A stretch of DNA of 64,000 nt from Alphaproteobacteria bacterium (GCA_964291215.2 OZ219791.1:1632001-1696000); one strand, 5' to 3'. Counted from the first letter of the stretch, positions 1 to 64,000 are shown. Translations and numbers: made by a program. Notes: generated from the sequence alone by a model not told the origin.

Positions 1-829
1 CGGCGAGTCCGAGGAGGCCGAACACGATCGACGGTACCGCGGCGAGGTTGTTGATGTTGACCTCTATCAGGTCGGTCCAGCGATTCTTGGGCGCGAATTC
101 CTCAAGATAGATGGCGGCCGAAACGCCGACGGGGAAACTTAGCAGCAGGGTGACCAGCATGGTCCAGAAGGAACCGACGATCGCGCCCCAGATGCCGGCC
201 TGCTCGGCTTCGCGCGACGCGCCAGCGGAAAACAGCGTCGTGTTGAAATTCGCCTCGATCCGCCCGTCCGCTGCGAGCCGCTCGTACCACGCCACCTCGC
301 GGTCCTTGAGCGGCCGCTCGTCCTCCGGCGTGTCGACGCCGTACTTTCCCTTGTGGAACTGATCGAGATCGTCGGAGGCCGTCAGCCAGATCTCGCGGGT
401 GGTTCCGATGAAGTCCGGTTTGTCGATCACCATGCTCCGCAAGGCGATGTCGGCGCCCGAACTGACGAGCCTGCGGAGCTGCCGTTTGTCGCGGCGCTTG
501 CGCACCTCCGGAAACAGTTTCTCGATTGCCCGGCGGTAGAGAACCGCGTAGTTGGCCGTTCTCAGGGTCTCGGCATCGCGCGTCCCGTCAGGATCGATCA
601 CTTCGGTGTCGAAATGGATGTCGAGACGAATCTCGGTCTGGACGAAGGCGCTGTAGCCGGTTCCGATGATCGTGATCATCAGCCACAGCAACACCGCAAT
701 GGCCATGCCCACGGCGAGAATGCCGTAGGCGCGGAACCGGCGTTCGGCCCGGTGCCTCTTGGCGAGGCCGGGCGACCGGCCGCCGGCGGTCCCTGCCGTC
801 TGCGTTTTCGCCTGCGTTGCGTCAGTCAT
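1..829 (-). CDS. pstA: Phosphate ABC transporter permease PstA (runs off left edge)
   Basis: Manual translation from ATG at 829: MTDATQ...KRHRAERRFRAYG...AAIYLEEFAPKNRWTDLIEVNINNLAAVPSIVFGLLGL; the start overlaps the end of pstC. Absent from the ORF track because it is truncated. Confidence 0.93.
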   Translation of the reverse strand, partial: MTDATQAKTQTAGTAGGRSPGLAKRHRAERRFRAYGILAVGMAIAVLLWLMITIIGTGYSAFVQTEIRLDIHFDTEVIDPDGTRDAETLRTANYAVLYRRAIEKLFPEVRKRRDKRQLRRLVSSGADIALRSMVIDKPDFIGTTREIWLTASDDLDQFHKGKYGVDTPEDERPLKDREVAWYERLAADGRIEANFNTTLFSAGASREAEQAGIWGAIVGSFWTMLVTLLLSFPVGVSAAIYLEEFAPKNRWTDLIEVNINNLAAVPSIVFGLLGLA

Positions 830-2216
830 ACTGTTCCCTGTATTTGCGGACAACGTGCAGCGCGACCATGTTCATTGCGAGCGTCGCGACGAAAAGCACG
901 AGGCCGAGCGCGAACGCGGCAAGCGTCTTGGCGCTGTCGAACTCCTGATCGCCGACAAGCAGCGTGACGATCTGGACGGTGACGGTAGTAACCGCCTCGA
1001 ACGGGTTGGCCGTGAGGTTGGCCGCGAGACCGGCGGCCATGACGACGATCATCGTCTCGCCGATGGCGCGGCTGACAGCGAGCAGGCAGGCAGCGAAAAC
1101 TCCCGGCAACGCGGCGGGCAGGATGACGCGCTTGATGGTCTCGGACCGGGTCGAGCCAAGCGCATAGGACCCGTCGCGCAGGGATTGCGGTACGGCGCTG
1201 ATGACGTCGTCGGAGAGCGACGAGACGAAGGGGATGATCATGATCCCCATCACCAGGCCGGCTGCGAGCGCGCTTTCGGACGCGACGTCGAACCCCAGCA
1301 CGTCGCCGAGCTCGCGCAGATGGGGAGCGACGGTCAGGGCGGCAAAGAACCCGTAGACCACCGTCGGAACGCCGGCGAGAATCTCCAGTGCCGGCTTGAT
1401 GGCGGCCCGCACGCGTGGCGCCGCGTATTCCGACAGGTAGATGGCCGAGAACAGCCCGACCGGAACCGCGATCATCATGGCGATGGCGGTGATCAGCAGC
1501 GTGCCCGAGAACAGCGGGATGGCTCCGAAACTGCCGGATGCCCCGACCTGATCCTTGCGCAGCGCCGTCTGCGGACTCCATTCGACCCCGAACAGGAAAT
1601 CCACGAACGATACCTTGCCGAAGAAGCGGATCGATTCGAAGATCAGCGACAGGACGATACCGGCGGTGGTTACGATCGCGATCGTGGAACAGGCGATCAG
1701 GAAAATGCGGAGCGTCCGCTCGACGTGATTGCGGGCGCGCATTGCCGGAGTTATCGTGCGCAGCGTCAGGAGGCCGCACCCGATCGCAATGGCGAGCGCC
1801 AGCACGAACAGTGCGCCGTTGCCGATGACGCGCAACTCCCGGAGATGCTCGGTGCCAGCGGCTGCGGCCTGGCCGAGCAGCGTGTCGGCGCCGCGGCCGG
1901 TTATGTTGCCGTTGGCAAGCGAGCGGATGTCGCTCATCAGCAGGCCGAGCTGATCCGGAGGCAGGTTCCGGGCTTCGGGCGGAAGCGACGACGTCACGAG
2001 ATCCTCGAGGATCGCGGGCTGCACGATCAGCCACAGCGCCGCCACGAGCACGGCCGGCACCGCGCACCACAGGGCAACGTATGTGCCGTGATAGACCGGC
2101 CGGGAGTGCAGGAGATGGGGCCGACTGCCAGTCGATGCCACCGCCCGCCTCCGCCCCATGACGTATCCGATGGCGGTGAGCAGGAGGAGGACGGCGATCA
2201 GCATCGTGGGCGACAT
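822..2216 (-). CDS. pstC: Phosphate ABC transporter permease PstC
   Basis: ORF 822..2267 with LEILAGVPTVVYGFF and SRAIGETMIVVMAAG motifs; likely start MSPTM at 2216. Confidence 0.95.
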   Translation of the reverse strand: MSPTMLIAVLLLLTAIGYVMGRRRAVASTGSRPHLLHSRPVYHGTYVALWCAVPAVLVAALWLIVQPAILEDLVTSSLPPEARNLPPDQLGLLMSDIRSLANGNITGRGADTLLGQAAAAGTEHLRELRVIGNGALFVLALAIAIGCGLLTLRTITPAMRARNHVERTLRIFLIACSTIAIVTTAGIVLSLIFESIRFFGKVSFVDFLFGVEWSPQTALRKDQVGASGSFGAIPLFSGTLLITAIAMMIAVPVGLFSAIYLSEYAAPRVRAAIKPALEILAGVPTVVYGFFAALTVAPHLRELGDVLGFDVASESALAAGLVMGIMIIPFVSSLSDDVISAVPQSLRDGSYALGSTRSETIKRVILPAALPGVFAACLLAVSRAIGETMIVVMAAGLAANLTANPFEAVTTVTVQIVTLLVGDQEFDSAKTLAAFALGLVLFVATLAMNMVALHVVRKYREQYD

Positions 2217-2358
2217 CCTGTTCTCCGCATTCCCATCCCGGTCCGCGCCCCCGCGGGGACCCAGCATTGCCGCCGGTACGGCCCATACCCGGCATCATGC
2301 GCGCCCGTGACCCGCAGGACCCTGCCTGAACCCGCTAGGTACGCGTACTCCAAGTCCT

Positions 2359-2391
2359 GTATATGACAGTTTTATTAATGTTATGTGACGG
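2359..2391 (-). promoter_or_regulatory. Pho box (PhoB site), three 11-bp units
   Basis: Minus strand CCGTCACATAA-CATTAATAAAA-CTGTCATATAC upstream of pstC; matches the CTGTCAT 11-bp-period PhoB consensus in an AT-rich patch. Confidence 0.8.
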
Positions 2392-2435
2392 TCGCGCCGC
2401 CAGTTCGGTTGTCGCCCGATACCGCTCTGCCGGGA

Positions 2436-3845
2436 TCACGAGGGCGTGGCGTCGTCGGCCGGATCGCGCATTTCTGCCGCGGGCAGGCGGACGGTGAAGG
2501 TGCTGCCCCGGCCGACCTCTGATTCGATCTCGAGCCGGCCACGATGGCGGTTCACGATGTGCTTGACAATGGCGAGGCCGAGCCCGGTGCCACCGAGTTC
2601 GCGCGATCTGGCGGCGTCGACGCGGTAGAAGCGCTCGGTCAGGCGGAGCTTGTGCTCGTCGGCTATTCCTGGACCGTCATCGATGACCGATATCTCGATG
2701 CTGATGCCGTCCGCGGACCCCGGCAGCGGCTCGCTGCTGTTGTGGGCGCTGATGAGCACCGCCGAGTTGTCGCCGCTGTACTTGACGGCGTTGTCGACCA
2801 GATTCTGCAGGAGCTGCGTGATTTCCTCCTCGTCGCCGCGGATGCCGGGTAGGGAAAGCGCCGATTCCACCCTGATGTCGATACCGCGTTCCGCCGCTGG
2901 AATCCGGAGGGAGCGGGCGATATCGGAGAGCAGGTCGGGAAGGTTGACGACACCGTCGGGCGGCGTCATCTCGTTCATCTCGATGCACGACAGTGACAGC
3001 AGATCCTCGGTCAGCCGGGTCATGCGGGCAATATGCGTGTCCATCATCTCGATGAACTTGCGCTGCGCCTCGGGATCGTCCGTGGCCGCTCCTTGGAGCG
3101 TCTTGATGCAGCCCGCAAGCACGGCAAGCGGAGTCTTGAGTTCGTGGCTGGCGTTGGCCACGAAGTCGGCCCGGGCCTGATGAATCTTCCGGATCTCGGT
3201 GGTGTCATGAAACGCGAGCACGGCCGCCGCTTCGCTTTCCGGCGATACCGCGAGTTTCCGCATCTGGACAGTGAACGTACTCTGGGTGGGAAACAGGGTC
3301 TCGAACTCGACGAGCTCGCGGTCGCCGCCCGCGAGGATCCGGTCGGCAGCCGCAAGCACGCCGGGATCGCGGACCACGGACGACAGGTCGGCGCCGCGGC
3401 TTGCCGTGCCGAGCAGTTCCGTCACCCCGACGGTTGCGTGAGCTATGTAGCGGTTGCTGTCGATCAGGATCAGCGGATAGGGGAGGCCTTCTAGGATCGT
3501 TTCTGCAGCCGCCGCCTGTGCGGTGAGCTGCTGGTATTCCCGCTCCCAGGCCGAATTGGCCCTGTCGATTGCGGCGGCGAACTCCGGCAGCAGCCCCGGG
3601 TGGTGATCCGGATGCGCCGTGCCGGTCCCCGGTTCCCGGGCGCGTCCGGCAATCTCAGCGATGTTGCGCAGCAGGTGGCGGGCGACGGCGAAAAGCGCCA
3701 TCGCGCACGCGATGCCGGCGATCAGGACGGCATCGGGCTCAAGCACGCCGAGTGTGGCGAGGACGGCGAGGACGGCGAGGACGGGCGCCGAGGCCATGCC
3801 GGCCAACGCAAGAACCCGCCACCAGGATATGTCCCCCCTATTCAT
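2436..3845 (-). CDS. phoR: Phosphate regulon sensor histidine kinase PhoR
   Basis: DFVANASHELKTPL H-box, NLVDNAVKY, RFYRVD...GGTGLGLAIVKH; next to the pst genes; start uncertain. Confidence 0.9.
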   Translation of the reverse strand: MNRGDISWWRVLALAGMASAPVLAVLAVLATLGVLEPDAVLIAGIACAMALFAVARHLLRNIAEIAGRAREPGTGTAHPDHHPGLLPEFAAAIDRANSAWEREYQQLTAQAAAAETILEGLPYPLILIDSNRYIAHATVGVTELLGTASRGADLSSVVRDPGVLAAADRILAGGDRELVEFETLFPTQSTFTVQMRKLAVSPESEAAAVLAFHDTTEIRKIHQARADFVANASHELKTPLAVLAGCIKTLQGAATDDPEAQRKFIEMMDTHIARMTRLTEDLLSLSCIEMNEMTPPDGVVNLPDLLSDIARSLRIPAAERGIDIRVESALSLPGIRGDEEEITQLLQNLVDNAVKYSGDNSAVLISAHNSSEPLPGSADGISIEISVIDDGPGIADEHKLRLTERFYRVDAARSRELGGTGLGLAIVKHIVNRHRGRLEIESEVGRGSTFTVRLPAAEMRDPADDATPS

Positions 3846-3892
3846 CCCTTCCTGCTGCCGCACCGGCTTCCGGCGCCCGCACCATCAGCGTG

Positions 3893-6193
3893 TCAGCGGC
3901 CTCGCGCGCAATCCCCGGCGCGAGCGGCCATTTCCAGCGCGTCATGGGCGGCCATGGTCGCAAAGTTCACGAGCTCGGCATCGTTGGCGCTCATCGGCGC
4001 GATCTGCACCGAATGCCGGAGCCCGATCAGAAGCGGGCCGATGACGGTGCCGCCGCCGAGCTTGTGGAGGATGTGCGAAGAGATCGCGGCCGAATGCAGG
4101 CTCGGCATGATCAGGACGTTGGCCGCGCCCGACAGGCGGCAGAACGGATAGACGTGCCGCAAATCCATGTCGAGCGCGACTTCGGCTGTCATTTCCCCGT
4201 CATATTCGAAATCCGCGCCTTCGTCGTCGAGAATCCCGACGGCCTCACGGACGTGCGAGGCGAAGGTGCCGGGCGGGTTGCCGAAATTGGCTGATGACAG
4301 GAACGCAACCAGCGGCTCGTGTCCCACCGATCGCGCCTTGGCGGCGCACTGGTGGGCGATGCGCGCGAGCTGCGCCGCGTCGGGGCTCTGGTGGATGGCC
4401 GTGTCGGCGATGAACACGGTGCGGCCGCGCGACATCATCATCTCGAGTCCAAAGACCTCGTGCCCGGGGACGGGATCGACGGCGCGGCGGATATCGGCGT
4501 AGCACACCGAATAGTTGCGCGACAGGCCGGTGACCATGGCGTCTATGTCGCCATGGGCAAGCATGCAGGCGGAGAACACGTTGCGGTCGGTATGAACGAG
4601 GCGCTGGCAGTCGCGATAGAGGAGTCCTTCGCGTTGCAGGCGGCGGTAGAGAAACTCGATGTAATGGGTGTTGCCACCCGAGAGCCGGGCATTGTGGATC
4701 TCGATCCCCCCGGCTCCGGTCAGCCCGAGCTGCTGGATGGTCCGCTGGACGCGCTCTTCGCGGCCGATCAGCACTGGCGTACCAAGCCCGGACTGGGCGA
4801 AGGCGATGGCGGCGCGGATCGTGGTTTCCTCCTCGCCTTCGGCAAATCCGACCCGGCGCGGGCTCGCCCGCACATCGGCATGAATCGTCTGGAGCATGGA
4901 GACTGTGGGATCAAGGCGCGCCGACAGCGCGACCTCGTAGGACTTGACCTCCGGCATCTCCATGCGCGCGACGCCGCTGTCGACGGCCGCCTGGGCGACG
5001 GCCGGCGGAACCCATGATATCAGGCGCGGATCGAAGGGAACCGGGATGATGTAGTCCGGTCCGAACTGCAGGCGCCGGCCCGAATAGGCGGCGGCGACCT
5101 CGTCGGGAACGTCGTTGCGCGCGAGTTCGGCCAGTGCGCGCGCCGCCGCCATCTTCATCTCGTCATTGATGGTGCGGGCGCGGACATCGAGTGCGCCGCG
5201 GAAGATGTAGGGAAAGCCGAGAACGTTGTTGACCTGGTTGGGATAGTCGGACCGGCCGGTGGCGATTATCGCGTCGGAACGCGCGCGCTGTGCCGCCTCG
5301 GGAAAGATCTCGGGGTCCGGATTGGCCATGGCGAAGATGATCGGCTGCGCCGACATCGACTTGACCATATCCGGCGTCACCGATCCGGCCACCGAGACCC
5401 CGAAGAACACGTCCGCGCCCTTCATCGCGTCGGCCAGGCTGCGCGCGCATGTGTCGACGGCGTGCGCCGACTTCCATTGGTTCATTCCGTCCTCGCGGCC
5501 GGTATGGACCACGCCGTTGGTGTCGCACAGGAGCACGCTGTCGTGGCGCATCCCGAAGGCCTTGAGCAGTTCGGCGCAGGCGATGCCCGCGGCGCCGGCG
5601 CCGTTGATGACCAGGGTCGTCGTGGCGATGTCGCGTCCGGTTAGCTCGATCGCGTTGATCAGGCCGGCGGCGGCAATGATCGCGGTGCCATGCTGGTCGT
5701 CATGAAAGATCGGAATGTTCATCGCCTCGCGAAGCCGACTTTCGATCTGGAAGCAGTCGGGGGCGCGAATGTCTTCGAGGTTGATGCCGCCGAAGGAGGG
5801 GCCGAGATGGCGCACGCAATTGACGAAGGCGTCGACATCCTCGGTGTCGAGCTCGAGGTCGATGGCGTCGATGTCGGCAAAGCGCTTGAATAGGACCGCC
5901 TTGCCCTCCATGACCGGCTTGGAAGCGAGGCCGCCGAGATTTCCGAGTCCGAGAACCGCAGTGCCGTTGGAAATCACGGCAACGAGGTTGCCTTTGGCGG
6001 TGTATTCGAAGGCGTCGGCCGGATCGTCGGCGATCTGCAGGCACGGGGCGGCGACCCCGGGCGAATAGGCCAGCGCGAGGTCGCGCTGGGTTGCGAGGGG
6101 TTTGGTCGGTGCAATCTCGATCTTGCCCGGCCGTCCGGAGCGATGCATCGCAAGGGCGTCCCGGTCAAGATCGCTGAGCTTCCGTTCCGCCAT
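3893..6193 (-). CDS. maeB: NADP-dependent malic enzyme with phosphotransacetylase-like domain
   Basis: [43 protein letters not shown] plus a C-terminal FAEGEE PTA-like domain. Confidence 0.95.
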
Positions 6194-6414
6194 ATGTATC
6201 GATCCCGCCAAGCTGCGATACCGGCAGGATAGTCACTAAATCGACGGCGTCCAGCCGGGTCGCTCGCGGGCTGCCGTCAGGGCCGGAGCGCGGTGAACGG
6301 ACGCTGTCCCGGACCGCATCCCGTCGCGAAGGCAGGCGGCCGCAGCGCGAATTCGTTGACTTGGCAAGTCTGAAAATTCACTATCGTGCGGCAGCAACAG
6401 CGTACGAGTGCGCC

Positions 6415-9123
6415 ATGATGGACAAGGTTGCGGACTTGGTCGGGACAGCGGACATAGCCGGGGTGAAGGCGTCGGAGCCCGAACGCCCGTCTTCCGGCGC
6501 CGCGCAGTCGCCGATGATGGTCCAGTACTTCCAGATCAAGAAGGATCATCCGGACGCCATCCTCTTCTACCAGATGGGCGATTTCTACGAGATGTTCTTC
6601 GACGATGCTGTGAAGGCCGCCGAGGCGCTCGACATCACCCTGACCCGGCGGGGCAAGCACGGGGACGAGAACATCCCCATGTGCGGGGTTCCGGTCCAGA
6701 CTGCCCAGACCTATCTGGCGCGCCTGATCCGGCGCGGCTTCCGCGTTGCCGTTTGCGAGCAGACGGAAGATCCCCGGGCTGTGAAACAGCGCGGTTCGAA
6801 GGAGGTCATGCGCCGCGAGGTGACGCGCGTCATCACGCCGGGCACGCTGGTCGAGGACGCGCTCCTCGATGCCCGGCGTCACAACTATCTTGCGGCCGTT
6901 GCTGACGCTGCCGGCGGGCACGGGCTGGCCTGGCTCGACATCTCGACCGGCGCCTTCTTTACCGAACCGGTCACAGCTCCGGCGCTTGCGGCTGCGATCG
7001 CCCGCATCGAGCCCGGCGAACTCCTGGTTCCCGAACGGCTTGCGTCCAGGCCCGAGGTGGCCGCCATCTCGCGGGATCTCGGCGACAGGCTGGCGATGGT
7101 CCCTTCGGCGTCGTTTGACAGCGAGGCGGCGCGCCGCCGGCTCGAGAAGATATTTGCCGTCCGGTCGCTTGATGGATTCGGCGATTTCACCCGTGCGGAA
7201 CTGTCGGCCGGAGGCGCGCTCCTCGATTACATCGAACTGACCCAGCGTGGCAAGATGCCCGGGTTGCAGCGCCCGCGGCGCCTGCGCCAGGGCGCGGTCA
7301 TGGACATCGATCCCGCCACCCGTCGCAATCTCGAGCTGGTCCAGACCATGTCCGGCGCTCGCGAGGGCTCGCTCTTGGACGTGATCGACTGCACCGTGAC
7401 CGGAGCGGGTGCGCGGCTGCTGGCCGCCCGGTTGTCGGCTCCGCTGACCGACACTGCCGCCATTCGTGCGCGTCACGACGCCGTCGACTGGTTTGCCGCA
7501 CAGAGAGACATGCGCGACGACATGCGCGGCGCGCTGCGTTCGGCTCCCGACATGGAGCGCGCGTTGTCGCGCCTGCTTATGGGGCGTGGTGCGCCCCGCG
7601 ACCTCGGTTCGCTGCGTGGCGGGCTCGCCGCCGCAGCCGACCTGCGGCCGTCGCTGGCCACCGCCGGCGAGCTGCCGCAGGAAATCGCGGGCGCCATGGA
7701 GGAACTTGGGGATCACGGCGCGCTCATCGACCGTCTCGACCGTGCGCTCATGGACGACTTGCCGCTCTCGACCCGGGACGGCGGCTTCGTCAGGGCCGGT
7801 TTCTCGGAGGATCTCGATGAACAGAGACACCTCCGCGACCAGAGCCGTACCCACATTGCCGTCCTGCAGGCGAGATACGCGGAGGAGACCGGAATCGCGT
7901 CGCTCAAGATCCGGCACAACAACGTGCTCGGATATTTCGTCGACATCAAGCCGGGCCATGCCGACAGGGTTGCGGCCGTGGGCGGAGACCGGTTCATCCA
8001 CCGCCAGACCCTCGCCTCCGCAGTCCGCTATACCACGGTCGAGCTCGGCGAGCTCGAAGGCCGGCTCGCTCAGGCCGGGGAGCGCGCGGTGGCGCTCGAA
8101 CTCGACCTGTTCGAGGAGCTGGTTGCCGGCGTCGCGGAGCGCGCCGACGCCATCTTGCGCACCGCCGCGGCGCTTGCGGTGCTCGATGTCGCCTGCGCGC
8201 TCGCGGGGCTTGCCGTGCGCTGTCGCTACGCGCGTCCCGAGATGGCTGACGACACCTCCTTCAGCGTCACCGCAGGCCGCCATCCCGTCGTCGAGGCGGC
8301 GCCCGGGGGCACGGCGGGTGCAAACTTTGTCGCCAACGACTGCGACCTCGACGAGGCGCAGCGCCTGTGGCTCATGACCGGGCCCAACATGGCCGGCAAG
8401 TCCACCTTTCTGCGCCAGAACGCGCTGATCGCGGTACTCGCCCAGATGGGCTCCTTCGTTCCGGCCGAGGCGGCGCGCATCGGCGTCATCGACCGGCTGT
8501 TCAGCCGCGTCGGTGCCGCCGACGATCTCGCACGCGGCCGCTCGACCTTCATGGTCGAGATGGTGGAAACGGCGATCATCCTGAACCAGGCGACCGAGCG
8601 GTCGCTGGTCATACTCGACGAAATCGGCCGCGGCACTGCAACCTTCGACGGGCTGTCCATCGCCTGGGCGACCCTTGAGCATCTGCATGACCTGAATCGC
8701 TGCCGGACCCTGTTCGCCACCCATTTTCACGAACTGACCTCGTTGACGGAGCAGCTGCCGGCGCTCTGCTGCCACACGATGCGGGTCAAGGAGTGGGAGG
8801 GCGAGGTCGTCTTCCTGCATGAGGTCGTCGGCGGCACCGCCGACCGCTCCTATGGCATCCATGTTGCCAAGCTGGCCGGTCTTCCCGAGGCGGTGGTCGT
8901 CCGCGCGCGCGAGGTGCTGAGCGTGCTCGAACAGGGCGAGCAGTCCGGCGCGCTGGCGCAGCTGGCGGAGGACCTGCCGCTGTTTTCGGCGCCGGTGCGA
9001 AGGGGGCCAGCAGCACCGGCTGCGCCGTCGCCGGTCGAGGAGGCGTTGCGGGCGGTCAATCCCGACGAGCTTTCTCCGCGCGATGCGCTCGACGCGCTGT
9101 ACCGGTTGCGGGCGATGCTGTGA
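6415..9123 (+). CDS. mutS: DNA mismatch repair protein MutS
   Basis: [50 protein letters not shown]; intact frame. Confidence 0.97.
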
Positions 9124-9434
9124 GATGGCGCGGTCGCGGGAGGCGGTGATGGAGGGTCCGGTGGCGCCGGGCGGGTACGACCCGGCAGGCTGCGGCATGG
9201 CCGTCGTCTGCTTCATCGTCGTCATCCTTCGAGCCAGGGGTTTCGGACGGGCGGAGAGTCTGCGGAGCGGGAGATTGCAGCCTTGGGCACTGTCAAGCTG
9301 AACCGGCGGGTGCGCCAGGCTAACTGGCAGAATGTCGCCGGGTGAAAGTCCCGGCAGGAAGAGAGGCTAACCACCACTTTCTCCGTGAACCATGCGTCGT
9401 GAGGCGTCAGGCAAAGCGTTGGGGAGCGGCAGGC

Positions 9435-10255
9435 GTGCAGCGAGTCTAGCTGCTGATCTTGCGGGTGAAAGTCCCGCAATTCTCAGTTTGGCGCCGTAGC
9501 ATTGGTTCAGGGGCGACCCTGGATCAGCGAGCTGGGACGTAGAAAGCCGTCGTGGGCTGGCTGGAACGCAGTGTCCAGCCGATCCGGTCAGCCAGGGCGG
9601 CGAGCAAACCGGAGGGCGAAAGCGAACGGGAAGCCCCGAAATTCCCCACCCACACGAAGCTGATTTGTGGGATAGGCGGCGAACGCCAAGGTTGCTACCC
9701 GATGGCCAGTGTCGATGCGGAAGAACTGAGGAACACGCATCGGGTTCCCCGGGGTACAGACGGCGGCAATTCGGGACAGATCAGCAGTGAAAGACCGGAA
9801 GGTGAGGAGGACAGACAGGATGAAGAGACCCGTCAAGGACCGCGTCTATAACCGGGAGACGGGAAAGGACGCGGAGTCCTCCTGACTGGCGGATGAGGTC
9901 GCCTAAGGGGCGGGACAACACAACCCGTCCCGAGCGAGGACCTCAGGGCTCAGGTAGCCTATGCGGCAGGTCAAGCCGGTACGCAGACCGACAGACTGCA
10001 AGGCCGAAGGACGGAGCAAACGCTCGGAGATGCCGTGGGTATGGTTGGGTCAGCCTTGACTATGGCGTGGGAAGGCTTCGCACCGAACTCCAAGTGGGTG
10101 CCTGATGCTTGAACCGGGAAAACCGGACGTACGGAATTTTAGGGGGGCTGCTGGAAACGTGGTCTATGGCGATTCTGCGAACCCGCCCGCAATCGAAAGA
10201 GCGGTGACGGATAAAGCCTTCGCCTAAGGATGCGCGCGCCAGCGGCCTACCCGAC
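9435..10255 (+). ncRNA. Inner ORF-less group II intron nested in domain I of the outer intron
   Basis: 5' GTGCAGCGAGTCTAGCTGC...GCGGGTGAAAGTCCCGC; 3' ACGTACGGAATTTTAGGGGGG...GGAAACG...GCGCGCCAGCGGCCTACCCGAC (domain V/VI-like, ends AC); no RT ORF inside. Confidence 0.78.
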
Positions 10256-10559
10256 GTGGGCCGGGCTATCGAGCTACGAGATTCAGGTCAAACCGGAGTG
10301 CCGAGGTCGTCCGCCAAGCCGAAGGCAACACCCTGCGAGCCGCGTTGGTGAGGCGAGCAGGTGCTCCGCGGGGTCCGAGAACCATGGCCGAAGCAGGGAC
10401 CCGGGAGGTCTTGCCCCACTGTCGTAGAGGGGTCGCAGAGGAAAGGAACTATTCCGTAACCCGATGATGAACGAGAAGTCGGATTCGGCCATGGTACCGT
10501 CGAAGGCGGCGAACAAGGGCTCTTCGGAGCCTGCGGAGTTGCTGGAGGGAAGGGCAATG

Positions 10560-11545
10560 CGGTTGACCCGCGCCGCACGCAGAAGCGGGGGTCACAGGCG
10601 GCGCATACGACAAGCTGCGAAGAGGAATCCGGAAGAGCGTCTTGTGACGTTGCTCCACCACGTGACGTTCTGCACGCTGCGTTTCACTCCTTGAGAAAGG
10701 ACGCGGCAGCGGGGGTGGACGAAGTTACGTGGCACGCGTACGCGGAAGGTGTGGAACTGCCTGCACGCCCGTGTGCACAGGGGCGGGCGCCCTTGTCGCG
10801 GCGGGTATACATACCCAAGGAGGGCAACGACCGCTTGCCTCGCTGGAGGACAAGATTCTGCAGCGGGCGGTGACGGACACGATTCTGGTACCGCGAGACG
10901 GAGTTCCTCGGGTTACGGTTTCCGGCCGGGGCGCACGATGCGCTCGATGCAGTCGGAGTGGAACGGCGGAAGGTCGACTGGATCGTTGACGCCCCTTCGA
11001 CAACCGCGACCACCTAGTCGCGATGCTCGAGAGACGGATCGGGGGCTCTGATCATCAAGTGACGCTGGCGTCATGGAGCGACACCGGTGTTGGTTCGCCG
11101 CAGGGCGCAGCCCCTGCCTGGCGAACGTTTACCTGGACTACGTGCGACTGGTTTCAGAACCATTGGCGCAAACGGATGACTGACACGATCATCGTGCGCT
11201 ATGCGGACGACCTTGTGTGCGGCTTTCAGTATCAGGGCGATGCGAAGCGCTGGGACCTCGGGGAGAGGTTGGCTCACTTGAACTGCACCCGGACAATCAT
11301 CGAGTTCGGTCGGTTTGCCGGAGCGAGCCGCCGGAAGCGGGGGCAAGACGTTCGACTTCCTCGGCATGACGCACTATTGCGAGCAAACGAGGAAGGGCAA
11401 GTTCAGGGTCGGCCGCAAACCATCCCGGAAACGGGCACCCTGCGGCGGATCAAGGAGGCATTGCGCAAGCTGTGGCACGACAACCGGCACAAGACGGCCA
11501 AGTGGCGAGTGATCAAGGGATGGCTCAACTACTACGCCGTTCCGG
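10560..11545 (+). pseudogene. ltrA: Group II intron reverse transcriptase/maturase, many frameshifts and deletions
   Basis: Fragments in three frames: TLLHHVT, AAAGVD, RRVYIPK, LEDKILQRAV, YGFRPGR, GSPQGA, IVRYADD, TFDFLGMTH, GWLNYYAVP. Confidence 0.9.
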
Positions 11546-11625
11546 GAATACGGAGAGCGGTGTCCGTATGATGCTCCGAAGGGCCGGGTTTCGTTTTGTC
11601 TCGGGACGGCCGGTCCACCCTAGCG

Positions 11626-14022
11626 CTACCATGTCCTGAAAAAGAGGGCTGGACATTGCCGATCGGGCGGTGTACGGTCCCTCGCCATGCGGACCCAATC
11701 GAACATTCTTCGGACGCTGCGCGGCGCGGAAGCGCGGTCCCGGGTGGCCGGGATCCTGTCGCGGGAGTCGTTTGCCAGCCGGCAGTCTCTGGGCCGCCGG
11801 GTGTGCGAGGAGTTTGCCTTTGTCGACGCCCTCGGCCGGTGGCAGGTTTCGGGATGCCTCAAGGCCCTGCGCACCCTGGCGGCGTCCTCGCCGGAGATCG
11901 TCCTGCCGCCGCCCCGGGTGCCGCCGCCGGACCGAACGCCGCGTCAGCTGGATGAGGCCGTTCCGGCGCCCGTCGGGGTGCCGGGGCGGGTGTCGGAGAT
12001 CGAAGGGCTGGAGGTGTTTCCGGTGACGACGGTGGTGCAGCGCACGGTGTGGAACACGCTGATCGCGCGCGAGCATCCGCACGGCCTGACGACCTTCGCG
12101 GGCCATCAGGTGCGCTATTTGGTGACCTCGGGACACGGAATCCTGGGCGCGGCCGGGTTCTCGGCCGCCGCCTTGCAGGTGCAGGCCCGGGACCGCTGGA
12201 TCGGGTGGAGTGCGCCGCAGCGCCGGGATCACCTCCACCGGGTGATCGGTCTCAGCCGCTTCCTGATCCGTCCGGCGGTCCGCTGTCCCCACCTCGCCAG
12301 CCAAGTGCTGGGCCGTCTGTTGCGACGGCTGCCCGCGGATTTCGAGGCCCGCTACGGCCTGCGGGTGTGGCTGGTGGAAAGCTATGCGGATGCGGGCGTG
12401 CCGGGCACCTGCCTGCGGGCTGCCAATTTCGTGTGCGTGGGCGAGACGAAGGGGCGGGGCCGCCAGGACCGGTATCATCGCCGGGAGAAGACCGGGAAGA
12501 CGGTCTGGATGTACCCGTTGCACCGGCGTTGGCGCCGGGATCTCGGGGTGGCCGAAGTGGAGCGATGGCCGTCGCTCGAGCCCGGCGAAGGTCTCGGTGC
12601 ACGGGAGTGGGCCGCGAACGAGCTGGGAGGAGCACCCTTGGGGGATCGGCGACGGGCGGCGCGACTGGTGAAGAGCGCTTCGCTGCTGGCGGAGTATCCG
12701 GGGCAGAAGATCCAGGCCCACCCGGACAGCAGCCGTACGGTCATCAGTGCCTTCTACCGGTTGATCGAGCAACCGGTGGACAGCGCCATCACGGTGGACA
12801 ACATCCTGGCGCCTCACCGGGAGCGTACCCTCCAGCGCATCCGGGGGCAGCGGACGGTGCTGGCGATCGAGGACGGGAGCGATCTGAACTTTGCGCGGCG
12901 TCCGGGGTGTGACGGTCTGCAGGTCATCGGCACGAACCAGACCCGTGCCTCGACCCTGCACGCCACGCTGGCGGTGACCGACACCGGCCTGCCCCTGGGG
13001 GTGCTGCGGTTGGGGTTCGACCCGAAGCATGCGAAGACCGTCGCCGCCGGGACGAAAAGCCGGCGATGGCTCCACGGATTCACGGATACCGTCGACGCCG
13101 TCCGGGAAGTCGGCGGCAAGACCCGCGTGATCATGGTCTGCGATCGGGAGGCGGATTTCTTCGAACTGTTCGATCTCCAGCGCCAGCACCCGCGGGTCGA
13201 GGTGCTGGTACGGGCCCGGCACGATCGGGTCCTGGGGCCCCACCGCCCGAAGCTGTTCGCTGCCATGCAAGCCGGCCCGTCCGACGATCAGATCGAGATC
13301 GAGATCGACGGCCTGACCGAACGCCGGAAATCGCGCGGGAAACCGGCCCGGCGCAAGCGTGTGGCCAACTGCGAACTCCGACATCGTCGCCTGACCCTGC
13401 CGTCGACCCTGGAGGGCAAGGATCCGGTGTCCGTCTCGACGGTCCATCTGGTCGAAACCCACCCGCCCGAGGGCGAGAATCCGGTGCAGTGGTTCCTGCT
13501 CACCACGCTCCCGGTGCGCACCGGGCCGCAAGCCGCCGAGGTGGTCGGCCACTATCTCCAGCGCTGGAAGATCGAGGATTTCTTCCGCGTCCTGAAATCC
13601 GGCTGCCAGGTGCAGTCCCTGCTGTTCCGCAAGGCCGAACGCCTACAACGGGTCACCGCCATCCATGCCGTGATCGCCTGGCGCATCATGGTCCTGACCC
13701 TGCTCGGACGACAGGTCCCGGACTGTGAACCCGCGCTGATGTTCACCGATCCGGAACTGGCCTTCCTCCGCGACTACGCGCGCGAGCAGGCCATGCCGGC
13801 TCCCGACACCCTCGGCGGCGCCGTGCGTCTGGTCGCCCATCTCGGAGGGTATCGGGACCGCAAGCACGACCCTGAACCCGGATACCAGATCATGTGGCAC
13901 GGCTCCAACCGGCTGAGCGGCGCCACCCTCGGTCATCGAATCGGCTTCCAGGCCGGCCAGCGGCAGGCCCTGGTCCGGGATCGGGCTCCCCTGGTTCAGC
14001 CATAATTGTCATGCCTCGGTAG
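11626..14022 (+). mobile_element. IS4-family element with DUF4338-fused transposase
   Basis: Imperfect IRs CTACCATGTCCTGAAAA / CTACCGAGGCATGACAA around one 772-aa ORF; both flanks are NNCTAGNN but not identical. Confidence 0.75.
11687..14005 (+). CDS. IS4 (IS50/Tn5-like) transposase with N-terminal DUF4338/DruA-like domain
   Basis: N-terminal RDRWIGW, SRFLI, LVESY, AANFVCVGETKGRGRQD; C-terminal LGDRR, AIEDGSDLNF, VCDREAD, YLQRWKIEDFFRVLKSG. Confidence 0.85.
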   Translation: MRTQSNILRTLRGAEARSRVAGILSRESFASRQSLGRRVCEEFAFVDALGRWQVSGCLKALRTLAASSPEIVLPPPRVPPPDRTPRQLDEAVPAPVGVPGRVSEIEGLEVFPVTTVVQRTVWNTLIAREHPHGLTTFAGHQVRYLVTSGHGILGAAGFSAAALQVQARDRWIGWSAPQRRDHLHRVIGLSRFLIRPAVRCPHLASQVLGRLLRRLPADFEARYGLRVWLVESYADAGVPGTCLRAANFVCVGETKGRGRQDRYHRREKTGKTVWMYPLHRRWRRDLGVAEVERWPSLEPGEGLGAREWAANELGGAPLGDRRRAARLVKSASLLAEYPGQKIQAHPDSSRTVISAFYRLIEQPVDSAITVDNILAPHRERTLQRIRGQRTVLAIEDGSDLNFARRPGCDGLQVIGTNQTRASTLHATLAVTDTGLPLGVLRLGFDPKHAKTVAAGTKSRRWLHGFTDTVDAVREVGGKTRVIMVCDREADFFELFDLQRQHPRVEVLVRARHDRVLGPHRPKLFAAMQAGPSDDQIEIEIDGLTERRKSRGKPARRKRVANCELRHRRLTLPSTLEGKDPVSVSTVHLVETHPPEGENPVQWFLLTTLPVRTGPQAAEVVGHYLQRWKIEDFFRVLKSGCQVQSLLFRKAERLQRVTAIHAVIAWRIMVLTLLGRQVPDCEPALMFTDPELAFLRDYAREQAMPAPDTLGGAVRLVAHLGGYRDRKHDPEPGYQIMWHGSNRLSGATLGHRIGFQAGQRQALVRDRAPLVQP

Positions 14023-14210
14023 GGCTAGTAGTCCACCGACATTGTATTGATGGTTTTTGGTGGGTAGTATTTCCGTGTCGGCGTTCGTTGGAATCCGGGC
14101 AGTGCCGATATCCACACGGGCAAGATGCCGAATAGGCAGGCAGCCCCATGCGCAGGTCCGGACAACGGGCATGTCCGCAGGTCTTCGGGGCAATGACAGG
14201 AGCGGCGCAT

Positions 14211-14607
14211 ATGGCCAACTCTCCTCAGGGCAGGAAGCTCTACCGGGTGACCCTTTCGGCGCAGGAGCGCCGGGATCTGAAGGCGATCGGGCATCGGGGG
14301 CGCCGGGGCCGCCTGGCACAGGTCCTGATGCTGAGGGGCGCTTGTCGATGCCGACATTGCGCAAGGGCTGGGCATCGGCACGGCGACGGTCGAGCGCTTG
14401 CGCAAGCGCTGCGTCCTGGAGGGACTGGAGGCCGCCCTCAGCCGCAAGGAGCAGGTGAACCGTCGGCCGAAACGGCTGGACGGGGCGATGGAGGCGAAGC
14501 TGGTCGCCCTGCTCGTCCCCGCCCGAGGGCTGTGGGCGCTGCTCGCCGGCCGTCTGGTGGAGATGGAGATCGTCGAGCGCATTTCGGAAGAGACGGTCAG
14601 GAATACG
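14211..14607 (+). pseudogene. IS630 transposase, N-terminal (HTH) half, frameshifted
   Basis: YRVTLSAQERRDL, RKRCVLEGLEAAL, LDGAMEAKLVAL, ISEETVRNT spread over several frames. Confidence 0.85.
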
Positions 14608-14625
14608 TGTATTACACCTTGGTGA

Positions 14626-16575
14626 CTATGCGATTTGTGGTTCTTTCCCCGCGCGGAAATAATGCCATCCGACAAACAGGAAACTCGCCGCGAACGCCGG
14701 CCAGTGAAATACCGGATCAAGGTGGAGCACGAAGAACGCCAGGATCAGGCGTCCGCCGATCTCCCAAATTGCCAGGTGACGCTTATCGAAACCGAGGGTC
14801 GCGCTGGAAACCAGGTAAATCACCAGCAGGAGCCGTATGAGGGCCGAGGCGAAGTCGGGGATATTGAACTCGACGCCACTCTCCTCCACCAGCAGCAGCA
14901 CCGGGTAATAGGCGAAGGCAAAGGGAACGATGAACTTCACCATGCCGACCCGCAGCGCATAGATCGCGGTCTTGAGAGGGGGCGATTCGGCAATCGACGC
15001 CGCGGCGTAGGCCGCCACGGCCACCGGCGGCACGATCGACGACGCAACGCCGTAATAAAGAACGAACAAGTGGGAGACTAGGGGCGTCAGGCCAAGGTTC
15101 TGGAACGACGGCCCCATGATCAGAATGATGCTGAGATAGGCGGGTACCGTGGGCATGCCCATGGCCAGCATCAACGAGGCAAACGCAGCAATGAACAGGA
15201 CGCTAAAGAGGTTGTCGTCGGCGAGGTCGTTGATTACCTGAGCAAAGTCATTGGGCAGTCCGGTCGCGCCCAAAACCGCGACAATCACCCCAACCACGCC
15301 GATGGCCATCAGCAATTCGCTGTAGGTCTGGCCGCCGCGGCTCAGGGCGGTCAGGATTAATGTCGGTTTCCTGCGAATATCCGGATTGAGAAAACTGAGC
15401 GGGATCAGCATGGCCAAGGCGAACATGCCTGCGCCGGCGGCGGAGAATCCCATGACCAGCGTCGCGACCACCACGGTAATGGGCACGAACACCATGATCA
15501 GGTTCAGATAGTCCTGCGGTTTGACGGCCATGTTGGGATCCATGTCCGGGACGGCCTCGATCCCCAGGCGCCGGGCTTCGAAGACCACCGCGACGAACAA
15601 GCTGGAATAATAGGCAAGCGCTGGCACGATCGCGGCAACGATGATGGTGAGGTACGAGATGCCGGTAAGGTCGGCCATCACCAACGCGGCCGCGCCCATG
15701 ATCGGCGGCATGATCTGGCCGGCGCTGGAAGCGGTTGCCTCGACACCGCCGGCGAAGGCCGGATCGAAGCCCCGCCGCTTGATGATCGGGATGGTGATGA
15801 CGCCCGTGGCAACGACATTGGTCACCGATCCGCCGGTAACCGTGCCGAACAGCCCGGAGGCGGCAATGGCCGCATGGGCCGGGCCGCCCCGGAAGTTACG
15901 GGTCAACAGGAAGGCGATCTTGATGAGCGACCGGCCGCCGCCCGTTTGCTGCAGGGTGACCCCCAGCAGGACAAAGGGCAGGACGGTGAATATGAGGATG
16001 CCCATGAGATTGCCGAGCACCCCGTCATTGAGGTTGAACCAAATGTCTTCGGCGGAATCGATGAACTCCACCTGTGCGGTCTCGAAAATCCACGGCCAGT
16101 GCTGGCCGGTGTAAAAATAGAAGATGATCAGCATGCCGAATACGGACAGGGCGGCGCCCCAGACCCGCCAACAAAGGATGATGAATATGGCGCAGCCGGT
16201 CAGGGCGATGATCGGATGAACGATGGAGAGAACGAACAGCCCGTCAATCAACTCGAGGGCGACGATGTGATAGACCCACAGCACCCACGCAGCGGCAACC
16301 GCCAATGCCGCGTCCGCCAGCCAGGCCACGGATTTTATGGCCGGGAGTCGGCGTGAAACAGGCTCCGATACCGGATACCGGATAAGCACGACAATGATGG
16401 CGGAAAAAACGATCAGCGGCCGGATATACTCACTCGGGAATGGACCGATACTGGGGACGATCCAGAAGCTCGGCGCGGAATTGACGATTCCGGTGAAGGC
16501 GATGACGAGGGCCGCCAAACCGGCAAACCTGTTCAGGAGTCGGCGCGCGTTCGACTGCTCGGATTCCGTCGGCAT
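14626..16575 (-). CDS. TRAP transporter fused 4TM/12TM permease (TAXI type)
   Basis: RGGPAHAA, GSVTNVVATGVITIP, ASSAGQIMPPIMGAAA, MGMPTVPAY. Confidence 0.93.
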   Translation of the reverse strand: MPTESEQSNARRLLNRFAGLAALVIAFTGIVNSAPSFWIVPSIGPFPSEYIRPLIVFSAIIVVLIRYPVSEPVSRRLPAIKSVAWLADAALAVAAAWVLWVYHIVALELIDGLFVLSIVHPIIALTGCAIFIILCWRVWGAALSVFGMLIIFYFYTGQHWPWIFETAQVEFIDSAEDIWFNLNDGVLGNLMGILIFTVLPFVLLGVTLQQTGGGRSLIKIAFLLTRNFRGGPAHAAIAASGLFGTVTGGSVTNVVATGVITIPIIKRRGFDPAFAGGVEATASSAGQIMPPIMGAAALVMADLTGISYLTIIVAAIVPALAYYSSLFVAVVFEARRLGIEAVPDMDPNMAVKPQDYLNLIMVFVPITVVVATLVMGFSAAGAGMFALAMLIPLSFLNPDIRRKPTLILTALSRGGQTYSELLMAIGVVGVIVAVLGATGLPNDFAQVINDLADDNLFSVLFIAAFASLMLAMGMPTVPAYLSIILIMGPSFQNLGLTPLVSHLFVLYYGVASSIVPPVAVAAYAAASIAESPPLKTAIYALRVGMVKFIVPFAFAYYPVLLLVEESGVEFNIPDFASALIRLLLVIYLVSSATLGFDKRHLAIWEIGGRLILAFFVLHLDPVFHWPAFAASFLFVGWHYFRAGKEPQIA

Positions 16576-16657
16576 TGTATTCCCCCATCAACCGAACTGG
16601 CGACCTACCGGCCCCACGTACGGGGCCGGTAGGCGGCGGCATCGACCGACGGGTTGG

Positions 16658-17692
16658 TTAAGAGTTCGGGGGAAGGAGACGCTCCGGAATCTTTGTCCCG
16701 ATCTCCCGGTAATACTTCGCGGCCCCCGAATGGAGCCTCACATTCGAGCCGATGAAAGGCCGTTTCGGATCGACGCTCTTCAGTGTCACGGCGGTTTGCT
16801 GCATTTCACCCAAGTTTTCCCAGATGGCCTTGGTCATCTTGTAGACCATGTCTTCCGGAAGACTCGCCGCGACGCCCAGGTTGAACGTGCCGCCCGTCGT
16901 GACGACTTTCTTGTCGTTGTCAACCTGCGACTTATAGGTTCCCGGCGGAATTTCGAGGACAAACCGGTGGGGCGGAGCCGTGAATTTCTTCAAGCCTTCG
17001 GGATTTCCGGTCCGAGCATCGAGAATCCGGAATTTTTTCTTCAGCCCGATCTGTTCAACCGCGGCGGCGCCAAGTCCGGCGGGCCGGAAAAAGACATCCA
17101 GCTTGCCGTCCAGCATGGCCTGGAGACCGGAGCCCCAAGGCATCTTGATGGCTTTGTAGTCTTTGTTCGGCTCATATCCGGTCAGCGAACGGATGTAGTT
17201 CTGGGAGTTCACCGACGCACTACCGGACGGCGGCCCGACGAACACCCGCTTGCCCTTGATATCCTTGAAGCCCTTGATCCCGGAATCCTCAAACGTAAGC
17301 GGATGATTCGTTACGGCGAGCCACCCCAGAATGGAGCGTACTTCCTTTGACGCGGCGATCGCTTCCTTCTTGAACTTCTTGGCGTACATCCGGGAGCCTT
17401 TCTGAAGGTAACCGGCGACCGCCGTCGGCAGCGGCATAACCTCGAGCTTGCCGCTTCCCAGCTTCAGGGCCGACCGGGTCAAGGTCTGGCTGTCATTCAC
17501 CTGAACCGAGATACCCGCCTCGCGCTTCCAGATCTTGCTGGCGACGATAATCATGGTGTGACCGGGCGCCCCCTGTGCGTCCGTATCAGATCGTAAAATC
17601 TTGCCCTGCGCCTGAACGGCGGTCGGCGCGGAGATCAGCATGCCGGTGAGCAGCAGACCTCCGATAAAGCCTCTCTTTGTCAAATCTCGCAT
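16658..17692 (-). CDS. TAXI-family TRAP substrate-binding protein
   Basis: Signal peptide, DIKGKRVFVGPPSGS, DGKLDVFF, VYKMTKAIWENL, LHSGAAKYYREIG. Confidence 0.9.
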   Translation of the reverse strand: MRDLTKRGFIGGLLLTGMLISAPTAVQAQGKILRSDTDAQGAPGHTMIIVASKIWKREAGISVQVNDSQTLTRSALKLGSGKLEVMPLPTAVAGYLQKGSRMYAKKFKKEAIAASKEVRSILGWLAVTNHPLTFEDSGIKGFKDIKGKRVFVGPPSGSASVNSQNYIRSLTGYEPNKDYKAIKMPWGSGLQAMLDGKLDVFFRPAGLGAAAVEQIGLKKKFRILDARTGNPEGLKKFTAPPHRFVLEIPPGTYKSQVDNDKKVVTTGGTFNLGVAASLPEDMVYKMTKAIWENLGEMQQTAVTLKSVDPKRPFIGSNVRLHSGAAKYYREIGTKIPERLLPPNS

Positions 17693-17862
17693 TGCACTCT
17701 CCTGTTAAGTTCGATTTTTCAATTTCCCGGGTCGCCGGTCTCGTCTCCGTGATCCGCAACGCACGAAAGGCACGCGTCCGATCATTCGATATTCGTCCCC
17801 TACGGAGTTGAAGAGTACGGTCACGGCAATTCGGCGTCCAATACCGATTACGCACTCTCACC

Positions 17863-17939
17863 ATAACCAGGAGTTATTACGCCCTTCATCGGAAGGAAAA
17901 ATTTCGCTAAGATGGTTCACAATTATAACAATGAGTTAT
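17863..17939. promoter_or_regulatory. Two ATAAC-N5-GTTAT palindromes (LysR T-N11-A boxes)
   Basis: ATAACCAGGAGTTAT at 17863-17877 and ATAACAATGAGTTAT at 17925-17939, in the divergent TAXI/LysR intergenic region. Confidence 0.65.
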
Positions 17940-17947
17940 GGAGGACG

Positions 17948-18871
17948 ATGGCATACCAGGGTATCGACAGGCTTGTCGCCCACTTCCTGGCGGTTGCCGA
18001 CGAGGGCGGGGTAACCAGGGCCGCGGCCGAGCTCAATATTTCTCAGCCGGCTCTTTCTCGCAGCATCCGGATGCTTGAAGATCGCATCGGGGTTCCCCTC
18101 TTCCATCGCCGGTCCTTCGGCGTCGAGTTGACCGCGTACGGCCGGCTGCTTGCCCGCCGGGCGCGCGCCATGCAACTCGAGTATGAGCACGCGCTCACCG
18201 AGATCGACGCGCTGCTGCACGGGCGGGAGGGAATTATCCGGATCGGCGCCATTCCGGCGTGGGAAACCATCTACATCCCGCGGGCGCTCACCGCGGCCCG
18301 GGACAAACTGGAAGGCATAAACTTCACGGTCGTCGGCGGGGCCACCCGCCCCCTGCTCGCCCAGTTGCGGGAGGGCGCGATAGATTTGGCCTGCATCGCC
18401 CTGGAGGAACTGACCCCGCCGGACATCGTCACCGAGGTCCTGATGGACATGGAGCGGGTTGTCGTCAGCAGCGCGGCCCACCCTTTGGCCCGACAGAAGA
18501 CCGTCACTGCGGAGGATTTGCTGAAATATCCGTGGAGCCAACTCAAGGGCGACGAGATTACGCTATCGAGGCTAGGCGGCTACTTTTCCGCCTACGGACT
18601 GGAGCCGCCGAACATCGAACTGGAATGTGAGTCCAACTCTTCCCTGATTTCGATCATGAAGACATCCGAAATCATCAGCACCGCTCCCAAGCCCTTTGCC
18701 GAGCACAGGTGCTCCGAAGAGTTGACCATCCTGCCGATTCAGGGATCGCTCTGGCACTACAAGACCGGCATTGCCTACCGGCGGGAAACCTCGCCGCCGG
18801 CGTTTTTGATGTCGTTTATTTCCCACCTCCGCTCTTCCCTTTCGGATGACGCAAATGCCGCGGCCCCATAA
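17948..18871 (+). CDS. LysR-family transcriptional regulator
   Basis: HTH FLAVADEGGVTRAAAELNISQPALSRSIRMLE; GGAGGA RBS before ATG 17948. Confidence 0.95.
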   Translation: MAYQGIDRLVAHFLAVADEGGVTRAAAELNISQPALSRSIRMLEDRIGVPLFHRRSFGVELTAYGRLLARRARAMQLEYEHALTEIDALLHGREGIIRIGAIPAWETIYIPRALTAARDKLEGINFTVVGGATRPLLAQLREGAIDLACIALEELTPPDIVTEVLMDMERVVVSSAAHPLARQKTVTAEDLLKYPWSQLKGDEITLSRLGGYFSAYGLEPPNIELECESNSSLISIMKTSEIISTAPKPFAEHRCSEELTILPIQGSLWHYKTGIAYRRETSPPAFLMSFISHLRSSLSDDANAAAP

Positions 18872-19007
18872 GATTATCGCATGGCCTCAAGCCTAATGGG
18901 CATTAGACGGGCATGGACAATTCATGACTGAATAGCCGCGAGACTGTCCCGCCGGCCGCGCCGGGGCAAACGAGAGAGCCCGGCGTTCCGGGAACAACGG
19001 AGGAAAT

Positions 19008-19841
19008 ATGGCCATCAACCAGTATTACGCCGTCCCCGAATTGGAGGAGTACAGCGAGCGGTTTAAGGACTTTTTTCAGTTCAAGCGCGAGAACGGCATC
19101 CTCGAGGTCAAGATGCACACCAACGGCGGGCCGGTGAAATGGAGCTATCAGTTCCATCATGCGCTCGCCGAGCTTTGGACCGTCATCGGCCACGATAAGG
19201 AAAACGAGGTCCTGCTCCTCACCTCGACGGACCCATACTGGATCTACGAATGGGATACGGCGTCGTTCAAGGAGGTCGAGCAATCGCCCGATGACGATCA
19301 GCGCTATGACGTGCAGATCTACGACACGCTGAAAATCGTCGAGAACTTCGTCAACGACATCGAGATTCCGACCATTGCCGCTATCAACGGGCGGGGCATT
19401 CATTGGGAAATGGCGCTGATGAGCGACATCACCCTTTGCACCCCCGACTTCATCCTGCGGGACGGGCATTTCAGCATGGACAGCGGCCATGTCCCCGGCG
19501 ACGGCATGGGGCTGTGCCTGCAGCAGGTTCTCGGGATCAAGCGCGGCAATTACATGATGCTGACCAGCGGCAGCATGGATGCCGGGGAGTGCTTCGAACT
19601 CGGGGTCGTCAACGAGGTGGTGGAGCGGGACGACATCGTCGACCGCGCCTGGGAGCTTGCGCGCGACATCATGAAGAAGAGCCGGTCGGCCCGGCGGATG
19701 GCCCATTATATCTGTGTGCGGCCGTGGAAAGCGGTTCTCGAACGGGATTTCCGCATTCACGTGATCTCTGAGATGTATTCGTTCAACCTGTCCGCTTCCG
19801 AGCACGACTTCGGGCACCTCAAACACAAAGACGGCGATTGA
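19008..19841 (+). CDS. Crotonase (enoyl-CoA hydratase/isomerase) family protein, 6-oxocamphor-hydrolase-like
   Basis: IPTIAAINGRGIHWEMALMSDI, HVPGDG, LGVVNEVV. Confidence 0.85.
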   Translation: MAINQYYAVPELEEYSERFKDFFQFKRENGILEVKMHTNGGPVKWSYQFHHALAELWTVIGHDKENEVLLLTSTDPYWIYEWDTASFKEVEQSPDDDQRYDVQIYDTLKIVENFVNDIEIPTIAAINGRGIHWEMALMSDITLCTPDFILRDGHFSMDSGHVPGDGMGLCLQQVLGIKRGNYMMLTSGSMDAGECFELGVVNEVVERDDIVDRAWELARDIMKKSRSARRMAHYICVRPWKAVLERDFRIHVISEMYSFNLSASEHDFGHLKHKDGD

Positions 19842-19860
19842 GGACGGACGGCGCTCGCCG

Positions 19861-20649
19861 ATGGCACAACTCACCGCACCATCTGCTCTCTTCGATCTTC
19901 GGGACAAGTCGGCCCTGATATCCGGGGCCTCGGGCGCCCTCGGCGAAGCCGCCGCGCGGGCGCTGGCTGGGGCCGGGGCGCACGTGACGCTCGCCGGCGG
20001 AAACATGCCGAAGCTCGATGTGTTGGCCGAGGAAATCGCCGGCGCGGAGCAAAGCGTATCCACCGTCGAAGGACGGCCCGTGGATGAAGCGGCGGCCGAA
20101 AGGCTGGTCGCGGCTGCCGCCGAGCCGCGGGGCCTCGACATCGTCGCCGCCGCCTCCGGCTTCTCAATCGTCAAACCGATCCTGGAGATGACCCCCGACG
20201 AATTCGGCAGCGTCATGGATGCAAACGTCCGGCAAACCTGGCTCCTGTCCCGGGCGGCGGCGAAGCGCTTCGTCGAGCAGGGACGCGGCGGAAAGATGAT
20301 CCTGATTTCGTCGGTCCGCGGACAATTCGCCGCGCCAGGCGGCACCTCGGCCTACGGGACGTCCAAGGCGGCGATAAATTTGCTCACCCGGTCCCTGGCG
20401 GTCGAGCTCGGGCCCCACGGGGTTTGCGTGAATGCCATCGCGCCGACGGTATTTCGATCCGAGCTCACCGCCTGGCTGTTCGAGGACGAGAACGAAAAAG
20501 CCCGCGCCAAGGTGTTGCAGCGCATCCCCCTCGGCCGGTTGGGGGAACCCGGGGATTTCACCGGAATTTTCATGTTCCTCGCCTCCAGGGCGTCGGATTT
20601 CCTTACCGGCGAAATCATCAACTTGGACGGCGGTTTCTCCGCCAACTAG
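19861..20649 (+). CDS. SDR-family oxidoreductase
   Basis: SGASGALG, YGTSK catalytic YxxxK, VNAIAP, RIPLGRLG. Confidence 0.92.
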   Translation: MAQLTAPSALFDLRDKSALISGASGALGEAAARALAGAGAHVTLAGGNMPKLDVLAEEIAGAEQSVSTVEGRPVDEAAAERLVAAAAEPRGLDIVAAASGFSIVKPILEMTPDEFGSVMDANVRQTWLLSRAAAKRFVEQGRGGKMILISSVRGQFAAPGGTSAYGTSKAAINLLTRSLAVELGPHGVCVNAIAPTVFRSELTAWLFEDENEKARAKVLQRIPLGRLGEPGDFTGIFMFLASRASDFLTGEIINLDGGFSAN

Positions 20650-20815
20650 TTTAGTGTCCCGTAAATAAGTGTGATATATTCTCGGTCTCGCTCGTAACAG
20701 GAGACCTTTCGAGATGCCCCGCGGCCGCCAACTTTCCCCCTCTGGTGCCCACCGATGAGCAACATGAACACCTGACCGCTCTCTCCCGCTCCACCTCAAT
20801 GCCCCACGCCTTAGC

Positions 20816-22617
20816 CCGAAGTTCCGGAAAATTCCGGCTGAAATGCACGTCAAGTCATTGATGCAGCGTGGTTTTTCGGATTTTTCGTGCGTCAGAATGT
20901 ACCCATGTAATACGGTTTTGGGTGCTTGACATCCATGGATCTTGCGCCTATATGCAGTAGCCATGTATATCGAATCCGTCCCCAACCGCTCGTCCCCGCC
21001 CGCCATCCTGCTCCGCGAGTCCTAGCGCAAAGCCGGAGCAGTCAAGAAGCGCACCCTCGCCAACCTTTCCAAGCCCGCTCTCATCGAGGGATTGCGCATT
21101 CTGCTCAAGGGAGGAACCGCAGGTCTCGACGACGCCTCGTCCGCTCCCTGCCCCATGTGGCCGCGGTGCTGGGAACCCTGAAGAAACTGGGCCGGCGGAT
21201 CGACCCGAAGCCTTCTCCCGAGCGCGATCAGGTTCTCGCCATGATCGTGGCACGCATCCTCGAGCCCGCCTCGAAGCTGGCCAGGGGGATGGCCGAGGCC
21301 ACAGCGGTCAGCACTCTGGGCGAGCTCCTCGATGCGGAGATGGACGAGGACGCCCTCTACGGCGCCATGGATTGGCTCCTGGAACGTCAGGAGAGGATCG
21401 AGCGGTCCCTGGCGAAGCGGCACCTCGAAGAAGGCTGCCTGGTGCTGTATGACCTGACTTCCGTGTGGATGGAGGGGAGAGCGTGCCCCTTGGCCAGGCG
21501 AGGTCATTCCCGGGATGGCAAGAAGGGCAAGCTGCAGTCGGCCTTCTGTGCGACCGGGACGGGTGTCGGTGTTCCCCGGCAACACCCGGCGACGCTGTCC
21601 TCGCAGATCACCACGCTGCAGGAGCGGTTCTCCTTGGCGAAGGTGGTGCTGGTGGGGGATCGGGGGATGCTGACCGAGGCGCGCATCCGCGAGGAGGTGA
21701 AGCCTGCGGGCCAGCGCCTTGAGGGGCATCCGTTCCCTGGTGGAGGCCGGCGATGTCGAGATGTCGCTCTTCGACGAGAGGGACTTGGTGGAGATCACCA
21801 GCGATGCGTATCCCGGCGAGCGCCTCTGCCGCAACCCGCTGCTGGCCGAGGACCGGAAGCGCCAGGAACTGCTCGAGGCCACCGAGGCTCGCACCGATTG
21901 CCGCAGCGAGACCAGCGCCGGGCGCCGGGAAGATCGGGGAGCGGAAGGTCATCGGCAAGTACAAGATGGCGAAGCATTTCACGTGGTCCATCGACGACGA
22001 GGGGATCTTCACCTATGGGCGCGATGCGGCTGCCATCGCCGCCGAGGCCCAGCTCGACGGCCTCTACGTGATTCGCCTGCCGCAGAGCGAGCTCGACGGT
22101 CCCGGCACGGTGCGGACCTACAAGCGGTTGAGCTCCGTGGAACGGACCTTCCGCAGCCTCAAGACCGTGGACCTGAAGGTGCGCCCCGTCTACCACCGCC
22201 CCGAGTCCGCGCCCACGTCTTCCTGTGCATGCTCGCCTACTACGTCGAATGGCACATGCGCCAGAGACTGAAGTCCATGCTGTTCGACGACGAGGATGCC
22301 GAAGGCGCCCGGCGGCCGTCCGTCGTGGCGCCGGCAGAAGTCTCGGCGAGCGCCCGGGCCAAGGCGGCCACGAAAAGGACGCCCGGAGGGGGCACAGCTT
22401 CCGCACCCTCATCGGCGATCTTGCGACCATCACCCGCAACACCGTGGCACCCCGCCTTGCGGGCGCCGAACCCTTCCCGGTCACCACACGGCCCACGCCG
22501 CTCCAGAGAAGGGCTTTCAAGCTTCTGGGCGTGAAGCCATAGTGTACCCAGACCGCTGAAATGTATAGAATGTCATTTCTATCAGGCACTTACGTCTGAT
22601 CGGCTCTGGAACTTCAG
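20816..22617 (+). mobile_element. IS1634-family element, transposase pseudogene
   Basis: IRs CCGAAGTTCCGGA / CTGAAGTTCCAGA; 6-bp TSD CTTAGC; MYIESVPNR, LVLYDLTS, GHSRDGK, VGDRGM, LDGLYVIR, VERTFRSLK, RVRAHVFLCMLAYY in shifting frames. Confidence 0.9.
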
Positions 22618-22703
22618 CTTAGCGTGCACGCATCGTGCTGCGCCCGGGGACAGACCAATTCGGCAGCTCAACGTTTCGCTGTCGGCAGTGGGCAAATGGC
22701 GGC

Positions 22704-24284
22704 GTATCTACTCACCCCTAATTGGGTTCTGATTGGTCGTAGTGTTCGTTGATGATGTCTGCGGCTTTTCCGTCGAGGGCGATCTGGGTGGCGACGAGTG
22801 GGTTGTAGCCGAGTGCCGCCATGGAGGTGAGGTAGCTCGAGCCCTAGCACCATGCTTTTGCGTGGAGCATGGTGCGGAAGCACCCGGACACCTTGACCTT
22901 TGCCATCCTGATCTTCTGTTCTCCGGCATTGTTGGTGAAGCTGACGTTGGGGTCGTCTGTAAAGCGCAGGTTTTCGTGTTTCACGAGACGTTCGTGCAGG
23001 TTGTGCGCGTTTGCGTCCACGTTTTCCTTTCGGCGGCGGCGGCGGGATGTCGGGCAGTTCCCTGGCGCCCTGAGTGAGGATGGTGCGGTAGCGCTTGCGC
23101 ACGGCCCGGAGGTCGGCCTCGTTCAGGGTTTTGGATGCGCTCTTGTTGACCTTGTGGCAGACCTCGCGGAGCAGGCTCTTCATCAGTCGCGCGGTAGCCT
23201 CGACGACAAAGGTCAGTTCGCGCAGCAGGTGGCTGCCGCACAGCTGGTGGCTACACTGGCCCATGTACGAGGCCCAGGACGCCCTTGTAGCACGGGATGA
23301 TGCCGATCTCTTGCCCGCGCTTGCGGTGCGGGAACTTGCACGTCAGGGTCCCACGACATGGAGCCACTTGCTGTTGATCCGAAAGCCGGTCTCATCGACA
23401 TTGGGCGTTGCAGGAGGTGCGCCACGGCGGCCTCCTCCCATGACGCATCGTGAAAGCATAGCCGAGGCAGGTTGCCTCGGAGAGCTTGATGCCGGAGATC
23501 GCCTGCACGAACGCGACGGCACGGCGCAGGGACAGCATTTGGGCGACCAGCAGGTTGATGACGAGGGCTTGGATGCCGATGCCGTACTGCACGGGATGTT
23601 GTCGGGGAACCGGCCCCGGGCCTTGCACTTCGGGCATTCCTCGGCGCGGCGCTCGACGACCTCGAACACGATGTCGTAGAGGACGCGGCGCTCCCGATCG
23701 ACGGGGCCGTCGATGTCAGCGCCGCAGGCGTCGCAGGCCGCGACCGTCTCCTCGACGATAGTCTTGCGCAGGTTGTCGCCCATCTGCCGGTTTGGCTTCG
23801 GGCCCTTGCCGTTGCTCCCGGCACGCTCTCGTCCTTGTCCGTCTGTGACGGCGGCAGACCGGAGTTCCGGCTCGTGTGTGGTCTTCTCCAGAAGGACGAC
23901 GATGAGGATGTCGAGCAGGATGACGAAGACGCGGATGACGGCCTCTTTCGGCACCTTGCCGGCCGCACGCAGCGCCGCGGTCCGGGTCTTGGCCGCTTCG
24001 AACTCCTCGCGCGCCGCGTTGACCGTCGCCATCACCCGGCCTTGCGCTTCATCAGCGCGCCGCTTCCGAGATGCGTTTCCACATACAGATCATGCGGGGG
24101 CTGGAGCTCCGGAAGCAGCTGGCACGGCCCGCTCGTCGCCTTCGATCCAAAGTAGCCCACTGGCGGTCCCCGTCGTTCTCGATTACCACCACTAAACGAA
24201 TCGGCCTGCAGTGTCAAATCTCCACGAAAACCCGTTCGTTGCTCTACCCCGACATCAAGCCGGAACCAGGGGGTGAGCAGTTAC
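22704..24284 (-). mobile_element. IS66-family (single-ORF ISBst12-like) element, decayed, with truncated methyltransferase gene
   Basis: Ends GTAACTGCTCACCCC / GTATCTACTCACCCC; 8-bp TSD ATGGCGGC; VDETGFRIN, QLCGSHLLREL, VSFTNN remnants. Confidence 0.88.
24032..24160 (-). pseudogene. N-terminal fragment of DNA adenine methyltransferase
   Basis: GYFGSKATSG...PPHDLYVETHLGSGALMKRK, clearly homologous to the MTase starting at 30846; the rest is deleted. Confidence 0.85.
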
Positions 24285-25096
24285 ATGGCGGCGATGATTC
24301 CTGGAGCGTGGTCTTGAGGGGCTGCGAATTGCACCCGGGACGACCCCGCACCTATGGTAAGGTCGCGAAGCTGATCAACCGGGCCCTGCAGTAAAAGCCA
24401 TGCGGGTGCCTGGAGTGTGCGACGGATGGCCGAAGCCGTGTCGAAAAGTACCGTGCAGCGCTGGTTTGCCCTGTTCGGGATCAAGCCACACTCGAGCGAC
24501 ACCTTCAAGCTCTCCAGCGATCCGTTTTTCGTCGAGAAGGTTCGGCACGGGCCTGACCCTCCAGATCATGCAGTGGTCTTGTGCGTGGACGAGAAGAGCC
24601 AGGCGCTCCAGCCCACATTGCCCATGGGCTATGTCGAAGACTATACTCATGACTACGGAACCACGACATTGTTTGCTGCTCTGGACGTGGCGACGGGTGA
24701 TGCTCCAAGCGGCATCGACACTAGGAGTTTCTCGCCTTCCTGCGGCTGATTGACCGTGATCCGAGCTCGATATCCATCTTGTCCTGGACAACTACGCCAC
24801 CCACAAGCATCCCAAGGTCCGGTCGCCAAACGACCGCGTTACCATCTCCACTTCCACCTCCTGGCTCAGGAACGCTGGTTCGGTCTCATCAGCCATCAAG
24901 CGCGGGTCGTTCGACAGTGTTCCTCAACTCATCAGAACGATTGAACACTTCATCACACACCACAATAAATCCCCTTTCGTATGGGTCGCAACCGCAGACT
25001 CGATCTTCGACAAGCTTGAACGGTTATCTGCTCGTATTTGCGGGACACAACACTAGGCGGTGCGGCCGGCAACGGTTCAAACCAGGGAGCCCTGAC

Positions 25097-26056
25097 ATGA
25101 CGGCGGCAAATTCGGATCCAATCAACACGGTGGTCGTCGTCGGCGCCGGCATCATGGGCGCCGGAATCGCCCTCAACTTCGCCCAGGCCGGCCTTGCGGT
25201 TCGGATGGTGGATGTCAGCGCCGACGCACTCGAGAACTGCCGCAATCAGATTGCGGTCAATCTCGACGCCTTCTATGAATTCGATCTGCTCGCCGAAGAC
25301 AAAGCGCGAATCGCGGAACGCATTGCGTACATGGACAACGACGCGCTCCCGGCGGCGACCGACAGCTGCGACTATATGGTCGAGGCCATGCCCGAGGTCC
25401 TGGACCTCAAACGGGAGTTTTTCGCCAAGCTGGATGATTTGCCGGGCGGCGTGATCATCGCCAGCAACACCAGCAGCCTGACGGTGACCAATATGGCCGC
25501 CGACATGCGGACGCCGGAGCGGCTCATCGGTCTCCACTATTTCAATCCTGCCCATATCATTCCGGCCGTCGAAGTCCACCGAGGCGACAGGACGGACCAG
25601 GCGGCCGTCGACGTCACCATGGCCCTGATGAATCGGGTCGGCAAAAAGCCCGTACTGGTCAGAAAGGAAGTGCCTGGCTTCATCATCAACCGGCTGACCG
25701 GCGCCATGGAGCGGGAAATCGACTATCTGCTGGATGAAGGAATCGTCACCCCGGAAGATCTGGATACGGCGGTCAAGGCGAGCTACGGATTCCGACTGGC
25801 CTGCCTGGGCCCCATGGAAGCGGAGGACATGATCGGCCTGGACACGTCGGCGCGCGCCTCGGGCAACATCTTCCCGAAGCTCAGCAACGCGACCGACCCC
25901 TCGCCCGGTATTCTGGAGAAGGTGGAGCGGGGCGAATTGGGCATCAAATCGGGGAAGGGTTGGTACGATTACACCGGCCGCACCAGGGAATCGGTGCTCA
26001 ACGCCAACAACCGGCGTTTGTTGCGCCAGCTGAAGCTGTTCACCGAGAACGAATAG
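25097..26056 (+). CDS. 3-hydroxyacyl-CoA dehydrogenase family protein
   Basis: VVGAGIMGAGIA, EAMPE, ASNTSS, HYFNP, PGFIINRL, GELGIKSGKGWY. Confidence 0.93.
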   Translation: MTAANSDPINTVVVVGAGIMGAGIALNFAQAGLAVRMVDVSADALENCRNQIAVNLDAFYEFDLLAEDKARIAERIAYMDNDALPAATDSCDYMVEAMPEVLDLKREFFAKLDDLPGGVIIASNTSSLTVTNMAADMRTPERLIGLHYFNPAHIIPAVEVHRGDRTDQAAVDVTMALMNRVGKKPVLVRKEVPGFIINRLTGAMEREIDYLLDEGIVTPEDLDTAVKASYGFRLACLGPMEAEDMIGLDTSARASGNIFPKLSNATDPSPGILEKVERGELGIKSGKGWYDYTGRTRESVLNANNRRLLRQLKLFTENE

Positions 26057-26068
26057 GAAATATCCGGT

Positions 26069-27034
26069 ATGAAGCTCGTCACCTTTGAGGTCCCCTCGCC
26101 GACCGGCCCGTTGCTGCGGATCGGCGCGCTCTCCGGCGGCCAAATCGTCGATCTCAATTTGGCCTACGCGGCATACCTCGAGGCAGCCGGACGAACCGAA
26201 CGGACGCGGGAGATCGCCGACGCCGTCATTCCCGCGGACATGATCGAGTTCTTCAAGGGCGGAAAAATCAGCCGGGACGCCGCGCATCAGGCACTGGACT
26301 TCTCCGCGGGCAATGCGGGGGCGGACATGCCGCCGGCCCACGAACCGGAAGACATCACACTCCTCGCCCCCGTGCCGCGGCCCCGGTCGATCCGGGACAC
26401 CATCAGCTTCGAGACCCATGCCAAGAATTTCGAGAAGCGCTCGGGCAAGCCGACACCCGACCTCTGGTATGAGCGGCCGATCTACTACAAGGGCAATTGC
26501 GACACGGTCATCGGGCCCGAGGAGGACATCATCTGGCCCGGCTACACGGAGAAACTGGACTACGAACTGGAGTTCGGGATTTACATCGGCAAAACGGGCA
26601 AGAACATTCCGGCCAGCGAAGCCGGGGACTATATCGCCGGCTATACCATTTTCAACGACATCAGCGCCCGGGACGCGCTGCAGCGCGAAATCACCATGAT
26701 GCTGGGGCCGGCCAAGGGCAAGGACATGGACACCGGCAACATCTTCGGGCCCTGCGTGGTCACCCCCGACGAAATCGACGCGGGGAACCTCAAAATGGAG
26801 GCCCGCATCAACAGTGAGGTCTGGTCCGAGGGCAACAGCTCCGACATGTATTGGAGCTTTCACCAGATCATCGAGTTCATCTCGAAAGACGAAACGCTCC
26901 ATCCCGGCGACTTCATCGGATCGGGCACCATCGCCTTCGGCTGCGGCGACGAACTGGACAGGTGGATTCAACGGGGCGATGTCATAGAGCTCGAAGTCGA
27001 GGGCATCGGGGTACTGCGGAACCGGGTCGCCTAG
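26069..27034 (+). CDS. Fumarylacetoacetate hydrolase family protein
   Basis: LDYELE, GYTIFNDISARD, GPAKGKD, PGDFIGSGT, GIGVLRNRV. Confidence 0.93.
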   Translation: MKLVTFEVPSPTGPLLRIGALSGGQIVDLNLAYAAYLEAAGRTERTREIADAVIPADMIEFFKGGKISRDAAHQALDFSAGNAGADMPPAHEPEDITLLAPVPRPRSIRDTISFETHAKNFEKRSGKPTPDLWYERPIYYKGNCDTVIGPEEDIIWPGYTEKLDYELEFGIYIGKTGKNIPASEAGDYIAGYTIFNDISARDALQREITMMLGPAKGKDMDTGNIFGPCVVTPDEIDAGNLKMEARINSEVWSEGNSSDMYWSFHQIIEFISKDETLHPGDFIGSGTIAFGCGDELDRWIQRGDVIELEVEGIGVLRNRVA

Positions 27035-28197
27035 TCATCTGGAACGGGAGTAGGTATCATTGTATTGTATCTGTCCGGGTGTGAGCATGTAGGTCATGGC
27101 GATGCCACACGCCCCTTGGCGGTGCTGGTCTTGAGCGACGAGGAACGGTCGTTTCTGGCGGGTCAGGTTTGGTGACACCGGATTGCGCGCTCGATGGCGG
27201 ATCGGTGCCGCATGATCCTGCGCTGTGCGGACGGTCTGGATAACAAGGCGGTGGCGGTCGAGCTTGGCGTGCACGAGCACACGGTGGGGAAGTGGCGCCG
27301 CCGTTTCGTGAAGGATCGGTTGAAGGGCCTGTCGGACGCTCCCCGGCCAGGACGGTCGCGGACCCTTGCGGACGAGCGGATCGCCGAGGTGATCGAGCGG
27401 ACGTTGACCACCACCCCGGCCGACGCCACCCATTGGTCGCTGCGCACGATGGCGCAGGAGACCGGTCTGTCGCACACGACGATCCGGCGCACGTTCGGCC
27501 TGCAGCCGCACCGGGCCGAGACCTTCAAGCTGTCCTCGGACCCGCTGTTCGTCGACAAGGTCCGCGATATCGTCGGGCTCTATCTCTCGCCGCCGGACCG
27601 CGCGTTGGTGCTGTGCGTCGACGAGAAGAGCCAGATCCAGGCCCTCGACCGCACCCAGCCCGTGCTGCCGATGCTGCCGGGCATGCCTGAACGCCGCCCC
27701 CACGATTACAAGCGCCACGGCACCACCTCGCTGTTCGCGGCGCTGGATGTCGCCACCGGCTCGGTGATCGGCAAGTACTACCGGCGCCACCGTGCCAGGG
27801 AGTTCCTCGACTTCCTCAAGGTGATCGACCGCAATGTCCCGGACGGGCTCGACATCCACATCGTCATGGACAACCACGCCACCCACAAGACGCCAGCGGT
27901 CAAGGCGTGGCTGGCACGGAGGCCGCACTGGCACGTCCACTTCACACCAACGTCCGCCTCCTGGCTCAATCAGGTCGAACGCTGGTTCGCCGAGTTGACC
28001 CGCAAGCAGTTGCAGCGTGGCGTGCACCGCTCGACCCGCCAACTCGAGGCCGACATCCGCGCCTTCATCGAAACCCACAACGAAAACCCCAAGCCCTTCA
28101 AATGGACCAAGTCCGCCGACGATATCCTCGCCGCCGTCAAACGCTTCTGCCTCCGCTTCGAACAAAACTTATGCAACGAACTTTAGATTCAGGTGAC
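27034..28197 (+). mobile_element. IS630-family element (near-complete transposase, damaged 5' end)
   Basis: IRs GTCATCTGGA / GTCACCTGAA with TA duplication in CTAG; ORF 27194..28186 has VDEKS, VMDNHATHK, SWLNQVERWF; stop and frameshift just after the likely ATG at ~27096. Confidence 0.9.
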
Positions 28198-30845
28198 TAG
28201 ACGATCAGCCAGAACGGGAAGGTGTCGGGCAGAATGTTCGGCAGCCAGATCTTCAGATAAGAATGATGGAAGCTCAGGTGCATGATCCGCTCGTAGAATC
28301 CGACCAGGAACAACCAGCCGCCGGCCGCATACAGCAGAGCGACGCGCCGGGAATACCCTCCCCAACGAATGAGGTAGACGGCTATGAATATTGGAATAGC
28401 CAGTTTTTGACCGACCACGAGCATGATCAACAGCATCAGCGTCAAGTAGCCGAAGAACGCCGCCGACTTCGCCAGAACCGCCTGCTCGGAGCCTACGGCC
28501 ATCGCCCCGCCAAGGCCTCCGTTCATCGATGTCGCCGCCCGAAGATCCCGGGTATCGAAATAGAAGGTGAAGGCCGCGAATATCGCCCCCGGTATGGCGA
28601 TGGTAATGGGAAACGCCTGAACCGAATCCGGCCATTGCAGCGAGTGAAAACCCGCGCCCACGAAGATGACCAGCAATATCAGCGAAAAGGGCCAGGAAAT
28701 GATCGGGTTCCCTGCGCGGCCTTCGCCGGCATTGGGCTCGCTTCCCTCATCGTCGGAACGTTTTGCCTTGATGACGCCCCGCGCGGCAAAAATGATGGTG
28801 AGGACGATCAGCGCAAAAATGATGAGAACGATCGGCCGCTCAAGCCAACTAATGCCGTCGTAGGCGCGCATGCTGATCTGGAAGGAATTTTCCATTATGG
28901 AGCCGAGGATGAGGGCGAGGATGAGCGGGGGCCGCGGCCACCCGCCCTTCTTCATGGAGTAGCCCACGATCCCCATGATGATGCAGGTCACCCAGTCGCC
29001 GAGCGAGGAGCCCCCAAGCCACGCGCCCATGAAGACGAACAAGATCACGCCCGGGACGATCAGATAACTCGGGAGGAATGCGACCCGGGCGATCTGACGG
29101 CTCCAGACCATCAAGAGCGCGGTGGCCATGATATTGGCCACGACGATCATCCACACCATTCCAAAGGTCAGGTGCAGTTCGGAGGTCAGCATGTCCGGAC
29201 CGGGCTTCAGGCCCTGGATAAGTAGCGCCCCCAACAGGATGGCCGCACCCAGGCTCCCGGGGATTCCGAACGCCACGGTCGGAACCAATGAGCCCCCTTT
29301 GGTCGCGTTGTTGGCTGCTTCCGGCGCGATAACGCCGCGAATGTCGCCCTGGCCGAACTGCGATTTGTCTTTTGCGCTCTGAACCGCGTGACCGTACGCG
29401 ACCCAGTCGACAATCGCCGCGCCCAGGCCCGGCAACATGCCCACATAGGTCCCGATCGCCGCGCACCGCGTCGCAAGCCACCAATGACGAAAAGCGTCCT
29501 TGATGCCCTCGATCATGCCGCCGCCGGCGGTCTGTTCCTTGGGAACGCGGGAGATGGAGATATTGCGGGTCGCCAGCTCCATGAGTTCGGGAATCGCGAA
29601 GAGCCCCAGAACCACGGGAATGAGAGGCAAATTGTCGATGAGGTAGTCGGTGCCGAAATAGAAACGCGGAATGGCTACCGTCTCGGCATACCCGATTGTC
29701 GACATCAACAACTCGAGCGCCGCGACCGCAAGGCCCTTCATGATCGATCCGCCGCTAAGGGAACCGACCATCGCGAGGCCGAGAACGTCCAGCATGAAGA
29801 GCTCCGGAGACCCGAACGCGAGGATGATGGGCAGGATGAGCGGCAGCGATGCCGCGAGGATCAAGGCGCTGAATACCCCGCCGAACGCGGAAACGGTAAA
29901 GGCGGTGCCGAATGTCCGCGAGGCATGCCCTTTCTGGGCCAGTGGGTAACCATCCAATATCGTCGCCTGGGAGGCGACGGTGCCGGGAATTCCCAGCATC
30001 ACCGATGCGATGGTGTCACTGGTTGTGGTGACGGCGAACATCCCCAACAAAAGAGCGAAAGCCGGCACCGGATCCATGCCGAAGGTGAACGGCAACAGGA
30101 GAACCAGCCCGATGATGCCGTCGAGACCCGGAATGGCGCCAAGCCCAATCCCGATGAAAACGCCGAGAAACAGGAAGCCAATGGACGGCCACTCGAATAC
30201 CTAGTGTTATGTCAGCAATGATATGTCGTACATTTGGTGCTAGACTGTCCGTCCATTCGGGATGGAGGTCGGAGTATGAAACGCTACGTGGTGACCCTGG
30301 ACGAGGCGGAACGGGCAGAACTTTCGGAGATCACGACCAAGGGCTCGCACCTGTCGCAAAAGGTAATCAACGCCCTGATCCTGCTTAACTGCGACGAGGG
30401 CGCGTTCAATGAATGCCAGATGACCGGGAAGGTCATTGCTGAGATTCTGCGCATCAGCATGCGCAAAGTAGACCGAGTGAAGAAGCGTTTCGTTGAAGAG
30501 GGGCTGGAGGCGGCATTGGGTGGCCGGCAAGGACGCCGTCCTACCTATATGCGAAAAGCCGACGGCGTCTTCGAGGCGCGCTTGGTGGCCCTGAGTTGTG
30601 GTGAACCGCCTGAGGGTTACGCGCAATGGTCGTTGCGGCTGCTGGCCGACCGCGTTGTCGAGCTTGGTTACATTGATACCGTGTCACACGAGACGGTGCG
30701 GCGTGTTCTAAAAAAAACGTAACTACCCAGGTACCCTGCCAAGTGTGAGAGCTTGCTGATTTTGTTCGCCGTGTCGCTGCTCTCGGCCTTGACTGCATAG
30801 GCGCGCGCGCCTATGGGTTGCCCTCTCGCATGGGAGGAGCGGCTG

Positions 30846-32835
30846 GTGGGGTATTTCGGATCGAAGGCGACGACGGGTCTGAGCCAGGCGCTGATTGCGC
30901 TGATGCCGCCGCACTCTGTCTATATCGAGAGTCACCTGGGGGGCGGTGCGCTGATGAAGCGCAAGCCTGCTGCCGTGCGCTCGATCGGGATCGACCTCGA
31001 TGAGCGGGCGCTTGAGGCCTTTGGCTGCGACTACCCGGTGGAGTTGGTGCATGGCTGCGCCCACTCCTTTCTGGCGTCGTTTGCGTTTCTGGGCCCGGAG
31101 CTGGTCTACAGCGATCCGCCCTATCTGCAGATTACGCAACCTGATGTCTGGAAATTGTCGTGAAGCTCTCAGTCATCGAGCTGTTCCCATTTGATGTATG
31201 CCTTGGTTTCGGTTTCCCATTTTTCGTCGATGAGGATCGCGGTTGAGAGGCGCTCCAACGAGGCGAGGTTCGGAAAGACCCTGACTTTGGAGGTGCGCCG
31301 CTTGAGCTCTTGCTGGATCGGTCGCTCGATGCCGTTCGAGGTTCGCATACGCTTGTGGTGAGAATCGGGCAAGGTGAAGACAGCGAGCCCCTCGGGCGCA
31401 TTCTTTTCCAGCCAGTCTGCGAAGCCTGGATGCTTGTCGCGATAGCTGGCCACGAGGGCGCCCAGTTCAGCCTCGGCGGTTTGGAGTGAGGAGGCGTGGC
31501 TCCGAGCTGTTTTCCAATACGTTTCCTGATGTCGTTGTTCGGTGCGTGCTGCACGGCGTTTTGCGCCAGGTGGAACTGGCAGCGCTGCCACGTCGCCGCG
31601 CCCAGCACCGCGCGTCGTGCCGCTTTCAACCCGGCATGGTCATCCGAGACGATGAAGATCGTACCATGCAGGCCACGGGCTAACAAGCTTTCCAGGAAGG
31701 CTCTCCAATGGACCTCGGCCTCGGAGAGCGCCACAGAGAGCCCCAGAACGTGCCTGCAGCCCCTATTCCGATGGCCGAGAGCACTGCAACATCGCGCACA
31801 ACGCCGTCATGGCGGGCTTTTTCATAGCGCGCATCCAGGATCAGGTATTTCATCAGCCCAAGGGGCCGGTTGCGCCAGGCGGTGAGTTCTTCGTCGAGCA
31901 ACCTGGTGGCCCGGCTGACCTGAGAAGAGGACAGGCTTTCGATCCCGAACTCGCGCATTACATCTTCGGCCTGCCGGGTGGAAACACCCTTGATGTACAT
32001 CTCGGCTACGGCCACGGCGCGAGAAGATCGCTGGCCGCGTTCAAGCGACTGGGGATAGAACGGATCGTCCCCGTGACCGGCCGTCTTTGGCACCTGAACG
32101 GCAACAGGGGGGTGTCGATCCGTTTGGGCTTGTAGCCGTTGGCATAGCCCTGTCGCTCCGGCGTCCGTTCGTAGTGGCCCGCTTTCAAGTACTGCTCGCG
32201 CTCGATTTGCATCGCAAGCTCGAAGAGCTGGCCAAAGACCCGCCCCAGATCCGTTGCTCCGTTTGCGATCAGATGTTCCAAAACAGTCCCGATCGTCGTA
32301 GTGTGTCGCAGGTCCATTCGCTTCCTCCATGAAGGTTTACAGCTCCATGGGATAGCACGATGGCGCCGCGTTTCACTGGGGGTCTAGCCCCCCAGTGAAA
32401 CGCCTCAAAGCGCAAACCTCGGACAAATTTCCAGACATCAAGTTACAGTACCATCTGCACGCGACCCGGCGTTCGTCGCAGCGCTACCGCTTCGAGTATG
32501 CGGAGGCCGACCACGTCGCGCTGCTTGAGCTGCTCAAGGGTCTGCCCTGCCAGGTGATGGTCTCGGGCCACCCGTCTGCGCTCTATGACGACCTGCTGTC
32601 GGGCTGGCGCCGGCTGGCGCTGCAGGTGACGACCCAGGCCCGGGTGCGGACCGAGGTGGTGTGGTTCAACTTCGCGCCCGACCGGGTGCACTGGGCGCGC
32701 TTCGCCGGCCGGAACTTCACCGACCGCCAGCGCATCAAGCGCAAGGCGGCCAACTGGGGCCGGCTCTACGAGGCCATGCCGGCGGGCGAACGCCTGGCGG
32801 TGCTGGCCGCGATCATGGCCGGCGAGGTCCCGTGA
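30846..32835 (+). pseudogene. Dam/D12-class N6-adenine DNA methyltransferase (219 aa when rejoined), interrupted by IS256
   Basis: GGAGGAG RBS, GTG start, GYFGSK, ESHLGGGA (motif I), YSDPPY (motif IV); removing 31130-32459 restores the frame DPPYL-HATRRS...MVSGHPSALY...TEVVWFNF. Confidence 0.9.
31130..32452 (-). mobile_element. IS256-family element, transposase pseudogene
   Basis: ~30-bp imperfect IRs (AACYTGATGTCTGGAAATT core), 7-bp TSD ATCTGCA; EMYIKGVSTR, YLILDARYEK, VSDDHAGL, WQRCQFH, RTSNGIER, VFPN over at least four frame segments. Confidence 0.92.
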
Positions 32836-32902
32836 CGGTGGCGCGAGGACCTCGCCGGCCACGACGAGGCTTTTGCGTGCCTGCAGGACCTTTTCACCCC
32901 AC

Positions 32903-34309
32903 AATGCCTGGCGATGACGGTCATCAAAGCCATCCGGGCCAGGGGCTGCTGCGCCTGAGCGCGGCGCTGGTCAGGGAGAACGACGCGCTGGAGCGGGAGA
33001 ACGCCCACTTGCGCGAGCGGATTGCCGAACTCGAGCGCAGTGCCGCGCTCGACAGCACCACCAGCTCCCGGTCGCCGGCCAGCGACGGTCTGAAGAAGAA
33101 GAGCGGACCCCAGCGCACCCGGAGCGGCACGTCCGACAGGCGGCGGCCAGCCACAAGGGAACCACTCTGGAGCGGACCGCGACGCCCGACCACGTCGTCG
33201 ATCATGATCCCTGCGCCTGTGCGGGCTGCGGCGCGCCGCTGTCGGCCGCTGAGCGTCACCGAGCCCCCGTCTGCCGGCAGGTCTTCGATGTGCCGCAGCC
33301 CCTTGAGGTCACCGAGCACCGCTGCCTCTGTGCCGCCTGCGGCACCGTGACGACAGCCGTCTTCCCGAACGGCGCCCCGGTCCAGTACGGGCCGCGTATC
33401 ACCGCGTGGGGGACCTACCTGCTGCACGCGCAGTTCATTCCGGAGAAGCGCGTCGCCGAAGTCATGAGCGACCTCTTCGCGGTCAGGCTCTCAACCGCCA
33501 CCATCGCCGCCATGGGCAGACGCACCGCCCGGCGCTTCGAGGGCTTCCTCGACCGTGTCGGCGAGATCATCCGCACCGCGGCCCCGGTCAAACACCTCGA
33601 CGAGACCGGCATCCGCATCGCCGCCCGGACCCAATGGCTCCACGTACTGTGCACCCCGTTGCTGACCATCCTGCGCATCGCCGCCGGGCGCAGCCACATC
33701 GACGAGAAGCTCAACGGCATCGTCATCCATGACGACTACGCCACCTACTTCGCTCTCCAAGGCGTGCGCCACGGGGCCTGCAATGCCCATCACCTGCGCG
33801 AACTCCAAGCCCTGATCGAGATCGAGAACTGGGCAGCCACCACGCACCGGCTCCTCAGCCGTGCCAACAGAGCCGCCCGCTTCGCCCGCAAGAATGACCG
33901 CGACCTGCCCGCTTCACTGGTGGCCCGCATCTCCCGAGCCTGGGACCGCATCCTTGAGCAGGCCATCGCCTCTCACGAAGAGATGGCGCCCCTCCAGAGC
34001 GGAAAGCACGGACGACAAAAGCGCCGCATCGGTCACAACCTCGCCCTCCGGCTCCAGAAATACAAGGAGGGCTGCCTGCGCTTCCTCACCGACCCGAGAA
34101 CCCCCTTCTCGAACAACCAGGCCGAGCGCGACCTCCGCATGGGCAAGCTGCGCCAGAAAATCTCGGGCGGCTTCCGATCAATGCAAGGCGCCCGCGACTT
34201 CGCCAGCCTGCGTTCCGTCATCGCAACAGCCCGAAAGCAACGCTGGAATGTCCTCGAAACCCTGGCGCATCCCGATCCCATGCAGCTGATCCCGAGACTG
34301 CGCCTCTGA
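32903..34309 (+). pseudogene. IS66 transposase, frameshifted 5' part and in-frame deletions
   Basis: LDSTTSSRSPASD, VQYGPRI, HLDETG, ACNAHHLREL, PFSNNQAERDLR, KISGGFRS. Confidence 0.9.
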
Positions 34310-35936
34310 AATCCCCCGCCGCTCGCCTCCGCGTCCGCGGCAGCAGACCGGAAGATTCAGTCCATAACCCGTGGCTGATCGCCGGAAGCAGACCTGGGCA
34401 GTTACAAAAAAACTGCCTCAAGCCATGGCAGCGGGTTGGGTGGGTGATTCCTCCTCAAGGGAACGCCGACTTCGCCGCAGCGAAGGTGCTCGATGTCTAT
34501 CGCCGCCCCTATGATGCCGCCTTCCCCGTGGTCTGCATGGACGAAACGCCCCGACCGGCGAGACACGGCAACCGATCGCCATGGCGCCGGGACGGGCGTA
34601 ACGACTACGAGTATCGACGTTGCGGTACCTGCAACGTCTTCACGGAACCCCTGGCCGGCAAGCGCATGACCAAGGTAACCGAGCGCAAGATCGATTGGGC
34701 GCAGTTCCTGGCCGACATCGCCGGGCGCTACCAGGACGCCACCACCATCACCCTGGTGATGGACAACCTCAACACTCACCGGCCCGGCGCCTTCTATGAG
34801 GCCTACCCGCCGGACGAGGCCAAGGCCCTGTGGGACCGCTTCGAGTTCGTCTACACTCCCAAGCACGGCAGTTGGCTGAACGTGGTCGAACTCAACGTCA
34901 TGATCCGCCAGTGCCTGAACCGCCGCATCGACTGCATCGAGGTGCTACGCCGGGAAGTTGCCGCCTGGCAGGCGACCGCATCCAGGCCAAGGTGGATTGG
35001 CAGTTCACCACCGACGATGCCCGCGTGAAACTCAAACGCCTTTATCCGACATTTGACGAATGACAAGACACTAGCTTAGCCCCAGTAAGAATGCCTCAAG
35101 CATGTTGCGCTCCGCCCCCGTCAACCTAGGCCGCAACATGCCGGAGCCGGCCGAACCGGAACACTGCGGAGACGCGTGAATCCGAGTTCCGGTCAGTACC
35201 AATCGGCTTGCGACGATCCGCATCCGAAAACCGTGGGATGGAAAACCCACCGTTTTCACAATACTGGGCAATACGGATCATGATCAGGACCATTCTGTTG
35301 TCGCGATCGGCGGCGGACAACCGTGTCAGAGTGGCCGTTCTTGAAGTTGGTGGCACCGTCTCAAGGTCGGAACCGGCATATCGACAACGAAATCCGCCCC
35401 CGAATGGACCTCCAGATCTGCCTACAACGCCCCCTCGTCGGACGGAACCGTACAAAAGAAGAGCCTTGGGATCATGATCGCAATGCCCGATTTGCAACCA
35501 CGGTCAGGACTCTTGGCCGGACTAACGGTTCTTGAAACCCGGCGGCATCAGTGCCCGGTCGCCAAACCACCAGACGGTCGCCGTCGAAGCGGAGATGAAT
35601 ACGTCAAGAAACTGGTCCACGGATCGCGGGCCAACACCTATACCCTGGTTTTCTACAACGCCGCGCCGGTCGTCTGGGTCAAGCGCGCCTAGGTCCCGGC
35701 CGCCGAACGGCGCCTGGCTCTCCACGGCCGCCGGGACGTGAAATCCTCGCGGCGGCAATTCGCGCGGTCGGGCATCGGGTTCTGCCTGGAGGTTCTGCGG
35801 CCGGCTCTCCGCGCCGGTGTTTCGGACCGGCGCCGCCTCGCGGAGCGCCGGCTCCTCGGTCATTTCGCGGACCTCTCGGCCTACGTTCGGCTGACTAGCT
35901 TTTGAGCCGCGTCCCCTCTCCCCCTTCTTCAGGGGG

Positions 35937-37159
35937 CTACTGGATTCACACATCTGGTTTGAGTTGGTATCCGCGTTGTATGGCTCTGAACTGGTAGAGG
36001 CCGTTGAGCATGACGACGGGTCCGGGTTTTCCATAGTATCCGGTCCATCCTCCGAGGCGGGCGCAGACCCATGCGGCGAAGGCGAGGGAGCCTTTTGGAT
36101 GGGGGCTTTTCTGTTTTTCGGTCTTGCCTTCGAGCGCGGGCCGGTCTTCGGCGTCGAAGACATCCTGGAGTGGTCTTCCCCCGCCGCCATCGCGGTCCTG
36201 GACCATCTGCATGCAGGAGACGCCGGCCACGAGCGTCATCGCGCAGAGCGTCGTGAAGGGCGCGGTCTCCATGGAGACGCGCTCGATGTCGAAGCCCTTG
36301 GACTTGATGGTGCGGAACACCTGCTCGATCACCCAGCGCCGGCGGTAGAGTTGGGTGATCTAGCGCGCCTGCTCGAAGCTCTCGACCCGGTGGCTGGTCA
36401 GCAGCCGCCAGTGCGCCGGCGTCACCCCGGGCGGCGGGTCGATCTCGCGCGCCTCGACAAGGAAGACGGGCTGGCTGGCCGGGCGCCACGGGCCTGTTCC
36501 TCGGATGCCGAAGCGGAGGGCGATCCGGGCCTTGCGCTTCCGTTGTCCGGGACGGGCCGGCAGGTCGATCATGTGCTCCTTCTCCGGCCTGTCGGCCAAG
36601 CTGGAGAACAGCTTGCCCGTCCCCTCCGAGACCGCCCGGTCCTGCGCCGCCCGGATCAGCACCTCCACCCCTTCGGGCTGGTCGGCGAACATCTCGTAAA
36701 TGTCGCCCTCCCGGTCGCAAACCGCCGTCACCCGCGCCGCCCCCGCCAAACAACGCTCGCTGGCCTGCAGGCCGTCGTCGCGGAAACTCGTCGTGTCCTG
36801 GATCGCCAGAATATCCAGACCCTCAACCCGCTCCGCCGTCCCCGACGACGCCTGTTCGACAATCTTCTCCACCGTCACCTTGCCGTTCCGCAGAAACCGG
36901 CCGATCCGAACCTCGCCCGCCCGATCGCCCCCCAGACGACGCACCGAAATACCCCGGGGACCGTGCCGGACAAGACAATCATGCAAAAACCGACACGACC
37001 GGTCCACACGACGGTCGCCGAAATGCGCCACAGTGTTGGCCATCCCTCCACACCTCTCGACAATGCTCAAACCCCGCCAGGCAAAGAAGCAGAACCGCAA
37101 AAAAACCGTAAACCGTCACCCATAAAACACATCACGGGCCAGATATGTGAATGCAGTAG
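35937..37159 (-). mobile_element. IS4-family element, transposase pseudogene
   Basis: 21-bp IRs CTACTGGATTCACACATCTGG / CTACTGCATTCACATATCTGG; FGDRR, AIQDTTS, VCDREGDIYE, WRLLT, YRRRWVIEQVFRTIKS, ARLGGW; stop codon and large internal losses. Confidence 0.9.
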
Positions 37160-37244
37160 CCCTCGGGGAGAGGGATGCGAAGGCTTGGCGAGCCTGCGAG
37201 TCTTAGCCGTAGCTGGGTGAGGGGGGTAAATCGACACTCCCCCC

Positions 37245-38168
37245 TCACCCGGCGCCGTCCGGACCCCTGAGCCGCGCCCGGGCCTGCTCTACCAAATGCT
37301 CGTTGAACCGGCGCCGGGCCTCGGCGACCTCCTCGGGCGTCCATTCCCGAAAACCCTTCCCGGCGTCCATGCCGAGTTCCCCGGCCGCCACCTTGTCCGT
37401 CAGCAGTTCTTGAGGTTCGGTCGAGCGGTCCAGATCGGCCAGCAGCGTCCGGTGAATGTCGAGCGTCAGGTTGAGCCCGACGAGATCGGAGTTTTCCAGC
37501 GGGCCCATGACGGCGAGCCGCATGCCGAACCCTTCCTTGACCACCAGATCGGCGGTCTCCGCGTCGCAGATTCCGTTTTCCACCAGGGCGATGGCTTCCC
37601 GTTTGAGGGCGTGCTGGAGGCGGTTGCCGATAAAGCCGGGCACATCCTTCTTCACGTGGACGGCGGTCTTGCCCACCGAACGCAGCAGTTCGATCGTCGG
37701 TTCGACGATCGCCGGGTCGGTCCGGTCCCCCTGGATGACTTCCACCAATGGCACCAGATGAGGCGGGTTCCAAAAGTGGGTACCGATCACCCGGCCCGCG
37801 TCACTCAGCTCCCGGGCAATTTCACTGATCGGCAGTCCGGAGGTATTGCTGGCGAGGATCGTTCGGTCGCCGGTCATGGATACCAGATCGGCAAATATTC
37901 GCCGCTTCAGCTCCAGCTTTTCGGGCGCCGCTTCGATGACCAGATCGGCATCGCCGACCGCGCCCTCCGGTTCGCCTGTCAGTTCCAGGCCATCTAGCCC
38001 GGCGGCATCCAGTTCCAGTAAATTGAAGATCGACCGGATGCGCTCGGGCGCGCTCGCCAGCGTATCCGGGTCCGGATCCTGCAGCGCCACCGGATGCCCG
38101 GCGGCGAGAAATACCTGGGCAATGCCGTGGCCCATGAGGCCCGCGCCGAGTACAGCGATCCGTTTCAT
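37245..38168 (-). CDS. 3-hydroxyacyl-CoA dehydrogenase family protein
   Basis: VLGAGLMGHGIA, EAAPE, ASNTSG, HFWNPP, PGFIGNRLQ. Confidence 0.93.
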   Translation of the reverse strand: MKRIAVLGAGLMGHGIAQVFLAAGHPVALQDPDPDTLASAPERIRSIFNLLELDAAGLDGLELTGEPEGAVGDADLVIEAAPEKLELKRRIFADLVSMTGDRTILASNTSGLPISEIARELSDAGRVIGTHFWNPPHLVPLVEVIQGDRTDPAIVEPTIELLRSVGKTAVHVKKDVPGFIGNRLQHALKREAIALVENGICDAETADLVVKEGFGMRLAVMGPLENSDLVGLNLTLDIHRTLLADLDRSTEPQELLTDKVAAGELGMDAGKGFREWTPEEVAEARRRFNEHLVEQARARLRGPDGAG

Positions 38169-38177
38169 CGGCGACGG

Positions 38178-38990
38178 CTAACCGGCGGTGAAGCCGCCAT
38201 CCACATACATGACCTGCCCCGTGCAAAAGTCGGATGCCGGCGAAAGGAGATACAACGCCATTCCCATCAGATCTTCGACCTCCGCCAAACGGCCCAGGGG
38301 GATTCGCGAGAGCGATCTGGCGCGGGTCGCCTGCCCCAGCTCGTCCTCTTCGTCATACATCCACGCCGTGAGCTTCGAGCGGAACACGGTCGGCGCGATG
38401 GCGTTCACGGTGATGCCGTACTTCGACCATTCGGTCGCCAATACCCGGGTCAATGCATCCGTGGCGCCCTTCGAGGTGCAGTATCCGGTATAGCCGGAGA
38501 TGTTGCCGTGGCGCCCGCGGACGGACGACATCATGACCATCTTGCCCTTGACCTCGTTTTCGATCCAGTAGGTGCCGAGTGCCTTGGCCATGAACCAATT
38601 GCCCCGGACATTGGCGTCCATCACCGCCTGCCAGGTCTCATAGTCGAGTTCGTGAATAAACCCGGCCTTGTTGTAGCCGGACCCGATCGCCAGCAGGTCG
38701 GCGCCCCCGAACTCGTCGAGGGCGGCCTCGAGCATGGCCTCGGCGTCTTCGAGCGTATCGGGCCGCCGGTAGACGGCAATCGCGTTTCCGCCGACGTCCT
38801 TCACATCGGCGACCGCCTCATCGAGGTCTTCCTTGGTCCCGGACGCCATGACCACGTTCGCCCCGAGCGCGCCCAACGCTATGGAAACGCCCCGCCCGAA
38901 CGCGCCCGAGGCGCCGGTCACGACGGCGGTCTTGCCCTTCACGTCGAACATGCTGAGCGGATTTCTGAGGGTGTCGCTGATCTCCCCCAT
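38178..38990 (-). CDS. SDR-family oxidoreductase (paralog of 19861..20649)
   Basis: TGASGAFG, SSVRG, YCTSK, VNAIAPTVFRS, RIPLGRLA; likely start MGEISD. Confidence 0.92.
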   Translation of the reverse strand: MGEISDTLRNPLSMFDVKGKTAVVTGASGAFGRGVSIALGALGANVVMASGTKEDLDEAVADVKDVGGNAIAVYRRPDTLEDAEAMLEAALDEFGGADLLAIGSGYNKAGFIHELDYETWQAVMDANVRGNWFMAKALGTYWIENEVKGKMVMMSSVRGRHGNISGYTGYCTSKGATDALTRVLATEWSKYGITVNAIAPTVFRSKLTAWMYDEEDELGQATRARSLSRIPLGRLAEVEDLMGMALYLLSPASDFCTGQVMYVDGGFTAG

Positions 38991-39025
38991 GCGGGCCTCC
39001 CAATTCTGTTTCTCAGGTGTTTTCG

Positions 39026-39856
39026 TTAGCTGCCGGTCTCGAACCGGAAGTCCTGTCCGGGATCGACCACCGCCAATATGCGCACCCCGCATCCGTCGCC
39101 GCCCTCCCAACGCCATGGGAAGCACATGAAGGTGCAGCGCTTGCCGGTTACCTTGTCCAGATCCCCGCCCACGTTCTCGATGCCCGGAATGCCGCCGCCG
39201 ATCATCAGCGTCTTGTGTCCGGCCTCCCAATCCGGGAAATCCTCCTTCGGATCCCGGCCGAACTCGGCCTTGTATTCCTCGATCAGGTGGGGGTGGGTCG
39301 GCCCGAGACCGTGATCGACCAGCTTGGTCGCCATGGGATGGTCGTTGGACTGCACGTCATACCCGACCAGCTTGACCTTCCTGTCCACCAGCCACTGGGC
39401 GCCTTCCTTGTAGATACCCGGCGAGTAGGCGTAGTAGTCGTCGGTGTCTTCCATGTGATGATGCATGCCGGTATTGATCATCACCATGTCGCCTTCCCGG
39501 ATTTCCGGCCGGGCGTTTTCCAGATCCTCGGCGGTGATCACCTCCCACCGCTTTTTCGGAATAGAGACCGCGACACCGGTGCCGAAGAACCGCCAAATGG
39601 AATAATCCATGATATGCGGCGTGTTTTCCGTCACATGGATGGGAGCATCCATATGGGTGCCCCGGTGCATGATGCCTTCGAACTCGGCTTGGTAAACGCC
39701 GTCCTTGGCGTGGAATTTCCTGACGTGGACGTTGACCCCCGGGGTCGACGGCCATTCCGGCATGTGATGGCCCCAGTCCTGACTCAAGTTGTAAATGGTC
39801 AGGCTTTCATTGCCGCCCGCCAGGTCCAGGTCTTCGGATGTGCGGATATCGTCCAT
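39026..39856 (-). CDS. Cyclase family (kynurenine-formamidase-like) metal hydrolase
   Basis: HRGTHMDAP metal motif, GIENVGG. Confidence 0.9.
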   Translation of the reverse strand: MDDIRTSEDLDLAGGNESLTIYNLSQDWGHHMPEWPSTPGVNVHVRKFHAKDGVYQAEFEGIMHRGTHMDAPIHVTENTPHIMDYSIWRFFGTGVAVSIPKKRWEVITAEDLENARPEIREGDMVMINTGMHHHMEDTDDYYAYSPGIYKEGAQWLVDRKVKLVGYDVQSNDHPMATKLVDHGLGPTHPHLIEEYKAEFGRDPKEDFPDWEAGHKTLMIGGGIPGIENVGGDLDKVTGKRCTFMCFPWRWEGGDGCGVRILAVVDPGQDFRFETGS

Positions 39857-39857
39857 G

Positions 39858-40670
39858 TCAGTCCACCTCCTTGCCGCTGTCGATTCGGCAGTTTCCGCCG
39901 GGATCGATCATGGCCACGAATCTCACCGGGCACGCATCGCCCTGGTCCCATTTCCACGGCGCGCCGTGGAACGTCGCCCGCTTGCCGAGCAGATCATCCA
40001 CATCCCCGCCGACCTGTTCAATGGTCGGGATGCCGGCGGCCAACAGCGTCCTGTGGGCCGCGTTCCACTCGGGAAAATCGTCCTTCGCCCGGCGCCCCGT
40101 CGCCTCCTCGTATTTCGGAACCAGCCTGTTCATCAGCGGCCCGCCCCTGTGCGGGCCCAGCGACGTCGCCAGGGGGTGATCGACCTGCGGCGTATCGACG
40201 GCCACAAGCCTGACCTCGCGGGCCGCCAGCCACTCGGCGGCGTCCTTCGACAGTCCCGGCGAATCCCCGAAGTATTCGAGGCTGTCGGAGTATTTACGGT
40301 GCCAGCCGGTGACGATCACGACAAAATCGCCGCGCCGGACGCCGGGAGCCGCCGCCTCCAGGTCTTCCGTGGTCACCAGTTCCCACATCCCCTTGGGAAC
40401 GGACAGGACGACGCCGTTGCCGAACAGATGCTCCAGCGCGATCTGGCCGACGGCGGCCCCCCGCTGAACCAAATGAAGCGGCGCATTCATATGAGTGCCG
40501 GAATGCATGACCATCCTGATGCGATGGGTCATGACGCCGTGTTGAGCGTGCTTGACGGAACGATACATCCGGACGTCGTCGTCGCCCGGCATGGAGGGCG
40601 CGCCCACGCCCCAAACGTGGCTGAGCTCGAACAACTGAAGGCCCGAATAGGGATCGACAACGGCATTCAT
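39858..40670 (-). CDS. Cyclase family protein (variant motif)
   Basis: HSGTHMNAP, DHPLAT, TIEQVGG; paralog of the adjacent gene. Confidence 0.88.
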   Translation of the reverse strand: MNAVVDPYSGLQLFELSHVWGVGAPSMPGDDDVRMYRSVKHAQHGVMTHRIRMVMHSGTHMNAPLHLVQRGAAVGQIALEHLFGNGVVLSVPKGMWELVTTEDLEAAAPGVRRGDFVVIVTGWHRKYSDSLEYFGDSPGLSKDAAEWLAAREVRLVAVDTPQVDHPLATSLGPHRGGPLMNRLVPKYEEATGRRAKDDFPEWNAAHRTLLAAGIPTIEQVGGDVDDLLGKRATFHGAPWKWDQGDACPVRFVAMIDPGGNCRIDSGKEVD

Positions 40671-40804
40671 GAATCGTTTTCCCGGCTGAACTGTTTGGCT
40701 TCCATCGGTTCCGTTTGGCGGTCTTCAAAAACGGATCACGTTCATTTTTGTATTTGGGTCGGTCTTTGTCGAATGCCCAATGAGCATGGGCGGGGCAACA
40801 AATT

Positions 40805-41617
40805 CTATGGCAGCCGCAGGGCCCGGTTTGCGCGCATCGCGGCAATTATGGACGAGCCAAGCATGAAATTCCGCGCCCGCGCCGGATCGGCGGCCGTCGA
40901 CCGCAACTCGTCCAAGAATTTGGCGCGTCTCGCCGGGTCCTTGGCTTCCAGCCTGCGCTTGTTTTGAATTGTCTGCTGCTGAACGAATTCCTCGGCGAAC
41001 GTCCTGCGCTGATGGTCGTACAGGTCCAGTTCGTCTTCGGCCGCCCCGTCCCGTATCACCGCCGCCAAGCGGCCGCTCAAATTCATCGCATCCTGAATCC
41101 CGCCGTTCAGCCCCATTCCGCCAATGGAATTATTGACGTGAGCGGCGTCACCCGCGATGAGGACGCGGCCCTTGCGAAAAGACGCCGCCACCCGTTGATG
41201 CACCGTATAGAGGTTGCGGTGAACGATGTCGTACGGCTCCTTCCGCGGAAAGAAATTCTGCAGCTTCGCCTGTACGAAATCGTTGGCGAGCAATTCGTCC
41301 TCGTGCGCCTCGGGGTCCGCCGGATATACGGTGCGCCAGAGCCCCGGCGGTCCGTCCCCGGCCACCTTGAAGCAATTGCACCATTCCTCGGGGTCGGCGA
41401 TGTAGTTGCGGTAGCACATACCCCGCTCGGCCTCGAAATCGAATGGCGTGGTGAGAACCAGAAAGCGCTCGGGTTAGGTAAACCCCTCGAACGGTATCGT
41501 CATTTGCTTCCGCACAAGGCTTCGGCCTCCGTCGCCGCCGATCAGATAATCGCCCGAGAAAGTTCGAACGCCGTCCGGCGTATCCACGTCCACTTCGACC
41601 GACGCCGATCTGTGCAT
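40805..41617 (-). pseudogene. FAD-dependent monooxygenase lacking its N-terminus, with an internal stop
   Basis: YLIGGDGGRS, GFT*PERF (TAA at 41474-41476), GRVLIAGDAAH, GGMGLNGGIQD; no GxGxxG. Confidence 0.85.
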
Positions 41618-41621
41618 TTGC

Positions 41622-42005
41622 TTATTGAATCGCCTCGGATTTTCGGACCTCGTTGATCATCGAGGTCCGCACGAGCAATTCCCGCGATTTCCCGGCGTCT
41701 TCGGCAACCGCCCTCAACTCATCCTGCCGCCGCTTTCGGACGGCCGGGTCCTTCTCCTCAAGATTCTTCTTGTTCCGGATCGTCTGCGCCTGGACATATT
41801 CGACCGCGATGGGCCGGCGCTGGCGGTCATACCGGTCGAGGAGATCGTCGCTCTCTCCTCCGCGGATGATGCGGACCAGATTGTTGGCGAGGTTGATGCC
41901 GTCATGCAACCCACCGTTCATCCCCATTCCGCCGAGCGGGTTGTTGACGTGCGCCGCATCGCCGGCAAGCAGAATACGTCCCTTCCGATAGGTCTCCGCG
42001 ACCCG
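41622..42005 (-). pseudogene. C-terminal fragment of a second FAD-dependent monooxygenase
   Basis: RVAETYRKGRILLAGDAAHVNNPLGGMGMNGGLHD; cut off at the IS630 junction. Confidence 0.85.
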
Positions 42006-42638
42006 CTAAAAAAGAGATCAAGCCGTGGCTGAAGCAGTACTGGTGCATTCCACCGCACCGGAGCGCACAGTTCGTGGCGGCGGACATGCTTGACATTTGT
42101 CAGCGGGACTTTGCCGGGAACGAGGTGCTGAGACCAGCCGGCAGCAGACGAAGCCCCCCCCCCCCCGGTCAGCCGGAGGTGGTCGACCATGAATATGAGC
42201 GCAACGGCCAACCTTTTCCTGGCCTTTACGCCCAACGAGAACTGGCGCACGGTGAAAGTCACCGACCGCTGCGGGACCGGGCGCACTTCATCCGGGAGCT
42301 TGCCGACGACCATTTCCCCGACAGGAAGATCGTGCTGGACAATCTGAACACGCACAGTCCCGCATCACTGTATGAAGCCTTCGAGCCCGAGGAGGCGGGT
42401 GCGAAAGCGGTTCGAGTTTCGCTACATGCCGAAGCACGGAAGCTGGCTCAACATGGCCGAGATCGGTGCGCTGTCGCGGCAATGCCTTCGGCGACGCATT
42501 CCCGACCGTGACACCATGCGACGGGAGACGGCGGCGTGGGTGGAACGGCGCAATGCGGCCGATGTCACTGTCGACTGGCGTTTCACGACGAAGGATGCCC
42601 GGACGAAACTGAAGTCTCTATATCCGTCAATCCAATAA
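42006..42638 (+). pseudogene. IS630 transposase, C-terminal (DDE) half, frameshifted
   Basis: IKPWLKQYWCIP, DHEYERNG, VLDNLNTH, PKHGSWLNMAE, WRFTTKDARTKLKSLYP. Confidence 0.88.
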
Positions 42639-42659
42639 TTCCAGACTGCTAGGGCCGAC

Positions 42660-43278
42660 ACAGAGCGGCAGGGGGCGTTGGTGGCGGACTTCGAGGCGAG
42701 GGTGACGTCGATGCTCAGTTTCAAGGCGCTGGCGGGCCCGATCGAAATCTGGTTCCAGGACGAAGCGCGCGTCGGCCAAAAAGGGATGACGACGCGCGTC
42801 TGGGCGCATGGGAGGCAACGTCCGCGCATCGTGCGCGACTATCACTATGGCTATCTGTTCGGCGCCACCTGTGCATAGCGCGGCGTCGCCCATGTGGCGA
42901 ACAGGGCGAACTCGGCGGCGATGAACGAGCATCTGGCGGCGGTCGGCGCGGCCGTGGCGCCGGGTGCGCACGACGTGATCATACTGGACGGGGCAGGCTG
43001 GCATCGCTCGGGCGACCTTCTCGTGCCCCCCAACCTGACGCTCCTACATCTGCCGCCATACAGTCTGGAACTCAGTCCCATGGAGCAGATCGTCCTGGTC
43101 CTGAAATCGAACCGCTTCGCCAACCGTGTGTTCAAGGATGTCGCCGCCCTGAGGGAAGCCTGCGGGACGGCATGGCAATGGCTCATCGAGCAACCCGACA
43201 TCATCACCAAAACAACCCGACGAAGCTGAGCCATCGCGCCACAGTGACGACCCTCACGACTCAATGCATAGGTCTATA
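42660..43278 (+). pseudogene. IS630-family transposase remnant (different subfamily)
   Basis: IWFQDEARVGQKG, ILDGAGWH, LPPYSLELSPME; internal stop; boundaries approximate. Confidence 0.82.
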
Positions 43279-43391
43279 TGACTTGCGGTTGGTATTATTA
43301 GCATGGGATGATCGTGGTTTGCGGCGGCTCGGCGGCGACAAGCGCTGCCGTTCACTGTATAGTGCGGGCGCAACCAGACGGTAAGTCCTTG

Positions 43392-46184
43392 ATGTCTCGG
43401 ATTTTCCAACCCCGCCGGATTATCGACCGGGCGGCCCTGTCGGCGAGGCTTGACCGGATGCTCGCCGACGGCACCGCGCCGCAGCAGATGCGTCAGGAGT
43501 TTTTTGACCTGCTGAAGGCGTCGGACGACGCCGGCAGGTTCGAGATACGACGCCGCTTGGAGGCCGGAGAGGCCGACGGCGAGCAGTCGGCCCGGGCGCT
43601 GGCGTTTCTTGCTGATCAGACCATCCGGTTGATTTACGACTTCGCCACCGGTCACGTCTATCCGGCCGCCAATCCCAGCGCCGGGGAACGGCTCTGCGTT
43701 GCCGCGGTCGGCGGCTACGGTCGCGCCGAACTTGCGCCCCATTCCGACATCGATCTCCTGTTTCTCCGGCCTTACAAGATCACGGCGCGCCAGGAACAGG
43801 TCATTGAATATGTGCTCTACATGTTATGGGACCTCAAGCACAAGGTCGGCCATGCCGTGCGCTCGATCGACGAATGCCTGCGCTTGTCCGAAACCGACCT
43901 GACGATCAGCACGGCGCTGCTCGAGGCGCGCTACCTGTGGGGAGACCGTCCGCTGTTCGATGCATTGCGGGAGCGTTTCCGGATCTCGGTCACGGAAAAG
44001 ACCGGGCCCGAGTTCGTCGAGGCCAAGCTGGCGGAGCGCGACGCCCGCCATCGCCGGACCGGAGATTCGCGTTACGTCCTCGAGCCCGACGTCAAGGAGG
44101 GAAAGGGCGGCCTGCGGGATCTCCAGACGCTGTACTGGATCAGCAAGTTCCTCTACCGGATCGACGATGTCGACAAGCTCATCGACCTCGGGGTTCTCAC
44201 CGAGGAGGAGGTGAGCCGCTTTTCCCGCGCCTGCGGGTTCATGTGGAATGTCCGGTGCCATCTCCACTATCTCGCGGGACGCGGCGAGAATCGCCTGATC
44301 TTCGACGCACAGCCCGAGATCGCGGCGCGGCTGGGCTATCGCGACCGTGTGGGCATGCGCGGCGTCGAGCGGTTCATGAAGCACTACTATCTGGTTGCCA
44401 AGGAGATCGGCGACCTCACACGGATTTTCTGTGCCGCGCTCGAGGCCGAGCACAAGCGCACCCCGCGGTTCCGTCTGCCGTCGCTTGGCCGGTCCCGCAA
44501 AGCCCCCGATGGCCTCGTGTTCGACGGCGACCGGCTGTCGTTTGCGCCCGGGCGGGAGCTTGCAGACGATCCCGTCAAGATCCTCGAACTGTTTCACTTT
44601 GCCCAGGCCAACGGGCGCGACATCCATCCCAACGCGCTCAGGTCAGTTACCCGGAATCTCGCGGCCGTCGACGCGATCCGCGACGACGAGACCGCCAACC
44701 GGCTGTTCGTCGAAATGCTGACGTCGCGGAACGATCCGGAAACGACGCTGCGACGCCTCAGCGAGGCCGGCGTTTTCGGCCGTTTCGTTCCCGATTTCGG
44801 GCGCGTCATCGCCCAGATGCAGCATGACATGTATCACGTCTACACAGTCGACGAGCACACCGTGTTCGCGATCGGAGTCCTGTCAGGGATCGAAGACGGC
44901 CGTTTCGTCGAGGAGATGCCGGTCATCTCGGAGGTCGTGCACAGGATCCATTCGCGCCGGGCACTCTATGTCGCGCTGTTGCTGCACGACATCGCGAAGG
45001 GCAGGGGCGGCGACCATTCGGAACTGGGCGCTGACGTCGCGCACGAACTGTGCCCGAGGTTCGGGCTCAGCGATGAGGAGACCGACACCGTCGCGTGGCT
45101 TGTGCGCTACCACCTGCTGATGAGCAACACCGCGTTCCGCCGCGAGATCAATGATCCCAAGACGGTCGCCGATTTCTGCTCGGTCGTGCAGTCTGTCGAA
45201 CGGTTGCGCCTGCTCCTCGTCCTGACGGTCGCCGACATCCGTGCAGTCGGTCCGAATGTCTGGAACGGGTGGAAGGCGGCGCTGCTGCGGGAACTCTACC
45301 AGGTTGCTGAAGAGCGCCTGACAGGCGTGCGTGAATCGGAGGCCGCGGAGGCGCGCGTCGTCCAGGCGCAGGCGGTGCTGAGGGAACGGGTTTCCGACCT
45401 GCCGGAGCCTGAGCTCGACGCCCATGTTGCGCGCTGCACGTCCTTCTACTGGCAGTCCTTCGACGCCGAAACCCATGCCCGCCATGCCCGCCTCGCCTGT
45501 GAGGCGGGTCTTCAGTCCGACGATCTGACGATCAGATCCCGCGTCGATCACGGGCGTTCGGCCACCGAGATCACCGTCTACGGGCCCGACCACCCCAGCC
45601 TGTTTACGCGGATTACCGGAGCGATGGCAGTGCGCGGCGCAAATATCGTGGATGCGAGGATCTTCACGACCAGCGACGGGATGGCGCTCGATACCTTCTG
45701 GATACAGGACGACGGCGGCCAGGCCTTCGACCAGCCGGACAGACTCGCGAGGCTGAGCGCCTCGATCGAACAGGCGCTTTCGGGCTTGCTGCGGCCGCGG
45801 GACGAACTTGGCCGTGCATCGCCGATGTTGAGCCGGACGAGCGTCTTCAAAGTCGCCCCCCGGGTGTCGATCGACAACGAGCTCAGCCGCACCCATACCG
45901 TTATCGAAATCGACGCTCGAGACCGGCCGGGGCTTCTCTACGACATTGCCCGTGCCATGACCTCGCTCAACCTCCGGCTGTCGTCGGCGCATGTCACGAC
46001 ATTCGGCGAGACGGCGGCCGATGTCTTCTATGTCAAGGATATCTTCGGACTGCAGATCACCCACGAAATCAAGCTTGAGCGGGTTCGCGAAACCCTGCTT
46101 GCGGCAATCACCGACGATGATCCCGCTTCCGGGACCGGTGAACGGCCGCCCGGCCGGGAAGTGGTGGCGAACGCGGCCGAATAG
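43392..46184 (+). CDS. glnD: [Protein-PII] uridylyltransferase GlnD
   Basis: AVGGYGRAEL.PHSDIDL, EPDVKEGKGGLRD, YHVYTVDEH, LLHDIAKG, two ACT domains. Confidence 0.97.
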   Translation: MSRIFQPRRIIDRAALSARLDRMLADGTAPQQMRQEFFDLLKASDDAGRFEIRRRLEAGEADGEQSARALAFLADQTIRLIYDFATGHVYPAANPSAGERLCVAAVGGYGRAELAPHSDIDLLFLRPYKITARQEQVIEYVLYMLWDLKHKVGHAVRSIDECLRLSETDLTISTALLEARYLWGDRPLFDALRERFRISVTEKTGPEFVEAKLAERDARHRRTGDSRYVLEPDVKEGKGGLRDLQTLYWISKFLYRIDDVDKLIDLGVLTEEEVSRFSRACGFMWNVRCHLHYLAGRGENRLIFDAQPEIAARLGYRDRVGMRGVERFMKHYYLVAKEIGDLTRIFCAALEAEHKRTPRFRLPSLGRSRKAPDGLVFDGDRLSFAPGRELADDPVKILELFHFAQANGRDIHPNALRSVTRNLAAVDAIRDDETANRLFVEMLTSRNDPETTLRRLSEAGVFGRFVPDFGRVIAQMQHDMYHVYTVDEHTVFAIGVLSGIEDGRFVEEMPVISEVVHRIHSRRALYVALLLHDIAKGRGGDHSELGADVAHELCPRFGLSDEETDTVAWLVRYHLLMSNTAFRREINDPKTVADFCSVVQSVERLRLLLVLTVADIRAVGPNVWNGWKAALLRELYQVAEERLTGVRESEAAEARVVQAQAVLRERVSDLPEPELDAHVARCTSFYWQSFDAETHARHARLACEAGLQSDDLTIRSRVDHGRSATEITVYGPDHPSLFTRITGAMAVRGANIVDARIFTTSDGMALDTFWIQDDGGQAFDQPDRLARLSASIEQALSGLLRPRDELGRASPMLSRTSVFKVAPRVSIDNELSRTHTVIEIDARDRPGLLYDIARAMTSLNLRLSSAHVTTFGETAADVFYVKDIFGLQITHEIKLERVRETLLAAITDDDPASGTGERPPGREVVANAAE

Positions 46185-46266
46185 GTCCGGGCAACGCGCA
46201 ATGCCGCTCCTTCCGGCCCGCGAAGACCCGCCGCGCCGCGCCCCACCCGACATGCGCCTCCGCAGG

Positions 46267-47835
46267 ATGTCCCTGCTTCGCCCGATCTTCACTGTGAGCG
46301 GCTACACGATGATCAGCCGCGTGCTGGGGTTCGTGCGCGACATCCTGATTGCGGCCATCCTCGGAGCGGGCCCGGTCGCCGATGCCTTCTTCGTGGCCTT
46401 CAAGCTGCCGAATTTCTTTCGCAGGCTCTTTGCTGAGGGCGCGTTCAATGCCGCCTTCGTTCCGCTTTTCACGGGACACATGACAAGGGACGGGCGCGAG
46501 GCGGCATGCCGCTTTGCCGAAGAGGTGCTGGCGGTCTTCGTCGCGGCGCTACTTCTGCTGGTGACCGCGCTGCAGGTGACGGCGCCCTGGCTTATGCATG
46601 TCTTTGCCCCCGGTCTTGCCGCTGATCCCTACAGGTTCGAACTTGCCGTCGCGCTGGCGCAGATCACCTTTCCCTACCTGTTGCTCATTTCCGTGGTTTC
46701 GCAGCTCGGCGGCGTTCTCAACGCGCTCGACCGGTTCGCGGCGGCGGCGGCGGCGCCGATCATTCTCAATCTTTGCCTGATCGCCGCGATCCTCGTGCTG
46801 TCGCCGCTGGTGGAAACGCCGGGCCACGCGCTTGCCTGGGGGGTGGCAGCGGCAGGCGCGGCACAGATGGTGTGGCTGGTTGCCGCCTGCACCCGGGCAG
46901 GGCTAAATCTGCGGCTGGTGCGGCCGCGGCTAACACCCCGGGTCCGGCGTATGCTTGTGTTGTTCGTGCCCGGCGCGCTCGGCGCCGGCGTCGTGCAGCT
47001 GAATTTGCTGATCGACATCCTGATCGCGTCCTTCCTGCCGCGCGGGTCGCTGTCGTATCTCTACTATGCGGACCGTGTGAACCAGCTTCCCCTCGGTGTG
47101 GTCGGTGTTGCGGTCGGAACGGCGCTGCTCCCGCTCCTGTCGCGCCAGCTGCGCGACGGCAGCGAGACCGAGGCGGCGGCGATGATGAACCGGGCACTCG
47201 AGATCGCGCTCCTGTTGACGCTGCCGGCCGCGGCGGCGCTCCTCGTGATTTCGGAACCGGTGGTCGCCGTGCTGTTCGAGCGCGGCGTGTTCACAGCCGC
47301 AGAGACTGCCGCCACCGCAGCGGCGCTTGTCGCCTATGCCACCGGCCTGCCGGCCTATGTGCTGATCAAGGTGGCAGCGCCCGGCTTCTTTGCCCGCGAA
47401 GACACGGTCACCCCGGTCAAGCTTGCCGGGCTGTGCGTCGCCGTCAATCTGGCTCTGAACCTTGTCCTCATGGGACCGTTGCAGCATGTCGGAATCGCAC
47501 TTGCGACATCGGTATCGGCGTGGATCAATGCCGGGCTGCTGCTGTTCGTCCTCATGCGCCGCGGGCATTTCGTTTTCGATGCGCGCCTGCTGCGATCGCT
47601 GCCGAGGATCCTGATCGCCTGTGCAGCGATGGCGGTGGCGTTGTGGACGGCGGAGCTTGCCCTGTCCGCCTTCGCTGCAGCCGATGTCTGGCAGCGTGCG
47701 CTTGCGCTGGCCGTTCTGATCGCTCTCGGACTTGCCTCCTTTGCCGGCGGATGCGTCCTGTTCGGCGCGGTGCCGATTGCCGAGCTTCGGGCATACGGAG
47801 CCCGTATCCGATTGCTGACGCGGATGCGGATCTGA
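46267..47835 (+). CDS. murJ: Lipid II flippase MurJ (MviN)
   Basis: SRVLGFVRD, AFKLPNFFRRLFAEGAF, YYADRVNQLPLG. Confidence 0.96.
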   Translation: MSLLRPIFTVSGYTMISRVLGFVRDILIAAILGAGPVADAFFVAFKLPNFFRRLFAEGAFNAAFVPLFTGHMTRDGREAACRFAEEVLAVFVAALLLLVTALQVTAPWLMHVFAPGLAADPYRFELAVALAQITFPYLLLISVVSQLGGVLNALDRFAAAAAAPIILNLCLIAAILVLSPLVETPGHALAWGVAAAGAAQMVWLVAACTRAGLNLRLVRPRLTPRVRRMLVLFVPGALGAGVVQLNLLIDILIASFLPRGSLSYLYYADRVNQLPLGVVGVAVGTALLPLLSRQLRDGSETEAAAMMNRALEIALLLTLPAAAALLVISEPVVAVLFERGVFTAAETAATAAALVAYATGLPAYVLIKVAAPGFFAREDTVTPVKLAGLCVAVNLALNLVLMGPLQHVGIALATSVSAWINAGLLLFVLMRRGHFVFDARLLRSLPRILIACAAMAVALWTAELALSAFAAADVWQRALALAVLIALGLASFAGGCVLFGAVPIAELRAYGARIRLLTRMRI

Positions 47836-47907
47836 AGCGGCAGACCTGGGCGGCCGTCGGATACGAGCTGTGTTGCAGAGGGTCCGGCTTTGGGGTCTGA
47901 TGGGTCT

Positions 47908-48972
47908 ATGGAATTCGGCATAAACATCGCGCCTGCGGCGGATTCTTGGAAGATCGTGCAACGCGCCGAGGAACTCGGCTTCGATCATGCGTGGTTCATC
48001 GATTCTCCGCTGATAAACGCGGATCTGTTCGTCTCCATGGCGGCAGCGGCGATGAGGACCGAGCGCATCCGCCTCGGCACGGGGGTGTTGATTCCGTCCA
48101 ACCGGCTGGCGCCGGTGGCCGCGAGTGCGCTCGCAAGCCTCAACGCCCTGGCGCCCGGTCGCGTGGATTTCGGGGTCGGAACCGGCTTTACCGGCCGGCG
48201 CACGCTGGGCGTGGGGCCGATGAAGCTGCAGGCGGTGTTCGACTACATCGAACAGGTATGCACGCTGCTTTCGGGTGGGATCGCCGATGTCGAGGTCGAG
48301 GGTGCGCTCCGTCCGACGGGGTTCACCAATCCCGAACTTGGCCTCATCAATCTTGAGGATCCGATACCCGTGCACGTCTCGGCCTTCGGCCCGAGAGGCC
48401 GCCGCATGATCGCCGCGCACGGCTACGGCTGGACCAACTCGGTGGCGTCGCTGGCAGGCGCCGAAGCCGCGATGGCCGACATGAAGCGGGCGTGGGGCGA
48501 GGCCGGACGCGAACCTGCCGATCTCCACGCCAATGCGAGCAGCGGCGGCGCCGTGCTGGAGACGGCGGGAGACTGGGACACGGAGTATATGAAGGCGCAG
48601 GCCGGGCCGTCGGCGGCGATCCTTCTTCACAACCTCGCCGAGGAACGGGAATTTGGCTCCATCTCGGCCTCGCCGCCGCCCGAACTGGCCGAGCGGCTCG
48701 CCTCGTACATGGATGTCTACCGGCGCTACGAGCCGGCCCGTACAAGATATCTCGCGAACCATCGGCACCATCTCATGGCGGTGCGGCCCGAGGAAGCGCA
48801 TCTGATCACCGGCGATTTCATCCGTGCCGCGACGCTCTCGGGGACGAGGGAGGAGTTGCGCGACAGCATCCGGGCGCTCGCCGCCATGGGGTATCGGCGC
48901 TTCAGCGTCCACATTCGCGCCGTGCTGCCGGAGATGGTGGAGAGCTGGGCGGAGGTGATCGCGGCCGTGTGA
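47908..48972 (+). CDS. LLM-class flavin-dependent oxidoreductase
   Basis: AEELGFDHAW, TERIRLGTGV, APGRVDFGVGTG. Confidence 0.9.
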   Translation: MEFGINIAPAADSWKIVQRAEELGFDHAWFIDSPLINADLFVSMAAAAMRTERIRLGTGVLIPSNRLAPVAASALASLNALAPGRVDFGVGTGFTGRRTLGVGPMKLQAVFDYIEQVCTLLSGGIADVEVEGALRPTGFTNPELGLINLEDPIPVHVSAFGPRGRRMIAAHGYGWTNSVASLAGAEAAMADMKRAWGEAGREPADLHANASSGGAVLETAGDWDTEYMKAQAGPSAAILLHNLAEEREFGSISASPPPELAERLASYMDVYRRYEPARTRYLANHRHHLMAVRPEEAHLITGDFIRAATLSGTREELRDSIRALAAMGYRRFSVHIRAVLPEMVESWAEVIAAV

Positions 48973-49089
48973 CGGGAGGGGCCTGGCCGCCACGCTGCCG
49001 TTTTTGCAATTCGGGCGCCGCCGTGATTGGTTCACGTGCCGTGCGCGGCGCGGGACAGCCGCCGCGCAGATTGCTACCTGGAGACGGTC

Positions 49090-49887
49090 ATGCTTGAACT
49101 CTACCACAACGGGATGTCGTCTTGCGCCCAGAAGGTGCGGTTGGCGCTTGCCGAGAAAGGCCTCGACTGGGAGGGACATCATCTTGACCTCCGGGCCGGC
49201 GAGACCCGCACGCCGCAATATCTTCGGCTCAATCCGCGGGGCGTCGTGCCCACGCTCGTGCATGACAGGCGGGTGGTTCGCGAATCCAACGTCATTCTCG
49301 AATATCTCGACGACATCTTTCCGGATCCGCCGCTGCGTCCCGGAGATGCCTGGACGAGGGCGCAGGTCCGGTTGTGGAACAAGCGCCTTGACGAAGGGCA
49401 TCATGACATCGCCACGGCCACGGTCAGTTCCGCGATCGCGTTTCGCCATCAGTTTCTGGCGCTCGGCGAGGCAGCGTGCGAGGCGGCGCTCGCGAGCGTC
49501 TCCGATCCCGAGAAGCGCGAGCAGCGCCGCGACCTGATCCGGAACGGAACGGCTTCGCCCCGGTTTCGGACAGCGGTTCGGATGTGGGTCTTGCTGCTCC
49601 GGGACATGGAGGCGGCGCTCGGCGAGACCACATGGCTCGCCGGTGACAGATATTCGATTGCGGATGCAGCCTATACACCTTACCTCACGCGGCTCGACCA
49701 CCTCCGAATGTTGGGGCTGATCGACGGCAAGCCGAGGCTTGCGGACTGGTACGAGCGGATTCGCGCCCGTCCGAGCTACGAGATGGCGATGATGCGCTGG
49801 TTCGATCCCAAATATCTCGTGCTCATGGCGGAGAAGGGCGACGAGGAGTGGCCACTCGTTGCGGAAATCGCCGCCGAGGCAGTATGA
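49090..49887 (+). CDS. Glutathione S-transferase family protein
   Basis: SSCAQKVRLAL, LNPRGVVPTL, ESNVILEYLD, WLAGDRYSIAD. Confidence 0.92.
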   Translation: MLELYHNGMSSCAQKVRLALAEKGLDWEGHHLDLRAGETRTPQYLRLNPRGVVPTLVHDRRVVRESNVILEYLDDIFPDPPLRPGDAWTRAQVRLWNKRLDEGHHDIATATVSSAIAFRHQFLALGEAACEAALASVSDPEKREQRRDLIRNGTASPRFRTAVRMWVLLLRDMEAALGETTWLAGDRYSIADAAYTPYLTRLDHLRMLGLIDGKPRLADWYERIRARPSYEMAMMRWFDPKYLVLMAEKGDEEWPLVAEIAAEAV

Positions 49888-49942
49888 GCGCGCTTGGCGC
49901 GATTTTGCGCCCGGCGGCCGCTGGCGCTATACAGACTGCCAT

Positions 49943-50259
49943 GCGGGCGTGGCGAAATCGGTAGACGCAACGGACTTGGGGCCTGCTTGAGTGCGCGCGC
50001 GGAAACGCGCGACGTAGAACTGCTCAAATTCGGGGAAACCTGTCAGATGGCAATCCCGAGCCAAGCCCGGGCGGCGACTGATCGGCCGGGAAGGTGTAGA
50101 GACTAGACGGGCAGCGCCTAAGGCATGCGCTAGGGCGAAGGGATAGTCCAGACCACAAACCTGTCCCTCAAGATCGGGGCGGGGCGGCGAAAGCCGTAGA
50201 TGGTATGAAAATCCGTTGGGCGTATGCCCGTGGGGGTTCGAGTCCCCCCGCCCGCACCA
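49943..50259 (+). tRNA. trnL: tRNA-Leu(UAA), intron-containing (exons 49943-49977 and 50208-50259)
   Basis: Acceptor stem GCGGGCG/CGCCCGC plus ACCA; spliced anticodon arm ACGGA-CTTAAAA-TCCGT; long variable arm; T-arm GGGGG-TTCGAGT-CCCCC. Confidence 0.95.
49978..50207 (+). ncRNA. Group I self-splicing intron (IC3-like), 230 nt, no ORF
   Basis: Follows U, ends in G; P1 ACUU/GAGU; core P AAATTCGGGGAA, Q AATCCCGAGC, R GTAGAGACTAGA, S AAGGGATAGTCC. Confidence 0.93.
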
Positions 50260-50397
50260 GCGCCTTCGTGGTTCGTGCTGGACGCTTTCGGGGCGGCGTT
50301 TCCGTCGTCCTCCGGTTCCGTTTCCAAACGCCTCCGCGGTGCCGGGCGTGGTTCCGGCCGACACATGCGGCGGATCAGGGCAGCAAGAGGATTGAAG

Positions 50398-51885
50398 ATG
50401 AGCAGTGACTGGGACGTGATCGTGGTAGGCGGCGGCAACGCCGCATTCTGCGCCGCTCTGGCGGCGCGCGAGCAAGGGGCTTCGGTCGTCATGCTTGAGG
50501 CTGCGCCTGAGGACGAGGCGGGCGGCAACAGCCGCTTTACCGCCGGCGCCATGCGCGTTGCCTATGGCGGGGTCGAGGACATCCTGAAGCTGGTTCCCGA
50601 TCTCTCCGAGACCGAGATCGAGACCACGGATTTCGGATCCTACACCAAGGATCAGTTCTTCGACGACATGGCGCGCGTGACGCAATACCGGTCCGATCCG
50701 GAACTCGTCGATCGGCTGGTGACCGGGAGCCTCGATACGCTGATCTGGATGCGCGAGAAGGGCGTCCGATTCGTTCCCATCTACGGGCGCCAGGCCTTCA
50801 AGATCGATGGCAAGTTCAAGTTCTGGGGCGGGCTCACGGTCGAGACCGTCGGCGGCGGCCCCGGCCTCATCGACATGTGGACCGGCATCGCGAAGCGCGA
50901 GGGGATAGAAGTCCTCTACGAGCACCGGGTGCTCGACCTCCTCCGAGATGACGACCGCGTCAGCGGCGTGAAGGCCCGCCATGACGGGGAGACCGTCGAA
51001 TTCTCGGCAGGGACAGTGGTGCTCGCCTGCGGCGGCTTCGAGGCCAACGCCGAGTGGCGTACCCGTTATCTGGGCCCCGGCTGGGATCTTGCCAAGGTGC
51101 GCGGGACCCGTTTCAACACCGGGGACGGAATCCGCATGGCGCTCGACATCGGGGCCAGCCCCTTCGGAAACTGGTCCGGCTGCCATGCCGTCGGCTGGGA
51201 AATGAATGCGCCGGAATTCGGCGACCTTGCGGTCGGCGACCAGTTCCAGAAACACTCCTACCCGTTCGCCATCATGGTCAACGCGACGGGTCGGCGTTTC
51301 GTCGACGAAGGCGCGGATTTCCGCAACTACACCTATGCCCGTTACGGCCGCGTGATCCTTGAACAGCCGGGGCAGTTCGCGTGGCAGATCTTTGACCAGA
51401 AGGTCAAGCACCTGCAGCGCGACGAATACAATATCCGCCAGATTACCAAGGTGACGGCCGATACGATCGAGGAGTTGGCGGACAAGCTCGACGGCGTAGA
51501 TTCGGGAGCATTTGTCGACGAGATCGCCCGTTACAACGCTGCGGTCCGCCAGGATGTTGAATTCAATCCCAACGTCAAGGACGGACGACGCACCGAGGGT
51601 CTCGCTGTAGACAAGAGCAACTGGGCCAATACCATCGACGAGCCGCCCTATGAGGGGTACGCCGTCACCTGCGGCGTGACCTTCACGTTCGGGGGGCTCC
51701 GCATCAACGAGGAAGGCGAAGTGCTCGATACCGATCACAAGCCGATTCGCGGCCTGTTCGCGGCCGGCGAACTCGTCGGCGGCCTCTTCTATTTCAACTA
51801 TCCGGGTGGGAGCGGGCTGACCTCGGGTTCCGTGTTCGGGCGTCTCGCTGGCGCCTCGGCCGCCCGCCGCGCCACTGACAACTGA
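50398..51885 (+). CDS. tcuA: FAD-dependent tricarballylate dehydrogenase TcuA-like protein
   Basis: VVGGGNAAFCAA, GGNSRFT, GGFEAN, GRRFVDEGAD, GVTFTFGG, NYPGGSGLTSG; no tcuB next to it. Confidence 0.8.
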   Translation: MSSDWDVIVVGGGNAAFCAALAAREQGASVVMLEAAPEDEAGGNSRFTAGAMRVAYGGVEDILKLVPDLSETEIETTDFGSYTKDQFFDDMARVTQYRSDPELVDRLVTGSLDTLIWMREKGVRFVPIYGRQAFKIDGKFKFWGGLTVETVGGGPGLIDMWTGIAKREGIEVLYEHRVLDLLRDDDRVSGVKARHDGETVEFSAGTVVLACGGFEANAEWRTRYLGPGWDLAKVRGTRFNTGDGIRMALDIGASPFGNWSGCHAVGWEMNAPEFGDLAVGDQFQKHSYPFAIMVNATGRRFVDEGADFRNYTYARYGRVILEQPGQFAWQIFDQKVKHLQRDEYNIRQITKVTADTIEELADKLDGVDSGAFVDEIARYNAAVRQDVEFNPNVKDGRRTEGLAVDKSNWANTIDEPPYEGYAVTCGVTFTFGGLRINEEGEVLDTDHKPIRGLFAAGELVGGLFYFNYPGGSGLTSGSVFGRLAGASAARRATDN

Positions 51886-51915
51886 ACCACCGGCCTCCGG
51901 GCGGAGCCGGATGCC

Positions 51916-52446
51916 GTGAAAAGGCTCTATCTGCTTCGTCATGCGAAGTCGTCCTGGGGCGATCCTGGGCTTGACGATCACGAACGACCGCTGTCGCCGC
52001 GGGGTCATCGCGCAGCGCCGCTTGTCGGTGCCCACATGGCCCGGGAGGCCTACCACCCGGATCTGGCGCTGTGCTCGCCGGCGCACCGCGCGCATGCGAC
52101 CTGGTCGCATGTCCGCGACATCCTCGATTGCGAGATTGACGAGGAGATCCGCCGTGACGTCTATCTGGCATCCCTGTGCGAACTCTTCATCCTTGTTCGT
52201 TCCATCGAGGATCGCTACGCCAGCGCCATCGTCATAGGGCACAATCCGGGCATGGCCGAATTTGCCATTGAGTTGACGGGTGGCCTCTCTAGGGACGAGA
52301 AGATGGCCACCTTCGGAAAATATCCGACAGGGGCGCTGGCGGTATTCGACCTTGCCGCCGATGGCTGGCAGGAAACTGCGCCCGGTGGATGCCGCCTGGT
52401 CGAATTCGTCCGTCCGTCCGATCTCGAAACGATACCGGATCGGTAA
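51916..52446 (+). CDS. sixA: Histidine phosphatase, SixA-like
   Basis: LLRHAKSSW, DHERPL, VIGHNPG. Confidence 0.85.
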   Translation: MKRLYLLRHAKSSWGDPGLDDHERPLSPRGHRAAPLVGAHMAREAYHPDLALCSPAHRAHATWSHVRDILDCEIDEEIRRDVYLASLCELFILVRSIEDRYASAIVIGHNPGMAEFAIELTGGLSRDEKMATFGKYPTGALAVFDLAADGWQETAPGGCRLVEFVRPSDLETIPDR

Positions 52447-52701
52447 TCATTGTCCGGCTGGCGGTGCGCGCCCAATGGTTCCGGATCGATCGATCCTGGC
52501 CCGTGTATTTCAGTAAGCCGTGGAAAGGCGCGTTTTCTGGCGGGCGGGAACCCGACCCAACAACTGTCGCTCCGGTACAACGGAAACCTTGTCGTACAGT
52601 TTCACACCCAGCTTGTTGGCGGCAGGCTGAAAAATTATCATCATCAGCGCCCGCCGCTGGCCTTTCGCCGTGCTGCCCAACGAGTGTTGTCGGTTGGATA
52701 A

Positions 52702-53302
52702 AACGGCGGGATTTCGGCGATTCGCCGCGCTTTTCAGGATCGTGTTTCTTTGCTGTTGTCAGGTCCTGTTGTCGCGGTTTCAGTGTTTGTCTGTTTGTCT
52801 CTGTGAATGCCGCCCGTTTTCTTCCCTGTTGTCGTTTCGGTCCGGTTCCGGTTTTTCTGCCGGCATGTGATCCGGGCTTCTGAGGGTTGTCGGGAGGGTT
52901 CTGGTGTTTCGTGGGATCGTCTGCCTTTCCTGTCGCCCGGGTCCTGTTGTCCGGGCCCGGGGCGCCCTCGCGACGCCAGCACCAACAGATCAGCATCGCC
53001 GCAAGAAGCCTTTCCAACGTCAGGACCATCGTCCTCGCGCAGGACCAAGACGAGGCCGGAGAACGTCAGGCCGAAACCCTGCGCACAAGGATGAAGGTTC
53101 CCCCTCGCGTCACGCTCCACAGACGCCGACCGCCAGAAAACGCCGACTGGAACGACATCATCAACACCAGAGCACAGGACCCGACAACAGGCAAAAAACG
53201 AAGACCGCGCGGCCTCTTGTCAACGCCGCACGTCCTTGTACCCGTGTTTGCCCAATCCACACACCGCTCAAAAGCGCGGTTCTCCGCCGAAATCCCGCCG
53301 TT
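52702..53302. repeat. Degenerate long inverted repeat enclosing a Toprim-like fragment
   Basis: AACGGCGGGATTTCGGCG-N5-CCGCGCTTTT at 52702-52734 and its reverse complement at 53270-53302; inside on +: IVLAQDQDEAGERQA...RRRPPENADWNDII. Confidence 0.6.
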
Positions 53303-53367
53303 CTGAATCGCCGCCGACAACGAGCGATCTCTCCATCACCTGAATCAGCGGCCGGTGTCATCGGCAC

Positions 53368-53673
53368 CTAACCGGTTGCGTGCAGGCCCGTTCCGGCATC
53401 CAGCGTCGGCAGCTGAGCGATCTTCGCCCCGTTCTTCTGTTCCGCATACCGCAGTTCGTAGAGCTTCTGGAGGTTGAGCCAGGACTCCCCCGAGGAGCCG
53501 AAGATGTGTCCCAAACGCTGGGCGGTATCGCCGGTGACGGACCGCCGACCATCGAGAATCTCGGCGATGCGGTTTGCCGGCACTTCGATCTGCCGCGCCA
53601 ACTCCGCCGCGTTCATGCCGAGAGCGTCGAGGTCCTCGCGCAACGTCTCGCCGGGATGGATGGGTTCACGCAT
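53368..53673 (-). CDS. higA: HigA-family antitoxin
   Basis: PIHPGETLREDL, HTH, SWLNLQKLYEL. Confidence 0.92.
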   Translation of the reverse strand: MREPIHPGETLREDLDALGMNAAELARQIEVPANRIAEILDGRRSVTGDTAQRLGHIFGSSGESWLNLQKLYELRYAEQKNGAKIAQLPTLDAGTGLHATG

Positions 53674-53686
53674 GTCAAACCTCTTC

Positions 53687-53900
53687 TCAATGGAAGTCGA
53701 CGATTTCCACCTCGGTCGGGCCGGGGCTGCCTTCAGGCGATTTGAATCAGATCTGCCACTGGTTTGTTGATGCGAGTGCTCGACGGCCCCCTGCGCCGCC
53801 CTCGATCGCCTTCAGACGATTGTCGGGACGCGCCAAGTTACCCAGGTGCGCGGCGGCATCGAACTGGTCGAGCTTGTAGGAAGCGCCGCAGGCAAAACTC
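53687..53900 (-). pseudogene. higB: HigB-family toxin remnant
   Basis: KLDQFDAA...DNRLKAIEG...QWQI*F...EVEIVDFH directly upstream of higA; internal stop, degraded 5' end. Confidence 0.75.
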
Positions 53901-54416
53901 AGATGTCCTGACCTCGTGAGTTGACTTGATCCGTCCGGCTCCCCTTTTTTCCAACACAGTCAACGATTTTCCCGGTTTTTGCTTGACAACGTAGCCGTAA
54001 GCGTTCGTTCGTGCGGTGAGGTGTTGTTGCTTCTGTCCGTTTGACGGGCTTTTGTCAGGGAGTTCCAGCGTCACCCGGAGCGGTTTCGTGCACCGGGATG
54101 CGCGGTGAGGGGCACTGGCGCCATGCCGTGTTTCCCGCATTGGTTGCGGTTTTGTCCCGGCGTTGCGGAGGAGGAGCTGAGCGCCATCCTGTGCCGGTTG
54201 CAGGGGTCTGAGGGTCCGCTCCTTGCGGAGCGGGCCAGATGTCCTTCTTCGGCTTCTGTCATGTCGGTCGTAGCGGCCGCTGGTTGTTCCGACGCGGCCG
54301 GCAGACGCCGCGGCGCGGGCCCTCGACCAAGGTCTCGCAGGGCACGGGCGTGGTGTTGCAGCGCGCGGTCCATGCGGCGGTCGAGAAGCAGCGGCTCGCC
54401 GCATGGACCGCCTAGC

Positions 54417-55715
54417 GTATCTGCGCGCCGACCAGGCGCGTGTATCCGAGGTAGTATCAGCGGGCAACGAACTCGTTCCACAACTGGCCTTCTCGGGTGC
54501 CCACGATCCGGAAGTCAGCGGGCGGAGCTCGTCGAGGGTCTTCGGGGCGGCGGTGTGATCAGCTTCGGGGCTGGCGGCGGCAGAAGGCGCGGGCGATGGG
54601 GTCCGCTCCGTGATCGTTGCAGCCGCCGCATCTCCGCGACCATGAAGTCGCGCCCTCGACCTCACGGCGGCGCTGCGAATCTCCGCCGCCTCTCCGGGCT
54701 CACGGCAACCAGGGCGACAGATCGCCGGGCCGCCGTTCTCCGCGCAGGCATCAAGCCAGCGCAGAACATCGAGGCCGCTCCTCGCGACCGTGTACATGAC
54801 CGCCGACAGCCGTCCATGCTGTCGGAACCGAAGCCGGGCTTCCGCCCGTTGGCCGGGCCCCTGACAGCCCTTTCCCCGAAATTGTTGTCCATGGTCGACG
54901 AACACGCGATGGTTGAGCGCAGCGGCCTGCCTTCCGGCGCCGCTTTCGGAAGCCTCGGCGCTTCCGCAAACAGCGCGGCGACCGCAGTCTCCAGCGCCGC
55001 CTGCGCGGCCTGCCGCCGCCGACCGGCCGCCGGAAGCAGGGCAGTCGAGCCGTGTTCAGGCGGCAGATCTCCGCGATCGATCCATTCCCACCCCTCCAGC
55101 TGCGGCCGGCGCAGTCCGGAAAGTCGCGCCGACAATGCGCCTGGCAACAGCACAGGATGATGAAGGGCCACAGGCGCGCCAGCTTCTTGCAGGCGCCGTA
55201 GCGGCCGCAGACATGGGGGCGTCCGCGAACAGCTTCGCCGCGACCTCGGCGCTGCGCGAGGGAGAGAACCGCGTCACGGCTGACCGATGTCCGGAGCCAG
55301 GCGCGACTTCCGGACCTCCCTCGGGGCCTGGATGCATCGGCATGGCACAGACCCCGGTGCGCGGGGATCGCGTCCCGAAGCGGCTCGAACAGGGGCAGCA
55401 TCCGGCTCGCTGGCCAGCGTTCCCGGCGAAAGCCCCTGGACGCGGCGCAAGGGCCGCATGCACGCGCTCGTGCAGCACATGCGTCCACACCCGAATGCGG
55501 TGCCGGGAAACAGCCGCCACCGGTGAACCGAGGCAGTCACAGCCCCGGCGGACAATCCGCCGCTTTTGATCTCGATGATCCTGGTGCGAACCGTTGGCAA
55601 CGTGCCGCCTCGATGACCACCACTAAACGAATCGGCCTGCAGTGTCAAATCTCCACGAAAATCCGTTCGTTGCTCTACCCCGACATCAAGCCGGAACCAA
55701 GGGGTGAGCAGTTAC
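54417..55715 (-). mobile_element. IS66-family remnant, heavily degraded
   Basis: Terminal 100 bp (55616-55715) match 24185-24284 with 2 mismatches; LCHAD, CCQAHCRRDF, MDNNFGERAVRGP remnants. Left boundary (GTATCTGCGCGCC at 54417) is tentative. Confidence 0.7.
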
Positions 55716-55726
55716 GTTGCTTCTTG

Positions 55727-55766
55727 GTATCTGCTCACCCGCCTCTACGGAGGGGTGAGCAGATAC
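55727..55766. repeat. 40-bp mini-element made of two IS66-type ends
   Basis: GTATCTGCTCACCC-N12-GGGTGAGCAGATAC, a perfect 14-bp inverted repeat. Confidence 0.75.
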
Positions 55767-55908
55767 CTCGCACAAACCGAACCTTCGCCGCAGGACTCTG
55801 ATCGCTCCGAGGACGAACTCACGAAAGATACCATCGCTGAAATCGCCCGGATTCGCCACGATCGCTAAGCCCGCAAGACATGGACCTTGTCCTGATTGCA
55901 ATGTTCTT

Positions 55909-56292
55909 ATGTCGGTGGCTCGATTCAGAGAGGTGTGCATCAGCGTGATCATTCAGGCGATGCGTGATTACGAGATTGTGCTCTCCGTGCCCATACTTAA
56001 GGAGAACAAAGCCGTTGTCGGACGCTTCGGGCGCGCTATGTACCGGGAAGGTCTGTTCGCCATCATTGGGGAACTTGAGCGAGGCGCTGTATTGGTCGAA
56101 CCGTCAGATGTCGCGTTCGGGCTCGCTGATCCGGATGACGAAGTCTGCCTGGCGACTGCGACGGCTGGCGGAGCCGCTCTCATTACGGGCAACAGCCGGC
56201 ACTTCACGCAAGCACGATAGGGGTTGGTGGAAGTTCTTTCTCTGCGCAGCTTCCTCGATCGAACGGCCCGGGCGGTGCCTACGGAGCACTGA
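55909..56292 (+). pseudogene. PIN-domain toxin remnant
   Basis: LADPDDEVCLATA...LITGNSRHF; in-frame TAG at 56218-56220 followed by GLVEVLSLRSFL; the N-terminal DTNV motif is absent. Confidence 0.75.
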
Positions 56293-56475
56293 CAAGCATG
56301 CCGAGCCCGGCGAGGTCATGATGAACTGGCCGGGAAACAATGTGGGCCAGCGTCGAAATCAGGCTGTTGGCAAGATGGCGACAGCCATTAGCGAATTGCC
56401 GCCCCCTCGATCCGTTGGCAAGGTGCGCTTTCCCGGATCCTGCCCCGTGCAGCCTTTGGCGCCGGGATGTCCGGA

Positions 56476-57099
56476 TCAGCGAACCGGCGAGAACGGCGCC
56501 GCGAGAACGATCTTGTTGGCCTGGGTCTGGAGCGTCTCGTAGGGCCCCTTCGGAGGCCAGATGCCCTTCTTGACGGCCTCGCTCCGCACCTCAGCGCGAT
56601 GTTCGAAGCTCTCATAGGCCCAGATGTGGACGAACTTGTTGAGGTCGCCGGCATCGGTGTGCATGGCCATCACGAGTTCCGACATCTCGAGCCTTTTCGG
56701 CAGCGCTTTCGCCCAGCTCTCGTACAGGTCCGGAAGCGCGCCAGGCTTGATCATGTATTCCCGCCACTCGAAGATCGGGCCCTTGTCGCCGCTCAGGAAA
56801 GTCGGCGATAGCGGGGAAGGGGTGAATATCTCGGACCGCATGTGCTCTTGCAGGTGTGCGACCTTGGGCGGCCAGGAATACTGCTTGTCGGAAACCGACT
56901 GCGCACGAGTTCTCTCGCGATCCTCGGCGTTCTCGTACGGCCAGATGTGGATGACTTCGTTGAGTGGTCCGATTTCCGTGTAGAAAAAAGCTGCGAGTTT
57001 CGAGAGATTCTGGCGCTTCTCGTAGGCTTTGCCGAAAGTCTTGATGAACTCCGGCACGCCGCGCGGAGCGAGGCGATAGGTTCGCGCTTCGTAGATCAT
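56476..57099 (-). CDS. NIPSNAP family protein (two domains)
   Basis: MIYEARTY, TEIGPLNEVIHIWPY, repeated FEWREY...HIWAYES. Confidence 0.9.
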   Translation of the reverse strand: MIYEARTYRLAPRGVPEFIKTFGKAYEKRQNLSKLAAFFYTEIGPLNEVIHIWPYENAEDRERTRAQSVSDKQYSWPPKVAHLQEHMRSEIFTPSPLSPTFLSGDKGPIFEWREYMIKPGALPDLYESWAKALPKRLEMSELVMAMHTDAGDLNKFVHIWAYESFEHRAEVRSEAVKKGIWPPKGPYETLQTQANKIVLAAPFSPVR

Positions 57100-57263
57100 G
57101 CAGGTTTCTCCCTGTACTGTTGACGGCGGAGGCGGCCGCCGCATGTCCGCACGCCGTCCGGCCAGCGGGGTAGTGCGCGGCCGATCCAGCCGCCCAGTTG
57201 TCTTGCGCACGCGGCGACCGGTGTTACACTAAAGGCCGCAAAAGGCAAACGGGAGACAGGGCC

Positions 57264-57866
57264 ATGCCGGATACCGGATTGGGTGCGGTGGCGCAGTCGT
57301 CGCTGGCCACTCGCGGTGTGCATCATCTGGCGTTGACGACCGAGGACATGCAATCCACGACCGATTTCTATGTCAACGTCGTCGGTATGCCGCTCGTTCA
57401 CGCGATGAAGGTGCCGCCCGGTGTCGGGACGGGACCGGAGAATCGCGGCAATCCGCCCTACGAGGAAGTCAGGCACTATTTCTTTGACATGGGCAATGAC
57501 AGCCTGCTTGCGTTCTTCGAGATTCCGAAGGGCGAAAAACCGCAATCGGACCGCGACGCCATTGGTGGCATGCAGCACTGCGCCTTCGCCGTGACGCCGG
57601 CCCAGTTCGAGGCGTTGCAGGCGCGGCTTGCCGATAGCGGATACGATTACGACGGCCCGATCGACATCCTTCCGGGCCTCGTCTCGATCTATTTCTACGA
57701 CCCCAACGGCATACGCCTCGAGGCCTGTTGTCAACCGGACGCAGGCGACGAGCCTGCGGTCATCGGCTCGGTGCTGCAGAACAGGGCGGAGGCACGGGGA
57801 GAGCTCGACACCACCGGCGCGCCGGAAGAATGGATCGAGAAGATCACCGCAGGCCTCTCGCCGTAA
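57264..57866 (+). CDS. VOC/glyoxalase family protein
   Basis: GVHHLAL, HYFFDMG, QHCAF, SIYFYDPNGIRLE. Confidence 0.9.
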   Translation: MPDTGLGAVAQSSLATRGVHHLALTTEDMQSTTDFYVNVVGMPLVHAMKVPPGVGTGPENRGNPPYEEVRHYFFDMGNDSLLAFFEIPKGEKPQSDRDAIGGMQHCAFAVTPAQFEALQARLADSGYDYDGPIDILPGLVSIYFYDPNGIRLEACCQPDAGDEPAVIGSVLQNRAEARGELDTTGAPEEWIEKITAGLSP

Positions 57867-57906
57867 CGGCCGTTTAGGTCGCCCGCGAAGCGGTGCCCCC
57901 TCGGCG

Positions 57907-58983
57907 TCAGACTGAAAGCGCGTCCGTGAGGCCTTCGATCAGTTCGGCGACATCGGCCATGTTGTGCCGTCGCGAGGCGACGGCGATGTGCGGGCTCAAC
58001 ACCACGTTGGAATAGGACTTGAGCGGCTCGTCCGCGGCGCCGGGCTCCACGTAATGCACGTCGAGCCCGGCACCGCCGAGCCTGCCGCTGTCGAGCGCGG
58101 AGACCAGTGCGTCCCGGCGAACGATCGCCGCGCGCGAGATGTTGACCAGGATCGCGCCGGGCTTCAGGTGGGCAAAGGCAGCGGAATCGACCATACCTTC
58201 CGTGTCTTCGGTCAGCGGCAGGTGGATGCTGAGAAAATCCGCGCGCTCCAGAAGTTCGGCATAGGAGACGTAATGCGCCGCGTATTCCTGCTCTATGTCC
58301 GGCGGCAGGCGAGAGCGTTGGTGGTAGAGGATCTCCATGTCGAATGCGCGCGCCCGCCGTGCGACCTCGCGACCAATTTCTCCGAGGCCCAGCGCACCCA
58401 GCGTCGAGCCCTGCAGGCTGCGCAGTCCGGGTATCCGCGCCCAGTTGGCGCCGGCCACATGCGCGGTGTCGAACAGTCGGGGAGTGTAGCCGAGCGATTC
58501 CAACGACGCGAAATCGAGTGCGCCGTTGGTTTCCACCAGCTTGCGGCCAACGGCCATCATCATCATCAGCGCGTGTTCGGCGACCGCCGCGTTGACCCTG
58601 CGGCGCAGTGTGCGAACCTCGATCCCGGCCTCGTGGCAGGCCTCGATGTCGATGTTGCGGGTGTCGATCCCGAACTTCTGGACGAGCCTGAGGCCAAGTG
58701 CTGCCCCGATGTCTTCGGCATCAATCCTTAGCCCCTCGGTCACCACCGCGTCAGCGCCGGGAAGCGCCGCCCGGAGCGCATCACGGTCCGCGACCATCGT
58801 CACCTTGACCGGACGGATGGTCGCCGCCCGTGTGCGCAGGGTCTCGAACCACTCCTCCGGGTCGGGCTCGTCGAAGGACAGGTAGTCGCCGAAGGCCGCG
58901 CAACGCTCCGGACTTGCCTGCGCATCGAGGATGACTTCCAGGAACCGGAGGATCTTGTCGTCTTCGGCAATGATGGTCGTCAT
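57907..58983 (-). CDS. D-2-hydroxyacid dehydrogenase family protein
   Basis: AVAEHA, GLGEIG, HLPLT, LVNISR, AGLDV, LSPHIA. Confidence 0.9.
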   Translation of the reverse strand: MTTIIAEDDKILRFLEVILDAQASPERCAAFGDYLSFDEPDPEEWFETLRTRAATIRPVKVTMVADRDALRAALPGADAVVTEGLRIDAEDIGAALGLRLVQKFGIDTRNIDIEACHEAGIEVRTLRRRVNAAVAEHALMMMMAVGRKLVETNGALDFASLESLGYTPRLFDTAHVAGANWARIPGLRSLQGSTLGALGLGEIGREVARRARAFDMEILYHQRSRLPPDIEQEYAAHYVSYAELLERADFLSIHLPLTEDTEGMVDSAAFAHLKPGAILVNISRAAIVRRDALVSALDSGRLGGAGLDVHYVEPGAADEPLKSYSNVVLSPHIAVASRRHNMADVAELIEGLTDALSV

Positions 58984-59036
58984 GTCCGTCTCCGCTATGA
59001 TGGAGCCCCGTCTTACGGCAACAGGAGCCTGCTGCG

Positions 59037-59570
59037 ATGGCCCGCGTGCCACTGATCGATCCCGAGAACGTTCCGGGCCTTGCGGATTTTGCAGCCCACA
59101 TTCGCGGTCGCCGGCGCGGCCGCATGATCAACGTCTACCGCATGCTGGCGCACAGCCCTCCGCTCGCGCAGAGCTGGTTCCAGCACGTGAACGCCGTGCG
59201 CTGGGAGACGAAGATCGACGGGCGGCTGCGCGAGATCGTGATCATAAGGCTGGCCCATGCTTCCGCGTCCGCCTATGTGCTTCGCCAGCATGTCCCGAAG
59301 CTCGCGGAAGCCGAGGGCCTTTCGGCGGAGGCCTGCGAGGCCCTGAAGGACTGGTGTGGCTCTCCGCTGTTTGACGAGCGCGAGTGCGCCGCTCTTGCTT
59401 ACGCAGATGCGATGGCGGCTGCGGCCGCAGTGCCTGATGCGGCCTTCCGGTCGCTTCGGGACCATTTCGGCGATCGCGAGATCGTCGAACTGACGATGCT
59501 CGTCGGTGCCTACGTCTCCCATGTGAGGGTGCTCGGTGCGCTCGAGGTCGATCTCGAACCGGACGGCTGA
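59037..59570 (+). CDS. Carboxymuconolactone decarboxylase/AhpD-like protein
   Basis: LAHSP, LREIVIIR, YVLRQH, EIVELT. Confidence 0.85.
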   Translation: MARVPLIDPENVPGLADFAAHIRGRRRGRMINVYRMLAHSPPLAQSWFQHVNAVRWETKIDGRLREIVIIRLAHASASAYVLRQHVPKLAEAEGLSAEACEALKDWCGSPLFDERECAALAYADAMAAAAAVPDAAFRSLRDHFGDREIVELTMLVGAYVSHVRVLGALEVDLEPDG

Positions 59571-59599
59571 CGCCGCGCATTCCGGAAATCCGCCCTCCG

Positions 59600-60202
59600 T
59601 CAGGACGGGAGATCGGGCTCCGCGTCCGCGGGCAGTTGCGCATCGAATGCAATGAGCGTGGCCGCGGTCATTGCGTACATGCCCATGAGGTGAACGAGGT
59701 CGACGAGCAGGCGCCGCTCAAGACCGTCCGCCAACCGCCGGTAGGTCTCGGGCGATACCTGGCGCCTGCCGAACAGTTCACGTCCGAAGGCAATGATTGC
59801 CGCGCTGCGATCGTCGAGCCCGTCGACGGGGCCGCGGGTGCGGATCGCGTCGATCACGTCGTCGGAGACGCCCACCCGGCGGGCCTCGGGCTCGTGCGCG
59901 GCCCATTCGAACCGACAGTCATGTTCGCGCGCCGTCGTCAATATCGCGACCTCCCGCCAGCGCGAATCGATTCCGGCCCGGTCGCGGAGATAGAGGTTGG
60001 CGGGGCGCAGACAGGCGGAGAGCGCCGGGCTGTGCAGCCTTATGCCGCCGGGCCCCTGAAGTCCGGCAAGACTGCCGCCAACCGGGTTGGCGAGCTGATC
60101 ATAGACACGTTGTCCCGCGTCGTCGAGCCCGTCCCGTGCGGGAAGTGGAAGCCTGTTTCCCGATTGCGGGTCAATGTCGGGAGGCCGGGGCGCCTGATTC
60201 AT
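59600..60202 (-). CDS. Carboxymuconolactone decarboxylase/AhpD-like protein
   Basis: LHSP, REVAILTTARE, FEWAAHE, LVDLVHLMGMY. Confidence 0.85.
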   Translation of the reverse strand: MNQAPRPPDIDPQSGNRLPLPARDGLDDAGQRVYDQLANPVGGSLAGLQGPGGIRLHSPALSACLRPANLYLRDRAGIDSRWREVAILTTAREHDCRFEWAAHEPEARRVGVSDDVIDAIRTRGPVDGLDDRSAAIIAFGRELFGRRQVSPETYRRLADGLERRLLVDLVHLMGMYAMTAATLIAFDAQLPADAEPDLPS

Positions 60203-60387
60203 GCGATGGCTCCTTGTGGACGATTCGTGAACGAACTTGGGCGGTTTCTCGTCCGGTGCGGCCGGCTGCGCGGTTGCGTCGCGACCGTACGGCCCGCCAT
60301 CCTCGCCATGCCGCCGGGTTCGGGCGTGCCGATGCAACAGTTATGGTATGATCTTGCGGCCATGAGCCAAGGGGCGGAATCGGTGCA

Positions 60388-60876
60388 ATGACGGAAATAG
60401 TTCTGGCTGGCGGCTTTCTTTCGCGTGATCACGACCACGATCATTGCATAGACGATGCGCTGAAGACCGCCGAGAAGATCTGTCTTGAACGCGGTCTCCG
60501 CTTCACCCGAACCCGTCGGCGGGTTCTCGAGATCGTGTGGCAGCGCCACGGACCGATCGGCGCGTACGATATCCTCGAGGTGCTGCAGCAGGAGCGCCGC
60601 AAGACGGCACCGCCGACCGTCTACCGCGCTCTCGAATTCCTGCTCGAACACGGGTTCGTGCACAGAATCGAATCGCTGAACGCCTTTGTCGGTTGCAGCA
60701 GGCCGGAGGGCGCCCATGTCGGCCAATTTCTGATCTGCACCGGGTGCGGCCAGACTGTGGAACTTGATGATTCCGACATCGCCTTTCTCATAGCCGAAAA
60801 GACGGCCAGCGCCGGCTTCGACGTCTCGCGCCAGACGATCGAGATTCAGGGTCTCTGCAGCGGCTGCGGTGCCTGA
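60388..60876 (+). CDS. zur: Fur-family regulator, Zur-like
   Basis: HDHDHCI, GAYDIL, APPTVYRALEFL, VHRIES, two CxxC motifs. Confidence 0.88.
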   Translation: MTEIVLAGGFLSRDHDHDHCIDDALKTAEKICLERGLRFTRTRRRVLEIVWQRHGPIGAYDILEVLQQERRKTAPPTVYRALEFLLEHGFVHRIESLNAFVGCSRPEGAHVGQFLICTGCGQTVELDDSDIAFLIAEKTASAGFDVSRQTIEIQGLCSGCGA

Positions 60877-60932
60877 CCGGCGGGCGAAACCAGCCGGCGG
60901 GCGGTTGCCGACGGACGCCATGGCAACGCTGG

Positions 60933-61913
60933 TCAGAGTTCGATACCGAAGAGTTTCAGTGAATTGAGCCGACCGATCTTCCGGCGGTCGGCTTCGCTGA
61001 TCGTGCAGTTGTCGAACCATATGGCGGCGTGGTCTATGTTCTCGAACGGCCAGTCGGCCGAGAACAGGATACGGTCCGCGCCCACCTCCAGCATGGCGTT
61101 GATCAGGGCTTGGGTCCGGAAATTCCCGGATGTGGTGATGTAGAAGTTCTCCTGGAGATACTCCGAGAAGGTACGCTTGGCCGGATAGGCCGGCGGTGCT
61201 TCGGTCCACGCGTTGCGGTTGTCGCAACGCCAGATGCTGAACGGCAGCCCTTCGCCCATGTGTCCCAGGACGATCTGCAGGTTCGGGTGTTCGTCGAACA
61301 GTCCGCAAGCCATCAGCCGCAGGGCATGGACGGCGGTCTCCTGTCCGAAGGCCCAGGTGGGGCCCATCAGCCAAGGATGGCCGTCATAGATCTGCGCCAT
61401 GCTCGGAAGCGGATTGCGCGGATGAAGATAGAACGGCACCCCGAGTTCGGCCATGACCAGCCAGAACGGGCGGAACTGCGGCAGGTCGTAATAGTAGGCA
61501 GTGTGCGGTTCGTCGATTTGCGAGAAGCCGTTGACCAGGGCGCCGACGAATCCGAGGTCGTTGACGCAGCGTTGCATTTCGGCGCAGGCCATGTCGATAT
61601 CCTGAAGCGGCAGGGCGGCGAAGCCGCGAAAGCGCCCGGGATGGCGCTCGACCCATTCTGCGAGCACATCGTTCGACTTGCGCGCTATATCGTTGGCTCT
61701 CCCGCGATCCGGGATCGCCTGCACCGCCGGCGCGTTCAGCGACAGGATCATCAGTTCAACGCCGTTCCTGTCCATCTCCTCGATGCGCCGGCCCTCGATG
61801 TCGAGGACGCGGGCGGAGAGTTCTGCCCAAGTGTGCTCCGGCAGGTAGCCGGCCGAATCCATGAGGGTGTCCTCTATGGCGTAGTGTTCCTCGAGCGCGA
61901 TCTTGTCTTCCAT
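60933..61913 (-). CDS. Amidohydrolase-family decarboxylase (gamma-resorcylate/2,3-dihydroxybenzoate decarboxylase-like)
   Basis: KIALEEHY, LSLNAP, YLHPRNP, GPTWAF, GHMGEGLP, TTSGNF, FSADWPFE. Confidence 0.85.
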   Translation of the reverse strand: MEDKIALEEHYAIEDTLMDSAGYLPEHTWAELSARVLDIEGRRIEEMDRNGVELMILSLNAPAVQAIPDRGRANDIARKSNDVLAEWVERHPGRFRGFAALPLQDIDMACAEMQRCVNDLGFVGALVNGFSQIDEPHTAYYYDLPQFRPFWLVMAELGVPFYLHPRNPLPSMAQIYDGHPWLMGPTWAFGQETAVHALRLMACGLFDEHPNLQIVLGHMGEGLPFSIWRCDNRNAWTEAPPAYPAKRTFSEYLQENFYITTSGNFRTQALINAMLEVGADRILFSADWPFENIDHAAIWFDNCTISEADRRKIGRLNSLKLFGIEL

Positions 61914-62168
61914 GGCCCGTTCCTCTGTTGACGGCGCATCTGCGTCCCTCTTCCGCAATTATAGGATGTAGCGGCACACATGCATCAGGTGCGGGACAGG
62001 CACACCGATGCGGCCGCCGAGCTCGTGCCGGCAGCCGGCGCGGCTGTCGAGTTAGCAAGCCGGATCGGAGATCGCGGGCTGGCGGCTCCGTTCTGAGGCG
62101 CTGCAGGTCGATCCGCCAACCCGGTTCCGGAAAGCGCCAAGCGCTCCGGCCGGCAGGGTCCGTGAACG

Positions 62169-64000
62169 CTACTCCGCGGCGATCTGTCCCCCTGTTTCCG
62201 CTGCCTGTTCCCGGAGCGCCTTGAGCACCTTGGGCGGTGACATCGGATGATCGCGAAGGCGCACGCCGACGGCGTGGTAGATCGCATTCGAGATTGCCGC
62301 GAGTGGCGGAATGATCGGCACTTCGCCGATGCCGCGTACGCCGTAGGGATGATCCGGGTTGGGGACCTCGACGATTTCCGTGTTGATGAACGGCACGTCG
62401 GATGCAACCGGCACCCGGTAATCGAGGAACCCGGGATTCTCGAGCACGCCCTTCTCGTTGTAGATGTACTCCTCGTTCAGGGCGAAGCCGATGCCCTGAA
62501 CTGCGCCGCCCTGGAATTGGCCCTCGATGAACTCGGGGAACACGGCCTCGCCGGCATCCTGGACGATAGTGTAGCGGAGGACCTTGACGGCGCCGGTCCT
62601 GCGATCGACCTCGACATCGACGATATGGGTTCCGAAACCGGGGCCGCCCTGGGCGACATTGATCTCGGCATGTCCGGCGATGGTGCCGCCGAACCATGAG
62701 GCTTGCCGCGCGAGTTCCGCGACCGTCATCGGCGCGAAGTCGCCGACATTGGCGCCGGCCGGCCGCGCCGCGCCGTTCTCCCAGACCACCTGGTCGGGGT
62801 CGACCTCCCACTTGCGGGCGGCGATCTCGCACATGCGGGCGATAGCGTCCCGCGACGCCTTGACGGCGGCCATGCTGCCCGCGGCCGTGCCGCGGCTTCC
62901 TGCCGTCATGAAGTTGAAGCCGAGCGCGCTGGTGTCGCCTGACATCGTCCGCACCTTTTCGAAGGGGATGCCCAGCTCCTCGGCCACGATCATGGCGAGC
63001 GCGGCGCGCCCGCCTCCGGTGACGTCGACGGTGCCGAAGATCAGGCTCGCGGTTCCGTCCTCGCCGATATTGAGCGTTGCCGAGGTTTCGGCGCCGAGCG
63101 TGAACCAGAAGCCCGATGCGATGCCGCGCCCCTGGTCGGGTCCGAGTCTCTCCTGCATGTGCGGATGGGCCCTGGCGCGCTCCAGCGTCTGGATGAAGCC
63201 GATCGTGCCGAGCTTGGGCCCGAAATGCGTCTGGGTGCCTTCCTTGGCCGCATTCTTCAGGCGGAACTCAAGCGGGTCGATGCCGAGCTCTTCGGCAATC
63301 TCGTCGATCACCGTCTCGACGCCGAAGGCGACCATCGGCGCACCGGGCGCGCGATAGGCCGCGACCTTGGGCCGGTTGGTGGTCACGTCGTGGCCGACCA
63401 CCAGCACGTTCTCAAGATCGTAGCGCGTGAAGACGGTGATGGTGGCGAGCGGCAGCGATGAGCCGGCATAGGCGCCTGACTGGTAGTTGAGTTCGGCCTG
63501 TGCCGCGGTGATGCGGCCGTCCCTTGTCGCGCCCATCTTGATCTTGACGTTGGTCCCGGAGGTCGGGCCGGTGGAACGGAAGACCTCGTCCCGGGTCATC
63601 GCAATGCCCACCGGGCGATTCGCCTTGCGCGAAAGCACGACCGCCAGCGGTTCGAGATACACGTTGTTCTTGCCGCCGAAGCCGCCGCCGAGCTCGGCGG
63701 CCGTGACCTTGACCTTCGACATGTCCATCTCGAGGAGCTTGGCGATCTGGGCGCGGAACACGAAGTGGCCCTGGGTCGAGGTCCACACCTCCGCGTAGCC
63801 GCCCTCGGTGTAGTTCGCGACGCAGGCCTGCGGCTCGATATAGCCCTGGTGGACTGGTTTCGTGTTGTACTCTTGCTCGACGATGACGTCAGCCTCGGCA
63901 AAGCCCTTCTCGATGTCACCTAGCTTGCTCTCCATGCGCGCGGCGATGTTCGACGGCTTTTTCGGCTTGGGCTCGACGCCGCGCGTGAACTGGTCGGCGT
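62169..64000 (-). CDS. Xanthine dehydrogenase family molybdopterin-binding subunit (5' end beyond window)
   Basis: HQGYIEP, GGGFGGK, AYRAPG, EGQFQGGAVQGIG, GVRGIGE. Confidence 0.92.
   Translation of the reverse strand, partial: ADQFTRGVEPKPKKPSNIAARMESKLGDIEKGFAEADVIVEQEYNTKPVHQGYIEPQACVANYTEGGYAEVWTSTQGHFVFRAQIAKLLEMDMSKVKVTAAELGGGFGGKNNVYLEPLAVVLSRKANRPVGIAMTRDEVFRSTGPTSGTNVKIKMGATRDGRITAAQAELNYQSGAYAGSSLPLATITVFTRYDLENVLVVGHDVTTNRPKVAAYRAPGAPMVAFGVETVIDEIAEELGIDPLEFRLKNAAKEGTQTHFGPKLGTIGFIQTLERARAHPHMQERLGPDQGRGIASGFWFTLGAETSATLNIGEDGTASLIFGTVDVTGGGRAALAMIVAEELGIPFEKVRTMSGDTSALGFNFMTAGSRGTAAGSMAAVKASRDAIARMCEIAARKWEVDPDQVVWENGAARPAGANVGDFAPMTVAELARQASWFGGTIAGHAEINVAQGGPGFGTHIVDVEVDRRTGAVKVLRYTIVQDAGEAVFPEFIEGQFQGGAVQGIGFALNEEYIYNEKGVLENPGFLDYRVPVASDVPFINTEIVEVPNPDHPYGVRGIGEVPIIPPLAAISNAIYHAVGVRLRDHPMSPPKVLKALREQAAETGGQIAAE

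Follow-up and report, generated by a model that had tools for sequence, protein, structure and literature searches.

The window analysed here is a 64,000-nucleotide stretch of the genome of an uncultured alphaproteobacterium (G000, 99.3% complete), a genome of which about 35% is repeated DNA. The window carries an island of mobile elements that interrupt one another and single-copy genes (Table 1). A sequence-only reading had proposed that these elements are selectively broken by many deletions of a few to tens of bp, as the scars of a RIP-like defence in which multicopy DNA is cut and end-joined.

Table 1. Features of the island with their positions in the window, the basis of their assignment and the segments lost
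Feature	Position	Strand	Basis or remark	Losses
mutS, intact (mismatch repair present)	6361..9123	+	adjoins the island	
Group II intron(s) with RT remnant	9433..11548	+	Rfam RF02005 at 10212-10383; RVT_1 on least-deleted family member	16 segments (5-14 nt) vs near-intact copy in the same genome, by frameshift-aware alignment
IS4-type transposase, N-terminal DruA-like domain	11620..14028	+	open 772-aa frame 11687-14005; low copy	not riddled
IS630, 5' half (56-copy family)	14022..14607	+	3' half at 42008-42652	16 of 4-13 bp across the two halves
IS1634-like element (22-copy family)	20839..22621	+	name from the sequence-only reading; homolog via DDE_Tnp_1 search	20 of 5-15 nt vs intact G267 homolog (89% aa)
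IS66 of largest family (162 near-full copies)	22704..24284	-	GTA..TAC ends, 8-bp target duplication	25 segments vs family reference: 24 of 5-14 bp, one of 74 bp
IS630 fragment, 3 copies today	24285..25030	+	carries both example sites of the sequence-only reading; run contig gap-free	15 segments in 745 bp vs intact G002 homolog (72% aa)
Near-intact IS630 (9-copy diverged family)	27030..28200	+	open frame 27194-28186	two (9 and 10 bp) vs family reference
tctA, split by IS630	28197..30200	-	single-copy control	2001 nt without frameshift
IS630 (37-copy family)	30201..35077	+	two parts, 30201-30710 and 34414-35077	7 (5-7 nt) vs metagenome homologs; two of these absent from 37/37 copies
Young IS66 with passenger adenine-methyltransferase-like gene	30719..34405	+	30719-31122 plus 32453-34405; 12-13 copies, ~99.7% identical	transposase intact; no polymorphic 5-7-bp deletion
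IS256 (84-copy family)	31123..32452	-	inside the methyltransferase	5 (6, 6, 7, 7, 7) vs family reference
Single-copy IS630 remnant	42666..43278	+		two 6-nt losses; weak, homologs just 41-45% alike

Comparison with longer homologs bore out the proposed damage for the intron reverse transcriptase, the IS1634-like element, the IS66 at 22704-24284 and the IS630 copies at 24285-25030, 14022/42008 and 30201-35077. It did not do so for the IS66 that carries the methyltransferase (32453-34405) or for the IS630 at 27030-28200, which are intact or nearly so, nor for the IS4-type element, whose single open frame makes this low-copy element a counter-example; the IS4 remnant at 35961-36779 has homologs just 32% alike. 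The IS256 is broken as described, but it is the least deleted of the 84 copies of its family (median 17 losses); re-adding its missing segments yields a single frame against the 421-aa intact IS256 transposase. The peptide contrasts between IS630 27194-28186 and 24417-24749, offered as direct proof, are present in the translations, but the pair is only about 38% alike, and closer copies were used for the direct test. Against a longer genomic paralog, the element at 24285-25030 lacks 10 segments of 5-13 bp, among them the site of the suggested CAG-ATC-CAG to CAG collapse. The nesting order of tctA, then IS630, then IS66-MTase, then IS256 was corroborated by target duplications and by run contigs that read across the empty sites (joints 30710-34406 and 31122-32453). 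As had been stated, no frameshift was found in tctA or in the methyltransferase 5' piece (30719-31122), and the broken monooxygenase (40700-42003) is likewise frameshift-free.

That the deletions are an assembly or polishing artefact of repeats, a refutation foreseen by the sequence-only reading, is scarcely credible. Run contigs at single-copy depth matched the window with zero differences over 19000-20681, 25027-27288 and 28093-30228 and carried the example deletions gap-free, both being spanned by one 294-bp contig. In three runs of one study (runs X1 and X16, which hold relatives or small parts only, were left out), contigs hold short as well as long alleles, the latter as 6-7-base insertions relative to the window; on the side of an artefact, such contigs do not phase the copy-specific combinations in high-copy elements. 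The breakpoint motif, the pure-loss polarity and the alleles missing from all copies, described below, are unexpected of polishing, and the signature is absent from the closed IS-rich assemblies G267, G003 and G004.

Size, load and origin of the deletions

Building of repeat families was halted at about 26% of the genome masked. Deletions removed 11.6% of the reference length over 697 copies, and every long high-copy family analysed was eroded by one sharply sized lesion, of 5-7 bp rather than the broad range first suggested. Sites shared by at least two copies amounted to 498 (112 of 5 bp, 239 of 6 bp and 147 of 7 bp), with single endpoints in 414 and overlapping endpoint variants in 84; site and motif counts cover families other than the young IS66, both MITEs and one 6-copy family. 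Judged against outgroup proteins, the polarity is one of loss. No difference was observed between in-frame 6-bp sites and frameshifting 5- and 7-bp sites (mean frequency 0.51 vs 0.46 and 0.54), and coding-strand bias was absent (69 vs 83).

The selectivity claimed for multicopy DNA was upheld. The load of 5-7-bp deletions was ~6-19 per kb in IS families, 4.7 in a 487-bp family and close to zero in MITEs and in the young IS66 family, versus 0.6 per kb in single-copy spacers. From two-copy to >40-copy repeats, the number of 5-7-bp indels per substitution took the values 0.020, 0.035, 0.043, 0.067, 0.069, 0.118 and 0.271 (at most 90 pairs sampled per bin), and 1-3-bp indels stayed flat at 1-2.3 per kb over the same range. 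Ordinary neutral decay of pseudogenes, with power-law sizes and an equal rate in single-copy and multicopy DNA, does not describe these data. MITEs of 189-200 bp and the terminal 50 bp of elements were spared; a homology-length test on broken copies gave no monotonic trend.

As for the origin of the lesions, IS copies showed 12 clean singleton deletions per 995 singleton SNPs (0.012), a value with a known downward bias from the exclusion of sites already hit, and one that covers copies within 5% of the reference in families other than four diverged ones. Single-copy spacers showed 19 deletions of 5-7 bp in 31.7 kb for ~1970 lineage substitutions (~0.01 each), taken as half of the 3939 counted. 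Since new deletions are about equally frequent in both, it looks as if spread, rather than cutting, is what favours repeats. Thus the RIP-like proposal stands in its outcome, which is like that of a repeat-dependent eraser, and fails in that no rise of new deletions was detected in repeats, on 12 events. Spacer deletions of 5, 6, 7 and 8 bp (8, 5, 6 and 9 cases) formed no sharp 5-7 peak; a comparison of single-copy DNA over 310 kb found 40 segments of 5-7 bp missing from G000 and 3 from its relative G001.

Sharing of deletions among copies

Separate cutting and end-joining of each copy, as the sequence-only reading had it, is not supported: the shared sites are identical deletions at other loci, which it had named as grounds for its own refutation. 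The cause that it suggested for such sharing, movement in trans of already decayed elements whose deletions are inherited down a family tree, is very unlikely. Three near-identical copies with 6-7 losses do lie at unrelated loci, and the window IS256 probably arrived already carrying some of its losses. However, nearly every copy is a unique mosaic, with distinct deletion patterns in 162/162 copies of one IS66 family and in 83/84, 56/56, 57/58 and 52/52 copies of others; the copies that transposed recently are the least deleted, and all four combinations occur in 63-82% of deletion-SNP pairs. The r2 between deletions and SNPs was 0.17 for pairs no more than 10 bp apart and 0.06-0.09 for those separated by over 40 bp.

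The same allele is thus found at non-allelic loci in combinations that are not tree-like, as in nonallelic gene conversion. In one family, the flanking 8-bp duplications still match in 80 of the 114 copies scored, so that exchange is mostly non-reciprocal. SNP diversity of deleted relative to intact alleles was 0.40 at 1-3 bp, 0.61-0.79 at 4-30 bp and ~0.9 beyond, a recovery over 30 bp of the kind left by co-conversion tracts in templated transfer.

Intermediate frequencies (0.2-0.8) were reached by 255/569 deletions of 5-7 bp versus 13/155 of 1-3 bp, frequencies above 0.8 being excluded from the count, as the reference build is biased towards 4-14 bp in that class. A folded minor frequency of at least 0.2 was observed for 152/446 deletions versus 254/2202 SNPs, and 14/41 non-composite 8-11-bp deletions exceeded 0.2. 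These spectra, which are allele frequencies of a single assembly, together with the alleles missing from all copies, suggest that transfer is biased towards the deletion.

Breakpoint sequence and microhomology

A first motif search was confounded by codon periodicity and was replaced by local searches, which revealed a weak preference at one breakpoint, 5'-S/R-Y-C-S in G000 and c/ATC-S in the relative G002 (break at the slash), the G002 motif being one-sided (44/147 vs 26.6% expected). In G000 the match rose with deletion frequency, from 66/107 singletons to 109/128 deletions above 0.6, where about half would be expected. The motif bears what we take to be a likeness to RuvC cut sites; the presumed DarT motif, TNTC, does not fit it. 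No RuvC cut-site consensus is given in the sections of PMC9228767 at hand. Microhomology of at least 2 bp was in excess in G000 (243/519 sites vs 130 expected) and not in G002. Events of 5 bp had the form N-Y-N-R-N in 28/39 cases (25.5% expected), reminiscent of the YWR at the centre of TnsB target duplications as presented in part of PMC10201428.

This likeness and the lineage-wide excess of deletions in single-copy DNA would fit a process with no directional bias, in which the lineage makes many 5-7-bp deletions, for instance through staggered transposase-like cuts, and unbiased conversion and drift spread them. We consider it improbable: unbiased conversion would give an SNP-like spectrum and the same per-SNP ratio at any copy number, from which the data differ, and the one-sidedness of the G002 motif also speaks against it. 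A search for the Mu transposase C-terminus found no match, its control being silent too.

Distribution among genomes

Among the genomes compared (G001, G002, G003, G004, G030 and G267), the pattern is patchy within one genus, being present in G000 and G002, and absent from G003, from G004 and from the single-copy DNA of G001. In the G002 sample, the ratio in the highest-copy bin (0.036) was below those of the middle bins (0.11-0.13). The IS-rich G267, with at least 139 transposase matches, lacks the signature: its copy pairs, totalling 251 kb and differing by 62 substitutions per kb, showed 82 gaps of 5-7 bp, with 4 clean distinct events. G030 has 75 IS256 matches with open frames; the six copies compared are young (1.4 substitutions per kb).

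Candidate enzymes and pathways

The sequence-only reading had called for genome-wide searches for Ku/LigD, Argonaute and IS-matching CRISPR spacers, and none of these was found. NucS (PF01939), Ku, Piwi (PF02171, one Pfam profile as query, zero matches) and ATP-dependent ligase had no match in G000, where control queries for Ku and ligase matched. Two CRISPR arrays are present (96 and 17 repeats), and 0 of 117 extracted spacers, 111 of them from these two true arrays, match the genome beyond chance hits of 18-25 nt, apart from one non-CRISPR repeat unit. TnpB gave one sub-threshold fragment in G000, and AEP-TOTE, a primase-polymerase family that we take to be linked to IEE, gave just a 35-position fragment.

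RuvC and MutS were rejected as discriminating enzymes, being present in 5/5 genomes of the genus. Reverse transcriptases were detected in G000, G001 and G002, and so was DarT (with one stop in G001 and partial in G002). A hydrolase-like gene paired with an E2-E1-JAB-patatin gene, which among 61 relatives occurs just in the two genomes G000 and G002, was rejected because G267 has a closely similar operon without the signature. The first gene of the pair was assigned to the metallo-beta-lactamase fold by eye and from weak PADLOC hits with no Pfam match; the candidate had been chosen post hoc from 197 shared non-syntenic genes in a comparison covering 2.0 of 6.1 Mb of G002 and 0.4 of 5.0 Mb of G001.

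Of the resident IS elements, just a 641-bp TG..CA element has a target duplication whose length mirrors the deletions (5 bp at 3/7 copies), in a survey that mislocated the ends of many families. Mismatch-centred cutting received no support from 5-6-bp deletions, which showed no SNP excess at their centre; that for 7 bp was slight, on 17-30 sites.

A proposed mechanism and its alternatives

Altogether, the reading that we favour, with a probability of about 0.6, is that of a lineage-specific class of 5-7-bp deletions amplified by deletion-biased, short-patch gene conversion. The deletions likely originate at low frequency throughout the genome of the lineage, and short-patch conversion likely copies them one-way from repeat to repeat, with the consequence that erosion falls on multicopy elements and hardly touches single-copy DNA. 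On pairing of two copies, the intact one would form a bulge of 5-7 nt, a loop just too large for MutS-type repair, and a putative nuclease with a preference for R-(T or C)-C would excise the loop or nick the intact allele, followed by repair on the shorter copy. Each new deletion would then spread through its family, and the supply of deletions would scale with copy number. Against escape from MutS, neither the drop at 8 bp nor the lack of a 5-7 peak in spacers is explained by it. The three-copy IS630 with its 20 losses per kb and the low ratio of the highest-copy bin in G002 also speak against this reading. Pairing would need ~50-100 bp of flanking homology, sparing element ends and the 190-200-bp MITEs; sparing of the ends may instead result from selection on terminal repeats.

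Repeats might also be the target of a directed defence, in which a nuclease able to sense homology cleaves multicopy DNA at sites that it favours, and a constant repair outcome recreates identical 5-7-bp deletions independently in many copies. We regard this as unlikely, although it would account for the dependence on copy number, the overlapping variants at 84/498 sites, the microhomology excess in G000 and the occurrence of many deletions together with either allele of a SNP that lies 4-10 bp away (~0.6 of pairs); a motif that is strongest at high-frequency sites also fits repeated independent cutting. Repeat-triggered origin keeps some probability, since the singleton rate comes from 12 events and does not count sites hit before, maybe the best targets. 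Nevertheless, that rate matches the one in single-copy DNA, the co-transfer gradient indicates template copying, and the young 12-copy IS66 has 0 deletions among 21 distinct substitutions, which is a weak test. The enzyme searches, the spacers without a genome match and the lack of a microhomology excess in G002 weigh against it as well.

A stronger version of the preferred conversion model is tentative: a dedicated loop-excising nuclease might cut 5-7-nt loops at R-T-C sites and force deletions onto all homologous copies, with species-specific versions in G000 and G002. Just as tentative is the suggestion that such a self-propagating drive does in bacteria what RIP does in fungi, and that almost all high-copy transposon families have been disabled by it.

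Comparison with known systems

In fungi, RIP ruins repeats above a minimum length by new C-to-T changes in each repeat and spares single-copy DNA; here, in contrast, the lesions are deletions that seem to be copied and that originate no more often in repeats than elsewhere. We found in the open-access literature no description of the present pattern in bacteria, nor of a general homology-sensing bacterial process that ruins repeated DNA as RIP does. There is a likeness to the known deletion-biased gene conversion between paralogs, in which deletions pass between copies more often than insertions and neutral repeats shrink, and which in primates is more biased for longer indels. Unlike it, the process described here operates in bacteria and concerns just a 5-7-bp class, which has a breakpoint motif. 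Within a single genus it was detected in some species but not in the rest, and it has removed about a ninth of each element. Chromosomal curing by transformation is said to involve a recombination asymmetry toward the shorter allele.

Single-copy bacterial pseudogenes also accumulate an excess of small deletions, including those of 6 nt, with microhomology at many sites and no Ku/LigD; their sizes follow a power law with peaks at 3, 6, 9 and 12, as far as the available sections of PMC6054270 go, whereas here lengths of 5 and 7 bp are abundant, those of 3 bp are uncommon and different loci have alleles in common. According to portions of PMC2504288, bacterial mismatch repair handles loops of up to ~4 nt efficiently, larger loops are handled outside it by proteins not yet identified, and these portions mention for that handling neither a 5-7-nt limit nor a preferred sequence. 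A one-way remover of 5-7-nt heteroduplex loops, if found, would fill this gap, and the patchiness within the genus lets the responsible gene be sought by comparison. If spread is indeed faster with more copies, the expansion of IS elements would be held in check by a feedback of its own making. This would be a restraint on bacterial mobile DNA that has not been described before, and it would bear on the way in which symbiont genomes laden with IS elements cease to expand and become smaller.

Gene conversion among IS copies was reportedly described in Wolbachia by Cordaux in 2009. Wolbachia shares with G000 dead IS copies that persist in a symbiont genome and exchange sequence; their decay, in the parts of PMC3205602 that were available, consists of ordinary substitutions and deletions with no size-locked driven class. 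The bacterial protein IEE, linked to IS loss and microhomology joining in sections of PMC9943667, removes whole elements, unlike the 5-7-bp losses observed here.

Mobile elements of the window

Frameshift-aware alignment against independent proteins showed that mobile elements of the window have undergone losses, with no gains of similar size. The sequence-only reading had described the named elements as broken by many short deletions, and these deletions are present; however, an IS4-type element, a type that it called broken, was found intact or nearly so, as were the young IS66 carrying a methyltransferase gene (IS66-MTase) and one IS630 copy. The tctA gene and the methyltransferase piece, put forward as controls free of frameshifts, were confirmed as such by frameshift-aware alignment, and a broken monooxygenase is also without frameshift. 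It has to be noted that tctA alone is a weak control, because a 2-kb gene would be expected to gather about one event even if it had been dead for a long time. The proposed nesting order (tctA > IS630 > IS66-MTase > IS256) was borne out by target duplications and by empty-site joints. The IS256 of the window has recently moved and is among the least-deleted copies, recently moved copies being in general the least deleted. In contigs built from run reads, the example deletions were present without gaps, and long and short alleles were both found at other sites, an observation on alleles rather than on the phase of each copy. An assembly artefact appears extremely improbable as the source of the deletions.

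Features of the window and of the two contigs (C1, C2) of its genome
Feature	Position	Losses or state	Remarks
mutS	6361-9123	intact	
IS4-type element	11620-14028	intact or nearly so	
IS4-type transposase	11687-14005		fused N-terminal DruA-like domain (PF14236); paralogs 65-69% identical
Split IS630, halves in same orientation	14022-14607 and 42008-42652		27.4 kb apart
Split IS630 of a 37-copy family	30201-30710 and 34414-35077	7 losses	against five metagenome homologs; two of the 7 absent from all 37 copies
IS630	24285-25030	15 losses in 745 bp	against intact homolog of relative G002
IS630 fragment in run X14	24566-24654	about 16 more bases missing than in window	
IS630	27030-28200	intact or nearly so	
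IS66-MTase (L016, L017, L019)	30719-34405	intact or nearly so	passenger adenine-methyltransferase-like gene
641-bp element	52685-53320		TG..CA ends, internal repeats, 5-bp duplications in 3 of 7 copies; overlaps Toprim-like fragment
IS1634-like element		20 losses	against intact homolog of distant genome G267 (89% aa)
Intron RT		16 losses	frameshift-aware alignment
Operon (L215, L298)	C1:416136-420789		hydrolase-like gene and E2-E1-JAB-patatin fusion
CRISPR locus	C1:574247-596276		96-repeat array adjoining 599-aa Cas1-containing frame
CRISPR locus	C2:2063981-2069571		17-repeat array adjoining cas1 and 1046-aa Cas9-like frame (by eye)

A 5-7-bp class of deletions in repeats

The genome of the window (G000; 6.15 Mb, two contigs, 99.3% complete, permuted tmRNA) has relatives labelled Alphaproteobacteria or Rhodospirillaceae, and the runs containing it are sponge and marine metagenomes plus three runs from one host organism. 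About 36% of it matches itself elsewhere. References were built for 21 repeat families, all near-full copies were aligned, and substitutions and indels were scored. The 697 copies held 15,718 events of 4-14 bp, which removed 11.6% of reference length. Shared deletions of 1, 2, 3 and 4 bp numbered 49, 17, 18 and 6, and those of 5, 6, 7, 8 and 9 bp numbered 89, 159, 85, 25 and 9; pseudogene indels are described in PMC6054270 as usually power-law in size, with peaks at 3n. The IS66-MTase was the sole high-identity family without the deletions.

Breakpoint positions are non-random. Lost segments started with GTC (20 of 136 vs 5.2 expected), ATC (18 vs 5.0) or GCC (18 vs 7.8) in excess, the motif being found on either strand with a log-likelihood of 148 (15-21 with shuffled sites), and microhomology of at least 2 bp was enriched (243/519 vs 130 expected). 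The erosion process is real and sharply defined, and apparently undescribed: searches of an open-access library gave no bacterial description.

Spread of the deletions among copies

At least two copies have in common each of 498 5-7-bp sites. Already decayed elements moving in trans would also leave shared deletions, a very improbable explanation here; almost no two copies of a family show the same set of deletions, and linkage falls off within 10-40 bp. Target duplications were still paired in 80 of the 114 scored copies, indicating that exchange is mostly non-reciprocal. SNP diversity of deleted relative to intact alleles was 0.40 at 1-3 bp, where alignment effects may contribute, 0.61-0.79 at 4-30 bp and about 0.9 at greater distances, a gradient that the copying of deletions together with short tracts would produce.

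Frequencies of 0.2-0.8 were observed for 255 of 569 5-7-bp deletions vs 13 of 155 1-3-bp deletions; such middling-to-high frequencies are typical of the former and not of SNPs, and at 49 sites 90% or more of the copies had the deletion. Two-copy repeats had 0.020 5-7-bp indels per substitution, and the ratio rose with copy number to reach 0.271 in repeats of more than 40 copies. Hardly any deletions lay in the two MITE families (189-200 bp; 45 and 106 copies) or within 50 bp of either end of long elements. The spread of 5-7-bp deletions appears directional, and unbiased conversion is quite improbable. The process acts like the deletion-biased nonallelic conversion described in flies and primates (PMC3280953) and shows three of the four features tested for it. 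The outcome also resembles RIP, but raised mutation in repeats, by which RIP is defined, was not seen here.

Origin of the deletions

In single-copy DNA compared with the relative G001 (7% diverged, 310 kb), 5-7-bp segments were missing 40 times from G000 and 3 times from G001, counts taken without outgroup polarisation. Across 31.7 kb of spacers, G000 lacked 19 such segments, or about 0.01 for each lineage substitution. The comparison of intact single-copy genes (L035-L054) revealed 14 in-frame 6-bp segments missing in G000 and one in G001, indicating that proteins, too, lose residues to the process, two at a time.

The sequence-only reading had proposed that multicopy or foreign DNA is cut and then end-joined. 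About 0.6 of deletions were present on both alleles of SNPs just 4-10 bp away, so that either most transfers are extremely short or some events are recurrent, the latter as repeated cutting would predict. In IS copies, 12 clean singleton deletions stood against 995 singleton SNPs, a ratio equal to that of spacers; events were few, and sites hit earlier were left out. This comparison, the key test between targeted cutting and one-way copying, favours the latter, and targeted cutting is unlikely; the origin of the deletions does not look targeted to repeats.

Neither Ku, ligase D, NucS nor Piwi had a match in G000, and its two CRISPR arrays held no IS-matching and no self-targeting spacers. The only gene pair with a matching distribution (G000 and G002) was ruled out by G267. 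This pair, the hydrolase-like/E2-E1-JAB-patatin operon, has a closely similar counterpart in G267, although that genome is distant, and is probably a mobile defence module.

Proposed mechanism

We favour, with a probability of about 0.6, a two-step mechanism that joins a lineage-wide source of 5-7-bp deletions to one-way copying between paired repeats. The source, with its R-T/C-C preference, is seen as a pattern; a putative enzyme would generate the deletions. In the second step they would be copied one-way between paired repeats, in the simplest form by removal of a 5-7-nt bulge on the intact strand, and one enzyme may perform both. Such a loop is just above the size that bacterial mismatch repair is described as handling well (PMC2504288), and mutS is intact. 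A dedicated new enzyme system behind the erosion is possible, if doubtful. The drop in deletion number at 8 bp, the heavy load on an IS630 with 3 copies and, in G002, the reduced ratio of the highest-copy bin lie outside the reach of this mechanism.

Occurrence in other genomes

Repeats of G002 (2.0 of 6.1 Mb) showed 242, 300 and 68 deletions of 5, 6 and 7 bp. These are shared in mosaic fashion, occur at 0-8 per kb across six families, and have the start motif c|ATC and no microhomology excess. The 5-7-bp class was not found in IS630 of the relatives G003 (6 copies) and G004 (4 copies), 1-5% diverged, and one IS66 pair of G004 (85% identical) had gaps of 6, 7 and 8 bp. In the IS-rich G267, the indel spectrum was dominated by 1 bp. 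Presence in G000 and G002 and absence from G267 indicate a lineage-specific trait rather than one that follows from IS load in general. In G030, a genome of the same order, at least 75 IS256 matches were counted; almost all have open frames and are near-identical, and this set is a very recent burst.

Further features of the window

The flanking IS630 halves place the whole metabolic and IS island inside one IS630. Run X13 carried a variant of the IS4-type transposase, 2-6% different, at about 9x chromosome depth. The passenger methyltransferase-like gene shows a DPPY motif (by eye) and a weak D12-class Pfam match, and an IS66 of the same type is present in G004. The extra bases missing in run X14 indicate that the IS630 fragment still varies between hosts or copies.
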